Assembly (NCBI GenBank): GCA_018716225.1
Contig: DVKE01000042.1
Span: 1 to 60,101, forward strand
Direction: 5' to 3'
Length of the DNA: 60,101 nt
Origin: Candidatus Onthousia faecigallinarum
GTDB taxonomy: Bacteria > Bacillota_I > Bacilli_A > RF39 > UBA660
How positions within the stretch are numbered: position 1 is the stretch's first letter; the number at the start of each line of letters is the position of its first letter. Positions 1-60,101 of the stretch are shown piece after piece. A program made the translations under genes and the position numbers. The notes under the pieces were generated by a model. That model made no database searches. It worked only from the letters and a program-made list of their open reading frames with translations, and was not told where the DNA came from.

Positions 1-165
1 TATAAGGGTACCACAAATTAACTCAAAATCAAATTTCTAATAAAAAAACAGTAAAATTTCCTTTTACTTAAAGGCTTATTCTACTGTTTTAATTTTATTT
101 CGTGTTTTTATCCTGACACTTTTCGACCACACAATTTAAAAATCATAAAAAAACGAACTATTACT

Positions 166-175
166 AGTTCGAACA
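166..175. repeat. Distal att-like core AGTTCGAACA of the left element
   Basis: Exact 10-mer repeated at 5926-5935 and, as its reverse complement, at 57354-57363. It has a palindromic TTCGAA centre. Confidence 0.5.
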
Positions 176-294
176 ACTATCAATCTGGTGCCGTTGAGAA
201 AGTTATCTACAACTTTTGCCAAAGGTAATTGATGTATGAATCAATCACTAAAAATAGTTTAGCAAATAAAAGAAAAAGTAACAATAATATAATA

Positions 295-816
295 CTAATT
301 TTGTATATAATTAGGCTTTAAAATCTTAGACTGTCCTTTTTCTAAAATTTGACTTTTTAAAAGTATTCCCAATTCTTCCCAAGAATCAATATCATTGGAA
401 TCAAATAAATTATTAATTTGAGATTTTAAAAGAGATATTGCCATATCAATTTCAGAAGAATAATCTAATGCTGATGCTGAATAGCTTTTTCTTGGAATAC
501 CAAATTCTAAAAAACAGTCTCGCAAATCAATAGTATTTGATAAAAAAGCTTCATTTGAATGTCTAACAATATATTTTTTTTCGTCTGTATCAGGACAGTA
601 ATAAACATATTCGTACCGATAATCGCTTCTATCATCGGGCATTGCTAAAGATTCATCTATTTGAAAAAGCAGTATTGGTATTTCTGATGTTTTTTCTTGA
701 TTATACTGTTCTTCTAATATTTTTAATTCGTTTCCTTTCTCTATTATTTGTAATCTTTTCTGTTTAATTTCTTTTTCTAATTCTTGTATTTTAATTATTT
801 TTTCATTTCTATCCAC
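295..816 (-). CDS. Hypothetical protein with N-terminal coiled-coil (IME cargo)
   Basis: 173-aa ORF with a GTG start preceded by GGGAGG. The N-terminus is K/E/Q-rich and heptad-like. No recognisable motif. Confidence 0.55.
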   Translation of the reverse strand: MDRNEKIIKIQELEKEIKQKRLQIIEKGNELKILEEQYNQEKTSEIPILLFQIDESLAMPDDRSDYRYEYVYYCPDTDEKKYIVRHSNEAFLSNTIDLRDCFLEFGIPRKSYSASALDYSSEIDMAISLLKSQINNLFDSNDIDSWEELGILLKSQILEKGQSKILKPNYIQN

Positions 817-874
817 AAACTAAACCTCCCTTAATTTATATACTTTAATACAATAGAATTTATATATAATTGAT

Positions 875-1333
875 TTAACTCTTTTTCTTTACTAACATTG
901 GCCCTTGAGATTGTTGTTTTTTCTTTAAGTCACTATCCAAACCAAACATTACATTAAACAAATTAGTCATTTTATCAACCATTTCTGTATCAGTATTTGA
1001 TATTATTTCCTGTGCAATCTCCTCATCACATGAAATGATGGATCTAGTTTCTCCAACACCATGTATTTGTGTTAATAAGCCAAATATTTGTTCTGTATTT
1101 ATTGCAGCGCCTAAATCTAAATATGAATTTTTTGGATTTATATAATCTTTTTTAGGACATATATCCTGAAATAGTTCTTCAAAGTCAGGTAAAGAATAAA
1201 ATTCATATAATTTAGTTTCTAATTCATGATGTTTTATAATTGGAGATAAACCTTTCTGAAAATTTATTGCACAGTACAATCTAATAAAGTCTGTTTCAGA
1301 AAATCTAGGATATTTAATAGTTTCTTTAATCAT
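875..1333 (-). CDS. Hypothetical protein (IME cargo)
   Basis: ORF-track 875-1348. The ATG at 1333 (MIKETIKYPRF) sits 8 nt after GGAGG, so the upstream ATG probably lies inside the RBS. No recognisable motif. Confidence 0.55.
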   Translation of the reverse strand: MIKETIKYPRFSETDFIRLYCAINFQKGLSPIIKHHELETKLYEFYSLPDFEELFQDICPKKDYINPKNSYLDLGAAINTEQIFGLLTQIHGVGETRSIISCDEEIAQEIISNTDTEMVDKMTNLFNVMFGLDSDLKKKQQSQGPMLVKKKS

Positions 1334-1396
1334 AATATTAACCTCCACTTGTGTATATATTATATCATGCCTTTAAATAAATTTAAAGTTTAATCA

Positions 1397-2779
1397 TCAT
1401 ATTTCTAAATCAAAGTCTTCATGATCTTTATTTTTATCATATTCTTTGCTCCAATTATAATCTGCTTTCAAATCTTTAATTGTTTTATCGCTAAATATTC
1501 CATGTTCGTATAAGTCTTTTGAAAATCCCCAATAATCTTCACGTTCTTTGTCTTTGCCTAATATTTTATGTTTGATAAAGTTGATTAATCTATCAAATAA
1601 ATCTTTAAAGTAATCTACTAGTTCTTCAAGATGTTTATTATCTTTTTTTAACTCTTTAATCTCTTTATTTTTGTTTTCAATATTTTTTGATAAAGTATCT
1701 ACTTTAAGAGATAATGCCTCATTATTTTCAGTTAGTATTTTAATTTTTTCTCTATTTTCCTCTAGTTCAGTATCAACATTATTTAGGGTAACTGATAGTT
1801 TTTCAGTTCGTTTAAAATCAGAGTTTGTTTTATCAACTTTATCAATATATTCTAATATTTTATTTTTATCATCTTCGGAAATAGTATAGGTGTTTTTTAC
1901 TATTGGTGCCTTTTTTAGATTATTAACTGTGTCTTTAATATCAGCGGTAATTTTATCAAGTTCACTAGATTTTTTACTGGCTATTTCTAATGCTTTTTTA
2001 TCTTTTTCCATTTGGTCTTTCATGGCTTGATAATTTCCCATATCTTTGACATTTATATCTTTGTTTCTACCTTTTTCTTTCTTTTTCAAAATGTCATTTA
2101 AGCAATATTCTTTATTAAAACTAGCAATACATAGTGTTCTCATTTTATCTTGTAATTTGCGAAGACTATCTCTTGTGAAAACATCTCCTTTACCAACTTG
2201 TTTTTTCATACCAGTTTTATTTTTATATTTTATTGGTACACCAACAATATGAAGATGTGGACTAGTTTCGTCATAGTGAATAATCGCACTGGCTATTTTA
2301 AAGTTAGGTAATTGTTCCTCTAAATCACTCACTTGTTCTTTAAAAACATTAGTCATTTTATGCTTGAATTTATCATCTTTCGCATCCCAATATTTTTTAT
2401 CTCCAAGTTCAATGATAATTTCACAAGCGAGGTCATTTTTGGAGTTATCACTTATCTTTTTGAAATAATCTGTAATCTTTCTATCATCTCTTGTTTGCCT
2501 AGAATTATATTCATCTACTGCCTCTTTAAATTCTTCTTCATAAAGTTTTTTGACATCATCATAGAGAGAAGAAGTACCTCTTATTATTTCAATTAGTTCT
2601 GTATTATTATCATATTTACGGTAATTATGTTTATCAACTCGTGATAAACCTCTCGCATTTTGAATTGCATTGTTTGATAGAGAAGTAGTGCCAGAAGCAT
2701 TACTTTTTGCCATATTTTTTGATGATGGCTTTCTGTTTTTATCACTACCTAGATGTAGTGAATAAGATAATTCGCTCAT
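1397..2779 (-). CDS. mob: MobV-family (Pre/Mob) relaxase
   Basis: 460 aa. The N-terminal domain carries the MobV signature HxDE..PHxH (IHYDETSPHLHIVGVPI). The C-terminal half is a long coiled coil, as in Pre/Mob proteins. Confidence 0.8.
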   Translation of the reverse strand: MSELSYSLHLGSDKNRKPSSKNMAKSNASGTTSLSNNAIQNARGLSRVDKHNYRKYDNNTELIEIIRGTSSLYDDVKKLYEEEFKEAVDEYNSRQTRDDRKITDYFKKISDNSKNDLACEIIIELGDKKYWDAKDDKFKHKMTNVFKEQVSDLEEQLPNFKIASAIIHYDETSPHLHIVGVPIKYKNKTGMKKQVGKGDVFTRDSLRKLQDKMRTLCIASFNKEYCLNDILKKKEKGRNKDINVKDMGNYQAMKDQMEKDKKALEIASKKSSELDKITADIKDTVNNLKKAPIVKNTYTISEDDKNKILEYIDKVDKTNSDFKRTEKLSVTLNNVDTELEENREKIKILTENNEALSLKVDTLSKNIENKNKEIKELKKDNKHLEELVDYFKDLFDRLINFIKHKILGKDKEREDYWGFSKDLYEHGIFSDKTIKDLKADYNWSKEYDKNKDHEDFDLEI

Positions 2780-2799
2780 ATTTTCAACCCCCTTAATTT

Positions 2800-3057
2800 T
2801 TATTTTTCGTCAAAATATTTTCTTGCTTCTTCTAAAGTAGGAAAGAACTCTTGGTTCATCATTGCATTTGAGTTTGGCTCAATATAAGTGCATACAATAT
2901 AGTGATTAAAACATTTATCAACATAAACAAGATACAATTTTTCTTTCTCACGGGTAAGATAACATTTACCATATTTCAAATTATAAAATTCTTTTTTATA
3001 TTCAAAGTCCATATATAAAATCACACTCCTTTTATAGATATATTTTGGCTCTGACAA
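2800..3057 (-). CDS. Small hypothetical protein upstream of mob (possible relaxase accessory protein)
   Basis: 85-aa ORF, 20 nt upstream of mob on the same strand. The start is uncertain: TTG at 3057 or ATG at 3012. Confidence 0.4.
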   Translation of the reverse strand: MSEPKYIYKRSVILYMDFEYKKEFYNLKYGKCYLTREKEKLYLVYVDKCFNHYIVCTYIEPNSNAMMNQEFFPTLEEARKYFDEK

Positions 3058-3242
3058 AATATTTAACCCCCTAGGTATTTTGACGCAAACATCAAAATAA
3101 CCTGTGGGCTAGGGCTTCCCTAGAACCCTTTTCGACTTACTTCATAATGTTTTAAAACTTCGTAATAAAACAAAATGAAGATAAGTCTTTTTAACAAACT
3201 ATCGCCACTTTCATTGAACCAAGTTCAACAAAACGTGCCACG
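3055..3242. repeat. Conserved hairpin-rich non-coding segment (candidate oriT), inverted copy of 59912-60101
   Basis: The reverse complement matches the right window end, with identical runs of 31 nt (CGTCAAAATACCTAGGGGGTTAAATATTTTG) and 28 nt (CCCTAGCCCACAGGTTATTTTGATGTTT). It contains stems CTAGGG/CCCTAG, GGTATTTTGA/TCAAAATAACC and TTGAAC/GTTCAA. Confidence 0.75.
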
Positions 3243-3359
3243 TTTGTTATAACTTTTTTTAGAAAAAAGTTAGCAAAAAATCTTTATTATAGATAAGTTC
3301 AAAACAAGAAAAGTAAACTTTTTTGTTTTAAACTTTTTCTATTTTTTATTTTATTATTT

Positions 3360-5338
<1,979 letters not shown>

Positions 5339-5530
5339 CTAAAAAAAGAGATGAAAGTCCTAGAAATATCTACTACCTTTATCTCTTTAACTTTGCTATT
5401 AATAAATTGTGTACTTCCAAATCAATAACCCCCATTAAAAAGATTTGGCAGGTAAATAACCCCTTGTTTTGCCTAATATAATAAAGTTTTTAAGAGAAAA
5501 AGTCAATATCTGTCGTTTAAATAATAATGA

Positions 5531-5806
5531 TTAAGCCATATTCTTAATATAATCTTCTAATTCTACAAGTTTAATCTTTCTATTTAGATTACCTATATAA
5601 ATATCAGTAGAATAGTTAAAAGCTAGAAAAGTAGTATTATTTACAACGATTTTATGAGGTTCAATGTAGTTTAAGTTTGTATTGTTAATTCTTTTAATAC
5701 TTCCATTAGTAATGATAGGAGTAACGTGGCAGAACTCACAAATAAACTCAATACGTTGTTTCAAACTTTTTTCCATTTCTAACTCTTGAGTAGTAAACTT
5801 TATCAT
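5531..5806 (-). CDS. Small conserved element protein (unknown; candidate recombination directionality or regulatory factor)
   Basis: 91 aa from the ATG at 5806, whose RBS context matches the right copy. It is clearly homologous to 57452-57724 (IEFICEFCHVTPIITNGSIKRINNTNLNYIEPH vs LEIICDFCNTSPTFINGSIRKIDKTNLSYIEPH). Confidence 0.6.
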   Translation of the reverse strand: MIKFTTQELEMEKSLKQRIEFICEFCHVTPIITNGSIKRINNTNLNYIEPHKIVVNNTTFLAFNYSTDIYIGNLNRKIKLVELEDYIKNMA

Positions 5807-5925
5807 AATTAACACCATCCTTTCTTTTAGGATGATTTCTATGTACTTCCAAGCCCTACGGGAGTTCGGAACACAAAAAAAATCAATCCAAACGGATTGA
5901 TTATATGTTAAGTTCAAACTGTAAA

Positions 5926-5935
5926 AGTTCGAACA
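5926..5935. repeat. tRNA-proximal att-like core AGTTCGAACA of the left element
   Basis: Exact copy of 166-175, located 10 nt from the 3' end of tRNA-Gly. Confidence 0.5.
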
Positions 5936-5945
5936 GAAACGTCAC

Positions 5946-6019
5946 TGGAGCGGATGAGGAGAATCGAACTCCCGTAGTTAGCTTGGAAGGCTAAGGTTCT
6001 ACCATTAAACTACATCCGC
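5946..6019 (-). tRNA. tRNA-Gly (anticodon UCC)
   Basis: The reverse complement folds as GCGGATG acceptor, anticodon stem TTAGC/GCTAA with loop CTTCCAA, T-arm GGGAG TTCGATT CTCCT, and an encoded CCA. Confidence 0.9.
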
Positions 6020-6128
6020 AGTGATATTGTTTCGTTTTTTTGGTTGAAACAATATTAATTATACTGAAAAATTGATTCCTGTCAATACTTTTCGAAAAAT
6101 TAAAGCGAAAAAATAGGGAAGGTGAAAT

Positions 6129-6587
6129 TTATCTTGTTGTAATTGATTCTTTGGCCTTTTTCTTTCCTCCACAGAATTTACTAACTGGAATACGATATGT
6201 TTTAGCTAGTAAAATCAATTTTTCTGTTGGAATTCTATTTCTTCCTTCTTCATAGTAGAAATAAGTTGATTGCCTAATTCCTAGAAGATAAGCAAATTCC
6301 TTTTGTGTTTTGTTTGTTTTAGTCCGAAACTCTTTTAATTTTCTTCCGATCAAAGCATTATCTACTTGTTCTGGATATAAGACTTCTTCTTTATTTGTCG
6401 TTAAGTCCAACAAGTAATCCACATTCGTGTGAAATAGTTTGGCTATTTCTACAATTTTTTCTATGGGGAAATTAACATCGCCTAATTCCCACATTGTGTA
6501 CGTGGAACGTTTAACATTTAATTTTTTCGCAAGCTCTTTTTGAGTCATGTCTTGATCTTCTCTGACATCTCTAATTTTCCATCCCAT
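6129..6587 (-). CDS. Dual XRE-family helix-turn-helix transcriptional regulator
   Basis: Two HTH_3-like repeats (MTQKELAKKLNVKRSTYTMWELG and KTQKEFAYLLGIRQSTYFYYEEG). The ATG at 6587 follows AAGGTGG. It is divergent from the bacteriocin exporter. Confidence 0.8.
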   Translation of the reverse strand: MGWKIRDVREDQDMTQKELAKKLNVKRSTYTMWELGDVNFPIEKIVEIAKLFHTNVDYLLDLTTNKEEVLYPEQVDNALIGRKLKEFRTKTNKTQKEFAYLLGIRQSTYFYYEEGRNRIPTEKLILLAKTYRIPVSKFCGGKKKAKESITTR

Positions 6588-6710
6588 CTTTACCACCTTG
6601 AACTTATTTTATTACAGCTCATTGGGAGATTTTCATTTTGTCAAAATAACTGATAAATCAATCTCATTTTTTGAAAAAACATTTCTTTTTGTATAAATAA
6701 TTAATAGGAG

Positions 6711-8792
6711 GTGTTAGAAATTAAACGTGTTCCTGTTGTATTACAAACTTATACCAATGATTGTGGTGTTTCTTGTCTTCTTGCTATTTTACGTTATTAT
6801 GGTGGAAATGCGCCAAAGGAATGGCTCATGGAAGAAAGTGGTACTACGCAATCGGGAGTTAGTTTTTATGGGCTCAAGAAAGTAGCTAATATTTTAGGCT
6901 TTCAAGTAGAAGGGAAAAAGGGAGAACTTTCTTCTATCCCTTCGAAAGATTATCCTTTTATTGCTCATTTAAAACAGGAAGAACAAGAACATTTTGTTGT
7001 AGTAGAAAAAATCAGTAAAGATAATGTTGTTGTGATGGATCCCGCTTCTGGGCATAAAAAGATTGCTCTTTCTTTCTTTTTAGAAATGATAACGGGAAAT
7101 TATTTGTTTTTCTATAAGAATGGTTATCTTAAAACGATTGAGACCAAACATACTTGTCATTTTATCCTATGTAATTTCTTCAAACAGCATAAAGGTTATT
7201 TGCTCTTGCTATTTTTTCTTGGTATTTTCTCTTTCTTTTTGGAACTTGCTTTTTTATTTCATTTTAAGCTGTTTATCTCTTATGGAGTAATGCCAGGAAT
7301 TATACAAAACCTCATTGTCATTGGTCTTCTTTTCTTTTTTATTCATTTGAATAGAATTTATTTTTCCTTTTGCTTTGAATTATGTGGTTTAAAATTAGAA
7401 AAACAACTTTATTATTTATTACATCAAAAACTATGTTCTACTTTACTAACGCTTCCATACCTTTATTATAAAACTCGTTCTTCTGGTAGCATTTTAGCAC
7501 TTTTTGAAGAATTAAGAGTCCTTAGTGTTTTCCCGCTTCGTCTTTTTCAAATTCTTTTTAAAACTTTTCCCCTTTTTGTCTTTATATTGATTTATTTTTA
7601 TTTGCTGTCTCCTTTTTACTTTTATTTTCTTTGTATTGGTCTTCTTCTTTTTTTCTTGTTGACTATGATTGAAAAGAGGATTTATTTAAAGAAGTTTAAA
7701 GAAAATTACCAATTACGAGAGCAAAGAAATGATTTTTCTTCTCAACTTTTGACCAAAATGGAAATGATTAAGGGACTTCATTTGGAAAAACAATATCATA
7801 AGAAACAAAAGCAACTTTCTTCTCGCTTGGTTTGTAGTGATTATGATTTATCTTTTCAAGAAGTAAGGCAGAAGAATATATTTCAAGTAGTGGAGCGTAT
7901 TCTTTACTTTGCTATTTTACTTTTAGGAGGGATGGAAGTTGTTCATCAAAAACTTGGTTTCTCAACCTTTTTATTATTAGAGAGTTTTCTTGGCCTAGCT
8001 TTACAGTCAGGAAGTGAGTTTTTAGGAATCTTTTTTCAGACGTCTCATTATCAAAAAGCAAGGGATTATTTTGATGAGTTGTTTTCTTTAAAGAGGGAAT
8101 TACTATTACCGCATCCTAATTTAAAATTATCTTTTGCACCTTCCATTTTGGTTTCTCATCTATCTTATTCTTATGGGGATAAGGTCGTTTTGCAGGATGT
8201 GAATTTTCAAGTAGGGGCAGGAGAGCATATTTTTATTTATGGTGCTAGTGGGAGTGGAAAGAGTACTTTAGGTAAGATTTTAGCGGGGTTTTATTCCATT
8301 CCTTATGGAAGAGTATCTTTTGATTCCATTGATCTTACCCATTTTAATCTAGATTATTTACGTTCTGTAGTTACTTATACTGGAACTTTTGAGACTCTTT
8401 TTTCCGGTAGTGTTTATGATAATCTTACTTTAGGCAGAAAGATTCCTTATAAAGAGATTCAGAGTGTTTTAAAAATCACAGGACTTGATTTTGTTTTAAA
8501 GGAGAAAAAGATTTCTTTAAAAACGGATTTACTTACTTTAGGAGAAGATCTAAGCGCAGGAGAACGGAGTCGTTTGTTTGTAGCGAGAGCTTTATTGAAA
8601 AAGAGTAAGATCTATATTTTTGATGAATCTTTAGACCATTTGGATCAAGAAAGTGAAAGGCGGATTTTAAAAGCGATTTTTACCTTTTATGATTCTCAGA
8701 CTATTTTGTATATTTCTCATCGTTTTGCAGCCAAAGATTTATTTGATCATGTTTTCTCTTTTCAGGAAGGAGTAGGATATGAAGAATTTTGA
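6711..8792 (+). CDS. Bacteriocin-processing ABC transporter with N-terminal C39 peptidase domain
   Basis: C39 catalytic-Cys context QTYTNDCGVSCLLAILRYYGG, a polytopic TMD, Walker A GASGSGKST, signature LSAGERSRL and Walker B IYIFDES. The start is uncertain: the GTG at 6711 abuts AGGAG with no spacer. Confidence 0.85.
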   Translation: MLEIKRVPVVLQTYTNDCGVSCLLAILRYYGGNAPKEWLMEESGTTQSGVSFYGLKKVANILGFQVEGKKGELSSIPSKDYPFIAHLKQEEQEHFVVVEKISKDNVVVMDPASGHKKIALSFFLEMITGNYLFFYKNGYLKTIETKHTCHFILCNFFKQHKGYLLLLFFLGIFSFFLELAFLFHFKLFISYGVMPGIIQNLIVIGLLFFFIHLNRIYFSFCFELCGLKLEKQLYYLLHQKLCSTLLTLPYLYYKTRSSGSILALFEELRVLSVFPLRLFQILFKTFPLFVFILIYFYLLSPFYFYFLCIGLLLFFLLTMIEKRIYLKKFKENYQLREQRNDFSSQLLTKMEMIKGLHLEKQYHKKQKQLSSRLVCSDYDLSFQEVRQKNIFQVVERILYFAILLLGGMEVVHQKLGFSTFLLLESFLGLALQSGSEFLGIFFQTSHYQKARDYFDELFSLKRELLLPHPNLKLSFAPSILVSHLSYSYGDKVVLQDVNFQVGAGEHIFIYGASGSGKSTLGKILAGFYSIPYGRVSFDSIDLTHFNLDYLRSVVTYTGTFETLFSGSVYDNLTLGRKIPYKEIQSVLKITGLDFVLKEKKISLKTDLLTLGEDLSAGERSRLFVARALLKKSKIYIFDESLDHLDQESERRILKAIFTFYDSQTILYISHRFAAKDLFDHVFSFQEGVGYEEF

Positions 8793-9156
8793 AAAATCTT
8801 CTTTTCTTTCTTTTCATAGCTTATGTGCTTTTCTTTTCTTCTTTTTTCTTGTTTTTTTTCTTTTTCGAGTGAAGCTTTGGTCTTTTTTTGAATTTTCTAT
8901 GGTAAAAATTTCAGATCATACTTATCAAGTGGTAGTAGAAAAAACTCAAAAAGATTTGTTTTATCATCGCCAGTATTTTTATATCTTAGGGGAAAAAGTA
9001 ACTTATCAAGTGGAACAATCTCTAGAAGAAAAGGGTTTTATTTTCATTACAATAAAGGTAAAAAACTGGGAAGGGGAAGAGATGGTTTCCATTCAAGTAC
9101 CAGACAAAAAACAATCAATCTTTAAATTTATTTTAGAAAGTTGGAGGATAGTATGA
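8779..9156 (+). CDS. Small membrane-anchored accessory protein of the bacteriocin locus (function unknown; accessory or immunity candidate)
   Basis: 125 aa with an N-terminal hydrophobic helix. It overlaps the exporter stop and the first peptide start (ATGA). Confidence 0.5.
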   Translation: MKNFEKSSFLSFHSLCAFLFFFFLVFFLFRVKLWSFFEFSMVKISDHTYQVVVEKTQKDLFYHRQYFYILGEKVTYQVEQSLEEKGFIFITIKVKNWEGEEMVSIQVPDKKQSIFKFILESWRIV

Positions 9157-9296
9157 ATTATTTATCAAATCAGGAATTAAAAAAAATCAAAGGCGGATTT
9201 TCCGTTTGGGCCGTTTTGGGCATTGCTGCTATTATTTCGTTTCTAGCAGGAGTTATTAGTGGCTATGTAAATCCTCAAGAATGTGGAGGTGAATAA
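9153..9296 (+). CDS. Double-glycine-leader bacteriocin precursor 1 (47 aa; not in the ORF track)
   Basis: MNYLSNQELKKIKGG / FSVWAVLGIAAIISFLAGVISGYVNPQECGGE. It has a textbook LSxxELxxIxGG leader and a hydrophobic 32-aa core. The start overlaps the upstream stop. Confidence 0.8.
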   Translation: MNYLSNQELKKIKGGFSVWAVLGIAAIISFLAGVISGYVNPQECGGE

Positions 9297-9467
9297 ATGA
9301 AAAAATTATTTGATGGTGATCTTAAAAAAATTCAAGGTGGGACTTCTCTTACTAGTAGTCTTTTGAATGCTTTCAATAGTTTGTTTAAATCTCTTATGGA
9401 ATTTGGAGAAAAAGTAGGATCTGCTCTTCGAAGAATTGGAAGTGGTGAAATTTGTCCTTTAAAATAA
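9297..9467 (+). CDS. Double-glycine-leader bacteriocin precursor 2 (56 aa; not in the ORF track)
   Basis: MKKLFDGDLKKIQGG / TSLTSSLLNAFNSLFKSLMEFGEKVGSALRRIGSGEICPLK. The ATG directly abuts the stop of peptide 1, and the 41-aa core is amphipathic and cationic. Confidence 0.75.
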   Translation: MKKLFDGDLKKIQGGTSLTSSLLNAFNSLFKSLMEFGEKVGSALRRIGSGEICPLK

Positions 9468-9640
9468 AAAGAATTCTTTTTTTCATTCTTTGTTTTTTAT
9501 TAGTGCTTTTTCTTTATTTTTTAGGTTATTTGGTAGGCCAAAATCTTTGTTAAACTATAAAAAAGAGAAGAAAAAAGCTCCTTTTTGTTTCTTTTTCTCT
9601 TAAAAATGAAGGAAAATATGTAAAAAATCGTAAAAATTTG

Positions 9641-9670
9641 TTGTATTTTCAGTACTTACAGTGTTATAAT
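9641..9670 (+). promoter_or_regulatory. Putative sigma-A promoter for rpsU
   Basis: TTGTAT, 18 nt, then an extended -10 TGtTATAAT (9662-9670), about 40 nt upstream of rpsU. Confidence 0.45.
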
Positions 9671-9707
9671 CAGAGATAGAAAAAAACGAAGGGAGGGATA
9701 TAGTCTT

Positions 9708-9947
9708 ATGATACCGGTACCAGTCAAAAATGGTAATTTAGATTTTGCAATTAGACGCTACAAACAAAAGCTTGCAAAAGATGGTGTCCCTTCTGAAGCA
9801 AAGAAACATGATGCATATGATAAACCAGGAGTAAGAAGAAGAAAAGCTAAGGAAGCTGCAAAGAAAAATGCACGGAAAAATAATGCTCGTAAGAGTAATA
9901 ATAGTTATAAGAGTGGCGGATATAAAGAATCTCGTAAGAGTGAATAA
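9708..9947 (+). CDS. rpsU: 30S ribosomal protein S21 with an extended basic C-terminus
   Basis: The pattern NGNLDFAIRRYKQKLAKDGVPSEAKKHDAYDKPGVRRRKAKEAAKK matches S21. RBS GGGAGGG lies upstream. Confidence 0.8.
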   Translation: MIPVPVKNGNLDFAIRRYKQKLAKDGVPSEAKKHDAYDKPGVRRRKAKEAAKKNARKNNARKSNNSYKSGGYKESRKSE

Positions 9948-10026
9948 AAGTGTTTTGTTGAAAATCAAAATGCTTTTTTTTTAGGCATTTCTTTTTTTTC
10001 TTTTCATAAAATGTAATGGTGATGAT

Positions 10027-10962
10027 ATGACGCAAGTTGATTATGAAGCCAGTCTTTTCTTTTCTAAAATTAATCAATTAGATAAGCAAGAAATTTTTGA
10101 TAATATAAAAGAACGTTATCTTTCGTTGAATAATTCCTTGCAAGAGGGATTAGAAACTTTTTTTCAACAATTTTCTTTTTGGGGAAAATTAGATCGAAAG
10201 AAAAATCTTTATGAAGAAATTCAAAATCGAGCCACATTTTTAAAAGAAAAGAAAGAAGACTTAGAATGGCTTTATCAGTCTTTACAAGATTATCGATCGA
10301 AAAAAATTTTGCTTGCTATTTTAAAAAATTATTACTATTATGATTTTTCTCTCCTTGGTTCTGTTCGCGAAAACTGCTATTCTCATTATTTTGATCTTGA
10401 TCTTTTGCCATCTTTGGAAGATGCTGTTTTTGTAGATGTAGGAGCATATATTGGGGATACGGTAGATGATTTTTTGAAAAATTTCAACTACCAATACCGT
10501 AAAATTTATTGTTATGAAGTAACAGGGGAATCTTTTGCTATTTTAAAAGATAAATTCTGTCTTTCAGAACGGATCATTTGTCAAAAGAAAGCCGTGTATG
10601 ATCACACCTGCAAACTTAGTTTAACTTTTCACCCTACAAGTTTTTCTGCCAATCGAACTACGGAAGAGGAAGGGGAAATCGAAGCGATCACTTTAGATGA
10701 AGATATTAAAGAAAAGATAGATTTTTTAAAAATGGATATTGAAGGCAGTGAACGAAAAGCTTTGATTGGAGCGAGAAAGCATATCCAAGAAGATCATCCT
10801 TATCTCATGATTTCTGTTTACCATGGCTTTGAGGATTTAGTAGAAATACCAAAATTAATTTTACAATGGAATGCTAATTATCAATTTTGTCTTCGTTATT
10901 ATGGAAATGAAGTGTTCCCTACGGAGATTGTTCTTTTGGCTATTCCAAAAAAGAGCGCATGA
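10027..10962 (+). CDS. FkbM-family methyltransferase
   Basis: The SAM-binding VDVGAYIGDT and the FLKMDIEGSERKAL motif are typical of the FkbM family. Confidence 0.7.
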   Translation: MTQVDYEASLFFSKINQLDKQEIFDNIKERYLSLNNSLQEGLETFFQQFSFWGKLDRKKNLYEEIQNRATFLKEKKEDLEWLYQSLQDYRSKKILLAILKNYYYYDFSLLGSVRENCYSHYFDLDLLPSLEDAVFVDVGAYIGDTVDDFLKNFNYQYRKIYCYEVTGESFAILKDKFCLSERIICQKKAVYDHTCKLSLTFHPTSFSANRTTEEEGEIEAITLDEDIKEKIDFLKMDIEGSERKALIGARKHIQEDHPYLMISVYHGFEDLVEIPKLILQWNANYQFCLRYYGNEVFPTEIVLLAIPKKSA

Positions 10963-11002
10963 GTTCTTTTTTTTTACATAAAATTTTACTAGGTGATAGT
11001 AG

Positions 11003-11248
11003 ATGAAATTATGGCACTATGTCGAGAATCATATCGAGGATCAAGAATTTCATTTTGATATCTTTGCTGATAAAATACACGTTGTGAACTATCAAGATAT
11101 TATTTCGGTGGGAAATGAGAAAATCATTCTTTCTGCTGCTAAGCAAACCGTATACTTTTATGGTACTTCTTTTTCTCTTAGTAAATTATTGGATCAAGAA
11201 TTATTAATTGAAGGGAAGCTATTGAGGTTGGAAGTTATTTATGAATAG
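11003..11248 (+). CDS. yqfC: Sporulation protein YqfC (YabP family)
   Basis: 81 aa with a C-terminal LLIEGKLLRLEVIYE pattern like YqfC. It overlaps the yqfD start, and the yqfC-yqfD...ybeY-dgkA-era-recO synteny is conserved. Confidence 0.7.
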   Translation: MKLWHYVENHIEDQEFHFDIFADKIHVVNYQDIISVGNEKIILSAAKQTVYFYGTSFSLSKLLDQELLIEGKLLRLEVIYE

Positions 11249-12410
11249 TTATACGATTAAAATTGAAGGAAAAAGAATATATCGTTTTTTAGACACTCTA
11301 GTTCGACAACGCATTCCTTTTCATAAATTGAACGAAGAAAATAATTTTTGTGTTTTAGAAGTTACCATGGAAGATTTTGAACGGATTAAAAAGCTTCATA
11401 CTACTTATCAAATAACAGTAGTGAAAAGACGAGGGTTACCTTATATTCTTTATTTATGGAAGAAGAAAAAGATTTTTCTCGGCTCAGTCCTTTTTGCTTT
11501 TTTTCTTTTGACTTTTTTTAGTTATATTATTTTTGATATTCAGGTCATTCACACGGATAAACAATTAAGAGATATCATATATGCCGATTTAAAAGAATGT
11601 GGTTTGGAAAAATATCATTTTAAAATTAATTATGAAACAAAAGAAAAAATTCGTAATAAAATTTTAGAAAAAGAAAAAGAAATTATAGAGTGGTTAGAAA
11701 TTGAAGAAATAGGAACGACTTATCAAGTAAAGGTAATTCCCAGAGTTCAAAAAAAAGAGGAGGAAGCCTTAAAGCCTAGAAGTGTAGTTGCTAAAAAAAG
11801 TGGTATGATTTTATCTATTGAAGCGACGACAGGGGAAGTGGTGGTTCAAAAAAATCAATATGTAGAGAAAGGACAGGAGTTGATTACAGGAATTATCAAA
11901 AATAAAGAAGAAGTGAAAGCTCTTGTTCCAGCGACAGGAAAAGTATATGCTGAAGTTTGGTATCAAGTAAATATGGTACTTCCTTTAAAATATGAAGAAG
12001 AAGAAAGAACGGGGAAAGAAAAGAAAGTATTTGAAATACATTTTTTAAATAATGATTTTTCTTTGTTTGATTTTTCCCCTTATGCCGTTTCTCATAGGGA
12101 AGAACAAGTATTGTGGAAGCATCCTTTGTTGCCTTTTCAGGTAACTTACACGAAGAAAGAAGAAGTACAGGTGAAGAGAATTGCTTATGATGAAGGAAAT
12201 TTGTTAGAAAAAGTAGAACCTCTTGCTTTTTCCAAATTAAAAGAACAGTTAGGGGAAGATATTTCTATTCTCGATCGAAAAGTTTTGAAAAAAAGCTCAA
12301 AGCTTGGTAAAATAGAAATAGAGTTGTTTTTCAAAGTGAAAGAGGATATTACAGAATATCGTATGATTGATGAAAATTCAATTTCCTCTTCTCAAGGAGA
12401 AGAAAGTTAA
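11241..12410 (+). CDS. yqfD: Sporulation protein YqfD
   Basis: 389 aa with a single TM near residue 85. Size and position immediately after yqfC match YqfD. Confidence 0.7.
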   Translation: MNSYTIKIEGKRIYRFLDTLVRQRIPFHKLNEENNFCVLEVTMEDFERIKKLHTTYQITVVKRRGLPYILYLWKKKKIFLGSVLFAFFLLTFFSYIIFDIQVIHTDKQLRDIIYADLKECGLEKYHFKINYETKEKIRNKILEKEKEIIEWLEIEEIGTTYQVKVIPRVQKKEEEALKPRSVVAKKSGMILSIEATTGEVVVQKNQYVEKGQELITGIIKNKEEVKALVPATGKVYAEVWYQVNMVLPLKYEEEERTGKEKKVFEIHFLNNDFSLFDFSPYAVSHREEQVLWKHPLLPFQVTYTKKEEVQVKRIAYDEGNLLEKVEPLAFSKLKEQLGEDISILDRKVLKKSSKLGKIEIELFFKVKEDITEYRMIDENSISSSQGEES

Positions 12411-12419
12411 GGTGGCTTT

Positions 12420-13016
12420 ATGGATAGTTTAGGTCGAACGATTGGAAATGTTTTTGAATTTAGTTTGCCTATGGTATTTATTTCTGTTGTTGTTCTAGCA
12501 TCTCTTCGTATTTTTGATATTGTAAAAAATAAAAAAGAATTTTGCTTTCATAAAGAAATTTTTGCGCTTATCTTTATTATATATATTTTATGTTTGTTCC
12601 AAGTTGTCACTTATCAAGATAACAATTATGCAGCAGGAAATAATTTAATTCCTTTTCAGGAAATTTTTCGACATCCTGTTGGGAGTCGTTTGTTTTTAAA
12701 AAATGTTTTAGGGAATATTTTGTTGTTTTTACCTTATGGCTTTTTTATTAGTCATTATTTAAAAGAAAAAAAGACATTTCCTATTTTAATTTTGACTTTG
12801 ATTGTATCTGTAGCGGTAGAATCTACTCAATTGATGATCGGAAGAGTCTTTGATATCGATGATATACTTTTAAATGTAGTTGGGGGTGTATTGGGACACT
12901 ATTGTTATATTTTGGTTTTAAAAATAGGGCAGCTTTGTCCTAAAGTGTTTTTATCTGAGTGGTTTTTAAATCTGCTTTCGTTTTTTCTCCTTTTAGGATT
13001 AATATTTCTTCTTTAA
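12420..13016 (+). CDS. VanZ-family membrane protein
   Basis: Polytopic, with the VanZ-like motif VESTQLMIGRVFDIDDILLNVVGGVLG. Confidence 0.7.
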   Translation: MDSLGRTIGNVFEFSLPMVFISVVVLASLRIFDIVKNKKEFCFHKEIFALIFIIYILCLFQVVTYQDNNYAAGNNLIPFQEIFRHPVGSRLFLKNVLGNILLFLPYGFFISHYLKEKKTFPILILTLIVSVAVESTQLMIGRVFDIDDILLNVVGGVLGHYCYILVLKIGQLCPKVFLSEWFLNLLSFFLLLGLIFLL

Positions 13017-13056
13017 TCGGAAATTTTATGTTATACTGTAGCTAGGTGAGAAATAC

Positions 13057-13506
13057 GTGAATCAAATTGGAATTTTTAATCAGACGGGGCAAGAGGTCCC
13101 TCAACTGGATTTAGTTAAAAAAGTTTTGAAGAAAGCCATGAAGATCGAACATTTAAAGAATACGAGTTTTAATTTAATTTTGGTAGATGATTCTTATATA
13201 CATGAATTAAATAAGACTTATCGGAAGATTGATCGAGTGACAGATGTGATTACTTTCGCTTTAGAAGATGATGATAAATGTCTTTTACCAAAGGGAAAAA
13301 GAGTTTTGGGTGATATTTATATTAGTATTGATACGGCAGAAAGGCAAGCAAAGGAATATGGTCATGGTTTGGATCGAGAACTCTGTTTTTTAGCAGTACA
13401 TGGATTTTATCATTTATTAGGATATGATCATATGAATGAAAAGGATGAGAAAATTATGTTTCAAAAGCAAGAGGAGGTCTTAAAAGAATATGGACTCGAA
13501 AGATAA
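13057..13506 (+). CDS. ybeY: rRNA maturation endoribonuclease YbeY
   Basis: Zinc motif HGFYHLLGYDH, 149 aa, GTG start, conserved synteny. Confidence 0.9.
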   Translation: MNQIGIFNQTGQEVPQLDLVKKVLKKAMKIEHLKNTSFNLILVDDSYIHELNKTYRKIDRVTDVITFALEDDDKCLLPKGKRVLGDIYISIDTAERQAKEYGHGLDRELCFLAVHGFYHLLGYDHMNEKDEKIMFQKQEEVLKEYGLER

Positions 13507-13885
13507 AAAAACAGTTTATACCAAAGATTTAGGAAAGTCATTGAATCATTCTTTGGATGGATTAATATTAGCGGTAAAGAAAGAATCTAGTTTGAAAATT
13601 CTTATTGGGGTGGCACTTCTTGTCCTTATGCTGGGGGTTCTTTTTCAAGTGTCCGCTGTGGATTGGCTTTTTATTCTTCTTATGATTGGTTGTTGTTTTG
13701 GAGCAGAGCTTTTTAATACGGCCATCGAGAGTGTGGTGGATTTGGCTACTCAAGAAATACATCCCTTAGCGAAAGCAGCTAAAGATACGGCTTCGGCGGC
13801 AGAACTTGTTTTTTTAGTCATGTCAGCGATTATGCTCTGTATTATTTTTATTCCTGAGGTCATGACTTTATTCGAAATGGCTTAA
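13490..13885 (+). CDS. dgkA: Diacylglycerol/undecaprenol kinase
   Basis: 131 aa with 3 TM, an ELFNTAIESVVD motif, and a position between ybeY and era. Confidence 0.85.
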   Translation: MDSKDKKTVYTKDLGKSLNHSLDGLILAVKKESSLKILIGVALLVLMLGVLFQVSAVDWLFILLMIGCCFGAELFNTAIESVVDLATQEIHPLAKAAKDTASAAELVFLVMSAIMLCIIFIPEVMTLFEMA

Positions 13886-13952
13886 AGTCATTTTCTTTTT
13901 TTGATATTTTAGAGTATTATATAATAAAGAAGAAAAACAGGAGGTGTTTTTT

Positions 13953-14837
13953 ATGAAATGTGGAACGGTAACGATTATGGGACGGCCAAATGTTGGAAAA
14001 AGTACGCTTTTAAATAGTCTTATGAATATGAAATTAGCGATTACTACGGATAAGGCTGGGACTACGCGTAATATTATAGAAGGAATTTATCAAGATGAAG
14101 ATTCACAAATTATTTTTATTGATACTCCTGGTATTCATAAACCAATGTATAAATTGGGTAATCTATTGAATCGTAAAGCTTATCAAAATATCGATAATGC
14201 TGATATTATTTTGTTTTTAATCGATGGATCTACTGGGTTTGGAAAAGGAGATCAATTCGTTTTAAACAAATTAGAAGAAAAGAAAGATACACCTTTATTC
14301 TTAATTATTAATAAAATTGATAAAATGAAGAAAGAACAGTTGATTCAGACGATTAATCAAGTGAAAGATGTTTGTAATTTTGCTGAGATTATTCCTATTT
14401 CGGCTTTGAAAAAAACGGCTATTCAAGATTTAATTCATACCATAAAGAAATACTTACCCTTGGAAGAGGCTATTTTTGAGGAAAATGAATTAACCAATGT
14501 TTCTACCCGTTTTTTAATGGCAGAGTTTGTGCGGGAAAAAGCAATGATGTTAACAAGGCAAGAAGTTCCTCATGCTATTACTTGTTATGTGGAAAATTAT
14601 GAAGAGGAAGATAATCTTGTCCATATTCAAGTGTTACTTGTTGTCGATCGCGAAAACCTAAAAAAAATTTTAATTGGAAAAGGGGGAAGTATGTTGAAAA
14701 AGGTTGGTACTTTAGCAAGACATGATATGGAAGAGTTTTTAGGAAAGAAAGTTTATTTGGAATTACATGTTAAAGTAATCGAGAATTGGAGAGATCAAGA
14801 AAAACTTTTAAAAGAATTAGGCTTTGATGATGAATAA
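13953..14837 (+). CDS. era: GTPase Era
   Basis: G1 GRPNVGKST, G3 DTPGIH, G4 NKID, and a C-terminal KH domain. The ATG at 13953 follows AGGAGGTG. Confidence 0.95.
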   Translation: MKCGTVTIMGRPNVGKSTLLNSLMNMKLAITTDKAGTTRNIIEGIYQDEDSQIIFIDTPGIHKPMYKLGNLLNRKAYQNIDNADIILFLIDGSTGFGKGDQFVLNKLEEKKDTPLFLIINKIDKMKKEQLIQTINQVKDVCNFAEIIPISALKKTAIQDLIHTIKKYLPLEEAIFEENELTNVSTRFLMAEFVREKAMMLTRQEVPHAITCYVENYEEEDNLVHIQVLLVVDRENLKKILIGKGGSMLKKVGTLARHDMEEFLGKKVYLELHVKVIENWRDQEKLLKELGFDDE

Positions 14838-14877
14838 AAATTTTTCTTTTTTCTCATGATAAGAGTAGGTGATGAAA

Positions 14878-15003
14878 ATGGAAAAATTAGTTTGGGAATT
14901 ATTTCAAAAAACAGGTGATATTAAATATTATTTATTAGCTAAGAGAATGGAAGAATGTGATCAGGATGAAGATAGTGGATGTAAAGGGACTGGTGTTGTC
15001 TGA
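14878..15003 (+). CDS. yqzL: YqzL-family small protein (41 aa; not in the ORF track)
   Basis: MEKLVWELFQKTGDIKYYLLAKRMEE resembles YqzL. It sits in the canonical slot between era and recO and overlaps the recO start. Confidence 0.6.
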   Translation: MEKLVWELFQKTGDIKYYLLAKRMEECDQDEDSGCKGTGVV

Positions 15004-15724
15004 GACGAATTATAGTGATTCTAGTAAAATATTAAATGTTTTAACGGAAGAATATGGTTGTATTGGAATATTATCACGAGGTTGTCGAAATTTAAAAAGT
15101 AAATTAAGAGGGGTTTCGCGAAAATTACTTTATGGGGTTTTTCATTTTTATTATAAAGAAAAGGGTCTTTCTACTTTAATTAGTGTTGATGTTTTAAATA
15201 GTTATCCCAAGACGATGATGGATTTAAAAAACATTGTTTTTGCTTCTTTTCTTTTGGATTTAACAGGACAGGTCGTAAGACAAAGTGAAGAACGTTCTAT
15301 TTTATCTTTGACCCTAGCTGCTTTGGATAAGATCGAAGAGGGGATGGATCCTTTTGTTATTACGAATATTTTAGAATTAAAATTTCTTTCATTTTTAGGG
15401 GTTAGTCCTACGCTTGATCAGTGTGCTATCTGTGGAAGTATTCATAATATCGTGAGCGTTAGTTCTACGGCAGGTGGACTGGTTTGTGGTGATTGTTCTT
15501 CTCTTCAACAAGATGGCTATTATAGTGAAAAAGTAATACAATTATTACGGATGTATTATTATGTGGACATTCATAAGATTAGTAAAATATCAGTTAGTGC
15601 GAAAGCGAATCAAGAGATTAATCAGTTTTTAGATGATTATTATGATCGCTATACGGGTATTTATTTAAAAAGTAAAAAGCTATTGCAAAATGTTTCTCGT
15701 ATCATGCCAAAAGAAAACATATGA
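14966..15724 (+). CDS. recO: DNA repair protein RecO
   Basis: N-terminal OB-fold pattern and a zinc motif CAICGS...VCGDC. The ATG at 14966 is preferred over the track GTG at 14957. Confidence 0.9.
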   Translation: MKIVDVKGLVLSETNYSDSSKILNVLTEEYGCIGILSRGCRNLKSKLRGVSRKLLYGVFHFYYKEKGLSTLISVDVLNSYPKTMMDLKNIVFASFLLDLTGQVVRQSEERSILSLTLAALDKIEEGMDPFVITNILELKFLSFLGVSPTLDQCAICGSIHNIVSVSSTAGGLVCGDCSSLQQDGYYSEKVIQLLRMYYYVDIHKISKISVSAKANQEINQFLDDYYDRYTGIYLKSKKLLQNVSRIMPKENI

Positions 15725-15746
15725 TTTTTAAGACCATATGTTTTTT
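15714..15746. terminator. Hairpin terminator between convergent recO and the 15766-16254 ORF
   Basis: AAAACATATG (15714-15723) pairs with CATATGTTTT (15735-15744), with T-rich sequence after it. It overlaps the recO stop. Confidence 0.5.
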
Positions 15747-15765
15747 CATAATTGGCTCTATCATA

Positions 15766-16254
15766 TTATATTTTTTTGATTTTAGCTTTTCCAAGCTTTT
15801 TTTCTTTTTTATATCCTAATAGACATCCGATGAGTACTCCTAGATTAAGTTTTATGAAATAAGAACTTGTAGTTATCACATTTTGGGCTTTTAATTCATC
15901 GACGGGAAAAGATTTGTCATAATCAATATAGTTGGTTTCTAGTATGGCAAAAGGTTCATTGTCTTCTAAAACCAAAGGAGAAGTATCTTCGTTTTTGTAT
16001 TTTTCAACTTTGTCTGCATTTTCGAAGAATTCTATGACTTCGTCCTGTTTAAACTTATTTAAAATCTCTTGTGCTGTTTCTTCCGATATTTGTCCTTTGG
16101 AGGGATATTTGTAAGAGCATTGATATATTTCTTGGGTATAAACTTTGTCTTTTTCTAGTTCTTCATAGGGCATAACAAGGAATAATTTTAAAAGGGGGAT
16201 CTCTTTTAAATTTCTTTCGCTAATTAAGTGGTAGGCGGGCAAATCCGTTTTCAT
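15766..16254 (-). CDS. Hypothetical protein with C-terminal membrane anchor
   Basis: 162-aa ORF with a C-terminal hydrophobic segment LNLGVLIGCLLGY followed by basic residues. Confidence 0.5.
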   Translation of the reverse strand: MKTDLPAYHLISERNLKEIPLLKLFLVMPYEELEKDKVYTQEIYQCSYKYPSKGQISEETAQEILNKFKQDEVIEFFENADKVEKYKNEDTSPLVLEDNEPFAILETNYIDYDKSFPVDELKAQNVITTSSYFIKLNLGVLIGCLLGYKKEKKLGKAKIKKI

Positions 16255-16280
16255 TTTGTTTTCTTTTTTGTAAAGAGAAG

Positions 16281-16442
16281 TTAGGGAAATTTTTCCGTTG
16301 TCACTTCATAAACATCCTCTTTATCCGTAATAAAAGGATATTTTCCAGTAATACTTCCACTGACAATACTAGACATCGTTGCAATACTAGCCCCTAGTAA
16401 CATTCCTATCGTATCATAGCCTATCTTTTTTTCGTTTTTCAT
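16281..16442 (-). CDS. Possible small membrane protein (53 aa; not in the ORF track)
   Basis: MKNEKKIGYDTIGMLLGASIATMSSIVSGSITGKYPF..., directly upstream of and co-oriented with 15766-16254. Confidence 0.3.
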   Translation of the reverse strand: MKNEKKIGYDTIGMLLGASIATMSSIVSGSITGKYPFITDKEDVYEVTTEKFP

Positions 16443-16596
16443 TTTATTCTTTTCCTTTCCGTGTAAAGTAGTTATATTTTAGTATGATTTTTCTTTTTTG
16501 GCAATTTTTTGTTTCTAATTTCTACATCGGCGTTGTTTAAAAATTCGTTTTAGATTATCTTTTTGTCATGATCGAGACTTAAAAAACAATTAATCT

Positions 16597-16625
16597 TTGC
16601 AAAACAACACAGATAACAGTATAAT
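16597..16625 (+). promoter_or_regulatory. Putative sigma-A promoter for the LOG-glyQS unit
   Basis: TTGCAA (16597-16602), a 17-nt spacer, then TATAAT (16620-16625). Confidence 0.55.
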
Positions 16626-16647
16626 AAAAGAAGAAAAGAGGGATCTT

Positions 16648-17211
16648 ATGTCAAAGAATATAGGAATTATGTGTAGTAGTAATAAAAATTGTAATTTAGA
16701 ATCCAGAATGCTTGCTGAGAATATTGCTCAAGCCATTAGTAAAACAGATTTTGGAGTTGTCATGGGAAGTGGTATGACTGGTCTTATGGGACAAATCAAA
16801 GAAATCTTTTCGGAGAACCAAGTTCCTTTAGAAGTTGTTGGAGTAGAAGGCGATGATGATTTAGAAACGAGTGTCGGAGATCTTAAGGTTACAGCACCTT
16901 CTTCATTCGCACGGACAGAACACCTTTATCAAGACAGTGATATAATACTTTTTTTACCTGGAGGGGTAGGAACTTTAAGTGAATTTTATTCTATGCTTGA
17001 TTATAAATTGGAAAAAGGAGAAGGGAAACCTTTAATTCTTTATAATGAAGATCATAGTTTTGATCTGGTGTTAAAAGATATCAAAGAACGATCAACCAAA
17101 GGTGGGTTTATTGATCCTAAGGCTCTTTTCGATTTTGAGGTTGTAAATAATCAAAAAGAGTTTGATCAAGTGTGTCAAAAATATCAGGAAGAAAAAGAAA
17201 GGATACGGTAA
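16648..17211 (+). CDS. LOG-family (TIGR00730-type) Rossmann-fold nucleotide-binding protein
   Basis: PGGVGTLSEF motif. The ATG at 16648 follows AGAGGGA; the upstream part of the track ORF overlaps the promoter. Confidence 0.7.
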   Translation: MSKNIGIMCSSNKNCNLESRMLAENIAQAISKTDFGVVMGSGMTGLMGQIKEIFSENQVPLEVVGVEGDDDLETSVGDLKVTAPSSFARTEHLYQDSDIILFLPGGVGTLSEFYSMLDYKLEKGEGKPLILYNEDHSFDLVLKDIKERSTKGGFIDPKALFDFEVVNNQKEFDQVCQKYQEEKERIR

Positions 17212-17212
17212 C

Positions 17213-18586
17213 ATGAAAAAAAATATAACAATGGAGAAATTAGTGGCTTTTTGTAAACAATATGGATTTATTTTCCAAGGAAGTGAGATTTATGGAGGAC
17301 TTGCTAATACTTGGGATTATGGCCCTTTAGGAAGTCGTTTAAAAAATAATGTCAAAGATTCTTGGCGGAAACGTTTTATTCAAGAGCGAAGAAATGCTTA
17401 TGAATTGGATGCGGCTATTTTAATGCATCCAAGAGTATGGGAAGCGAGTGGTCATGTCGCTAGTTTTAGTGATCCTTTGATTGATTGTAAGTCTTGTAAG
17501 ATGAGACATCGAGCGGATAATTTAATCGATGATTTTGACCCAGATGCTCATGCCGATGGAATGACACAGGATGAGATGATGCAGTATATTAAAGAGCATA
17601 AGGTACCATGTCCTCATTGTGGGAAAAGTGATTTTACTGATATTCGGCAATTTAATCTTATGTTTGAAACCCATCGAGGAGTAACCGAAGATAGTAAAAG
17701 TAAAATATATTTACGGCCTGAAAATGCCCAAGGGGAGTATGTTAATTTCTTAAATGTAAAACGTTCGATGAGAGCAAAGTTACCATTTAGTATTGGACAA
17801 ATTGGAAAAGCCTTTCGCAATGAAATTACCCCGGGAAATTTTACTTTCCGAACCATTGAATTTGAACAGATGGAATATCAAACCTTTTGTAAAGAAGGAA
17901 CAGATAGCAAATTGTATCAATATTTTAAAGATTATGCGAAAAAATATTTTATGGATTTAGGTTTAAAGGAAGAAAATTTACGTTTTCATGATCATGAAAA
18001 ATTGGCTCATTATGCGAAAGAAGCTTGTGATATTGAATATCAATTTTGTTTTGGTTGGGGGGAGATTAATGGAACTCACAATCGAACCGATTATGATTTA
18101 TCAAGACATCAAGAGTATTCTGGTGTTTCTCAAGAGTATTTGGATCCGGATACGAATGAAAAATTTATTCCTTATATTATTGAATCTACGGTTGGTTGTG
18201 ATCGTTTAGTGTTAGCTTTATTAGATCAAGCGTATGAAGAGGAAACCTTAGAAAATGGAGAGACAAGAGAAGTACTCCATCTTCATCCATTCTTAGCACC
18301 TTATAAAATAGCGGTTTTACCACTTGTTAAGAAATATCATAGTGAGAAAGCATTAGAGATTTATCAAGATCTTACAAAAGATTTCTTTGTTACTTATGAT
18401 GAGACGGGATCGATTGGAAAACGCTATCGGAGACAAGATGCCATTGGAACTCCTTTCTGTTTAACAGTTGATGATGAAACGATGGAAAAGGGAACCGTTA
18501 CAATACGGGATCGGGATAGCATGGAGCAGATTACATTGTCCCTTGATGAAGTGAGAACCTATATTCAAGAGAAATTGCGGTTCTAA
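17213..18586 (+). CDS. glyQS: Glycine--tRNA ligase (single-chain GlyQS)
   Basis: FQGSEIYGGLANTWDYGPLG and the class II motif FRNEITPGNFTFRTIEFEQME. It is about 457 aa from the ATG at 17213. Confidence 0.95.
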   Translation: MKKNITMEKLVAFCKQYGFIFQGSEIYGGLANTWDYGPLGSRLKNNVKDSWRKRFIQERRNAYELDAAILMHPRVWEASGHVASFSDPLIDCKSCKMRHRADNLIDDFDPDAHADGMTQDEMMQYIKEHKVPCPHCGKSDFTDIRQFNLMFETHRGVTEDSKSKIYLRPENAQGEYVNFLNVKRSMRAKLPFSIGQIGKAFRNEITPGNFTFRTIEFEQMEYQTFCKEGTDSKLYQYFKDYAKKYFMDLGLKEENLRFHDHEKLAHYAKEACDIEYQFCFGWGEINGTHNRTDYDLSRHQEYSGVSQEYLDPDTNEKFIPYIIESTVGCDRLVLALLDQAYEEETLENGETREVLHLHPFLAPYKIAVLPLVKKYHSEKALEIYQDLTKDFFVTYDETGSIGKRYRRQDAIGTPFCLTVDDETMEKGTVTIRDRDSMEQITLSLDEVRTYIQEKLRF

Positions 18587-18646
18587 TGAAACCAGAAAAT
18601 GCTATCTTGATTATTATATTAAAATGAAAGAATATCAGTTAGGTAG

Positions 18647-19168
18647 GTGTTGATTTTGAAAATTGGTGAAATAAAGGGAATTGTGATTGAAGCGGATGGA
18701 ACAGAACATCCTTATGGAATTTGTCGTATGGTACCGGCAAAAGTTTTAGTGGAAGAGGAGGGCCATGATACTTCTTTCGAGGAGGAAATTGTTTTTTCTA
18801 AATGGTTTCAAGAGGCAAAAATTCCTTATGATTTTTCTCGTTCTATTTATTCTCAAATGCCAGAACTTACCCAATATGGTTTGAGTTTTATTACCAATGC
18901 TAGCTCTGTTTCGGCAAAGCTTAAAACTTATTATGTCTTTTTAATTCATGCTCCTAATAATATTACCGAAGAAGCGAAAGAGGCTTTGGCTACTCATTAT
19001 CAGGAATTAAAAGAGGCTTTATCTGTTGATAATTCTTATTTTCAAGGAGAAGTCTATCAAGATGGAGAACCGATTTGGCCTGATTCTAAATATGATTTAG
19101 ATGAATTTTATGATGCTCTTGAAATTGAAAAAATAAAGAAACAAGAGAATCATACAAAAGGGAAATAG
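18647..19168 (+). CDS. Hypothetical protein
   Basis: 173-aa ORF with a GTG start after TAGGTAGGTG. No recognised motif. Confidence 0.5.
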   Translation: MLILKIGEIKGIVIEADGTEHPYGICRMVPAKVLVEEEGHDTSFEEEIVFSKWFQEAKIPYDFSRSIYSQMPELTQYGLSFITNASSVSAKLKTYYVFLIHAPNNITEEAKEALATHYQELKEALSVDNSYFQGEVYQDGEPIWPDSKYDLDEFYDALEIEKIKKQENHTKGK

Positions 19169-19366
19169 GGAAGGAGTATTGTATGGTATCTCCTGATAAT
19201 CAAAGTAGTTTCAAAATAATTGGTAAAACACTTTTTCATCTTTTCCTTTTTTGGCTATTTAGTTTTTTCATTTTTCATGTATCTTTTTTTCAATCAAAAG
19301 AAATAGGTCCCACGCAGGCATTTTTAGTGGATGGAGTTATAAAGTGAATCCTTTTATTTTTTTGCT

Positions 19367-19660
19367 TTGCATATTGATTTTTTTATTTTTATATACTTTT
19401 TTTGGCAAGAATACTTAAAAAAAGATTTTAAGCAAGGGGAAGAGAAAAATCGAATGTTTGTTATTTTTTCTGCTTTTCTCTTTTTAATTTTTATTCTTCT
19501 TGAATTCCTTATTTTATTATTTGTTCTTGGTTTAGATATTAGTTGGGGTACGGTTTTAAATTTTCCTGTCGAAGAAATTTATCTTTTTGTTTTTATTTAC
19601 TTATTGCTTTTTCCTCTTTTTGATACAATTCGGGAGAGAAGAAAACAGGGAAGAAGATAA
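19367..19660 (+). CDS. Hypothetical small membrane protein (possibly a fragment)
   Basis: Hydrophobic 97-aa ORF with a TTG start. It is preceded by other short hydrophobic ORFs (19183-19347) separated by T-runs. Confidence 0.3.
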   Translation: MHIDFFIFIYFFWQEYLKKDFKQGEEKNRMFVIFSAFLFLIFILLEFLILLFVLGLDISWGTVLNFPVEEIYLFVFIYLLLFPLFDTIRERRKQGRR

Positions 19661-19709
19661 TTTATTTTTTGGTGATGACAATTTTGTTGAAAATTTAAGT
19701 CAAAAAAAG

Positions 19710-19738
19710 TTGACAAAGCTTCCTGTTTTGCATATAAT
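19710..19738 (+). promoter_or_regulatory. Consensus sigma-A promoter of the infC-rpmI-rplT operon
   Basis: TTGACA (19710-19715), a 17-nt spacer, then TATAAT (19733-19738). Confidence 0.7.
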
Positions 19739-19872
19739 ATTAGCAGTTAGAAAAGGAAAGAGATTTTATATCCACCTGATTGCGAAGAGTGATAGGTAAA
19801 AAGCCAAGAAATGAATAACATTTATTTATGATGGTTTTTTAGTGGGTATAAAATGCCCACTTTTCTTAATTT
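19739..19872 (+). promoter_or_regulatory. Probable L20-responsive leader with attenuator hairpin
   Basis: About 135-nt untranslated leader ending in the stem AGTGGG/CCCACT (19841-19861) followed by TTTCTT. The position matches the Firmicutes L20 leader upstream of infC. Confidence 0.45.
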
Positions 19873-20418
19873 ATGGAGGTGTTAACTATCGCAAAGGATA
19901 AGAATAGCCAGATGATCAATGAGGATATCACGGCCAAGGAAGTCTTAGTGATCGGTCCAAATGGAGAACAAGTAGGAATCAAATCAAGAGAAGATGCTCT
20001 TACGCTTGCTCGTTATGCTAATTTGGACTTGGTTATGATGAATCCAAATGGTAATCCACCAGTTTGTAAGGTCATGGATTACAATAAGTATCGTTATGAA
20101 CGGCGTAAGAAGGAAAAAGATGCTTTAAAGAAGCAAAGAGCAAATCAGGCGGAATTAAAAGAGTTTCGTCTTTCCCCTGTAATTGATGTAGGTGATTTTG
20201 AGACAAAATTAAAAAATGTTTTAAAATACTTGAAAAAAGGGGATAAAATTAAACTTTCGATTCGTTTTAAAGGAAGACAAATGGCTCATACAGAATTAGG
20301 GCAAGAGGTTTTGGAGCGCTTTGCAAATCGCACCTTGGAATATGCAGAAATTAGTGAAAAGCCAAAACTAGATGGTCGGACCATGACGATGATGTTAGTG
20401 CCAAAAAAAGATAAGTAG
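19873..20418 (+). CDS. infC: Translation initiation factor IF-3
   Basis: INEDITAKEVLVIGPNGEQVGI and the C-terminal domain. The true start may be the in-frame ATC at 19888, 6 nt after GGAGGTG, which would place the track ATG inside the RBS. Confidence 0.9.
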   Translation: MEVLTIAKDKNSQMINEDITAKEVLVIGPNGEQVGIKSREDALTLARYANLDLVMMNPNGNPPVCKVMDYNKYRYERRKKEKDALKKQRANQAELKEFRLSPVIDVGDFETKLKNVLKYLKKGDKIKLSIRFKGRQMAHTELGQEVLERFANRTLEYAEISEKPKLDGRTMTMMLVPKKDK

Positions 20419-20429
20419 GAGGAGATATT

Positions 20430-20618
20430 ATGCCAAAAATAAAAACACATAAAGGAACAAAAAAGGTATTAAAAGTAAGAAAAGGTGGCAGTATCAAAAT
20501 TGGACGTCCAGGAAGTCGTCACAATACAGGATACAAACCCACAAAAGTAAATCGTAAAAATAGAAAGGGATCAAACTTAAGTAAAGCGGATCAAAATCGT
20601 TTAAAGAATATTATTTAG
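20430..20618 (+). CDS. rpmI: 50S ribosomal protein L35
   Basis: MPKIKTHKGTKKVLKV..., 62 aa. Confidence 0.95.
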   Translation: MPKIKTHKGTKKVLKVRKGGSIKIGRPGSRHNTGYKPTKVNRKNRKGSNLSKADQNRLKNII

Positions 20619-20640
20619 TTTGATTTAAGGAGGAGATATT

Positions 20641-21225
20641 ATGGCAAGAGTGAAAAATGGAGCGACAACAAAAGCTCGTCATAAAAAAGTATTAAAACAG
20701 GCGAAAGGATATTTTGGAAGTAAACATAGACTTTATAAGAGTGCGAAAGAACAATTAATGCATTCGGGACAATATGCTTTTCGTGATAGAAAACAAAAGA
20801 AAAGAGAATTTCGTAAATTATGGATTACTCGTATTAATGCAGCCTGCCGTGAAAATGGCATTAGTTACTCTCGTTTTATTGAGGGGTTAAATAAAGCTGG
20901 AGTTGAAGTAAACCGTAAAATGTTATCTGAAATTGCAATACATGATGAAAAAGCATTTCAAGAGCTTGTAGAAATAGCCAAGAAAGGAAAAGAAGGAAAA
21001 GTAACCCCTAGTACGGCTTTAAAAGGACAAGAAGTTATTGTTGAAAGTAAAGCAGGAAAAGAAGAAAAGGAATCTACGACCTCAAAAGAAGAAACAAAAA
21101 CAGAAGAAGAAAAAGTAGATTATAGTAAAATGACAGTTGCCGAATTAAAAGAAGAAGCAAAGAAGAAAAATGTTTCTGTAACCGGAATGAAGAAAGCTGA
21201 CATCATTGCAGCTTTAGAAAAATAA
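20641..21225 (+). CDS. rplT: 50S ribosomal protein L20 with a ~80-aa C-terminal extension ending in a Rho_N/SAP-like module
   Basis: [26 protein letters not shown] is the canonical L20 start (about 115 aa). It is followed by a K/E-rich linker and [36 protein letters not shown]. Confidence 0.9.
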
Positions 21226-21241
21226 ACATATTTTGGAATTT

Positions 21242-21272
21242 AGTTATCGAGTGCCTATTGGTGATAACTTTT
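21242..21272 (+). terminator. Weak hairpin between rplT and rpsB
   Basis: AGTTATC (21242-21248) pairs with GATAACT (21263-21269), followed by a short T-run. Confidence 0.3.
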
Positions 21273-21313
21273 AGAACAAAATAGAAGAAATAACGAAAAG
21301 GAGAAGAAAAAAT

Positions 21314-22282
21314 ATGACTGTTGTATCAATGAATTATTTATTAGAAGCTGGTGTTCATTTTGGACATCAAAAAAGAAGATGGAATCCGAAGATGAAGGAG
21401 TACATCTACACAACTCGTGATGATATTTATATTATCGATTTAAAGAAAGCGGTAGAGTGTATTGAAAAAGCATATGAGGCTTTAAAGAAGATTGTAGAGG
21501 ATGGAGGACAAGTTTTATTTGTAGGAACGAAGAAACAAGCTCAAGAAGCAGCGGAAGAAAATGCGGTTCGTACGAATATGTTCTTTGTAAATGAAAGATG
21601 GTTAGGGGGGACCTTAACAAACTTTAAAACGATTCGTTCTCGTGTTAAGAGAATGGAAGAAATTGAAAAGATGGAAGAAGACGGAACTTTTGATTTGTTA
21701 CCAAAGAAAGAAGTGATTGGTCTTAAGAAAGAATATGAGAAATTAAATAAGAATTTAAGAGGAATTCGGGATATGAAAAAGCTTCCTAATGCTTTAATTA
21801 TTGTTGATCCTAGAAAAGAAGAAATTGCAATCAAAGAGGCTCATATTTTAGGAATTCCAGTATTTGGTGTGGTTGACACAAACTGTGATCCGGATATGGT
21901 TGATTATGTTATTCCAGGAAATGATGATGCAGTTCGTTCTGTTAAGCTATTAATTGGGGCTTTAAGCAATGCAATTGCCGAAGTAAATGGTAATGAGATC
22001 ATTGACTATGTTAGTGATGAAGATAAGAATAAAGAAGCAAAGAAAGCGCCAAAGCAAGAGAAAAAAGTAGATAAGAAACAAGAACAAGAAGAAATAAAAG
22101 AAACTTCAAAAGTTGAAGAAAAAGAAGAAAAAAAGAAAGAAGTTGTCGAGAAGAAAGAAGAGGCAAAAGTTGATTATAATGAATTAACTTTAGCAGAATT
22201 AAAATCTATGGCCAAAGAGGCTGGAGTTAAGGGATATTCTTCTATGAAAAAAGCAGATCTTGTTGCAGCTTTAGAAAAATAA
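21314..22282 (+). CDS. rpsB: 30S ribosomal protein S2 with a ~75-aa C-terminal extension ending in a Rho_N/SAP-like module
   Basis: [19 protein letters not shown] is the S2 signature. It is followed by a K/E-rich linker and [37 protein letters not shown]. Confidence 0.9.
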
Positions 22283-22350
22283 TTTTATAATAAAAAAGAG
22301 GGGGGAGGGCAGGTTTTTTGCTTTCCCTTTTTAATAGAAAGGAAGATAAT

Positions 22351-23238
22351 ATGTTTCAGGCAAGTGATGTTAAAGAATTAAGAGAGCGTACTGGTGCAGG
22401 AATGCTTGATTGTAAGAAAGCACTAGAAGCGAATCATGGTGATATGGAGAAATCCATTGATTGGTTAAGAGAAAAGGGAATTAGTAAGGCAGCAAAGAAA
22501 GAGAGTAGAATAGCAGCGGAAGGATTAACAGATGCTGCTTGTGAAGGGAATAAAGCAGTTTTAGTTGAAGTGAATTGTGAGACAGATTTTGTAGCGAAAA
22601 ACGAAGATTTTAAAAAGCTTGTAGCTTCTATTAAAAAGACTTTATTAGAACGTGATACTGTTTCTACGATGGAAGAGGCAAATGTTCTTGTTATGGTAGA
22701 TTCGAATGAAACTATTCAAGAAGCGGTTGTTAATTTTACTGCGAAAATTGGAGAAAAAATTTCTTTCCGTCGTTTTGAAATTCTTGAAAAAACAGACAAT
22801 CAAACTTTTGGAATTTATTCTCATTTAGGTGGAAAAATTACAGCAGTTGTTGTTTTAGAAGGTTGTGGACAAGACATTGCCAAAGAAGTAGCAATGCATG
22901 TTGCAGCAATGGCTCCTGTTTGTATTCGTCGGGCTCAAGTTCCACAAGATATGGTTGAACGGGAATCAAATGTCATCAAAGAACAAGTTATGAACGAAGG
23001 AAAACCAGCAGATATTGCTGAGAAAATGGTAGCGGGACGTTTAAATAAGTTTTATAAAGAAATTTGTTTAGAGGAACAAGAATTTATTAAAGATTCTAGT
23101 ATGAATGTTTTAACATTTGTAAAGAACAATGGTGGTAGTATTATTGCTATGGTTCGTTATCAAGTAGGAGAGGGCATTGAAAAGAAACAGGAAGATTTTG
23201 CAAGCGAAGTTATGAGTCAAATCAATGCAACGAAATAA
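22351..23238 (+). CDS. tsf: Elongation factor Ts
   Basis: VKELRERTGAGMLDCKKALE UBA-like N-terminus. The ATG at 22351 follows GGAAG. Confidence 0.95.
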   Translation: MFQASDVKELRERTGAGMLDCKKALEANHGDMEKSIDWLREKGISKAAKKESRIAAEGLTDAACEGNKAVLVEVNCETDFVAKNEDFKKLVASIKKTLLERDTVSTMEEANVLVMVDSNETIQEAVVNFTAKIGEKISFRRFEILEKTDNQTFGIYSHLGGKITAVVVLEGCGQDIAKEVAMHVAAMAPVCIRRAQVPQDMVERESNVIKEQVMNEGKPADIAEKMVAGRLNKFYKEICLEEQEFIKDSSMNVLTFVKNNGGSIIAMVRYQVGEGIEKKQEDFASEVMSQINATK

Positions 23239-23243
23239 GAACG

Positions 23244-23768
23244 ATGAAAAAGTGGTTGGTTCTTGGGTGTGTTTTTCTTTTCGGTTTTCTTGTTGCAACG
23301 AATTGTAAAGTAAAAAAAGTAGAAGAAGTCACAGATTCTGAGAGAGTATCTTTGGAGTATTATAATAGTGTATCAGCGAATAACCCTTTTCAATATGTTG
23401 ATTTAGATGGGGCAGTTTCTTTGTTACAACAGAATGGTATTCTTTATATTGGATATCCTGAAAGCGATGCTTCCAAGGAAATTGTTTCTGTTTTAACTGA
23501 GGTATGTAAGGGAAGTAATTTTACAGTTTCTTATTTCAATCCTAAGGGAGAGGAAGAGAAAGAAAAGTATCAAACTCTTTTGGATACTCTTCATGTAGAT
23601 GAGTTAGTGATTCCATCGGTTTATTTTGTAAAAGATGGACAAATTCTTTTGAAAGATACTTCTTTTGCAAAAGAAAATTTTGATTATTATACCAAAGAAG
23701 AACGAGAAAAATTAAAAGAAAAATATCAGAAAATGATGGATAAATATGCTTTAGAGATGGCATCTTAA
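23244..23768 (+). CDS. Putative lipoprotein (thioredoxin-fold-like, no CxxC)
   Basis: Signal peptide with lipobox LVATNC, 174 aa. Confidence 0.5.
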   Translation: MKKWLVLGCVFLFGFLVATNCKVKKVEEVTDSERVSLEYYNSVSANNPFQYVDLDGAVSLLQQNGILYIGYPESDASKEIVSVLTEVCKGSNFTVSYFNPKGEEEKEKYQTLLDTLHVDELVIPSVYFVKDGQILLKDTSFAKENFDYYTKEEREKLKEKYQKMMDKYALEMAS

Positions 23769-23800
23769 ATTTTTCCATAGAAAAAGTTAGCTTTTTTTAG

Positions 23801-24980
23801 CTAGCTTTTTTTGGCGATTAATTTAATTTTAATTTTGGCTTTTGTTTCTTGATATTGATTTTTAAATTCTTTTGTTTTTTCGGGGAGAGTTTGGGCTGCT
23901 TTGAGAAATTTTTTGGCTGTGTTTGGATAGTTTTGTTCAGCTAACAGAAGGGCAACATCTAAAATAAGAAAGGCTTTTTCTTGATTTTCCATATTTAATT
24001 CTACTACGTAGGTTTCGATTTGGTCTAATTTATCTTGCTGATCGGAATGGAGTAAGGATTCTACGGTGTCTAGATTTTCTTGGTAAGGCTTTTCTTTTTG
24101 TTCAAAGATGTCTCCATATTCTTTGGATAGTCTTTGTCCTTCATAGTAATCAAAGATAGGGTTTTGAAGAACTCTTTCAATATCCGCTTCTTTTTCTAGG
24201 GAAAGATGGGGATTATGATAGGCTTTTTGTAATATTTTGTATTTTAAACGGGTAATACTGTGTAATGCTTGACGATATTTTGCTTGTTCTTCTTCTGTTT
24301 TTTCTTTCGAAGCCAGTAAGATTTCTTTTGCTTTTTCTTGTTGCTTGATAAAAGTATAGAAGAAAGTGAAGAAGGCTTTTTGTGATTCTTTTTCAGGATT
24401 ACTTCGATAAAATTTATATTGTTCCAAATAAGGAAGTGCTTCCCTTGCTTCTTTTTCATTATAAGCTAAAAAAAGGTAGCACTGTATGATATGATAGTAG
24501 TCATAGGCGTTATAAGGGTTGATACTAACTGCTTTTTTATATTCTTTAATGGCTGCCGGAAAGTACGCTAGTTTTTGATACATTAAGCCTCTTAAAGAAT
24601 GATACATGGTATCCTCTTCTTTGTCTATAAGATTTTCTAATTCTTTAAAAAGTGGTTCTAGTTCTTTTTTGTTGATTGTGCCATGTAATAATTCAACAAT
24701 TTCTTTGTATAAATTTCTAATTCTTTTATCCTCGTTTTGTTGAATTTTTTTTTAAATTTATAAACTTGACCAAAAGGAGCATATTCTTGCTTCTCTCTTT
24801 TACAAGCAAAGCAGTATTCTTCCAAATATTTTAAAGCTTCTTTTTCATTTCCTTTGTTTAACTCTTGTTCATATTGTTGATAAAGCTCTTCTTTGGAAAG
24901 ATTTTCTCCTTTTTTTGATCTTTTCCTTTTTCTTCTTTTTGACTTGTTTTCATTGGTTTAAATAATTCGTTTAATTTCAT
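23801..24980 (-). pseudogene. TPR-like repeat protein gene interrupted by two apparent homopolymer frameshifts (intact 3' part is 23801-24607)
   Basis: Helical-repeat sequence continues upstream of the 268-aa ORF in two other frames back to the ATG at 24980. The frame changes coincide with a T9 run (about 24755-24763) and a T7 run (about 24910-24916) on the plus strand. Confidence 0.45.
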
Positions 24981-25048
24981 GTTTATCTTGTCTCCTTTTG
25001 GTTATTATAGCATTTTTCGTTTTGCTTGCAGTAATTTTTTTCATTTTC

Positions 25049-25077
25049 TTTTCAAATTCTTTTTTTTGTGGTATAAT
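25049..25077 (+). promoter_or_regulatory. Putative typA promoter (extended -10)
   Basis: TGgTATAAT at 25069-25077. The -35 is poor. Confidence 0.35.
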
Positions 25078-25110
25078 TAGTGTCGTATTTTATGGGAGTG
25101 TGAGAACTGT

Positions 25111-26925
25111 ATGAAAAAAAGAAATGTAGCGATTATTGCGCATGTCGATCATGGGAAAACAACGTTAGTTGATGGTATTTTAAAGACTTCTGGTATGTTT
25201 CGAGATAATGAAGATATGAGTAATGTTTCGATGGATTCTAATGCTTTGGAAAAAGAAAGAGGGATTACGATTTTAGCGAAGACAACTGCTTTAGATTATA
25301 AGGGGTATCGTATTAATATTTTGGATACTCCAGGTCATGCGGATTTTGGGGGAGAAGTAGAACGTATTATGAATATGGTAGATGGTGTTTTACTAGTTGT
25401 TGATGCTTATGAAGGAGCGATGCCTCAGACACGATTTGTATTGAAAAAGGCTTTGGAGGCGAAAGTAAAGCCCATTGTAGTTGTCAATAAAGTGGATAAA
25501 CCAAGTGCTCGTTGTAGTAAAGTGGTTGATGAAGTAATCGATCTTTTTATTGAATTGGGAGCGAATGAAGATCAACTTGATTTCCCTGTTGTGTATGCGA
25601 GTGCTTTGAATGAGACTTGCAGCTTAAGTGATGATATTACTACCCAACAAAAGGGTTTTGAGCTTCTTCTTGATATGATTATTAAAGAGATTCCAGCGCC
25701 AAGTGGTTCGGTGGATGCTCCTTTACAATTTCAACCAGCTCTTTTAGATTATAATGAATTTGTTGGTCGTATTGGAATTGGCCGGGTTCATAATGGGGAA
25801 ATTCATACGGGTGAAATGGTGCGTTGTATTCGTTTGGATGGTAGTTTTAAAGAGTTTCGTATTCAAAAGTTATTTGGTTATTATGGTTATCAAAGAATTG
25901 AAATTGATAAGGCCGAAGCAGGTGATATTGTAGCGGTAGCTGGTTTACCTGATATTTCAGTAGGGGAGACGATTTGTAATGTGGGAGAAAATTTACCTTT
26001 ACCGCTTCTTCATATTGACGAACCGACCTTACAGATGACATTTGGTACCAATTCCAGTCCTTTTGTTGGAAGGGATGGAAAGCTTTTAACGGCTCGTAAA
26101 ATTGAGGATCGTCTTCGTAGGGAAACACAGAGAGATGTTAGTTTGAGAGTAGCACCAGCAACCAATGAAAGTTTTTTGGTTTCTGGTCGGGGTGAGTTGC
26201 ATTTAAGTATTTTAATTGAAAATATGCGTCGAGAAGGGTTTGAGCTTGAGGTTTCTAAGCCTAAAGTTATTATCAAAGAAATTGATGGGGTAAAACAGGA
26301 ACCGTGGGAAGACTTACAAATCGAAGTTCCAGAAGATTGTGTTGGAACGGTAATTGAACAATTAGGTAGTCGAGGTGCGGTTATGGAAAACATGACCAAT
26401 TTTGAGAATCAAGTGCGGCTTAACTATACGATTCCATCGCGGGGATTAATTGGTTTTATGACGGATTTTATGACCATTACCAAAGGCTATGGTATTATCA
26501 GTCATACCTTTAAAGAGTATCGTCCTTATGAAGCGGTTGATATTGGAGAACGTAAACTTGGAGTTTTAGTTTCGGTGGAAAATGGAACGGCAACGGCTTA
26601 TTCGATTGGAAACTTGGAGGATCGAGGTACGATGTTTATTGAACCGGGTTGTGAAGTTTATGAGGGAATGATTATAGGAGAATGCAATCGTGATAATGAT
26701 TTAGCGGTTAATGTTGTAAAGGGAAAACAACTTACCAATACAAGAGCGGCCGGATCGGATCATACCGTTGTTTTGAAACGTCCTCGTCCGATTACTTTGG
26801 AGTATGCTCTTGATTATATTAATTCGGATGAATTGGTTGAAATTACACCTCATTTCTTAAGACTTCGGAAAAAAATTTTAAATACCGAGGAGCGAAAAAA
26901 ATTTGATGCGAAAAAGACAAAATAA
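25111..26925 (+). CDS. typA: Translational GTPase TypA/BipA
   Basis: AHVDHGKTTLVD and DTPGHADFGGEVER, 604 aa with EF-G-like architecture. Confidence 0.95.
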   Translation: MKKRNVAIIAHVDHGKTTLVDGILKTSGMFRDNEDMSNVSMDSNALEKERGITILAKTTALDYKGYRINILDTPGHADFGGEVERIMNMVDGVLLVVDAYEGAMPQTRFVLKKALEAKVKPIVVVNKVDKPSARCSKVVDEVIDLFIELGANEDQLDFPVVYASALNETCSLSDDITTQQKGFELLLDMIIKEIPAPSGSVDAPLQFQPALLDYNEFVGRIGIGRVHNGEIHTGEMVRCIRLDGSFKEFRIQKLFGYYGYQRIEIDKAEAGDIVAVAGLPDISVGETICNVGENLPLPLLHIDEPTLQMTFGTNSSPFVGRDGKLLTARKIEDRLRRETQRDVSLRVAPATNESFLVSGRGELHLSILIENMRREGFELEVSKPKVIIKEIDGVKQEPWEDLQIEVPEDCVGTVIEQLGSRGAVMENMTNFENQVRLNYTIPSRGLIGFMTDFMTITKGYGIISHTFKEYRPYEAVDIGERKLGVLVSVENGTATAYSIGNLEDRGTMFIEPGCEVYEGMIIGECNRDNDLAVNVVKGKQLTNTRAAGSDHTVVLKRPRPITLEYALDYINSDELVEITPHFLRLRKKILNTEERKKFDAKKTK

Positions 26926-26926
26926 A

Positions 26927-26956
26927 ATGATGCTTGAAAAAAGCACCATTTTTTTC
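26927..26956 (+). terminator. Rho-independent terminator after typA
   Basis: ATGATGCTT/AAGCACCAT stem (one mismatch) with a 5-nt loop, followed by a T-run. Confidence 0.6.
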
Positions 26957-26961
26957 ATATT

Positions 26962-27055
26962 TGGCGGAGTGAGTGGGATTCGAACCCACGATACCCATTT
27001 TTGAGGTATAACTGATTTCGAGTCAGTCTCGTTATAACCACTTCGATATCACTCC
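26962..27055 (-). tRNA. tRNA-Ser (anticodon CGA)
   Basis: The reverse complement gives GGAGTGA acceptor, anticodon stem ACTGA/TCAGT with loop CTCGAAA, a long variable arm, T-arm GTGGG TTCGAAT CCCAC, and an encoded CCA. Confidence 0.9.
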
Positions 27056-27064
27056 ATGAAAAGG

Positions 27065-27478
27065 CTATTTGATATAACCGGCATCTTTTAATCTGCTTTC
27101 AACTTCACTATTTGATACAGAACCTACCAGACGGTGGGTGGTATCTTCTTCTCCGTCTTTAAAAAAGAGGGTCGTTGGAGTTCCGCTGATTTTACTAATG
27201 TTATTCATCTCTTCTAATTCTTCTTTGCTTAAGTCTGATAAATTAATAGAATAAGCTGTCAAGTTGTTGTCACTTAATACACTTTTTAATCGGGGTGAAA
27301 ATTCGGCACAATGAGAACATCCAGTTTGAATGACTTCTAGAATAAAGGTATCTTTGTTCTCTATTTTTCCCTTTAAAGTATCAAGGGAAATTTCTTCGAT
27401 ACTAGCGGTTGCATTACACCCTGTTAATAGGAAAGTAGCGAAAAGAATGGCTACTAGAAAGAGTATCTTTTTTTTCAT
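27065..27478 (-). CDS. Thioredoxin-like lipoprotein
   Basis: Lipobox LLTGC and redox motif CSHC (TGCSHCAEF), 137 aa. Confidence 0.75.
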   Translation of the reverse strand: MKKKILFLVAILFATFLLTGCNATASIEEISLDTLKGKIENKDTFILEVIQTGCSHCAEFSPRLKSVLSDNNLTAYSINLSDLSKEELEEMNNISKISGTPTTLFFKDGEEDTTHRLVGSVSNSEVESRLKDAGYIK

Positions 27479-27563
27479 TTACAGCACCTCTCATTGATTA
27501 TACAACGAAAAAAGATTCTTTGCAAATGTTCTAAAATAAGATATACTTATCTTAGGATTTGGG

Positions 27564-29111
27564 GTGATTCTTGTGATATTGCGAAAACCTTATGCTTTCT
27601 TGATTAAGTATTTTCAAGTGATTCATTTGGTATTACTTGTACTTTGTTCTGTTTTGTTTTATCAGTCGATTACGTTACAGAATTTTGTTCGGGATTTTAT
27701 TAGTACGGAAAGTTATAATGCCTCTTTAGAATCTGTGCATCGTTATGTGAACTTTACTAGCTATGTTGCTTTCTTTCTTCTTTTTGCTATTCTTTTCGTT
27801 TTAATGATTTTGTTACGTTATAAAAAGAAGCCGTGGAAGATTTATCTATTTATCTTTTTTGCGTATATCTTTTTGTTTATTGTTTTCCTTTATATTGCTT
27901 CTTTCTTTGATCGCTACGATGTAACTTCTTCTATGACTACAATTATGGCAGGACGAGATTTGCTGTTCTTAGCGACATTACCTCAGTATTTGGTTTTTGT
28001 TGTTTTTGCGATTCGTTTGCTTGGTCTTGATTTAAAACAGTTTGGCTTTAAAAAAGACGAGGAATATCTTGATGTTAAAGAAGAAGATCGGGAAGAGTTT
28101 GAGGTAAATATTTCTTTTGATAAGGAAAGTATTGTTCGTAAAATAAAAAGCTTTTTTCGTCAAGTTAAATATGTTTATGTGGAACACCGCTTCCTTTGCA
28201 ATAGTTTAATCATTGCTTTGGTACTTGGTATTTCCCTTTATTGTGTTTATTATTTTGCCTATGTTTTAAAAGTATATCGGGAAGGGGATGCTTTTACAGC
28301 AAATTCTTATCAAATAGAAGTACAACATAGTTATTTGACGAATACGGATACCAATGGGGATCTCATTACTTCAGGAGATAGGGCTTATCTTGTGGTGGAT
28401 GTGTCGGTGAAAAATGTAGGAAGTGCTCGTACTTTAAATTTGGATCGCTTTCATTTGATGAATCGCAGTGAGGCTTTTTCACAGGTTACCAATCAATATG
28501 CTGCTTTTGCGGATTTAGGGAATAGTTATTCGGGTCGAAAATTAGAACATAATGATAGTGTTCGTTTCCTTTTGGTTTATCCTGTTTCTACTTCTTTGGA
28601 TGCAAAGCATTACATTTTATATTATCAAGATGTTGATAAAAATTTATCGATCAAAAAAATTCAATTAAATGTCGATGATGTTTTAGAAATAAAAAATAAA
28701 GAGGAATATTCTCTTTCCAATGAAGTTATTTTCCCGACAGGGGACAATTTAGCGATTCTTTCCGCTTCGATCGTTAACTCTGCTACTTATAGTACGTATC
28801 GTTGTGATGATGTGGGATGTTCAATTCGACAAGAGGTTATTTCGGTTCCTGATAGACAGATTTTAGAGTTAACTTACATTAGCGATAGTTTTGAAGGAAA
28901 GACTTTTGTTGACTTTTTACAAAGATATGCTAAAATGAAGTATAGGAATATAGAGAATAAAGAGGTTACTGTAGATATTACAAGTGCGGTGAAAAGAGAT
29001 TATTATGGAAATCGAGCATTTTTGACTTTACCAAATGATATAGCTTCCGATAGTTCTTTGGATCTTGTATTTGTGTTTCGGGATCAACAATATATCTATC
29101 ATTTACAGTAG
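27564..29111 (+). CDS. Polytopic membrane protein with a C-terminal extracytoplasmic beta-rich (DUF4352-like) domain
   Basis: About 5 N-terminal TM segments, then YLVVDVSVKNVGSARTLNLDRFHLMN, typical of DUF4352-type Ig-like domains. It is the first ORF of the island. Confidence 0.5.
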   Translation: MILVILRKPYAFLIKYFQVIHLVLLVLCSVLFYQSITLQNFVRDFISTESYNASLESVHRYVNFTSYVAFFLLFAILFVLMILLRYKKKPWKIYLFIFFAYIFLFIVFLYIASFFDRYDVTSSMTTIMAGRDLLFLATLPQYLVFVVFAIRLLGLDLKQFGFKKDEEYLDVKEEDREEFEVNISFDKESIVRKIKSFFRQVKYVYVEHRFLCNSLIIALVLGISLYCVYYFAYVLKVYREGDAFTANSYQIEVQHSYLTNTDTNGDLITSGDRAYLVVDVSVKNVGSARTLNLDRFHLMNRSEAFSQVTNQYAAFADLGNSYSGRKLEHNDSVRFLLVYPVSTSLDAKHYILYYQDVDKNLSIKKIQLNVDDVLEIKNKEEYSLSNEVIFPTGDNLAILSASIVNSATYSTYRCDDVGCSIRQEVISVPDRQILELTYISDSFEGKTFVDFLQRYAKMKYRNIENKEVTVDITSAVKRDYYGNRAFLTLPNDIASDSSLDLVFVFRDQQYIYHLQ

Positions 29112-29125
29112 AAAGGAAGGTAGCG

Positions 29126-30940
29126 ATGAATAAGAAAAAGATTATCACCATTATAATTCTTCTTCTTGTTTTGCTTCTAGCTTTTCTTCTTTTTTGGTTT
29201 TTCTATTTATCTCCTAGATTAACATTTCAAAAGCAAGAAGAAGAGTTTCGCAAAGCAGGGGAGCGATATTTCGAGATTAATGCGAATTTGTTGCCAAAAG
29301 AGGAAGGCAGGTATGCTGGTGTTTCTTTAGCGGTTTTGACAGAGCAGAAATATTTGGATCGGCAGTATGTTCCAAATAGCGATAAGTTATGTGATGTAGA
29401 TGCTTCTTTTTATCGAGTAATTTATCGGGATGGTGAATTGGTTCCTCATTATTATTTAAAGTGCGGATCTTATGAGTCGGATGTAGATCATGAAGGGCCA
29501 GAGATTACTTTAAATGGAGGCGATACGGTTCAGTTAAATTTAGGAGAAGCTTATCAAGAACAAGGAGTAAAAAGTGTTGTCGATGATACGGATGGACCGA
29601 TGAAGGTGGAGGATGTTTCGATTAAAGGTACGGTTGATAGTAATACGATTGGTGCTTATACCATTACCTATACGATTTATGATTCTTTTTTCAATAAAAC
29701 AGAAAAAGAAAGAACGGTTCAAGTCGTTGAAACATTAAATCATATTATGGATCAAGCTGGTATTACAACTTATCAGGGATTGGTTGAAAATAATTATGTT
29801 TCTTTTCAACATATGTTGTTCCGTATTGTTCGAAAAAATGAAGATGGGACCATTGTCCTGGTTAGTGATGATCCGATTGCTAATGTAGATTATTCTAGTA
29901 GCGATGGAAGATTTGAAGATAGTAGTTTGGATCATTATTTAAATGATTATTTTGCTTCGTTCTTTGAAAAGAAGTATGCAGATTTGCTTGTGGATCAAGC
30001 TTGGTGTGATGATGTTATTACGATGGATAATGTAATGACTACTGATTGTAGTCGCACTTCTTCGAAAAGAAAGGTAGGTATTTTATCGTTACAAGATTAT
30101 AATGCAAGCCTTTTGAATGGACAGAGTTATTTGGATATGAGGAATTTGTTCTGGATGGCCAATTTTGATGAAAATGGTAATCCTTGGACTTTATCTACTA
30201 TTTTTGCTTATCCCGATCGGGTAGAAGCGATGAATGGTTCACTATTAGTAAACGTACGACCTGCTATTGTATTGAAAAAAGATATTGCGGTTTTAGATGG
30301 TGATGGTAGTCAACTCGATCCTTATATTTTAGTTTCTGAAAAATCTGCGCATAGGAGTTCTCCTTTAAATGAAAGACATACAGGAGAATACCTTAATTAT
30401 TCGGGTTACTTATGGCGAATCATGGATACGGAAGATGATTTGACGGAAGCGATTATGGTACGAAGTCTTAGTGATGGAGCGAATGAGATTTCAATTTCTT
30501 ATCAGAATACTGGAGAAAAAGTTTATAATCCAAAAGAAGAAGGGAATATTGGTTATCAAATAAATTACAATATGACTAATTATATTGATACGAGTTATTT
30601 GGTTCGGCATGAGATCGAAGTTCCTATTTATCAAAATGCGGTGACTTATTTAGGAAATCATTCTACGGAAACTTATGAAGTATTATTAAGTGCACCTTCT
30701 ACGTTTGATTTGTTTAGTGCGAAAGGCAACATTGGACCAAATGGAGGTTATTGGTTAATGGATTCTAGTCAAGCGACCAATAATAGAACGCTTGTCTTTC
30801 CGGTTGGCAATACGCCTCTTGGAGCGGTAGTAGATGATTATACTTCTGCTGGAGTAAAAGTGAAAGTGAAATTTAATAAGAAAGTTTATATTCGTGGTGG
30901 TAGTGGAACAAGCAATGATCCTTATACCTTAGCACAGTAA
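29126..30940 (+). CDS. Membrane-anchored surface protein (pilin-like N-domain, DUF5011-type Ig domain, two DUF6273-like repeats)
   Basis: N-terminal TM. GPEITLNGGDTVQLNLGEAYQEQGV...GAYTITYTIYD is the Ig-like domain. The repeats end in DPYIL and DPYTL. Paralog of 52400-53665. Confidence 0.55.
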   Translation: MNKKKIITIIILLLVLLLAFLLFWFFYLSPRLTFQKQEEEFRKAGERYFEINANLLPKEEGRYAGVSLAVLTEQKYLDRQYVPNSDKLCDVDASFYRVIYRDGELVPHYYLKCGSYESDVDHEGPEITLNGGDTVQLNLGEAYQEQGVKSVVDDTDGPMKVEDVSIKGTVDSNTIGAYTITYTIYDSFFNKTEKERTVQVVETLNHIMDQAGITTYQGLVENNYVSFQHMLFRIVRKNEDGTIVLVSDDPIANVDYSSSDGRFEDSSLDHYLNDYFASFFEKKYADLLVDQAWCDDVITMDNVMTTDCSRTSSKRKVGILSLQDYNASLLNGQSYLDMRNLFWMANFDENGNPWTLSTIFAYPDRVEAMNGSLLVNVRPAIVLKKDIAVLDGDGSQLDPYILVSEKSAHRSSPLNERHTGEYLNYSGYLWRIMDTEDDLTEAIMVRSLSDGANEISISYQNTGEKVYNPKEEGNIGYQINYNMTNYIDTSYLVRHEIEVPIYQNAVTYLGNHSTETYEVLLSAPSTFDLFSAKGNIGPNGGYWLMDSSQATNNRTLVFPVGNTPLGAVVDDYTSAGVKVKVKFNKKVYIRGGSGTSNDPYTLAQ

Positions 30941-30953
30941 AGGAAGTGGTTTT

Positions 30954-31736
30954 ATGAAAAAGAAATATTTGTTTTTCCTTTTGGCTCTTGTTATTGTAGT
31001 CCTCCTTCTTATCTTTTTCCTTTTCTTCTTTGAGAGAAAAAGGACTAGCGATTTTAAGATTGTTTCAGAAGCGGAAAAAGTAGAGGAAGCGAAGCGTTAT
31101 GGTGATACAGTAGTCGGTTGGCTTCGGGTGGAAGGTACTAATATTGATTTACCTTTAATTGAAAATCTTGAAGGGACCAATATTTTGAGAGATGATTATG
31201 ATTTTGCTTGGACGAATTCTTTCCCTGATTCCAAAAGTAATCGTCCAGCCTTTATTTCTCATAATATTCGCAATGTATCGAAAAATCCAGTGGTTGGAGA
31301 TGATACCATGTTTCGTTTTGAACAATTGATGTCCTTTATTTATCCTGATTTTATTAAGGACAATCAATTTATTGAGTATACCAATCAAGATGGAGAGACA
31401 GCTTTGTATCGAATTTATGCGGTGAGTCTTTTAGAAGATAATCAAGAGGCTTCTTATAGTGATACTTATACGAAAGAAGAACAGGAAGAGTATATTAAAA
31501 AAGCCAAAGAAGAGAGTATGTATGATATGGATGTTGATGTAAATTCAGGCGATTTACTACTTACTTTATTTACTTGTACAAGATTTTATGGCTTTACGAA
31601 TGATTATTCTTTCCGGGTGGATGCTAGGAAGTTACGAAAAGGGGAACGAACAACTTTGGCTGAGGTAAAGACTAATGATAACTATAAAGTAATAAAAGAT
31701 AGGATGGAAGAAGGTGAAGAAGATGAACCAGTTTAA
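30954..31736 (+). CDS. Class B sortase-like transpeptidase
   Basis: N-terminal TM, then VVGWLRVEGTNIDLPLIE, a His region FISHNIRN, GDDTMF, the catalytic TLFTC motif (LLLTLFTCT) and a downstream Arg (RVDARKL). It aligns by eye along S. aureus SrtB. Confidence 0.75.
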   Translation: MKKKYLFFLLALVIVVLLLIFFLFFFERKRTSDFKIVSEAEKVEEAKRYGDTVVGWLRVEGTNIDLPLIENLEGTNILRDDYDFAWTNSFPDSKSNRPAFISHNIRNVSKNPVVGDDTMFRFEQLMSFIYPDFIKDNQFIEYTNQDGETALYRIYAVSLLEDNQEASYSDTYTKEEQEEYIKKAKEESMYDMDVDVNSGDLLLTLFTCTRFYGFTNDYSFRVDARKLRKGERTTLAEVKTNDNYKVIKDRMEEGEEDEPV

Positions 31737-34356
31737 ATGGGGCATTCGAGGTGGAGTGATACTAGTTCTCTTTGCAGCGATGTTTTTCTTCTTAAATACG
31801 GGTAGTGTAAAAGCAGAAAATAATACAACAGCTTGTACGAGTTCTTATGTTGAGAAAACTTATGTCGATCGACTTCAGTATACGCAGGATGGAAATGTGA
31901 TTCATTTCTCTGGTGCAACGGGCTTATATTATCGAACAAGTGAGAATAATACAAATCAATATCCAGATGCCGATGGAAATTTTACTCTAACGATTGCAGG
32001 GAATCAATTGGAAGTTCAATTTTTCCTTCAAGCGGATGATGGGGCTTGTTCTAGTGATACTTCCATTGTAACGTATACGTTATATGCGGAAGTTTCCTCA
32101 GAAAATGAACTTTATAACAATGAGATATGTGTGAATTATCGTCAAAGATGGGGTGATAATGAAACAATGAAAAATGCGGTTCCTTATTGTTTCTCAGAGT
32201 ATACGATGTATCAATATTCTTATGATCAAGTAGCAAGTTGGATTCAGAATGCGGAAACGGCTTATAATGATGGATTGGGTCAGACTTCTACAATTACAAA
32301 AGATGAGTTAACTAATGTTGAGGATGTTACTTCGGGAATTGGTGGTGTATGTAATTATTATACCGATCAAACAGAGCTTACTTATAGCCATGTAGAAACA
32401 GATGCTAATGGTGGTGGAAGTAGTTGTCGTCAAACTTGCAAAGAAACTCTTACGATAACGTTTAATGGCCCTGTTGCAGCGCAAGCTGGTATGTGTATCG
32501 CCTATGCGGCAGAGGTTCGTTCTCAGGTTGTTTGTGAGTATGCCTATACGGCTCCAATGCCAACGCCAACGGCTGCTTGTGTGCCAACGGCTGCTTGTTA
32601 CAATGCTTCGGTTGGGGAGACGACCAAAGGGGGTCCTTCCGAAAATTTTGATCAATGTATTATGAGTTGTGATGGAGGAGAGTATTCTCAAAGTTGTATT
32701 GATACTTGCTATGCTCAAGTTTATGAAAACGATTCTCTAGCAGTATCAAGCCCATTTGATAACACAAATGGAATTTTAACTTACAATAGTAAAGGTGGGG
32801 TACAAACTTTACCAATGGCTGATAGTAATTGTTTGGATCCTTGGAGTGTTGATCCAAATAATGAAGCCCAAATTCAAGCTTTATATCAACAACATATCAC
32901 CAATCCAGGTGGAAGTTATGTTAATGGACATTGGGTTCCGGGGGGAAGTTGTTCTAGTACCATTGGTCAATATTATTTCTCTACTTTAGAGATTACTAGA
33001 AATACCGTTAATCAAGTTCATGGTAATTGGGTGGATCAATTTGGTCAAAAAACTTATTGTGCTTCGGATGATGGGTTCTTGAGAGCTTGTTTACTAAACG
33101 GTGCTGCTAACTGGTGTAACGATACTTGTGTTTGGGTCAATCGTTGTCCAGCAGATTCCCCACAATCACAAGCGGCAGCGGATGCTTTATATCAACAACA
33201 AGTGGCAGAATATAATGCGGCAAAACAAAGTTGTGAAAGCAAGAACAACACGAAAGAAGCAATTTGTTCCAATGAAAAAGTTCTTTATCGAATTGATGTT
33301 GATAATGGAGCGAATGTAAATGAAACAAAGAATTATGCTGATTTTAGTGATCATTTTTATGCAGAACAAACACAGGGTAGTACGGCGATAGGAGGATCGG
33401 ATCCAACCATTGTTCGTGATACGAGTGGTTTATGTATGGGTGATGCTAGTGATACTGTGAATCATTACCGTACACTTTTAACCTTTGCTGATGCCTATGC
33501 CAATAATAAGAGTGGTCAAGTGGTAACAAAATTACCAGCAGGTTATGAGGAACTTTATACACCTATTGGTAATCAGTTCTGTACAAAATTAACTTCGGTA
33601 CCAACCAATACGGCTTGGTATGTATGGAAAGTGGACGATAAAGGTGATGTCAATGCCCTAACAGCCGAGAGAAGACAAAAAATTGAAGAAGATACGGTTA
33701 ATAATATTCATGTAGGGGTAGAGAATTTTGGTTACTTTGGTTGGAATATTAATTTACAATGCTTCTATTCCGTGATTAATCCAAATGATCCGCCTGATCC
33801 AGATAGGGATGATCCAGGAGAAAACAATGGGAATGATCCAACGAAAGATTTCTTGTTCCGGGCTGCTTCTCTTGATAATCTGTTCCCTAATGATCGGGAA
33901 CCAAACTTTAACTGGAGTTGTGATGCGACAAACTTAATCAATAGCGATTATCCAGTACAACCAGTAGCGACAAAAGAACTTATTGAGGATCGTGGGGAAT
34001 CTATTTACAATAAATCAAATGAAGGCCTTTATCTAGATTACTATATTGAAATAGGACCAGAGGACATTAACAAAATTCGTGATTATAACGAAAAGTGGGG
34101 TGGTAATTATTCTGAACCATCAAGTGATAGTGAGAATGTTTCCGCTGGTAGTGATAAGACAGCAGGTGTTACCGTTTACCGCAGCCCTTTCCTTCATAAT
34201 TATTTGGGAACGGATGTCGTAAAACGTTATGGTTTGATTGGATGTAATAACCAAGCGACAGGTGGTAATGCCAACGGTACTGGTACTTGTGATATAGCAG
34301 TTTATCAAGATAGTCTCGGCTGCTACAATGAATATATGAGTGAAAGTGTTCATTAA
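31723..34356 (+). CDS. Large secreted cysteine-rich protein (function unknown; adhesin or pilus-tip candidate)
   Basis: Signal peptide ...NTGSVKA/EN, about 877 aa, many Cys residues and a PDPDRDDPGENNGNDP linker. There is no C-terminal sorting signal. The start overlaps the sortase stop. Visibly GC-richer than the flanks. Confidence 0.6.
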   Translation: MNQFKWGIRGGVILVLFAAMFFFLNTGSVKAENNTTACTSSYVEKTYVDRLQYTQDGNVIHFSGATGLYYRTSENNTNQYPDADGNFTLTIAGNQLEVQFFLQADDGACSSDTSIVTYTLYAEVSSENELYNNEICVNYRQRWGDNETMKNAVPYCFSEYTMYQYSYDQVASWIQNAETAYNDGLGQTSTITKDELTNVEDVTSGIGGVCNYYTDQTELTYSHVETDANGGGSSCRQTCKETLTITFNGPVAAQAGMCIAYAAEVRSQVVCEYAYTAPMPTPTAACVPTAACYNASVGETTKGGPSENFDQCIMSCDGGEYSQSCIDTCYAQVYENDSLAVSSPFDNTNGILTYNSKGGVQTLPMADSNCLDPWSVDPNNEAQIQALYQQHITNPGGSYVNGHWVPGGSCSSTIGQYYFSTLEITRNTVNQVHGNWVDQFGQKTYCASDDGFLRACLLNGAANWCNDTCVWVNRCPADSPQSQAAADALYQQQVAEYNAAKQSCESKNNTKEAICSNEKVLYRIDVDNGANVNETKNYADFSDHFYAEQTQGSTAIGGSDPTIVRDTSGLCMGDASDTVNHYRTLLTFADAYANNKSGQVVTKLPAGYEELYTPIGNQFCTKLTSVPTNTAWYVWKVDDKGDVNALTAERRQKIEEDTVNNIHVGVENFGYFGWNINLQCFYSVINPNDPPDPDRDDPGENNGNDPTKDFLFRAASLDNLFPNDREPNFNWSCDATNLINSDYPVQPVATKELIEDRGESIYNKSNEGLYLDYYIEIGPEDINKIRDYNEKWGGNYSEPSSDSENVSAGSDKTAGVTVYRSPFLHNYLGTDVVKRYGLIGCNNQATGGNANGTGTCDIAVYQDSLGCYNEYMSESVH

Positions 34357-34367
34357 AGGAGGTTTTT

Positions 34368-34829
34368 ATGAGTAAAGCAACATTATTAATTGGAGTTTTG
34401 ATCCTTGCTCTTTTTACCTTTGGAGTTGTCAATTTGGTTCAAAACTATCAGACAGGAAATGAGTTAGATTACTATTTATTAAAAGAAACAACCGAAGCAG
34501 CGATGACAGATGCCGTTGATATTGGTTACTATCGTTTGTCTGGACTTCTTAGAATTGACAAAGAAAAATTTGTGGAAAGTTTCATGAGACGCTTTGCACA
34601 AAACGTAGCGAATAATCGGTATTATCGCATTGGTTTCTATGATATTAACGAAACACCTCCTAAAGTTAGTGTGAAGGTAGATTCGGCTACGGCCGCTTCC
34701 TTCAACAATGAGACTTTTGAAATTAGCAATCAAATTGATGCTGTTTTGGAAAGTAAATATAAAGAAAACCCATATATAAAAGATATGATTCGAGCAGGGA
34801 AGCTTGATTATACACAAATAGAAGATTAA
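34368..34829 (+). CDS. TadE/pseudopilin-like protein (N-terminal TM helix + small globular domain)
   Basis: MSKATLLIGVLILALFTFGVVNLVQNYQTG..., 153 aa, positioned directly before the CpaB-like gene. Confidence 0.4.
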   Translation: MSKATLLIGVLILALFTFGVVNLVQNYQTGNELDYYLLKETTEAAMTDAVDIGYYRLSGLLRIDKEKFVESFMRRFAQNVANNRYYRIGFYDINETPPKVSVKVDSATAASFNNETFEISNQIDAVLESKYKENPYIKDMIRAGKLDYTQIED

Positions 34830-34842
34830 GGAGGATTTTTAG

Positions 34843-35664
34843 ATGAATAATTTTTCGACAGGATTAAAAAAGTTTTTCTCAAACAAAAACACGGTTACTG
34901 TCATAGGTATTTTACTTGCCATTGTTATTCTTTATATTGGATATAATTGGCGCGTAAATCAAGCGATTAATCCAATCACGGTACCTTATGCTACTACAAC
35001 CATTACGGCAGGAACGCAAATTACAGAGGATATGATTGGTACAATGGAAGTCCCTCCTTCGATGTTAGAGGGAGATGTGATAAGAGATCGAGCTGATGTT
35101 GTTGATATGTATGTTAGTATTGATGGAGTGATTCCAGAGGGTAGTTTATTCTATTCACGTTCGGTTGTTACGAAAGAACAACTTCCAAATTCCATTATTA
35201 TGGATTATCCTGATGGCTACGTATTATATAACTTAGATGTTGATATGGCTTCTACTTATAGTAACTCAATTGTTCCAGGTAAGTATATTGACATTTATTT
35301 AAAAGTAATGAATCGGGTTGATACAACCCAAGGAACAGCGATTACCGATCGTATCATGGTTGGAAAGCTTTTGGCGAATGTAAAAGTGTTAGCAGTTTTC
35401 GATAGTGATGGAAACGATGTTTTTGCTAATCTTGATGAAAATAGAGCGCCAGCTCAAATTATCTTTGCGGTTCCAGAAGAATATCATATTTTGCTTCGGA
35501 AAGCGAGTTATTTAAGAGCTTATGAATCAGAAATTATTCCTGTACCAACTGCGGAAGGTTTAAAAGAGGATCCAGGAGATGTAACTTTATCAAGTGAAGA
35601 CTTAAAGAACTTTATTAATAATGTAACGGCAATGACAGAAGAAGATATTAATGCTAATCAATAA
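34843..35664 (+). CDS. CpaB/RcpC-like Flp pilus assembly protein (SAF domain)
   Basis: N-terminal TM, then the SAF-like VPYATTTITAGTQITEDMIGTMEVP and the typical CpaB C-terminal beta domain. Confidence 0.65.
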   Translation: MNNFSTGLKKFFSNKNTVTVIGILLAIVILYIGYNWRVNQAINPITVPYATTTITAGTQITEDMIGTMEVPPSMLEGDVIRDRADVVDMYVSIDGVIPEGSLFYSRSVVTKEQLPNSIIMDYPDGYVLYNLDVDMASTYSNSIVPGKYIDIYLKVMNRVDTTQGTAITDRIMVGKLLANVKVLAVFDSDGNDVFANLDENRAPAQIIFAVPEEYHILLRKASYLRAYESEIIPVPTAEGLKEDPGDVTLSSEDLKNFINNVTAMTEEDINANQ

Positions 35665-35691
35665 AACAAAAGAAAAAGGGAGTGGTTAGAG

Positions 35692-36894
35692 ATGAATGAT
35701 GCGATTTTTGATAAGATAGACTTTGGTCCTTTTCAACCTTTTCTGACTAATGATGATATTACCGATATTTCTTATTGTAATCATGGACAGGTTTGGATTC
35801 GATCTCTAACCGATGGTTCTAAAAGAGTAGAGGTAGAGGGACTTACGGATAGCTTTGTAGAAAAGTTGGCTTTTCAATGTTCTAATGTTATGGGAACAAC
35901 CTTTAATGCAGCGAAGCCTTTTTTAGATGCAGAGTCTGTAGAGTTACGTCTTAACTTTGTTCATGATTCCATTGCTACGAATGGAATTGCACTTGTTATT
36001 CGTAAAACACCTGCTAAGATTCGTTTGAGTCGGGAGAAATTATTGGCAGAAGATTATTTTACTGCTAACATTCACGATATTTTAATGAAATGTGTCGAGG
36101 GACATTGCAATATCATTGTTAGTGGAGAAACTGGTTCTGGTAAAACGGAGTTTGTTAAGTATTTGGCTAGTCATACTAAAGAAGATGAAAAAATTATTAC
36201 TATAGAGGACACTTTGGAATTGCATTTGGATCGAATCTTTCCTCATCGTGATATTGTCGCGATGAAGACCAATAATATTGCAAGTTATACGGATGTTTTG
36301 GTTACTTGTATGCGGCAGAATCCAAAGTGGATTTTGCTTTCCGAAGTGCGTAGTGCTGAAGCAGTTACAGCGGTAAGAAACTCTATTTCTTCTGGACATA
36401 ACATTTTATCAACCATTCATGCTGACAAAGCTAGTTCCATTCCTTATCGTATGTATTCCTTATTAGAGTCTGATATTGATGTCGATCAATTTTTAACCAC
36501 TATTTATCGTTATATTCAATTAGGTGTTCATATTAAAGCTTATTACAGTAAGGAATATGGTAAATTTCATCGTGAAGTTGATGAGGTCGTTGAATTCTAT
36601 GTTGATGAGAACAATAAACCACAAACAAGGGTTCTTTATCAAAAAACTTTTGGAAAAGCTCCTGTTCAAAATATGCCAAGTAAGTATTTAATTGAATATT
36701 TAAGTAATCAAAACATTAATATCGAACAGTTATTTACCGATAAAGATTCCATGGGGAATATTGATCAAGAATTAGATAATTTAGCTTTGAGGGAGAAGGA
36801 AGGAACCAAAGAGGTGAAGGAAGAGAGAAAAGAGGCAGAGGATTCTCTTGACTTTTCTTTTCCTGATATTCCGAATGTTGATGAAACCCTATAG
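35692..36894 (+). CDS. CpaF/TadA-type (VirB11-superfamily) secretion ATPase
   Basis: Walker A SGETGSGKTEF, Asp box IITIEDTLEL, Walker B ILLSEVRSAEA, His box STIHA. Confidence 0.85.
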   Translation: MNDAIFDKIDFGPFQPFLTNDDITDISYCNHGQVWIRSLTDGSKRVEVEGLTDSFVEKLAFQCSNVMGTTFNAAKPFLDAESVELRLNFVHDSIATNGIALVIRKTPAKIRLSREKLLAEDYFTANIHDILMKCVEGHCNIIVSGETGSGKTEFVKYLASHTKEDEKIITIEDTLELHLDRIFPHRDIVAMKTNNIASYTDVLVTCMRQNPKWILLSEVRSAEAVTAVRNSISSGHNILSTIHADKASSIPYRMYSLLESDIDVDQFLTTIYRYIQLGVHIKAYYSKEYGKFHREVDEVVEFYVDENNKPQTRVLYQKTFGKAPVQNMPSKYLIEYLSNQNINIEQLFTDKDSMGNIDQELDNLALREKEGTKEVKEERKEAEDSLDFSFPDIPNVDETL

Positions 36895-36909
36895 AAAGGA
36901 GGAAGCAAG

Positions 36910-37803
36910 ATGGTATTATTCTTATTAATTGTTATTGCGCTAGCGGTTTTACTTTATCGTAATTATAAAGGGCAAAACGTAGCGAAATATTTTCAAGAAC
37001 AAGTACAAATTATTTATGATCGTTTTGCTCCTTACTTTTATAAAGTAGTAAGGGAAAAAACAAAAGAGTTAGGACAAGAATATACAGCAAAGCAATATGC
37101 CATACAAGTATTATTTATGGGAGGTTTTGCTGGAGTTATTTCTTATCTTTACTTTTATAATTTGATTGTTACTGTTATTTATGTGATTGCGGCAATTGCG
37201 GTTGTTCCCTATCTTTCCTTTTTAAGATGTAAAAGAGTTTATAGTGAATTTATTTTTGAGCAAGTTCAAGTTTATACGACGAATGTTATTATGGAATTTG
37301 CTACTACCCAATCTTTTGTTAAATCTCTTGAAGGAGTAAGAGATTCTGGGGTATTGGAAGATCCGGTACTATCCGATGTACGATATATGATTGACTTAGC
37401 TTATCAGAATGGTTCTATCGATGAATCCATTGAATTTATGAATAATAAATATCCTTATTACATTGTAAAAAATATGCATCAGCTTTTCTTACAGATTACC
37501 AAAGAAGGAGCGACAGATGCGGGAGAAAGTTTGGAAAACATGCAACTTGATATCGATACTTTGGTAGAAAGTGTTTACCGCGACCGGATTGACCGGGCGA
37601 CATTTCATAAAAAATTCTTACAATATGGAATTATGCTTTATTTATTAGTTATGTTAATTCAATATATGCTGGGAAGAGAAAACTATATTGCTTTGCTAGA
37701 TAAGCCTTATGTTGTATTCTTGCTTCATGTCATCGTAATTTTTGATGCCTATTACTTACTAAAGGGGGAAAAATATTATAATGAGAATGTGGGGGTAGAG
37801 TAG
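36910..37803 (+). CDS. TadB-like (T2SS-F family) membrane platform protein
   Basis: 297 aa with a TM-cytoplasmic helical domain-TM layout. It sits right after the ATPase. Confidence 0.55.
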   Translation: MVLFLLIVIALAVLLYRNYKGQNVAKYFQEQVQIIYDRFAPYFYKVVREKTKELGQEYTAKQYAIQVLFMGGFAGVISYLYFYNLIVTVIYVIAAIAVVPYLSFLRCKRVYSEFIFEQVQVYTTNVIMEFATTQSFVKSLEGVRDSGVLEDPVLSDVRYMIDLAYQNGSIDESIEFMNNKYPYYIVKNMHQLFLQITKEGATDAGESLENMQLDIDTLVESVYRDRIDRATFHKKFLQYGIMLYLLVMLIQYMLGRENYIALLDKPYVVFLLHVIVIFDAYYLLKGEKYYNENVGVE

Positions 37804-37804
37804 G

Positions 37805-38584
37805 ATGGAAATTGTTTTAGTTGCCGTTATTCTTATCTTTGTCTTTATCTATAATAATACAATTGATGATAAAAAATTTATTCGAGATAATAAAAAATAT
37901 TTTGAAGTATTAAGAGAAGAAGATTATAACTTTTTATTATATGCAAGATATGGAGATGACGTTGATCCTGATGTATTATTTCAAAAAAGAATTACTTATG
38001 CCATTATCACGATTTTTATCTTTATGTTTTTATTTCTTGATTCCTTAAATTTATTAAATATCGTGTTAGCTTGTGTGGTTGGTTTTCTTATTTTTAAGAT
38101 GCCTTATCAAAGATTGAAAAAATATTATAAACAACATTTGCATGAGATCGATGTTATGCTTCCATACTATTTAAAGAGTTTGGAAATTTTGGTTCAACAT
38201 TATACGGTACCGGTAGCGATTGGGAAAAGTATTAATGATGCACCAGATATTTTTAAACCTGGATTAAGAGAATTGATTGAAAAGATTAATTCTGGAGATT
38301 CTAGTATTAATCCTTATATGGATTTTGCTAATGAATATCCCGTTCGTGATTCGATGCGAATGATGAGACTTTTGTATCGTTTAGGAATTGGAGGACAAGA
38401 GAAAAAACAAGAAAGACTTTTGATGTTTTCGAAAACGGTCTCTAGTTTACAAGCGAAAGCAAGAGAAACAAAATATAGAGAACGATTAAATCATATGGAA
38501 CAACAGACGATGATCATGTTAATTGTAACCGGAGTTGGCGTTATGGTTATTATATTAAGTTCAATGCTTACGATGTTAGGTTAG
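37805..38584 (+). CDS. TadC-like (T2SS-F family) membrane platform protein
   Basis: LPYYLKSLEILVQHYTVPVAIGKSINDAP...LRELIEKINSGDS matches the GspF-like domain pattern. There are flanking TMs. Confidence 0.6.
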   Translation: MEIVLVAVILIFVFIYNNTIDDKKFIRDNKKYFEVLREEDYNFLLYARYGDDVDPDVLFQKRITYAIITIFIFMFLFLDSLNLLNIVLACVVGFLIFKMPYQRLKKYYKQHLHEIDVMLPYYLKSLEILVQHYTVPVAIGKSINDAPDIFKPGLRELIEKINSGDSSINPYMDFANEYPVRDSMRMMRLLYRLGIGGQEKKQERLLMFSKTVSSLQAKARETKYRERLNHMEQQTMIMLIVTGVGVMVIILSSMLTMLG

Positions 38585-38613
38585 GTATTTACGTCAACTA
38601 CATGAAAAAATGG

Positions 38614-38641
38614 TTACAACCTATAGAGAATTTGTTATAAT
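38614..38641 (+). promoter_or_regulatory. Putative internal promoter ahead of the pilin-sized gene
   Basis: TTACAA, 16 nt, then an extended -10 TGtTATAAT (38633-38641). Confidence 0.45.
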
Positions 38642-38674
38642 AAATTTGTAAGATATGAAAGGAGCGTATAAAGA

Positions 38675-38881
38675 ATGAAAGAAGCGACAGGAGAGTTAAA
38701 CATGACAGTAGTTACTATTATTTTGATTGGAGCGATTTTAGCTATTTTCTGGTTACTTTTTGGTAATGTTCAAAATACGGTTGAAGGTCAATGGAACAAT
38801 ACTATAGAAGACCATGGTTATAACTATGAAGATAATAGTACAAATGAAATTACAGTAGATGATTACACAATGAATTTCTAA
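38675..38881 (+). CDS. Flp/pilin-sized small protein (candidate major pilin)
   Basis: 68 aa: MKEATGELNMTVVTIILIGAILAIFWLLFG, then an acidic/Asn-rich tail. It has a short charged leader, a Gly, a hydrophobic helix and its own promoter-like element. Confidence 0.5.
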   Translation: MKEATGELNMTVVTIILIGAILAIFWLLFGNVQNTVEGQWNNTIEDHGYNYEDNSTNEITVDDYTMNF

Positions 38882-38906
38882 AATAATTAAGAAGAGGTGA
38901 GATGCG

Positions 38907-39383
38907 ATGAGGGATGCGATCGGTGGTTTATTTTCTTTACAGATTATCTTAGCTTTTATTTTGTTAGTAAATGGCTATTTGGCTTACTCTGTGAATTACA
39001 CAAGAGCATTCCGAGTAAAAAATGGGATTGTTAATATTTTAGAGCAATATGAAGGTCATACAGAGGAAGCAAAGGAAAGAATTGCGGAGTATGTTGATAA
39101 TATGCGATATCAAATTCCAGCTGGAATGCTTAATTATTGTCAGTTGAATGGCGCAGAAGACAACAGCTCATGTCAATGTTTTGCAAATCAAGGATATTGT
39201 ATTAAGATGACGGCAGTATCTGGTACGGATCCCGAAAGTGATGAGTATCGTGGTGTTTATTATACGGTTGTAACTTATGTTAATATTGATATTCCTGTTT
39301 TGAATCGTTTCATCAACTTGGGTAATTTCTTACAAGTACGAGGTGAAACAAGAGCAATTTATACCATGGATCCACAAGTATAA
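38907..39383 (+). CDS. TadE/pseudopilin-like protein
   Basis: MRDAIGG/LFSLQIILAFILLV resembles a prepilin leader with Gln at the +5 position. 158 aa with 4 Cys in the globular part. Confidence 0.45.
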   Translation: MRDAIGGLFSLQIILAFILLVNGYLAYSVNYTRAFRVKNGIVNILEQYEGHTEEAKERIAEYVDNMRYQIPAGMLNYCQLNGAEDNSSCQCFANQGYCIKMTAVSGTDPESDEYRGVYYTVVTYVNIDIPVLNRFINLGNFLQVRGETRAIYTMDPQV

Positions 39384-39397
39384 AAAGGAGTGAGGAC

Positions 39398-40378
39398 ATG
39401 AACGTTATTATAGCCAATGAAGCTCGAGATATGTTATCTCAATTAAACATCGATGTCATTAAAAGTGTTACGGGTGTTCATAGTGCTGATGAGATCGTTG
39501 AAATGTTTCGTAACTTCTTTTTTGCGCGTATGATTTTAGATATTACAGCGATTGAAAATTATAATGATATTACTAATATTCAAAAAATTTCAATAGGACT
39601 TGATGCTGATAAGATTATTTTAGTATTACCAAATAATGAGATGTTTTCTTCTAGTAGTTATTTATCTAAGATCATTTCAATGGGGATTTATAATTTTACT
39701 ACTACTTTAGATGGAGTAAAATATTGTTTAGAGCATCCCAACACTTATAAAGATGTTGCTCATATTCAACAACTCAGTGATTTATCAAGTACCATCAATG
39801 ATAAAGTGATTCAAGGAACCCAAATCATTGGAATTAAAAATATTACGGATCATGCAGGAAGTACTACTTTGATCTATATGTTAAAAAAAGAATTAGAACA
39901 AACTTATGGGATGAGTGTTATTGCCATTGAGATTAATCGGCATGATTTTGCTTTTTTTCATGATAAAAGTATGATTTCTGTTACCAATGATGATCTCATG
40001 ACGGAAATTGTAAAACATAAAGATGCTTCTATTATTTTAATTGATTTAAATGATTCTGATAATGATGGTGTCTGTGGGGATGTTTTATATTTGATTGAAC
40101 CTTCTAGTATTAAGTTAAATAAATTAATGCTAAGAAATCGACATATTTTTGAAGAGTTAAAGGGTAAGAAGATTGTGTTGAATCAAAGTTTATTAACCAA
40201 CAAAGATGTTATGGATTTTGAATATGAAGGAAGAACGAAAGTGTTTTATAATATTCCTCCTTTAAATGATCGAATTCATAATGAGGTTTTAAAGGATTTT
40301 CTTGTTAAGATAGGTCTTTTAAGAAAAGAGGAAAAACAAGAGACTGGTGGCAAAATATTTGGTTTATTTCGTAGGTAA
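39398..40378 (+). CDS. TadZ/CpaE-like protein with degenerate P-loop
   Basis: Receiver-like N-domain plus a MinD/ParA-like C-domain in which the KGGxGKT position reads ITDHAGSTT (no P-loop Lys). Confidence 0.45.
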   Translation: MNVIIANEARDMLSQLNIDVIKSVTGVHSADEIVEMFRNFFFARMILDITAIENYNDITNIQKISIGLDADKIILVLPNNEMFSSSSYLSKIISMGIYNFTTTLDGVKYCLEHPNTYKDVAHIQQLSDLSSTINDKVIQGTQIIGIKNITDHAGSTTLIYMLKKELEQTYGMSVIAIEINRHDFAFFHDKSMISVTNDDLMTEIVKHKDASIILIDLNDSDNDGVCGDVLYLIEPSSIKLNKLMLRNRHIFEELKGKKIVLNQSLLTNKDVMDFEYEGRTKVFYNIPPLNDRIHNEVLKDFLVKIGLLRKEEKQETGGKIFGLFRR

Positions 40379-40381
40379 TAA

Positions 40382-40410
40382 TTGACAAAGATTTTAATTT
40401 TTTGTATGAT
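40382..40410 (+). promoter_or_regulatory. Putative promoter, copy 1 of a repeated promoter motif
   Basis: TTGACA (40382-40387), 17 nt, TATGAT (40405-40410), followed by AGATGTAGT, which is shared with copy 3. Confidence 0.55.
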
Positions 40411-40436
40411 AGATGTAGTAAAGGAGATTTTTGTTT

Positions 40437-40829
40437 ATGGGAATGATGAATATTGTAAATAATTTACCATTTATACTTGGTAATGTTACGGAAATTGATA
40501 CGAGTGATACTTGTAATGGATTATTATGGTTAGTAAAATTAATTCGTCAAGGATTGTTTCCTATTTTACAATGGGGTATTCCAATTATCTTAATTGTATT
40601 AGGTACCATTGATTTAGGGAAAGCAGTTATTTCTTCGGATGAGAAACAAGTAAAGGAAGCGCAAGGAAAGTTAGTAAAACGTCTAATTTATGCAGTGTTA
40701 GTATTCTTTATTGTATTCATTGTTAACTTTGTCTTCAGTATGGTAGCTAGATTTACAGAACCAGCGAACGTAACTGGTACTGGTAATATGGAGTCTTGGC
40801 AAAATTGTTGGAATGCTGCAGGAAATTAG
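40437..40829 (+). CDS. VirB2/TrbC-like pilin-like T4SS membrane protein
   Basis: Two TM helices flank GTIDLGKAVISSDEKQVKEAQGKLVKRLIYAVLVFF. The same module is found at the C-terminus of the next ORF. The ATG at 40437 is preferred. Confidence 0.55.
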   Translation: MGMMNIVNNLPFILGNVTEIDTSDTCNGLLWLVKLIRQGLFPILQWGIPIILIVLGTIDLGKAVISSDEKQVKEAQGKLVKRLIYAVLVFFIVFIVNFVFSMVARFTEPANVTGTGNMESWQNCWNAAGN

Positions 40830-40859
40830 AAAGTATCTTGAGAAAAGTAGCAAGAGTAA

Positions 40860-40888
40860 TTGCTATTTTTTTTGTTTTTTGATATGAT
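40860..40888 (+). promoter_or_regulatory. Putative promoter, copy 2 of the repeated promoter motif
   Basis: TTGCTA, 17 nt, TGaTATGAT (40880-40888), followed by AAGTATAGT. Confidence 0.5.
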
Positions 40889-40915
40889 AAGTATAGTTAT
40901 GGAGATGAGGTCTTT

Positions 40916-42055
40916 ATGAAGCAGAAGCATTTTATTTTTCTTTTTGTCATTTTTGTTTGTGCTTTCTTTTTGATGCCTGATGGGGTGGCAGCGGCAGGAA
41001 AACGATTGATTCATGAATGTAAATATACGGAGCAAAATTCTTTTGATGAGTATCGTAATACAGCTCTTTATATTTATGAGGATTATACTTACGATGTGGT
41101 TTTAAGCGCTAATAATCGTCTTTTTCGCTATGATACGGTTTTAGATGGGGTTGAGCCTTATTGGGTTACGGAGGTTCCTGATGATGTTGAAGTTTACATA
41201 TATGGCCTTGATTTTTCTAATACGAATTGGAACGGATGCCCTCAATATATGTCACGGGAAGATGCTTCGGAAGATTTGGGACGTCCTGGAACTTTTTATT
41301 TTACATTTGGAAGTAGTGAGAGTGAGGTAAGAGAGGATACTATTGAAGGAAATGAGGTATCTATTGCTACTTTGACTCAATCAGTTGATCCGGGTATGTG
41401 TTACTACACTATTGAAGGTTATGCTACAACTGTTGATCAAGCGGCTTTTGGAGTTTATCAGCAAGAACCGACCCATTCTCCTTTTGTAGGGCTTGATTCT
41501 TATAGTGCTTCGGTTCATTGGGGAGCTCCTGGTGGAGATAACGCAGATGCGGTTATTAATCAAAGAATTAATGCGATGAATTTCTTTGGTATGGGAACTA
41601 CTTATGAGGCTCTTGATGTGTTTAATTTTCAATGTTTGGATCAGGTTTATCTTGTGCGAGATGATGTTGGATCTTATTTAGTCTATACTAGTGAGTCATT
41701 TGTTCCTGATGATTCTATTACTACTAATGAATATGATATCAATACGGATGGGTATAATCAGATGATAGGGTGTGATACTTTATTTAATTTTGATGAAGAG
41801 GGTAGTGTTGGTTGGTTTTTGCAACGAATCCTTGATTATATTAAAATTTTTGCGCCTATTATTGTGGTATTATTAAGTTCTATTGATTTTATTAAAGCTA
41901 TTTTCTCTTCAGATGAAAAGGCGACAAAACAAGCTCAGCAAAAATTAGTGATTCGACTTGTTTGTGCTTTGGCTTTGTTTTTGGTTCCAACGTTAGTTCA
42001 ATTTTTATTGAATTTAATTAATGGTTTAAGTAATCCAAATTGTGGCTTTCATTAA
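40916..42055 (+). CDS. Secreted ~300-aa domain fused to a C-terminal VirB2/TrbC-like two-TM module
   Basis: Signal peptide ...PDGVAAAGK. The C-terminus reads IIVVLLSSIDFIKAIFSSDEKATKQAQQKLVIRLVCALALFLVP, paralogous to 40437-40829. Confidence 0.55.
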   Translation: MKQKHFIFLFVIFVCAFFLMPDGVAAAGKRLIHECKYTEQNSFDEYRNTALYIYEDYTYDVVLSANNRLFRYDTVLDGVEPYWVTEVPDDVEVYIYGLDFSNTNWNGCPQYMSREDASEDLGRPGTFYFTFGSSESEVREDTIEGNEVSIATLTQSVDPGMCYYTIEGYATTVDQAAFGVYQQEPTHSPFVGLDSYSASVHWGAPGGDNADAVINQRINAMNFFGMGTTYEALDVFNFQCLDQVYLVRDDVGSYLVYTSESFVPDDSITTNEYDINTDGYNQMIGCDTLFNFDEEGSVGWFLQRILDYIKIFAPIIVVLLSSIDFIKAIFSSDEKATKQAQQKLVIRLVCALALFLVPTLVQFLLNLINGLSNPNCGFH

Positions 42056-42068
42056 TCGTTTTTAAAAA

Positions 42069-42097
42069 TTGATATTCTTTTGCTTTTTTGATATGAT
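42069..42097 (+). promoter_or_regulatory. Putative promoter, copy 3 of the repeated promoter motif
   Basis: TTGATA, 17 nt, TGaTATGAT (42089-42097), followed by AGATGTAGT. Confidence 0.5.
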
Positions 42098-42141
42098 AGA
42101 TGTAGTGATTGCTTGATTCTTGTTTATAGGTGGTGAATAAT

Positions 42142-44316
42142 ATGTGGATTTTGATAGCCGAACCTGCTGAAGCCGGTTGGATGAATAACTTTGGACGTTT
42201 GATTCTTTCTTGGCTTGATAAGGGGTGTTTTGTTCTTTTAGAATTTGTATATAAAGTGTTTTTTGTTGTGGCGAATGCAACAATTTTTTCTCCGGAATTT
42301 ATTCGGATGTTTTATGCTAGAATTCAGTTGATTTTGGGTGTTTTCATGATTTTTGTAGTTTCATTCACCTTGATTAACTATGTCGTAAGCCCCGAGAAAG
42401 CGTTAGATCAGCGAGCGGGTGCTGGTAAATTTGTCATGAGAATTATTGTGGCATTATTTTTACTTACGTTGATTATTCCGATTAATATACCAAATGTAGA
42501 GGAACCTGCCGAAGGAGAAGCTGGAAGCTTAAATTATTATATGAATACGCATGGCATTTTGTTTGGAATTCTTTATAAATTTCAAGATTCGGTTATGCGA
42601 GAAAATTTCTTGGGAAAATTGATCCTTGGAATTAATACAGAGAATTCTTCTGATGTTACCTTAGATGATTTGGGAGGACAAATATCCGGTACGGTAGCGA
42701 GAGCTTTTGTCCGGCCGAATGTGATTGATACGAGTGAGCCTTATTGTGAGATGACTTATGATGAAGCTTTAGAGCAAGGAGTGACAGATCCTTGTCCAAA
42801 TGTTATTTGCCCTACAACAGTTTTTACTTCTTCATACGATAATTTAGGACTATCTGGGGCAGATATTATGGATATGGTTAACTTAAATTGTTTACCCGAT
42901 AATGAAAATCCTGATTGGTATGAAATTGCAGGAGCTTGGCTTATGGGAATTTTTGGTGATAGTGGAAAGCGGTATGCTTTTGCTTATACACCACTTGTGG
43001 GTGCTGCGGCATCAATTATTATGACAATTATTATTTTAGGTTTCACCATCGATATTGCTATTCGGGCGATTAAGTTGGCAGTATTGCGTTTGATTGCACC
43101 AATACCGATTATTGGTTATGTACAGCAACCGAAAGATAAAGGTGGCGGAGCTTTTGAAAATTGGGGAAGATCTTTGGTTTCTACCTATCTTGATTTGTTT
43201 ATTCGACTAGCTATTATTTACTTTGTTTTATTTGTAATTCAACACTTTAGTACTATGACAAGCTTTGATAATAGTACCCTTGTCAATTCTTTCGCTACGG
43301 TGTTCATTATTTTAGGAATGTTATTCTTTGCTAAGCAAGCACCTAAATTCTTAAAAGATATGCTTGGAATTAAAGGAAATCCAATGGGTAATGTTGGACT
43401 TTCTGGAATTTTAGGTGGAGCGGCTATGGCTATCGGTGGTGGTGGTCTTGCTGGATTTGGGTTAGGCTTTATGCAAGGCGCTAATGCTGAATCTGAAGCA
43501 ATAGGCCAAGGAAAAGCTTTTGGCCTTGGTAATGCTTGGTCAAAGCATCGTGATCTAGCTGCTCAAATGAAAACTGGAGATAAAGATGCTCATGGTGGCT
43601 TTCTTGGTAATTTGACTGACCGGTTGAACTTTAAGAGTAGGGAGAGAACAGCTGCTAAGCTAGGTTATGGTCAAAGAAATTTAGCACGAGCTTCTTTGGC
43701 AAAAGATCAGGCGAGAGCAGTTGCTGAACAGGCTGCTTATAATCTTAAACGAGCGGAACTTGCTTTTCAATCTGCTCCGGATATCGATTCTATTAATATG
43801 GCTGAGTATAAAAATGCTGATGGTAGTTGGAAGGGCGAGGATGCTGAAAATGCTTATAATACTCAAGTGGCAGCGATTAGAGAACGAAGGAGAGAGTTGC
43901 AACAGAATTATTTGGATGCATACAGTAAAAATGAGAATGCTCAAGCAGCTTTGGCGAAAGCAGAAAAAGAATCCAAAGAAATCGATTCGCATCGAGCACA
44001 ACTTGGTATTGCTCCGCGAGTGCGTGATGTGTATAAAGCGGGTTATCGTTCAAACTTGAAGGTGAGAACTAAAAAGGATACTAATATTCCAGTTGATCGA
44101 TACGGTAATGAAATTTCTAGTACTGCTACTTCATCTTTTGTATATGATAGAGATGCGAAAAACAAAGGACATTTCCGAGGTGTTGGTGGTCGTACGGATG
44201 ATGATTCTTATGCAAGTTCTGGAAATGATAGCGATCTTTCCGATGGTCCTGGTGGAGGATTAACAGGACCTGATGTAGGAGGATATCCACATGATGGGCC
44301 TCATAATCCTAGATAA
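42142..44316 (+). CDS. VirB6/TrbL-like polytopic T4SS channel protein with a long coiled-coil/Gly-rich C-terminal extension
   Basis: Multiple TMs including IDIAIRAIKLAVLRLIAPIPIIGY, a Gly-rich GGAAMAIGGGGLAGFGLGF segment, then about 280 aa of hydrophilic tail. Confidence 0.6.
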   Translation: MWILIAEPAEAGWMNNFGRLILSWLDKGCFVLLEFVYKVFFVVANATIFSPEFIRMFYARIQLILGVFMIFVVSFTLINYVVSPEKALDQRAGAGKFVMRIIVALFLLTLIIPINIPNVEEPAEGEAGSLNYYMNTHGILFGILYKFQDSVMRENFLGKLILGINTENSSDVTLDDLGGQISGTVARAFVRPNVIDTSEPYCEMTYDEALEQGVTDPCPNVICPTTVFTSSYDNLGLSGADIMDMVNLNCLPDNENPDWYEIAGAWLMGIFGDSGKRYAFAYTPLVGAAASIIMTIIILGFTIDIAIRAIKLAVLRLIAPIPIIGYVQQPKDKGGGAFENWGRSLVSTYLDLFIRLAIIYFVLFVIQHFSTMTSFDNSTLVNSFATVFIILGMLFFAKQAPKFLKDMLGIKGNPMGNVGLSGILGGAAMAIGGGGLAGFGLGFMQGANAESEAIGQGKAFGLGNAWSKHRDLAAQMKTGDKDAHGGFLGNLTDRLNFKSRERTAAKLGYGQRNLARASLAKDQARAVAEQAAYNLKRAELAFQSAPDIDSINMAEYKNADGSWKGEDAENAYNTQVAAIRERRRELQQNYLDAYSKNENAQAALAKAEKESKEIDSHRAQLGIAPRVRDVYKAGYRSNLKVRTKKDTNIPVDRYGNEISSTATSSFVYDRDAKNKGHFRGVGGRTDDDSYASSGNDSDLSDGPGGGLTGPDVGGYPHDGPHNPR

Positions 44317-44333
44317 AAAGGAGTGTGATATAA

Positions 44334-44648
44334 GTGAATAATTATTTGATTCCAGCCAATACCAAGCGTGGTAGTTTAATCTTTAGTGCTTTTCGTCCGA
44401 TTGATTTGATTGTTCTTGGTATAGGTATATTGATTACTTTGGTATTACTTTTTGTAATGCCAATGAATACAACGTGGCAGGTTATCCTAATTTTACTGCC
44501 TGCTCTTGTGTGTGCATTCCTTGTTATTCCGATCCCGAATTATCATAATATGATGACGGTAATTGTGGAACTTTATGCATTTCTTACAAATAGACAGAAA
44601 TATATATGGAAAGGTTGGTGTGTGAAAGATGTCAAAGAAGTTAAGTAG
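44334..44648 (+). CDS. PrgI/VirB3-like small T4SS membrane protein
   Basis: 104 aa: IPANTKRGSLIFSAFRPIDLIVLGIGILITLVLLFV followed by a second TM. It lies immediately before and overlaps the VirB4 N-terminal ORF. Confidence 0.6.
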   Translation: MNNYLIPANTKRGSLIFSAFRPIDLIVLGIGILITLVLLFVMPMNTTWQVILILLPALVCAFLVIPIPNYHNMMTVIVELYAFLTNRQKYIWKGWCVKDVKEVK

Positions 44649-45177
44649 TCCTTATACAGAGGATTGGCTTCCTGTTACGGGGATTAGTAATGGTATGATT
44701 ATCTGTAATGATAAGCAGAAGGTAACAGGAGTGAAAATAGCTCCTCGCAATATCTTTATTCTAGATGAACAGGCTCAGGATAATGTATTAATTAGTTTGA
44801 AGAACTTCTATAATATGCTAGATTTTGAATTTTGGTTAGTAGTTGCCGATCGACCTACCGATATTTCTGTTTATATGTCTCAATTACAACTTCTTTATAA
44901 TGACACACAATCTCCCGCGATCCGTAAAGTTATTATGCAGGATATTGATAAGGGAAATACTTTTGTTAATAATAATATTGTTGATACGGAATATTATATT
45001 TTATTTAAAGATACTAAGGAAGATGTATTGCAAAAAAGAGTTCGATTAATGATCAATGGACTTGCAGGATGTGGACTTAATGCTTCTCAAGTAAGTAATG
45101 AAGATTTAAGAGTTATTTTAGAAAATTTCTTAAATGGGGGTAAAACAACGGAATTTGGGACGGTGATGCCATTATGA
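44629..45177 (+). CDS. VirB4 N-terminal domain encoded as a separate ORF
   Basis: The WLPVTGISNGMIICNDKQKVTGVKIAPRNIFILDEQAQDNVLISLKNFYN pattern is typical of the first ~180 aa of Firmicutes VirB4/PrgJ/ConE-type ATPases. An ATGA overlap joins it to the next ORF. Confidence 0.6.
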   Translation: MSKKLSSPYTEDWLPVTGISNGMIICNDKQKVTGVKIAPRNIFILDEQAQDNVLISLKNFYNMLDFEFWLVVADRPTDISVYMSQLQLLYNDTQSPAIRKVIMQDIDKGNTFVNNNIVDTEYYILFKDTKEDVLQKRVRLMINGLAGCGLNASQVSNEDLRVILENFLNGGKTTEFGTVMPL

Positions 45178-46964
45178 GTATAAGTTTTAAAAGTCAGATA
45201 GCTCCAAAGGGTCTTAGTTTTTCTCCTTCTAGTTTCTTTATTAGTGATAAATATGCTACTATATTGACGGTTGTTTCTTATCCCAAATATATTGCACCAG
45301 GATATTTATCAACTCTTACTTCGATGAGTGGAATAAAAATTGTCATTAAACATATTCCCGTACCTTTTAGTACGATGTCTAAAATGATCAATCGTCAAAT
45401 TGCTGATTTGCGGGAGAGATATCGGCAAGAAAAAGATCAAACGATGAAAGAGAGAATTCGGCAAGATGCTGAGAGTTTGGAATATTTCATTTCTATGCTT
45501 GCATCAAGTCAATCAAAAATATTCGATTTTCAAATGCACATTGTTATTTATTCCGATACGAAGGAAGACTTAGAATTAAAGAAAGTTAATGTAAAAAACT
45601 ATTTGGATGCGATGGAACTTCGGGCAATTTCTCTTCGTTTTGAACAAGAAAAAGTATTCAAAAGTATTTTACCTATTTTTCCAAAACAAGATATTGAAGA
45701 GAGAATTGGTACTCCAATTCCATCTCCAACGATTGCCGCGATGTATCCTTTTATCTTTGATAGTATTAAAGATCCAGGTCTTTCGGTATTGCTTGGAGTG
45801 GATTTTTCAGGAGGAGTTATTTTATTTAATCAGTTCTTATATCAAATTCGAAAAGAAAATAACCGTAATAATGCGAATATGATTATTCTTGGTACTTCTG
45901 GATCTGGTAAAAGTACGGCTGCAAAATTACTTTTGAGAAGTCATATTCGAAATGGTTGTCAGATCATAGCAGTTGATCCAGAAAATGAACTAGAGGAGAT
46001 TACTCATGCTTTTGGGGGAGATACGATCGATATTGGTAAAGGTGGAGAGTTTGGTTTAATTAATCCGTTGGAAGTTGTTGTCGATGCGGATGAGGATGAG
46101 ATCAAACAAGGGCTTGGTTATACGGTATTAACGCGTACTTTACAGTCTTTAAAAGCTTTTATGAGATATTATGACCCATCGATTGAAGAAGATGTACTAA
46201 ATATGTTTAGTGAAGTGGTTCAAGATACTTATAAGCGTTTTGGGATCGATTTTAATACTGATTTTTCAAAGTTTACAAGTCAAGATTATCCTATTTTTTC
46301 AGATGTCTATGCGACGATTAAAGGTAGACTTATGTCCATGACAGAACAGACCCAGGAGCGTGATATTATGCAACGACTTGAGTTGAAAGTACGTCCTTTA
46401 ATTAAAGAGCTAAAGTTCTATTTTGATGGAAAGACAACGATACAAGCTGATAGTGATTTTATGGTATTTAATATTAAAGAGTTAATGAACTCGGATAGTA
46501 ATATTCGAAATGCTTTGTTCTTTAATGTTTTAAAATATGCTTGGGGTCTTTGTTTGGATGTTGATGTTAATACCATTTTAATGGTAGATGAAGCGCATGT
46601 ATTATTGGGATCAAATAATGTTATGGGAGCAGATTTCTTGGCTCAAGTACAACGTCGAGCTCGAAAATATAATACAGGAACTATTATTATTACTCAACAG
46701 CCAAGTGATTTCTCGGATCCCGCTGTTATTACCCAAGGAAAAGCTATTTTTGATAACTCTTCTTATTATATGGTTATGGGATTAAGAAAACAAGCGGTTG
46801 AAGATTTGTCTCAATTAATCGATTTGAATGATAATGAAAAAGATAGTATTAAACGGTATTCTCAAGGGGAAGCATTGTTTGTTTGTGGAAACCGAAGAAT
46901 GCGTATTAATGTTGTTGTAACAAAAGAAGAACTTGAATCTTTCGGTAGTGGAGGAGGATTCTAG
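45174..46964 (+). CDS. VirB4-family T4SS ATPase (C-terminal 596 aa)
   Basis: Walker A ILGTSGSGKSTAAK, Walker B ILMVDEAHVLL, and the upstream motif ILTVVSYPKYIAPGYLSTL typical of VirB4. Confidence 0.85.
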   Translation: MSISFKSQIAPKGLSFSPSSFFISDKYATILTVVSYPKYIAPGYLSTLTSMSGIKIVIKHIPVPFSTMSKMINRQIADLRERYRQEKDQTMKERIRQDAESLEYFISMLASSQSKIFDFQMHIVIYSDTKEDLELKKVNVKNYLDAMELRAISLRFEQEKVFKSILPIFPKQDIEERIGTPIPSPTIAAMYPFIFDSIKDPGLSVLLGVDFSGGVILFNQFLYQIRKENNRNNANMIILGTSGSGKSTAAKLLLRSHIRNGCQIIAVDPENELEEITHAFGGDTIDIGKGGEFGLINPLEVVVDADEDEIKQGLGYTVLTRTLQSLKAFMRYYDPSIEEDVLNMFSEVVQDTYKRFGIDFNTDFSKFTSQDYPIFSDVYATIKGRLMSMTEQTQERDIMQRLELKVRPLIKELKFYFDGKTTIQADSDFMVFNIKELMNSDSNIRNALFFNVLKYAWGLCLDVDVNTILMVDEAHVLLGSNNVMGADFLAQVQRRARKYNTGTIIITQQPSDFSDPAVITQGKAIFDNSSYYMVMGLRKQAVEDLSQLIDLNDNEKDSIKRYSQGEALFVCGNRRMRINVVVTKEELESFGSGGGF

Positions 46965-46995
46965 AAGAGTTTTGTATTGTTAGGTGGTGAGGAAG

Positions 46996-49308
46996 ATGAA
47001 TGGACAAGGGCAAAATAGGGGGAATAACAATTTTAATAATGGAAGACAAAATATTCCTAATGCAAATGGCAATGTTGTTCCTTCGCAAAGTGTTCCGCAG
47101 TCTCAAGTTTCTTCTGTGCCACAAAGAAAAGATCAAGGTCCTCAGACAAGTAGTCATGTAGGATCTTTTACGGATAGTTTAAAAAAAAGTCGTTCTCCTT
47201 TTTCTTCTAGTGATGGTGGAAATCAAATGAGTCGATCGGGAGCTTTACGTGCTGGAGATCCGTTGGCTAAGGCTGGACTTTCTCGATCGGGAAATAAAGA
47301 AGATGGACAGATGCTTCGTAATATTCGCCAAAAAAATGCAATGCAGCAGACGCCAAGAGGGGCTAGGAATCAAAATCAAGGAGATAACAATACTGAGGAA
47401 GAAACAAATAAGAGTGAAAGAGCGCATCCTCGAATTGGAGACGGTTTTCCTAAGCCCAATTTGCTTGGCTCAGAACCTGAGGAAGAAGAAAGTGATGGAG
47501 AAGGCGAGGAAGAAAGTAGTGGCTTCGCTGGTGGAATTTTTTCTAGACGGAGAAGAAGAGATGGATTTAACCTTATAGGTAGGGCCTTTGGCAAAATCTC
47601 TTTGCCTGTTAAAATTGGAATTGTCGTAGCAGCTTGTCTTGTCGTGGTTGTCGCTACTATAGCAGCTTTAATTCCTACGGTTTTTTCAAATAGTCATGGT
47701 GTTTCACAAACCGCTACCAATCTTTTAACTTCGGATGAAGAAGTTACTTTTTCGAGTGCTGAGGAAGAATCTTTTTATACTCGACTTCAACAAGTTTCTA
47801 GTGAATATAGTGGGGATAATCGAGTTTTAGTTGGACAAGCGATCGCTGCTGTTTTTACAATTACTTCAGCGGATCAGGCGACGGATTATGATTATGAAGA
47901 TATGACCGAAGAAGTTATGCGTAATATTGCTTCGATGATGTTTCCTGATGGAAGTACTACTTATGATGAAGCATATTTTCAACAGCAACTTGCTAGTAAT
48001 TTTTTCCCTAATGTTATGCCGGGGGAAAGTGAAGAGTATTATCAACAGTTAGCAGAAGAAGTTACGACCTATTTGACTGATTATCGAGATATGATTACTG
48101 ATGATGATGCTTCTGTAGCAGTTTCTACTGGTGGAAGTTGTACTTATAATGTGGGAGGTCTTGCTTTATCCAATGTGAAGGTTCGACTTATGCAATCTGG
48201 TGTTGTGGTTGGTCATGATTTAGGTGGAACTTATGGAGAGCCGATTGCTGGAGAAGAGCTTGTTGACTTTGAAAAGTATGTTTTAGGAGTTGCCTATGCG
48301 GAAATTGGTCCCGTTAGTAATGAACAAGCTTTTAAGTCTCAATTATTGATGGCTCGATCTTTTGCCCTTGCACGTTTTGGTCCCGATGCTTATCAAGAAA
48401 ATGGGGCTTGGATTTTAGAGATTCCCAATAGTGTAGCGGCTCAAGTATATTGTGATCCGGATCAAGGTTGTAGTAAAGATGTTCCAGCGAACAATCAATG
48501 GGGTATGGTTTATAGTGGAGCGAATTCTCATGCTTATACTTACAAAGATGCTATGGCACAAGATGATATTCATCGTACTTGGGCTGATGAAGTAGCTGGT
48601 CAGGTTATTGTGGATGATAGTGGAAATGTCGTACTTGCTACTTATGGATCTTCTACTAATGTGGAAGGGCTTGCTAATTCGTTAGGGGATTATGTTGATG
48701 TATTAGTACATATTTATGGAAGTATTACGATTGAGAGTATGAACTGTACTTCTTCTAGCAATGCAACTTATGCAAGCTGGAAACAAAATGATCCTACTTG
48801 GTCAGGAATTGTTCTAGGAGGAGGAAGCGATAGCACGCGCTCTTTAGGTAATATAGGTTGTCTTGCTACTAGTATTTCAATGTTAATTATGAAGAGTGGG
48901 GCTTTAAATATGACTCCTACGCCAACCTTAGTAAATTCTAGTAACTTTAATCCCGGAACTTTTGTTCAAGCGATGAATCAAGTTGGGGGTTTTGATTCTG
49001 GTGGTAATTTAATATGGAGTGCTGTTAATCAAGTTGTTCCTGCTTTTCGAGTAGGTTCTGATGTTCGTTTAAGTGGTCTTAGTCAACAAGAAAAATTAGA
49101 AACGATACGTAATTATGCTGGTGTTAGTGGAAATTATTGTACTATTGAAGTAAAAGGAGCAACTCAAGGCGCACAACACTGGGTAGCGATTGATAATGTA
49201 ACGGGAAATAGCATTACGATGATGGATCCTGCTAGTGAAAGCACGGATGCATGGGCTACTTATAACTGGTATGATACTTCAAGAATTGTTTGCTTTACCA
49301 CAAATTAA
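46996..49308 (+). CDS. Bifunctional cell-wall hydrolase (VirB1 functional analogue): disordered N-region, TM, SpoIID-like domain, C-terminal papain-like cysteine peptidase domain
   Basis: YVLGVAYAEIGPVSNEQAFKSQLLMARSFALARF is SpoIID/LytB-like. NDPTWSG...LGNIGCLATSISMLIM...QHWVAID is a Cys/His peptidase (C39-like/CHAP-like). Confidence 0.65.
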   Translation: MNGQGQNRGNNNFNNGRQNIPNANGNVVPSQSVPQSQVSSVPQRKDQGPQTSSHVGSFTDSLKKSRSPFSSSDGGNQMSRSGALRAGDPLAKAGLSRSGNKEDGQMLRNIRQKNAMQQTPRGARNQNQGDNNTEEETNKSERAHPRIGDGFPKPNLLGSEPEEEESDGEGEEESSGFAGGIFSRRRRRDGFNLIGRAFGKISLPVKIGIVVAACLVVVVATIAALIPTVFSNSHGVSQTATNLLTSDEEVTFSSAEEESFYTRLQQVSSEYSGDNRVLVGQAIAAVFTITSADQATDYDYEDMTEEVMRNIASMMFPDGSTTYDEAYFQQQLASNFFPNVMPGESEEYYQQLAEEVTTYLTDYRDMITDDDASVAVSTGGSCTYNVGGLALSNVKVRLMQSGVVVGHDLGGTYGEPIAGEELVDFEKYVLGVAYAEIGPVSNEQAFKSQLLMARSFALARFGPDAYQENGAWILEIPNSVAAQVYCDPDQGCSKDVPANNQWGMVYSGANSHAYTYKDAMAQDDIHRTWADEVAGQVIVDDSGNVVLATYGSSTNVEGLANSLGDYVDVLVHIYGSITIESMNCTSSSNATYASWKQNDPTWSGIVLGGGSDSTRSLGNIGCLATSISMLIMKSGALNMTPTPTLVNSSNFNPGTFVQAMNQVGGFDSGGNLIWSAVNQVVPAFRVGSDVRLSGLSQQEKLETIRNYAGVSGNYCTIEVKGATQGAQHWVAIDNVTGNSITMMDPASESTDAWATYNWYDTSRIVCFTTN

Positions 49309-49319
49309 AGGAGAGAAAA

Positions 49320-50114
49320 ATGGATAGAAGAAAAAAACTTTATATAACTATATTTGTATTGTTAGGTATTTATTTTGTCGTTATGTTTATTTTTGTGATT
49401 TATCCTGCTATGAAAGATGGAAAAAGAGAAACTTATGTCATTGTGAATAATGATGCAAAATGGAAATACGAAGATCGTAAATGGCAGGATATTTCCATAG
49501 GAGAGAAAAAACTTTATAATTGGCAAAAATTTGATATTTATCAAAATCAAAAAGAACTTGGCAACTATTTTCTTCTTGATAGTAATGGTTGGCATATCTA
49601 TGATGATGAGCGCAATCCAGTAAAAAAAGATGGGGTTTCTTTGTTTGCAATTCGTAGTAATCAAGATTATGAGTTTGCTTTTTATGATACTGTAGATGTA
49701 GATCAAGAAAATATTGGTTATGTAGAAGAGGTTTTAAATGAACATAATATTACGACTCGTGATTTTACGGTTTGTGAGATGTTCTCGTATGATTTGGATC
49801 AAGATGGAGAAGAGGAAAAAGTATTTACGGTATCTAATATGTTTATTACCGAATATACCACAGTACCAAGAAATATTTTTAACTTTATTTTTGTCGTAGA
49901 TAGTGGTAAAATAATACCAGTTTTAGAAGAAGTGGATACTTATGACAAGATGTATCATCATTGTAGTGCTTCGGTTGCTTATGTTGTTGATCTCGATGGC
50001 AATGGTACTTTTGAATTAATTACGAGTTGTAGTTATTATAGTAATCAAGGTACTTGTATCGAACTATATGAGAAGGTGCATGGGAAGTATGAGAAAGTAA
50101 AATCTTGTGAATAA
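49320..50114 (+). CDS. Membrane-anchored protein of unknown function with DxDxDG-type motifs
   Basis: N-terminal TM, then YDLDQDGEEEKVF and VVDLDGNGTFELI (FG-GAP/calcium-binding-like). It occupies the slot where monoderm T4SS loci often encode VirB8-like proteins. Confidence 0.45.
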   Translation: MDRRKKLYITIFVLLGIYFVVMFIFVIYPAMKDGKRETYVIVNNDAKWKYEDRKWQDISIGEKKLYNWQKFDIYQNQKELGNYFLLDSNGWHIYDDERNPVKKDGVSLFAIRSNQDYEFAFYDTVDVDQENIGYVEEVLNEHNITTRDFTVCEMFSYDLDQDGEEEKVFTVSNMFITEYTTVPRNIFNFIFVVDSGKIIPVLEEVDTYDKMYHHCSASVAYVVDLDGNGTFELITSCSYYSNQGTCIELYEKVHGKYEKVKSCE

Positions 50115-50134
50115 GAATAGATCCATGTTATAAT
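50105..50134 (+). promoter_or_regulatory. Putative promoter ahead of the coupling-protein gene
   Basis: TTGTGA, 18 nt, then an extended -10 TGtTATAAT (50126-50134). Confidence 0.4.
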
Positions 50135-50157
50135 GTTTTTTGAAAGAGGGACTTGTC

Positions 50158-52302
50158 ATGAAATTAAAATTTAGAGCAGATAAAGAAGATATCATGATAT
50201 TTGTAGTTTTTGCTATTTTTCTTTTATATGTTGTAGCGATTGCGGTGGTTAATTTACATAGTTTTGCTACAACAGGGAGTTTGAGCGGTTTAAATCCGTT
50301 TCCTGCTTTTGCACCTGATTTTATTGGTTTTACTTTAGTCATTTATTTAGGATCTTTGTTTGGTTTATTTGTTAGTGTGAAATCCTACTTTTTTGAAATG
50401 GAAAAGGGATTTGGCATTACAACGGAAAAAAAAGACAAAGGGTATTCTCGATGGGCAAAAGATAAAGAAATAAAAGCGGAACTTAAAATGGTCCCAATTC
50501 AAGCGCCTACCGCAGAGGCTGGGGGAATTCCTTTAATTTTAAATGAGCATGAAGCATGGGTTGATGATGGAGAATATCATACGATTGTTATTGGTGCGAC
50601 TGGTTCTGGTAAAACACAAACCGTCATTAAACCAACGGCTAAGTTACTGGCTAAAAATGGGGAATCGATGATTATTACCGATCCGAAAGGTGAAATTTAT
50701 GAAAGCACGGCGAATATGTTGCGGGCGAAAGGTTATAATGTTTTGGTTTTGAACTTCCGTAATCCGCAAAAGGGAAGTGGTTGGAATCCTTTATCTCTTC
50801 CTTATCACATGTATAAAGAAGGAAATCAAGATAAGGCGATTGAGTTACTCGATGATTTGGCGTTAAACATTTTATACGATTCTTCGAATGCGAATGCCGA
50901 TCCTTTCTGGGAGAAGACTTCTGCTGACTATTTTTCTGGAGTCGTGTTAGGTTTATTTGAAGATGCCAAAGAAGATGAGATTAACCTTAATAGTGTTAGT
51001 TTAGTAACAACGGTTGGCGAAGAAAAATTTGGTGGTTCTACTTATATCAAAGAATATTTTGATGCGAAAGATCCAGCGAGTGCGGCGGCGATTAATGCTT
51101 CGGGTACCATTTCGGCTCCGACGGAAACCAAGGGTTCTATCTTATCTGTTTTCCGGCAAAAGATAAAACTATTTTCTTCTCGTGATAATTTATCCGAAAT
51201 GTTAAGTCATAGTGATGTGGACCTTGCTGATATTGGACGAAGAAAGACAGCATTATTTATTGTTATTCAAGATGAAAAAACAACCTATCATCCTTTGGTT
51301 ACGATTTTGTTGAAACAATGTTATGAGACCTTAATTGATGTAGCCCAAGATAATGGAGGAGCTCTTCCCGTTCGAACGAATTTTTTGTTGGATGAGTTTG
51401 CGAATATGCCGAAGTTAAAAGATATGACAACGATGATTACGGCAGCGCGTAGTCGTCATATGCGTTTTACGATGATTATTCAAAACTATGCTCAATTGAA
51501 TCAAGTGTATGGTAAAGAAGAGGCTGAGACTATCCGTGGTAACTGTGGTAATATTATTTACTTAATTTCTGCAGAATTAGCTGCTTTGGAAGAAATTTCT
51601 AAAATGTGTGGAGAAGTGAAAAGTAAAAAAGATGATAAAACTGCTAGTACCCCTTTGGTTACGGTTTCTGATTTGCAACGTATGAAAGAAAATGATTGTA
51701 TTATTTTACGATTACGGCAACAACCATTTAAAACGAAACGAACTCCAGATTGGAAAATAGATTGGGGAGAAGAGTATCCAAAAGCAGAATTTGTAGAACG
51801 TGAAAAACGGGAAGTTCATACTTTTGATATTAAAACCTTTGTCAAAGAGCAGAAGAAAAAGAAGTTAATTGAAATGATGAATTCTGCTCCTGAGGTGGAT
51901 AAAAATCCTTCGGTGCCAAGTGGTTTTGGATCTTTTCCTGGTATGTCAAATCCAACGCCATTTACGCCACCTAATTTATTCCAGAATTCACCTATGAATC
52001 CGGTGGGTAGAGAGGAAAAACCAAGGATGAATCCAGCGTTAGAGCCAAAAAAACAACAACCAACGCCATCTCCATCTTTCGATGTGGATGAGTTAGTAAA
52101 GAAAATTGATGCGAAAATTGCTGAATTAGAAGCGGAAGAAGCAAGAGAGAAAGCGGAAGAGGAAAAAAGAAAGAAAGAAGAGAAGAAAGAGCCACCTTTT
52201 GCTGTCTCTTCTATTCCAACGGTAGAACAAAAATCATCTCCTTCTTTGACTTTGGATGATGATGACGATGATGATTTCTTCGATGATTTTTTTGATGAAT
52301 AG
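50158..52302 (+). CDS. VirD4/TraG-type type IV coupling protein with a Pro-rich linker and poly-Asp/Phe C-terminal tail
   Basis: Two N-terminal TMs, Walker A IGATGSGKTQT, Walker B FLLDEFANMP, and the tail LTLDDDDDDDFFDDFFDE. Confidence 0.85.
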   Translation: MKLKFRADKEDIMIFVVFAIFLLYVVAIAVVNLHSFATTGSLSGLNPFPAFAPDFIGFTLVIYLGSLFGLFVSVKSYFFEMEKGFGITTEKKDKGYSRWAKDKEIKAELKMVPIQAPTAEAGGIPLILNEHEAWVDDGEYHTIVIGATGSGKTQTVIKPTAKLLAKNGESMIITDPKGEIYESTANMLRAKGYNVLVLNFRNPQKGSGWNPLSLPYHMYKEGNQDKAIELLDDLALNILYDSSNANADPFWEKTSADYFSGVVLGLFEDAKEDEINLNSVSLVTTVGEEKFGGSTYIKEYFDAKDPASAAAINASGTISAPTETKGSILSVFRQKIKLFSSRDNLSEMLSHSDVDLADIGRRKTALFIVIQDEKTTYHPLVTILLKQCYETLIDVAQDNGGALPVRTNFLLDEFANMPKLKDMTTMITAARSRHMRFTMIIQNYAQLNQVYGKEEAETIRGNCGNIIYLISAELAALEEISKMCGEVKSKKDDKTASTPLVTVSDLQRMKENDCIILRLRQQPFKTKRTPDWKIDWGEEYPKAEFVEREKREVHTFDIKTFVKEQKKKKLIEMMNSAPEVDKNPSVPSGFGSFPGMSNPTPFTPPNLFQNSPMNPVGREEKPRMNPALEPKKQQPTPSPSFDVDELVKKIDAKIAELEAEEAREKAEEEKRKKEEKKEPPFAVSSIPTVEQKSSPSLTLDDDDDDDFFDDFFDE

Positions 52303-52399
52303 TTAATTCTTGACGAATGTTTTCTCTAATGTTAAGCTTAGAATAAAGAGAGTAAAGGGAATGAAATGTTTTTGATTCCAATTGATTGAGGTGGATTAT

Positions 52400-53665
52400 A
52401 TGAATGAAGAAAAAGATAAGGCGGTAGAGCCTAAAAAGGAAGAAACAACGAATACAACCAATGTAAATCAGGCTCAAGTAGAAAATAAGGGGAAGGCTAT
52501 TCTTTCTTCTAGTTTTCGTAATGCTTTCAAAAGTAGTTCTTCTAGCTCTTCTAGTCATTCCTTGCGAAAGAAGTTATTTCTCTTGGCTGGGGTGATCGTA
52601 GGAGTGGTTGTCATTTTATTAATTGTAATGGCCATTCTAAGTTCTCTTCGAGGGAAAAATCTTAGTTATGATGAGTTGGAAACTCAATTAAAAAATGCAG
52701 CCATAAAATTTTATCAAGTGCAGGATTCTCTTCTTCCCCAACAAGATGGAGAGACTTCGGAAGTGGATGCTGATACCTTAGCAAGTGATGAATATAAGTT
52801 TATGAAACCTTTGAGTGAGTTACATCCTGGAGAAGAGTGTACGGGACGTGTGGTAGTAGAAAAAGTAGGCGAGGAATATGTCTATACCCCTTATCTTACT
52901 TGTGGTGAGAATTATTCTTCCAGAGAGCTTTATCAAGCGGTATTAGAAACGGGCATTGATTCCAAAGGGAATGGTCTTTATGAAATGAATGGAGAGCATG
53001 TATTCCGGGGCGAATATGTCAATAATTATGTTCAGTTAGATCAAGCGGTTTATCGTATTGTTAAAGTAATGAATGATAATAAAATGTTATTGATTTTAGG
53101 GGGTACCGATACAAGTACATTCTCGGTTGATTGGGATAACCGTTATAACTCAGAGCGTAGATATGATAGTGGTATCAATAATTATCGATTGAGTCGAATG
53201 GCAGATTATTTGAAAACATTATATCAGACAGGATATGAAGATAATATCATTTTAAGTGATAATGATAAAGAAAAATTAGTACCATTTAATCTTTGTCTTG
53301 GAAAAAGAGGAGAAGCGGATACAGACAATACCAATACCATTGAATGTAGTGATGTGTTAGCAGATCAGATGATTGGCTTATTGACGGTAAGTGATTATAT
53401 TAATGCTTCTTTGGATAGTAATTGTCAAAAGTCTGGTGATCAAGCTTGTAAGAATTATAATTACTTGGTTACTGATAAAGCTTGGTGGTTAATTACGGCT
53501 TCCTCTCTTAATACGTCAGAAGTATTTTTTGTCAATCAATCTGGTTATGTAGATTCTTCGATCGCTAGTAATTATCGACGCATGAGACCAGTTGTTATGT
53601 TGAATAGTAGTGTCATGGTACGTTCGGGAACTGGTACAATCAGTGATCCTTATATTTTAAAATAG
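52400..53665 (+). CDS. Membrane-anchored surface protein, paralog of 29126-30940
   Basis: Shares NNYVQLDQAVYRIVKV / NNYVSFQHMLFRIVRK, IGLLTVSDYINASL / VGILSLQDYNASLL, and RPVVMLNSS...GTGTISDPYILK / RPAIVLKKD...GDGSQLDPYILV. Confidence 0.55.
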   Translation: MNEEKDKAVEPKKEETTNTTNVNQAQVENKGKAILSSSFRNAFKSSSSSSSSHSLRKKLFLLAGVIVGVVVILLIVMAILSSLRGKNLSYDELETQLKNAAIKFYQVQDSLLPQQDGETSEVDADTLASDEYKFMKPLSELHPGEECTGRVVVEKVGEEYVYTPYLTCGENYSSRELYQAVLETGIDSKGNGLYEMNGEHVFRGEYVNNYVQLDQAVYRIVKVMNDNKMLLILGGTDTSTFSVDWDNRYNSERRYDSGINNYRLSRMADYLKTLYQTGYEDNIILSDNDKEKLVPFNLCLGKRGEADTDNTNTIECSDVLADQMIGLLTVSDYINASLDSNCQKSGDQACKNYNYLVTDKAWWLITASSLNTSEVFFVNQSGYVDSSIASNYRRMRPVVMLNSSVMVRSGTGTISDPYILK

Positions 53666-53691
53666 AACTAGGGTATAGTTCTTTTTTTTTG
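53664..53691 (+). terminator. Rho-independent terminator closing the island
   Basis: GAACTA/TAGTTC stem with a 5-nt loop, followed by T9. Confidence 0.65.
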
Positions 53692-53717
53692 TTGCATAAT
53701 AAGAAGGGTGATTTCAA

Positions 53718-54161
53718 ATGGAAAAAAAGAGATATGAAAAATTAGTAGTGCAATACACACCTAAAGTACCTTGGGTAAAAAATGCGATTGTGGCTTTTCT
53801 AGTGGGGGGGGCGATTGGTTTATTAGGAGAAATTTTATTACGTTTTTATGTTCAAGCCTTGGAAGTTTCACGAGCAGATGCTTCGGTTTATATGATCGTT
53901 ACATTAATCTTTTTTGCTTCTTTATTCACGGCTCTTGGTTTCTTTGATAAGCTCGTTTCGAAAGCCAAATGTGGTTTGATTATTCCCATTACGGGTTTTG
54001 CCCATTCCATGACGAGTGCAGCCATTGATTATAAAAAAGAGGGCCCTATCTATGGGGTTGGGAGCAATATCTTTAAGTTGGCCGGATCAGTCATTTTATA
54101 TGGAGTGGTAGCAGCTTGGTTTTTTGGCCTTATTCGTTATTTGATTGAGGTGGGCTTATGA
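53718..54161 (+). CDS. spoVAC: Stage V sporulation protein AC
   Basis: 147 aa with 4 TM, the ITGFAHSM motif, and a position followed by spoVAD/AEB. Confidence 0.8.
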   Translation: MEKKRYEKLVVQYTPKVPWVKNAIVAFLVGGAIGLLGEILLRFYVQALEVSRADASVYMIVTLIFFASLFTALGFFDKLVSKAKCGLIIPITGFAHSMTSAAIDYKKEGPIYGVGSNIFKLAGSVILYGVVAAWFFGLIRYLIEVGL

Positions 54162-55156
54162 TTCTACACTTTCATAATGTCTATGTGGGAGGTACTAGTA
54201 CGATAGCAGGACCTTATGAAGCGAAAGGGCCTTTACGAACGACTTTTGATAAGAAATATCAAAAAGATTTATATTGTGGGGAGAAAAGTTTTGAACAGGC
54301 AGAAGTGAAATTGTTAGAAGACAGTTTAAAAATTTTATTAAAAAAGTTAAAAAAAGAACCAAGGGATATTGATTTGGTTATTTCAGGGGACTTATTAAAT
54401 CAAATTACTTCTTCTACCTATTCTGCTTTGCAATTACATAGTCCTTTCTTAGGAATTTATACCGCTTGTGCGACGAGTGTGGAAGGCATTTTGATCGGTA
54501 GTACTTTTATTGATGCTAAGAAGATTCATACTTGTATTGCAGCCACTTCTTCCCATAATATGTCTAGTGAGAAACAGTTTCGAAATCCTACGGAGTATGG
54601 GGCACCGAAACCAGCGACGGCGACTTTTACGGCAACGGGAGGAGCTTCCATTTTCTTGACCGATCAAAAAAGTAAGGTAAAAGTTGTCAATGGCATGATT
54701 GGAACGATGATCAATTATGATCAGAAAGATCCTTTTCATATGGGAGCAGTCATGGCTCCGGCGGCAGCGGATACTCTTTCTAAGTATTTTCGAGATACAA
54801 AGACAAAACCAGAGGATTATGATTTAATTTTGACAGGGGATCTAGGCCTTTATGGCAAAGAAATTTTAAGAGATTTAATGCGAATTGATCATCAGATTAT
54901 CTTAGGGGATAATTATAATGATTGTGGTGTGATGTTATATGATTTAAAAAAACAAAAAGAAGTGAATGCGGGAGGATCGGGTCCTGTTTGTAGTGCTTTG
55001 GTGAATTATGGAATGATTATGAAAAAGTTAAATGAGGGAACGTATCATAGAGTCTTACTCATCGCGACTGGAGCTTTGTTTAGTCCTACTTTTGTCTATC
55101 AGAAAAAGCCAATTTTATCCATTGCAAATCTTGTATGTTTGGAGGCGACAGAATGA
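54158..55156 (+). CDS. spoVAD: Stage V sporulation protein AD (thiolase-like)
   Basis: 332 aa with a thiolase-like fold pattern (GIYTACATSVEG). Overlapping starts and stops within the spoVA operon. Confidence 0.8.
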   Translation: MILHFHNVYVGGTSTIAGPYEAKGPLRTTFDKKYQKDLYCGEKSFEQAEVKLLEDSLKILLKKLKKEPRDIDLVISGDLLNQITSSTYSALQLHSPFLGIYTACATSVEGILIGSTFIDAKKIHTCIAATSSHNMSSEKQFRNPTEYGAPKPATATFTATGGASIFLTDQKSKVKVVNGMIGTMINYDQKDPFHMGAVMAPAAADTLSKYFRDTKTKPEDYDLILTGDLGLYGKEILRDLMRIDHQIILGDNYNDCGVMLYDLKKQKEVNAGGSGPVCSALVNYGMIMKKLNEGTYHRVLLIATGALFSPTFVYQKKPILSIANLVCLEATE

Positions 55157-55506
55157 ACTATTTGATTAATTCTTTTCTTTTTTGTGGAGTTGTTTGTTTG
55201 ATTGCTCAGTTTATTTTAGATCACACCAAATTAACTCCTGGGCATATTACCAGTCTTTTTGTCGTCTGTGGAGCGGCCCTAGATTCGTTTGGAATCTATG
55301 ACTTTTTTATTGCTAAATGTGGGGGAGGAGCAATGGTTCCCATTACTTCTTTTGGGCATTCTTTGATTCATGGGGCCTTAAATTCGGCTGAAGTAAATGG
55401 CTTTTTAGGTCTTTTAATGGGGATGTTTGATTTGACTGCTTCCGGTATTACCGCGGCCATTATCTTTTCTTTTGTCTTTACTTTGTTTTTTAAAGCAAAA
55501 GATTAA
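55153..55506 (+). CDS. spoVAEB: Stage V sporulation protein AE (AEB)
   Basis: About 117 aa, polytopic, with the ITSFGHSL motif paralogous to SpoVAC. The ATG at 55153 is preferred. Confidence 0.75.
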   Translation: MNYLINSFLFCGVVCLIAQFILDHTKLTPGHITSLFVVCGAALDSFGIYDFFIAKCGGGAMVPITSFGHSLIHGALNSAEVNGFLGLLMGMFDLTASGITAAIIFSFVFTLFFKAKD

Positions 55507-55847
55507 AAAGCTCCTTTTGATATTTCAATAATTTGATTCATATCATCGTCTTTGGCGATGATATTTTTATGGTACTTTTGACATTTTTTACATTGATAAA
55601 TAATTTTGTAAGTGTCTTTAAATTTTTCAATTCCAATTGGTTTTAGCAGGCCTTGACAAGGATTCCTGCGATCTCCTGGATTGATATCAACATGTTTGGA
55701 ATAAAGACAATAGGGGCAGTGGTCTCTTGCGGTGTAGTTGAGTGGTTCTACTTTCTTTTTACAATGTTTACAAACAAACCCTTCATCCATCATATTAAAT
55801 CGTTTCATAGGATCCCTCTTTTCCATTTTATCATAACGGAATTTCAT
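55503..55847 (-). CDS. RNHCP domain-containing zinc-ribbon protein
   Basis: CKHCKK...ARDHCPYCLYSKHVDINPGDRRNPCQG matches the RNHCP domain pattern. Confidence 0.7.
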   Translation of the reverse strand: MKFRYDKMEKRDPMKRFNMMDEGFVCKHCKKKVEPLNYTARDHCPYCLYSKHVDINPGDRRNPCQGLLKPIGIEKFKDTYKIIYQCKKCQKYHKNIIAKDDDMNQIIEISKGAF

Positions 55848-55903
55848 TGAAAAAACAAGGAAATATTGTTATAATGACTTAAGAGTAGTGAGGAGGTGTA
55901 AAG

Positions 55904-56626
55904 ATGGATTTAAAGTTAGAACAGTTCGAAGGACCTCTTGATTTATTATTACATTTAATTAAAGAAAACAAGATGAATATTTTTGATATCGAAGTGAATC
56001 AAATTACCGAACAATATCTTGCTTATATTCATTCTTTACAAGATGCTTCCTTAGAAGTGGCTTCCAGTTATTTAGTTATGGCTAGTGAATTACTGGAATT
56101 AAAAGCAAGAATGCTTCTTCCTCGACCGAAAAAAGAGGAGGAGGAAGAAGATTTGGAAGATCCAAGAAATGATTTGGTAGAGAGACTTTTAGAATATCAA
56201 GCTTATAAAGAAATTAGTAAAGAGTTAAAAGAAAAGGAACAGGAACGACAACAAATTCATACCAAATTGCCCGAAGATATTCATTCTTATATGGAAGAGG
56301 ATGTTCCTCTTACAGGGGAAGGTTCTCTTGATTTATTGGTGGATGCTTTTAAAAAATTTTTAGTGCGTAAAAAAGAAGAAAAGCCACTAGAGACCAAAGT
56401 CACTTTAAAAGAGATTTCGGTTTCTTCTCGTAAAATAGAAATTCGTTCCTTTTTAAAGAAAAAGAAAAGAGCTCGTTTTTTTGAACTTTTTCCAGAGTCA
56501 TCAAAAGACTATATTGTCGCGACTTTTCTTGCTATTTTAGAGATGGCAAAGAGTCAAGAGTTAATTATTACGCAGGATGAATTATTTTCAGATATTATTT
56601 GTGAGGTGAAGGAAAGTGGAGTATGA
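55904..56626 (+). CDS. scpA: Segregation and condensation protein A
   Basis: LEQFEGPLDLLLHLIKENKMNIFDI N-terminus, 240 aa. Confidence 0.9.
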   Translation: MDLKLEQFEGPLDLLLHLIKENKMNIFDIEVNQITEQYLAYIHSLQDASLEVASSYLVMASELLELKARMLLPRPKKEEEEEDLEDPRNDLVERLLEYQAYKEISKELKEKEQERQQIHTKLPEDIHSYMEEDVPLTGEGSLDLLVDAFKKFLVRKKEEKPLETKVTLKEISVSSRKIEIRSFLKKKKRARFFELFPESSKDYIVATFLAILEMAKSQELIITQDELFSDIICEVKESGV

Positions 56627-57191
56627 AGCAGTGATTGAGGGCCTTTTGTTTGTGGTAGGAGATGATGGACTTTCTTTGGATCAATTAGTTTCTATTTTGG
56701 AAATTGGGGAAGAAGAGGTCAAAGAAGTGATCAAGAAGCTACAAGAAGAGTATCTTAGTAACAAAAGAGGAATCCGAATTGATTTTTTAGGCAATAAATT
56801 AAAGTTGACAACCAAAAAAGAACATAGCTCTTACTATCAAAAACTACTTATGAATGAAGAGAATAATTCTTTGAGTCAAGCCGCTTTAGAAACTTTAGCT
56901 ATTATCGCTTATAATCAACCGGTAACAAGAATGCAAGTAGATTCTTATCGGGGAATTTCTAGTAGTCAAATGATTCGGAAGTTAGTAGCGAAGGGACTTG
57001 TTAAGGAAAGTGGTAGAAGTGATATGCCTGGCAGACCGATTATCTATGAAACAACGAGTGAGTTTTTAGATTATTTTGGACTTGCGACGATTGATGATTT
57101 ACCTGATATGAGAGATTTTTTAGCTGATGAGAGGGAGGAAGAAGAATCTGAACCGGTAGATTTGTATCATTCAAAATATGAAGAGGAGTAG
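56616..57191 (+). CDS. scpB: Segregation and condensation protein B
   Basis: IEGLLFVVGDDGLSLDQL and AALETLAIIAYNQPVTR winged-helix motifs. GTG start overlapping the scpA end. Confidence 0.9.
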   Translation: MEYEAVIEGLLFVVGDDGLSLDQLVSILEIGEEEVKEVIKKLQEEYLSNKRGIRIDFLGNKLKLTTKKEHSSYYQKLLMNEENNSLSQAALETLAIIAYNQPVTRMQVDSYRGISSSQMIRKLVAKGLVKESGRSDMPGRPIIYETTSEFLDYFGLATIDDLPDMRDFLADEREEEESEPVDLYHSKYEEE

Positions 57192-57256
57192 AAAAAGATA
57201 AGAAAATTTTCATTTTTTTGTTTGAAAATTACAATCTTATGATATAATCTACTTAT

Positions 57257-57343
57257 GCCTGTGTGGCGGAATTGGTAGACGCGCTGGACTCAAAATCCAG
57301 TGTTAGCGATAACGTGTGGGTTCGAGTCCCACCACAGGCACCA
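57257..57343 (+). tRNA. tRNA-Leu (anticodon CAA)
   Basis: GCCTGTG acceptor, anticodon stem CTGGA/TCCAG with loop CTCAAAA, a long variable arm, T-arm GTGGG TTCGAGT CCCAC, and an encoded CCA. Confidence 0.9.
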
Positions 57344-57353
57344 TTGGGAAATC

Positions 57354-57363
57354 TGTTCGAACT
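57354..57363. repeat. att-like core TGTTCGAACT (reverse complement of 166-175 and 5926-5935)
   Basis: Exact match, 10 nt after the tRNA-Leu CCA end. It is followed by a 9-nt near-tandem repeat ATTCGAACT (57364-57372). Confidence 0.5.
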
Positions 57364-57451
57364 ATTCGAACTTTTGATATAGGAATCAATCAGAAATGAT
57401 TGATTTTTTCGTTTTTATGAAAAAATCAGCCTAGAAGAAAGGTTGGTGTTT

Positions 57452-57724
57452 ATGATTAATGTAATCAAACAAGAAATTAATATGGAGGAGTCTTTAAGAA
57501 AAAGATTAGAAATTATCTGTGATTTTTGTAATACTAGTCCAACGTTTATAAATGGTAGTATTAGAAAAATTGATAAAACTAATTTAAGTTACATTGAGCC
57601 ACACAGAATTATTATTAATGATATGACTTTTCTTGCTTTTAATTACTCTAATGATATCTATATTAATAACTTGAGTAAAAAGATTAAATTAACAGAACTT
57701 GAAAACTATATTAAATCACATTAA
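57452..57724 (+). CDS. Small conserved element protein, homolog of 5531-5806
   Basis: 90 aa from the ATG at 57452 (RBS GAAAGG). See the alignment quoted for 5531-5806. Confidence 0.6.
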   Translation: MINVIKQEINMEESLRKRLEIICDFCNTSPTFINGSIRKIDKTNLSYIEPHRIIINDMTFLAFNYSNDIYINNLSKKIKLTELENYIKSH

Positions 57725-57878
57725 CTATTCCCTACAAATGGGGTATAGACAAATCTTGTAAAATATTGTAGAATAAGACATCAATAAATGACATGCAGTA
57801 TCGTTATTTTTAGAAATGGGGTACTTTATGAAAGAACGATTTATTGATACTTTAAAATTAGTAGTAAATGTTTTATAT

Positions 57879-57932
57879 GAGGAGTCAAATACCGTTAGTG
57901 TTTAACTAGTAGTTTTTGACTCCTCTTTTTTT
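57879..57932 (+). terminator. Strong rho-independent terminator upstream of the recombinase
   Basis: GAGGAGTCAAA (57879-57889) pairs with TTTGACTCCTC (57915-57925), followed by T7. Confidence 0.7.
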
Positions 57933-57959
57933 GAAAACAAGAAAAAAGGGAGATGATAA

Positions 57960-59908
<1,949 letters not shown>

Positions 59909-59911
59909 AAT

Positions 59912-60101
59912 GCGTGGCACGTTTTGTTGAACTTTGTTCAATGAAAGTGGCGATAGCATTTTAAAAGACTTATGGAATTTTGTTTTATTACGGTAGTTTT
60001 AAAACAATATGGAATAAGTCTAAAAGGGTTCTAGGGAATATCCCTAGCCCACAGGTTATTTTGATGTTTACGTCAAAATACCTAGGGGGTTAAATATTTT
60101 G
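59912..60101. repeat. Conserved hairpin-rich non-coding segment (candidate oriT), inverted copy of 3055-3242
   Basis: See 3055-3242. It contains the stem CTAGGG/CCCTAG with a different loop (AATAT vs CTT) and the stem TTGAAC/GTTCAA. Confidence 0.75.

Follow-up and report, generated by a model that had tools for sequence, protein, structure and literature searches.

A highly conserved chromosomal locus of uncultured gut Bacilli that very probably encodes a pLS20-type type IV secretion system with a Tad-like module

Uncultured gut bacteria with small genomes appear to keep a plasmid-type, pLS20-like DNA-transfer machine as a highly conserved chromosomal locus. In the 60,101-nucleotide stretch of DNA analyzed here (the window), this locus is a block of 22 co-oriented plus-strand ORFs at 27564-53665, bounded on the left by a thioredoxin-like lipoprotein gene (trx) and a tRNA-Ser gene and on the right by spoVAC (Table 1). 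Judged from its sequence, the block is very probably a fixed chromosomal pLS20-type type IV secretion system (T4SS) with a Tad-like module, and the fuller statement that this machine takes DNA substrates from elsewhere is, on balance, the reading that we prefer. An earlier note on this DNA had described the extent and orientation of the block, and these stood, with gene calls that were largely correct. Its central observation, that a Tad-type module and a monoderm T4SS are joined in one co-oriented, tightly packed unit, was confirmed, with gaps between neighboring ORFs of -20 to +97 bp.

In about 150 loci, which represent at least 80 species of uncultured gut Bacilli, the 22 genes were intact and kept their order, with orf1 to orf18 collinear in 80 species-representative genomes and orf5 to orf22 in long metagenome loci. 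Identity between loci was 66 to 91% for orf7, 76 to 92% for VirB4, and 56 to 82% for VirD4; TypA was 85 to 89% identical in the same close genomes, and VirB4 conservation was on par with this where the two were comparable. The exact orf7 protein was present in 238 blocks of the collection, and the same typA-trx site was found in all eight places read. The GC content of the block (0.351) resembles that of its flanks (0.325 and 0.354), and no border repeats were found at its edges. The block had been called an island, but a recent insertion is contradicted by the collinear loci, housekeeping-level conservation, flank-like composition, and lack of border repeats, and the sequences indicate that the locus is vertically inherited and fixed in the chromosome. 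Evolution is fast in the surface proteins, whereas the motors have hardly changed. Genomes of the host lineage are about 1.5 to 1.6 Mb, and IS insertions are seen at the locus in some strains and lineages. Within the window's own clade, the two halves occurred together in all long related loci. The linkage is not absolute, however: in the short form found in a sister clade (L177 to L179), only the ATPase and orf12 accompany the T4SS genes, with no platform or pilin genes at the site.

The left half is matched gene by gene by a stand-alone Tad-like locus of Virgibacillus, which runs DUF5411, RcpC-CpaB, ATPase, T2SSF, second platform, small pilins, and DUF4320. Eight consecutive block genes are homologous to and collinear with this locus, and T4SS genes are absent within 12 kb of it. 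The CpaB-like and CpaF/TadA ATPase assignments were upheld. Direct family scores of orf6 fall under curated cutoffs and its sole match in a PDB profile search was RcpC (9gzr; E, 0.28), while its lineage HMM matched annotated RcpC/CpaB at 2.4e-24. For orf7, the NCBIfam matches were VirB11 (1e-33), TadA-like (9e-32), and FlaI (8e-27), all under cutoff, and the PDB profile matches were FlaI (5e-20), CpaF (8e-17), and VirB11 (6e-16). The orf5 lineage HMM matched the Virgibacillus DUF5411 protein at 1.1e-10; DUF5411 has been tied to CpaF and PilC/GspF operons (PMC9523054), and orf5, the counterpart of pLS20 p36, is best read as a minor-pilin-like part of the Tad-like loci of Firmicutes.

The TadB/TadC, TadZ, and VirB2 labels found no direct support in Pfam or NCBIfam and hold through intermediate homologues or fold class. 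Direct family searches left orf8 to orf12 unrecognized. No match to orf8 was obtained in Pfam, NCBIfam, or PDB, and its lineage HMM aligned full-length (E, 2e-5) to a Virgibacillus protein whose Pfam T2SSF score exceeds the GA, a link of 15 bits to a single intermediate protein. The AF2 model of orf9 was too poor for use. For orf10, the best Pfam match was a weak one to archaeal Pilin_N (E, 0.12), and in Virgibacillus its HMM matched best to two small genes of 74 aa (E, 0.016). The alignment of orf10 showed no Flp-type G/XXXXEY motif. The AF2 model of orf12 combines a receiver/flavodoxin-like N-domain with a P-loop fold of the SIMIBI class, in which the Walker A (HAGSTT) is degenerate. Its Foldseek matches were HypB, UreG, MeaB, FtsY, and IcmF, with TadZ absent among the top 50 and no sequence family match, and orf12 follows the ATPase module in every case, the short form included.

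On the T4SS side, family matches bore out the VirB6/TrbL, VirB3/PrgI-like, VirB4, SpoIID, and VirD4 assignments. The L177 orthologue of orf13, with 135 bits against the lineage HMM, reaches 35 bits on PF18895 (GA, 26.6), and it is through this orthologue that orf13 is identified as a probable T4SS pilin. The C terminus of orf14 matched orf13 in BLASTP at 2e-14 (43% over 61 aa); in distant lineages, an orf22-like gene sits where orf14 otherwise is. Mycoplasma ICE families were matched by orf15 (MMCAP2_0566, 3e-9; Mbov_0396, 5e-7), and the orf16 HMM matched plasmid DUF5592 at 2e-4, with a weak PrgI match. VirB4, given earlier as a single ORF, is encoded by two, orf17 and orf18, which use different reading frames and overlap by ATGA. 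A frameshift can be dismissed and the split taken as real, since 48/48 related loci share it, as does the sister clade. The L179 orthologue of orf19 carries SpoIID and CHAP, and the CHAP-like domain of the window protein is a motif-based assignment. A VirB8-type channel role is possible for orf20, and orf21 belongs to the CD1115 family (NF045973 conju_CD1115, 317 bits versus a cutoff of 250).

Among the surface and accessory genes, orf1 has orthologues in 71 to 72 loci (30 to 66% identity), orf4 is the block's most variable gene (23 to 67%), and orf2 and orf22 are paralogues (BLASTP, 1.7e-11). The sortase orf3 scores 24.7 bits on Pfam Sortase (GA, 26.6) and 1.2e-13 on TIGR03064 srtB, under cutoff, and no canonical sorting signals were found within the block. 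The trx gene adjoins the locus in 47 related loci and, in the short form, immediately precedes the ATPase gene; its product is probably an accessory oxidoreductase for Cys-containing secreted parts. The T4SS half may have an internal promoter of its own, the sigma-70-like site between orf12 and orf13. In strain L005, an IS insertion is tolerated in this gap. Of the "clean terminator" at the end of the block, the hairpin and T9 are present, but with two G-C pairs, the hairpin falls below the scanner rule of at least three; it is nevertheless a likely intrinsic terminator.

Table 1. Features of the locus and its borders
Feature	Coordinates	Strand	Basis or remark
Thioredoxin-like lipoprotein (Thioredoxin/PedC-like)	27065..27478	-	Divergent from orf1; Pfam Thioredoxin 1.2e-7
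orf1, polytopic N terminus and extracellular domain, variable surface protein	27564..29111	+	Without family match
orf2, N-terminal TM surface protein with Ig-like domain	29126..30940	+	Bact_surface_Ig-like 1.5e-16
orf3, class B-like sortase	30954..31736	+	TLFTC catalytic motif
orf4, Cys-rich secreted protein, 877 aa	31723..34356	+	Without family match
orf5, DUF5411, N-terminal TM helix	34368..34829	+	Pfam DUF5411 8.6e-50
orf6, RcpC/CpaB-like, N-terminal TM and beta-rich domain	34843..35664	+	Pfam RcpC 2.8e-5; TIGR03177 4e-8
orf7, hexameric secretion ATPase, TadA/CpaF-FlaI-VirB11 group	35692..36894	+	T2SSE 3.3e-28, 98.8 bits; Walker A GETGSGKT
orf8, polytopic membrane protein, TadB-like platform (divergent T2SSF)	36910..37803	+	Via intermediate homologue
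orf9, second platform-like membrane protein (TadC position)	37805..38584	+	Lineage HMM vs Virgibacillus second platform gene 1e-11
orf10, 68-aa pilin-sized protein	38675..38881	+	Invariant N terminus MKEATGELNMTV, then hydrophobic helix (alignment)
orf11, N-terminal-helix, DUF4320-like (pseudopilin-like)	38907..39383	+	Lineage HMM vs Virgibacillus DUF4320 3.6e-6
orf12, cytoplasmic, two domains, TadZ-like architecture	39398..40378	+	AF2 pLDDT 72
Sigma-70-like site TTGACA-17-TATGAT	40382..40410	+	orf12-orf13 gap; block's best; consensus match only
orf13, VirB2-like T4SS pilin, two-TM hairpin, conserved Cys	40437..40829	+	PF18895 only 12 bits in window protein
orf14, secreted domain and C-terminal copy of orf13 pilin hairpin	40916..42055	+	BLASTP
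orf15, VirB6/TrbL-like polytopic channel protein, long low-complexity tail	42142..44316	+	TrbL_4 38.7 bits (GA 27)
orf16, VirB3/PrgI-like small membrane protein	44334..44648	+	Residues 2-96 of Mycoplasma VirB3-VirB4 fusion NF045975
orf17, VirB4 N-terminal (TraC-like) domain, own ORF	44629..45177	+	NF045975 residues 103-277, 5.9e-14; PF26593 TraC-like
orf18, VirB4 ATPase body	45174..46964	+	GTSGSGKST; MVDEAH; NF045975 4e-106; CD1110 family 1.6e-52
orf19, cell-wall hydrolase, SpoIID-like and C-terminal Cys/His (CHAP-like) domain	46996..49308	+	SpoIID 1.1e-5
orf20, N-terminal TM protein	49320..50114	+	Without family match; 22-47% identity between loci
orf21, VirD4 coupling protein, acidic C-terminal tail	50158..52302	+	T4SS-DNA_transf 2e-59
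orf22, surface protein, DUF6273-like C terminus	52400..53665	+	DUF6273 weak; orf2 paralogue
A+T-rich hairpin, then T9	53665..53691	+	AGAACTA-GGGTA-TAGTTCT; sequence read directly

Family searches of all 22 proteins gave no match to relaxase, integrase, or prepilin peptidase families, in agreement with the earlier note. Elsewhere, the window encodes a relaxase (Mob_Pre) and two large serine recombinases in elements separate from the block: one at 295-6600, with the Mob_Pre (MobV) relaxase and a serine recombinase, and a second recombinase element at 57.4 to 59.9 kb. Since the block is kept under housekeeping-level constraint although genes for a relaxase, oriT processing, replication, and integration are all missing from it, its substrates must come from elsewhere; that these are DNA substrates is a tentative part of our reading, held at somewhat less than even confidence. 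The most likely explanation is a contact-dependent translocation machine fed by substrates such as the window's MobV-relaxase element, and the earlier suggestion of a helper for relaxase-only elements is a live one. In such a machine, the hexameric ATPase orf7 would dock on the platform formed by orf8 and orf9 and assemble the small pilin-like orf10 and the minor subunits orf5 and orf11 through a CpaB/RcpC-type collar (orf6) into a short filament or pseudopilus that crosses the thick wall, with orf12 positioning or scaffolding the ATPase. The hydrolase orf19 would open the peptidoglycan, VirD4 (orf21) would recruit substrates, and the translocon would consist of VirB4 (orf17 and orf18), VirB3-like orf16, VirB6-like orf15, and the VirB2-like pilins orf13 and orf14. 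Contact with a partner may be made by the fast-evolving surface proteins orf1, orf2, orf4, and orf22, along with the sortase (orf3) and the neighboring thioredoxin-like lipoprotein. Gene content, homologies, synteny, and conservation are read from the sequences, and we infer that a filament forms, which way transfer runs, and what the cargo is; the likeliest substrates would be mobilizable elements, among them the MobV element, in the form of relaxase-DNA complexes, and chromosomal DNA could be another, as in mycoplasma chromosomal transfer. The strong purifying selection on the host chromosome is poorly explained if mobilizable elements are the sole beneficiaries.

It is this selection on a chromosomal, relaxase-less locus in genomes of such small size, along with variable surface proteins beside frozen motors, that would suit co-option for a non-DNA role, be it protein or toxin delivery into bacteria or host cells or an obligate cell-cell association. 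Patescibacteria offer the precedent, with an essential T4SS with VirB2-like pilins (PMC12102498, PMC12857230) that is likewise chromosomal, relaxase-less, and MPF_FATA-derived and is required for epibiotic growth. We nevertheless consider such a role rather unlikely: no effector or toxin-immunity gene was recognized in or adjacent to the block, VirD4 is of a conjugative family and the nearest characterized relatives all move DNA, mobilizable relaxase elements lie in the same window, and the host has sporulation genes (spoVA, yqfD-like), which do not point to an obligate epibiont. DNA uptake, in which a Tad-like filament captures DNA and a VirB4-type channel imports it, seems distinctly improbable, although a pilus-type module and VirB4 are present without a relaxase, and there are precedents in the Flp-dependent transformation of Micrococcus luteus and in import by archaeal Ced or H. 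pylori ComB (PMC4322843, PMC9905601). The weak NCBIfam matches VirB4-CedD (1e-9) and VirD4-CedB (2e-4) are far below those to conjugative families, ComB-type systems have no VirD4 whereas a conjugative-type coupling protein is well conserved here, and no ComEA/ComEC-like gene was found in or near the block.

A different objection concerns the left half, where orf7 could be a plain VirB11 of the T4SS and its neighbors channel subunits, with no Tad-like pilus. VirB11 is the best NCBIfam match of orf7 and the name used for its pLS20 and pAW63 counterparts, whose neighbors are listed as unknown (PMC8557374, PMC1196294), and the Pfam T2SSF model misses orf8 and orf9. The short form, with its ATPase and orf12 beside the T4SS, implies that the ATPase may serve the T4SS directly in a VirB11-like manner, with the pilus parts dispensable. 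However, this interpretation is unlikely given the eight genes collinear with a T4SS-free locus annotated with T2SSF and RcpC/CpaB, the latter being specific to Tad systems, and the PDB profile scores slightly favor FlaI and CpaF. In addition, the best matches of orf7 in 72,556 plasmids were "CpaF/VirB11 family" proteins of Gram-positive conjugative plasmids (1e-30 to 1e-40), and Gram-negative VirB11 proteins (1e-10 to 1e-17) were 15 to 25 orders of magnitude worse. The absence of relaxase and integrase, the nearby tRNA gene, and the IS insertions might suggest an integrated conjugative element in decay, from which these two genes have been lost, but this is contradicted by the conservation data and can hardly be credited: all ORFs are intact, as in the related loci, the motor proteins are conserved like TypA, composition is flank-like without border repeats, and trx intervenes between the tRNA and the block.

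The reading that we prefer, a chromosomal pLS20-type machine, places the locus beside known conjugative plasmids. The combination of Tad and T4SS genes had been presented as an undescribed kind of system, but it is already known in kind: the same cassette lies within the conjugation operons of pLS20 and pAW63, which are established conjugative plasmids (PMC8557374, PMC1196294), and of pXO2, pZB18 (E. faecium), Listeria pLIS32, and a Paraclostridium plasmid. There it comprises the ATPase, two membrane proteins, and a small TM protein in the same order as in the block and is homologous to orf5, orf7, orf8, orf9, and orf11. On our reading, a Tad-type (type IVc-like) assembly module is a native part of the conjugation machinery typified by pLS20, pXO2/pAW63, and pZB18. 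Profile matches were reciprocal for p36/orf5, p38/orf8, p39/orf9, and p40/orf11; plasmid HMMs found orf5 at 9e-4, orf8 at 3.9e-5, and orf11 at 3e-4, and the orf9 HMM matched plasmid p39 at 9e-6 and 3.5e-5, with 7e-6 in the reverse direction. VirB4 scores 355 bits with the Mycoplasma ICE family but 127 bits with pLS20 VirB4 (own profile) and is thus nearer to the former, so the nearest relatives may not be the same for the T4SS core as for the ATPase cassette. What is new in comparison with the conjugative plasmids is that the block lacks relaxase, integrase, and replication genes, is chromosomally fixed and vertically inherited, and carries a fuller Tad set that includes CpaB and TadZ-like proteins.

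The window, with a GC content of 33%, is part of a low-GC Firmicute chromosome, and translations and Pfam labels place era, recO, glyQS, infC, rpsB, tsf and typA on its left side and spoVAC/AD/AE and scpA/B on its right. The block of 22 ORFs (orf1 to orf22) lies between a thioredoxin-like lipoprotein gene and spoVAC, with gene junctions of -20 to +97 bp (see the table). Most of the gene calls made earlier from the sequence agree with Pfam and NCBIfam (orf3, orf5 to orf7, orf15, VirB4, orf19 and VirD4), and so does the reported lack of DNA-processing genes, as none of the 22 proteins matches a relaxase, integrase or prepilin peptidase family in these two databases. VirB4, previously read as one gene, instead consists of two ORFs in different frames; the split is kept in 48 of 48 related loci and also in a sister clade and is thus genuine rather than a frameshift error. 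The strongest sigma-70-like site of the block falls in the gap between the Tad-like half (orf5 to orf12) and the T4SS half (orf13 to orf21), and in a strain of the same species (locus L005) an IS insertion with a 608-aa DDE transposase sits exactly in this gap. The paralogues orf2 and orf22 have a common terminal motif, G(S/T)GT..DPY.L, and in distant lineages (L150 to L167) an orf22-like gene takes the place of orf14 between the pilin and TrbL. At the C-terminus of VirD4, a long Lys/Glu-rich stretch leads into a strongly acidic tail, DDDDDDDFFDDFFDE, that may be a docking motif. As for a sortase substrate inside the block, the sole LPxTG match is the cytoplasmic N-terminal LPVTG of VirB4-N and was rejected.

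Features of the window and of related loci, with E-values of lineage-profile matches and identities across related loci
Feature	Position	Strand	Assignment or remark	Virgibacillus gene (E)	Plasmid protein (E)	Identity
Integrative mobilizable element	295-6600		around tRNA-Gly (5946-6019); GC 0.28; no transfer genes			
Mob_Pre (MobV) relaxase	1400-2779	minus	only relaxase in window; separate element, ~25 kb from block			
Large serine recombinase	3392-5329	minus	646 aa			
128-aa gene	5531-5917					
Double-HTH regulator	6132-6596	minus				
Exporter-like protein	6711-8792		693 aa			
TypA			same close genomes			85-89%
Thioredoxin-like lipoprotein gene	27065-27478	minus	left border of block			
Block	27564-53665	plus	orf1 to orf22			
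orf1, 2, 4, 15, 19, 22		plus	surface-exposed			21-72%
orf2	29126-30940	plus				
orf3		plus	sortase B-like			
orf5		plus	DUF5411 (Pfam)	1e-10	p36, 0.085; reciprocal 9e-4	
orf6		plus	RcpC/CpaB-like, below curated cut-offs	2e-24		
orf7		plus	T2SSE ATPase (Pfam)	about 5e-41	ATPase, 1e-50	66-91%
orf8		plus		2e-5 (T2SSF protein, full-length)	p38, 3e-3; reciprocal 4e-5	55-93%
orf9		plus		1e-11	p39, 9e-6	55-93%
orf10	38675-38881	plus		0.016 (top matches)		
orf11	38907-39383	plus		4e-6	p40, 7e-3; reciprocal 3e-4	
orf12		plus		0.08		
Gap between orf12 and orf13	40379-40436					
Sigma-70-like site	40382-40410					
orf15		plus	TrbL_4 (Pfam)			
orf17 (VirB4-N)	44629-45177	plus				55-87%
orf18 (VirB4 body)	45174-46964	plus				76-92%
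orf19		plus	SpoIID-domain hydrolase			
orf21 (VirD4)		plus	CD1115 family, curated cut-off exceeded			56-82%
VirD4 C-terminus	52140-52302	plus				
orf22	52400-53665	plus				
Second element	57257-59908		beside tRNA-Leu			
93-aa gene	57443-57724					
Broken serine recombinase	57963-59051, 59330-59908					
IS insertion in L005	14815-16641		in gap between orf12 and orf13			
Repeated small genes of pLS20-type plasmids	L171 20153-20466; L169 18196-18599; L170 14020-14172					
Wall-modifying genes in divergent copies	L058 13251-15963; L159 13400-14320; L164 14886-16172		acyltransferase_3, family-2 glycosyltransferase, M23 peptidase + lysozyme			

In the right half of the block, one operon encodes a wall hydrolase along with VirB4, a CD1115-family VirD4 and proteins like VirB6 and VirB3. 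VirD4 scored 317 bits with NF045973 (cut-off, 250), VirB4 matched conjugative families with E-values of 4e-106 and 1.6e-52, and orf15 scored 38.7 bits with TrbL_4 (GA, 27).

The reading of the left half as Tad-like also holds, because the profiles built from orthologues of the window's own clade match Tad-like genes of Virgibacillus in order and because the single match of orf6 in the PDB profile search was RcpC of a Pseudomonas Tad system (9gzr). The platform and TadZ assignments are indirect, through such intermediates or through fold class, and two expected components were not seen: no Flp or peptidase A24 match was found among the 22 proteins. For orf6, the matches to Pfam RcpC (2.8e-5) and TIGR03177 (4e-8) fell below the curated cut-offs, and its lineage profile matched PGAP-annotated RcpC/CpaB at 2.4e-24 (77 bits). 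Direct family searches recognised none of orf8 to orf12. T2SSF was not recovered for orf8 or orf9 by Pfam, singly or on 29+29 orthologues at E-values up to 10, nor by NCBIfam or PDB profile searches; hhalign of the two against each other was negative, and the AF2 model of orf9 was unusable (pLDDT 50.7), its Foldseek matches being noise. The orf8 lineage profile, however, matched over its full length a Virgibacillus protein that scores 35.2 bits with Pfam T2SSF (GA, 25.2), and that of orf9 matched the next gene in platform position. No sequence match to orf12 was found in family and profile searches, apart from a weak one between its profile and the MinD/ParA-like gene of Virgibacillus; its AF2 model (pLDDT 72) combines an alpha/beta receiver-like N-domain with a SIMIBI-class P-loop fold with a degenerate Walker A. 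The predicted architecture is TadZ-like without a specific TadZ match, the Foldseek matches being HypB, UreG, MeaB and FtsY, with no TadZ in the top 50. The product of orf10 has the size of a pilin, and the alignment shows an invariant N-terminus, MKEATG-ELNMTV, without an EY motif; its match to archaeal Pilin_N is weak (E = 0.12). The two neighbours orf10 and orf11 open alike, with MKEATG (invariant across the lineage) and MRDAIG ahead of a hydrophobic helix; this start looks like a processing site but differs from the consensus of Flp and type IV pilins, and no gene for a peptidase was found near the pair.

DUF5411, the family of orf5, has been tied to operons with CpaF and PilC/GspF in Clostridia, among them operons of Roseburia, Ruminococcus and Eubacterium (PMC9523054). 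The sole plasmid match to orf5 was on the Virgibacillus halodenitrificans megaplasmid NZ_CP033050, where the order is DUF5411, RcpC/CpaB, a MinD/ParA-like gene, the ATPase, the "type II secretion system F family protein," a second membrane protein, two 74-aa genes and DUF4320, with a class F sortase further along. The lineage profiles of orf5 to orf11 match these genes collinearly, and the window has in common with the stand-alone loci the order DUF5411, RcpC/CpaB, ATPase, a platform pair (putatively T2SSF-type in the window), small pilin genes and DUF4320, with a sortase nearby. In contrast to the window, the stand-alone loci have no T4SS genes in the 12 kb read on either side, and their MinD/ParA-like gene lies ahead of the ATPase, whereas in the window its putative counterpart comes after the module. 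The putative platform proteins of the window, unlike theirs, have diverged past the reach of the Pfam T2SSF model.

The earlier note did not recognise an operon-like Tad and T4SS unit without DNA-processing or integration genes as a described system. The kind of unit is not undescribed, since plasmids of the pLS20 and pXO2 type already carry the combination. Among 72,556 plasmids, the best matches to orf7 were "CpaF/VirB11 family" ATPases of Gram-positive conjugative plasmids (E = 1e-30 to 1e-40), namely, pLS20-type plasmids of B. subtilis, pXO2, pXO1, pAW63-like plasmids, Listeria pLIS32, E. faecium pZB18 and a Paraclostridium plasmid, with only 29 to 36% identity to the window ATPase; Gram-negative VirB11 proteins reached only 1e-10 to 1e-17, and the Gram-negative "ATPase, T2SS/T4P/T4SS family" matches fetched as Tad references were ordinary VirB11 loci. 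In the annotated operons of five plasmid families, the recurring order is adhesin, an ~125-aa N-terminal-TM protein, the ATPase, ~270-aa and ~245-aa membrane proteins, an ~120-aa N-terminal-TM protein, duplicated ~47-aa proteins, VirB2-like, VirD4 (CD1115), VirB6-like, DUF5592 (VirB3-like), an ~190-aa ORF, VirB4 and a hydrolase, with a MobP relaxase further on. The pLS20-family, pXO2/pAW63/pBT9727, pZB18 and pLIS32/pLM80 operons thus have their gene order in common with the window from the surface adhesin(s) to the wall hydrolase, with profile-level homology for orf5, 7, 8, 9, 11, 16, 18 and 21. In the window too, a CpaF/VirB11-family ATPase is flanked by genes like those for the pLS20 products p36, p38, p39 and p40, and p38 and p39 have profile matches to the T2SSF pair of Virgibacillus as well. 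The small repeated proteins of the pLS20-type plasmids (~47 to 50 aa, in tandem) begin MLDQN(A/T)DR and continue with a hydrophobic helix; they are Flp-like, pilin-like in size and layout and are unknown in the literature. In published work, the plasmid ATPase is named "VirB11," its neighbours are listed as unknown genes and the pLS20 family is said to encode no pilus components (PMC8557374, PMC1196294); pLM80 has the automated label "Flp pilus assembly ATPase" (PMC9484302), and a 2025 review of T4SSs mentions neither pLS20 nor Tad. Our coverage of the literature is incomplete; within it, no publication was found that treats the pLS20-type cassette as Tad-like or reports the present locus from uncultured Bacilli. 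The unit is thus a known architecture whose Tad nature seems to have gone unrecognised in the papers searched.

A short form of the locus is present in a sister clade. The ATPases of its three contigs (L177 to L179) are 38 to 47% identical to orf7, and the order is trx (minus strand), then ATPase, orf12-like, T4SS_pilin (PF18895, above GA), orf22-like, TrbL, VirB3, VirB4-N and VirB4-C, to which L179 adds a hydrolase with SpoIID and CHAP. At this site orf1 to orf6 and orf8 to orf11 are absent in all three. The T4SS_pilin makes orf13 identifiable as a VirB2-type pilin. Since the short form keeps only the ATPase-orf12 pair of the Tad-like half, this pair is tied more tightly to the T4SS than the filament genes are, so that a plain VirB11 reading of the ATPase is still a live one. 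By family scores, orf7 is ambiguous at subfamily level: T2SSE (98.8 bits; GA, 24.9) is a superfamily match, NCBIfam gives VirB11 116.6, TadA-like TIGR03819 110.6 and FlaI 94.2 bits, all below cut-off, and PDB profiles rank FlaI (5e-20) before CpaF (8e-17) and VirB11 (6e-16). In L177 and L178, the ATPase carries an ~240-aa Pro/Gln/Glu-rich C-terminal tail. The thioredoxin/PedC-like lipoprotein gene, found beside the short form as well, is the constant divergent neighbour of the locus; together with the Cys-rich orf4 and the conserved Cys residues of orf13 and orf16, this suggests that it may encode a dedicated disulfide oxidoreductase.

The distribution of the locus speaks against a recent insertion of the block, which the earlier note called an island, and against an ICE remnant. 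The exact orf7 protein was found in 238 metagenome-collection blocks, at the typA-trx site in 8 of 8 places read, and a scan limited to a single genome for each species yielded 86 relatives, 80 of which were retained. All of these are MAGs of uncultured bacteria from gut or rumen, with the labels Bacilli, "Tenericutes," Candidatus Onthousia, or Clostridium sp. CAG:451 and CAG:417; one closed chromosome measures 1.52 Mb. The genes orf1 to orf18 are present and collinear as far as each contig extends, likewise orf19 to orf22 in a metagenome scan anchored on VirB4, and every long related locus of the clade has the block in collinear form. In GC content the block matches its housekeeping flanks (0.351 against 0.325 and 0.354), and no direct repeat of at least 11 bp common to both borders and no integrase in or beside the block was found. 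The right flank varies by sub-lineage (spoVA in close relatives, rhodanese/VTT/RmuC in others), and the thioredoxin-like gene is constant on the left. Divergent copies contain additional genes for wall hydrolases or for glycosyl- and acyl-transferases, or IS elements, with no relaxase among those sampled. On conservation, composition and the missing border repeats, the ICE remnant is rejected; so is tRNA-Ser as an attachment site, as the trx gene lies between it and the block and no repeat was found. The high identity of the motor proteins across loci, the flank-like GC content, the missing repeats and the constant left neighbour instead argue that the locus is vertically inherited and strongly constrained.

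Two further elements lie in the window, the mobilizable one at the left and a second one beside tRNA-Leu on the right. The serine recombinase of the second element is 73% identical to the left one and is broken into two pieces, and its 93-aa gene is 59% identical to the 128-aa gene of the left element. Having no transfer machinery of their own, such elements would be natural clients for a host-encoded T4SS. The 693-aa protein beyond the left element resembles, from its translation, a peptidase-C39/ABC bacteriocin-type exporter and is followed by unannotated short ORFs.

These comparisons best support a variant of the Gram-positive T4SS of pLS20/pXO2 type that has become fixed in the chromosome together with its built-in Tad-like module. 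Its predicted role is contact-dependent translocation of substrates encoded elsewhere; candidates are DNA of IMEs or of the chromosome, incoming DNA, or proteins, for which Patescibacteria offer the example (PMC12102498, PMC12857230). The wider proposition, that the "VirB11 plus unknown genes" cassette of pLS20-type plasmids is a Tad-type filament module and that the combined machine has been domesticated across a lineage without its own relaxase, we hold only tentatively and regard as rather more apt to fail than to stand.

Monoderm T4SSs are usually viewed as pilus-less, and pilus use in monoderm conjugation is an old open question for which pLS20 in Bacillus subtilis is tractable for a direct test. 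If the first part of the proposition is true, these systems build a pilus or pseudopilus against that view. The comparisons give a sequence-based reason to expect a type IVc-like filament motor, so far filed as "VirB11 plus hypothetical proteins," in a large Gram-positive conjugation family that includes pLS20, pXO2/pAW63, enterococcal vancomycin-resistance plasmids such as pZB18 and Listeria plasmids. If the second part is true, uncultured small-genome gut Bacilli have a core, possibly essential, organelle for cell-cell interaction or gene exchange, which within Bacillota would correspond to the T4SS of Patescibacteria or to chromosomal transfer in mycoplasmas. A conserved chromosomal machine without DNA-processing genes, as seen in this common gut lineage, is the signature behind the discovery of the essential Patescibacteria T4SS. 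In these organisms the machine may serve gene exchange, help resident relaxase-only elements to move or be the basis of partner dependence. There are two leads: Gram-positive conjugation may involve a filament, and a T4SS may have been domesticated in a gut lineage that is common but uncultured.

Set against its closest known relatives, the plasmid operons, the locus is chromosomal and lineage-fixed, while the plasmids are mobile and carry a MobP relaxase and replication and partition genes, all of which it lacks; it is flanked by housekeeping genes rather than carried on a self-transmissible replicon, and it has no cognate relaxase or oriT-processing genes. RcpC/CpaB (orf6) and the TadZ-like orf12 have no plasmid counterpart, VirD4 follows the hydrolase instead of preceding VirB6, and the hydrolase combines SpoIID with a CHAP-like domain, whereas that of the plasmids combines a lytic transglycosylase with C40. 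Among curated families, the T4SS core best matches the mycoplasma ICE VirB3-VirB4 fusion (Mbov_0397 family): the 894-aa model is covered by orf16 (residues 2-96), orf17 (103-277) and orf18 (294-893), three separate ORFs where the ICEs have a single fusion, and orf15 matches both ICE membrane families, Mbov_0396 and MMCAP2_0566. The VirB4 score with the VirB4_plasma equivalog NF045975 is 355.6 bits, below the 590-bit cut-off. Unlike the locus, mycoplasma ICEs are mobile, with a DDE recombinase and without a hydrolase; they support chromosomal transfer, and no VirB11 or Tad-like cassette is listed for them (PMC12857230). The R64 thin pilus and PAPI-1 also join a type IV filament machine to VirB4/T4CP transfer, but their pili are type IVb and diderm with their own prepilin peptidase, on mobile elements with relaxases (in part, PMC12857230). 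As compared by description, the Patescibacteria T4SS, derived from monoderm MPF_FATA, is similar in being chromosomal, lineage-wide and mostly without relaxase, with VirB2-like pilins and in small genomes; it belongs to a different phylum, has its type IV pili encoded apart from the T4SS and is essential for epibiotic growth, whereas the locus in the window is known from its genes alone (PMC12102498, PMC12857230).
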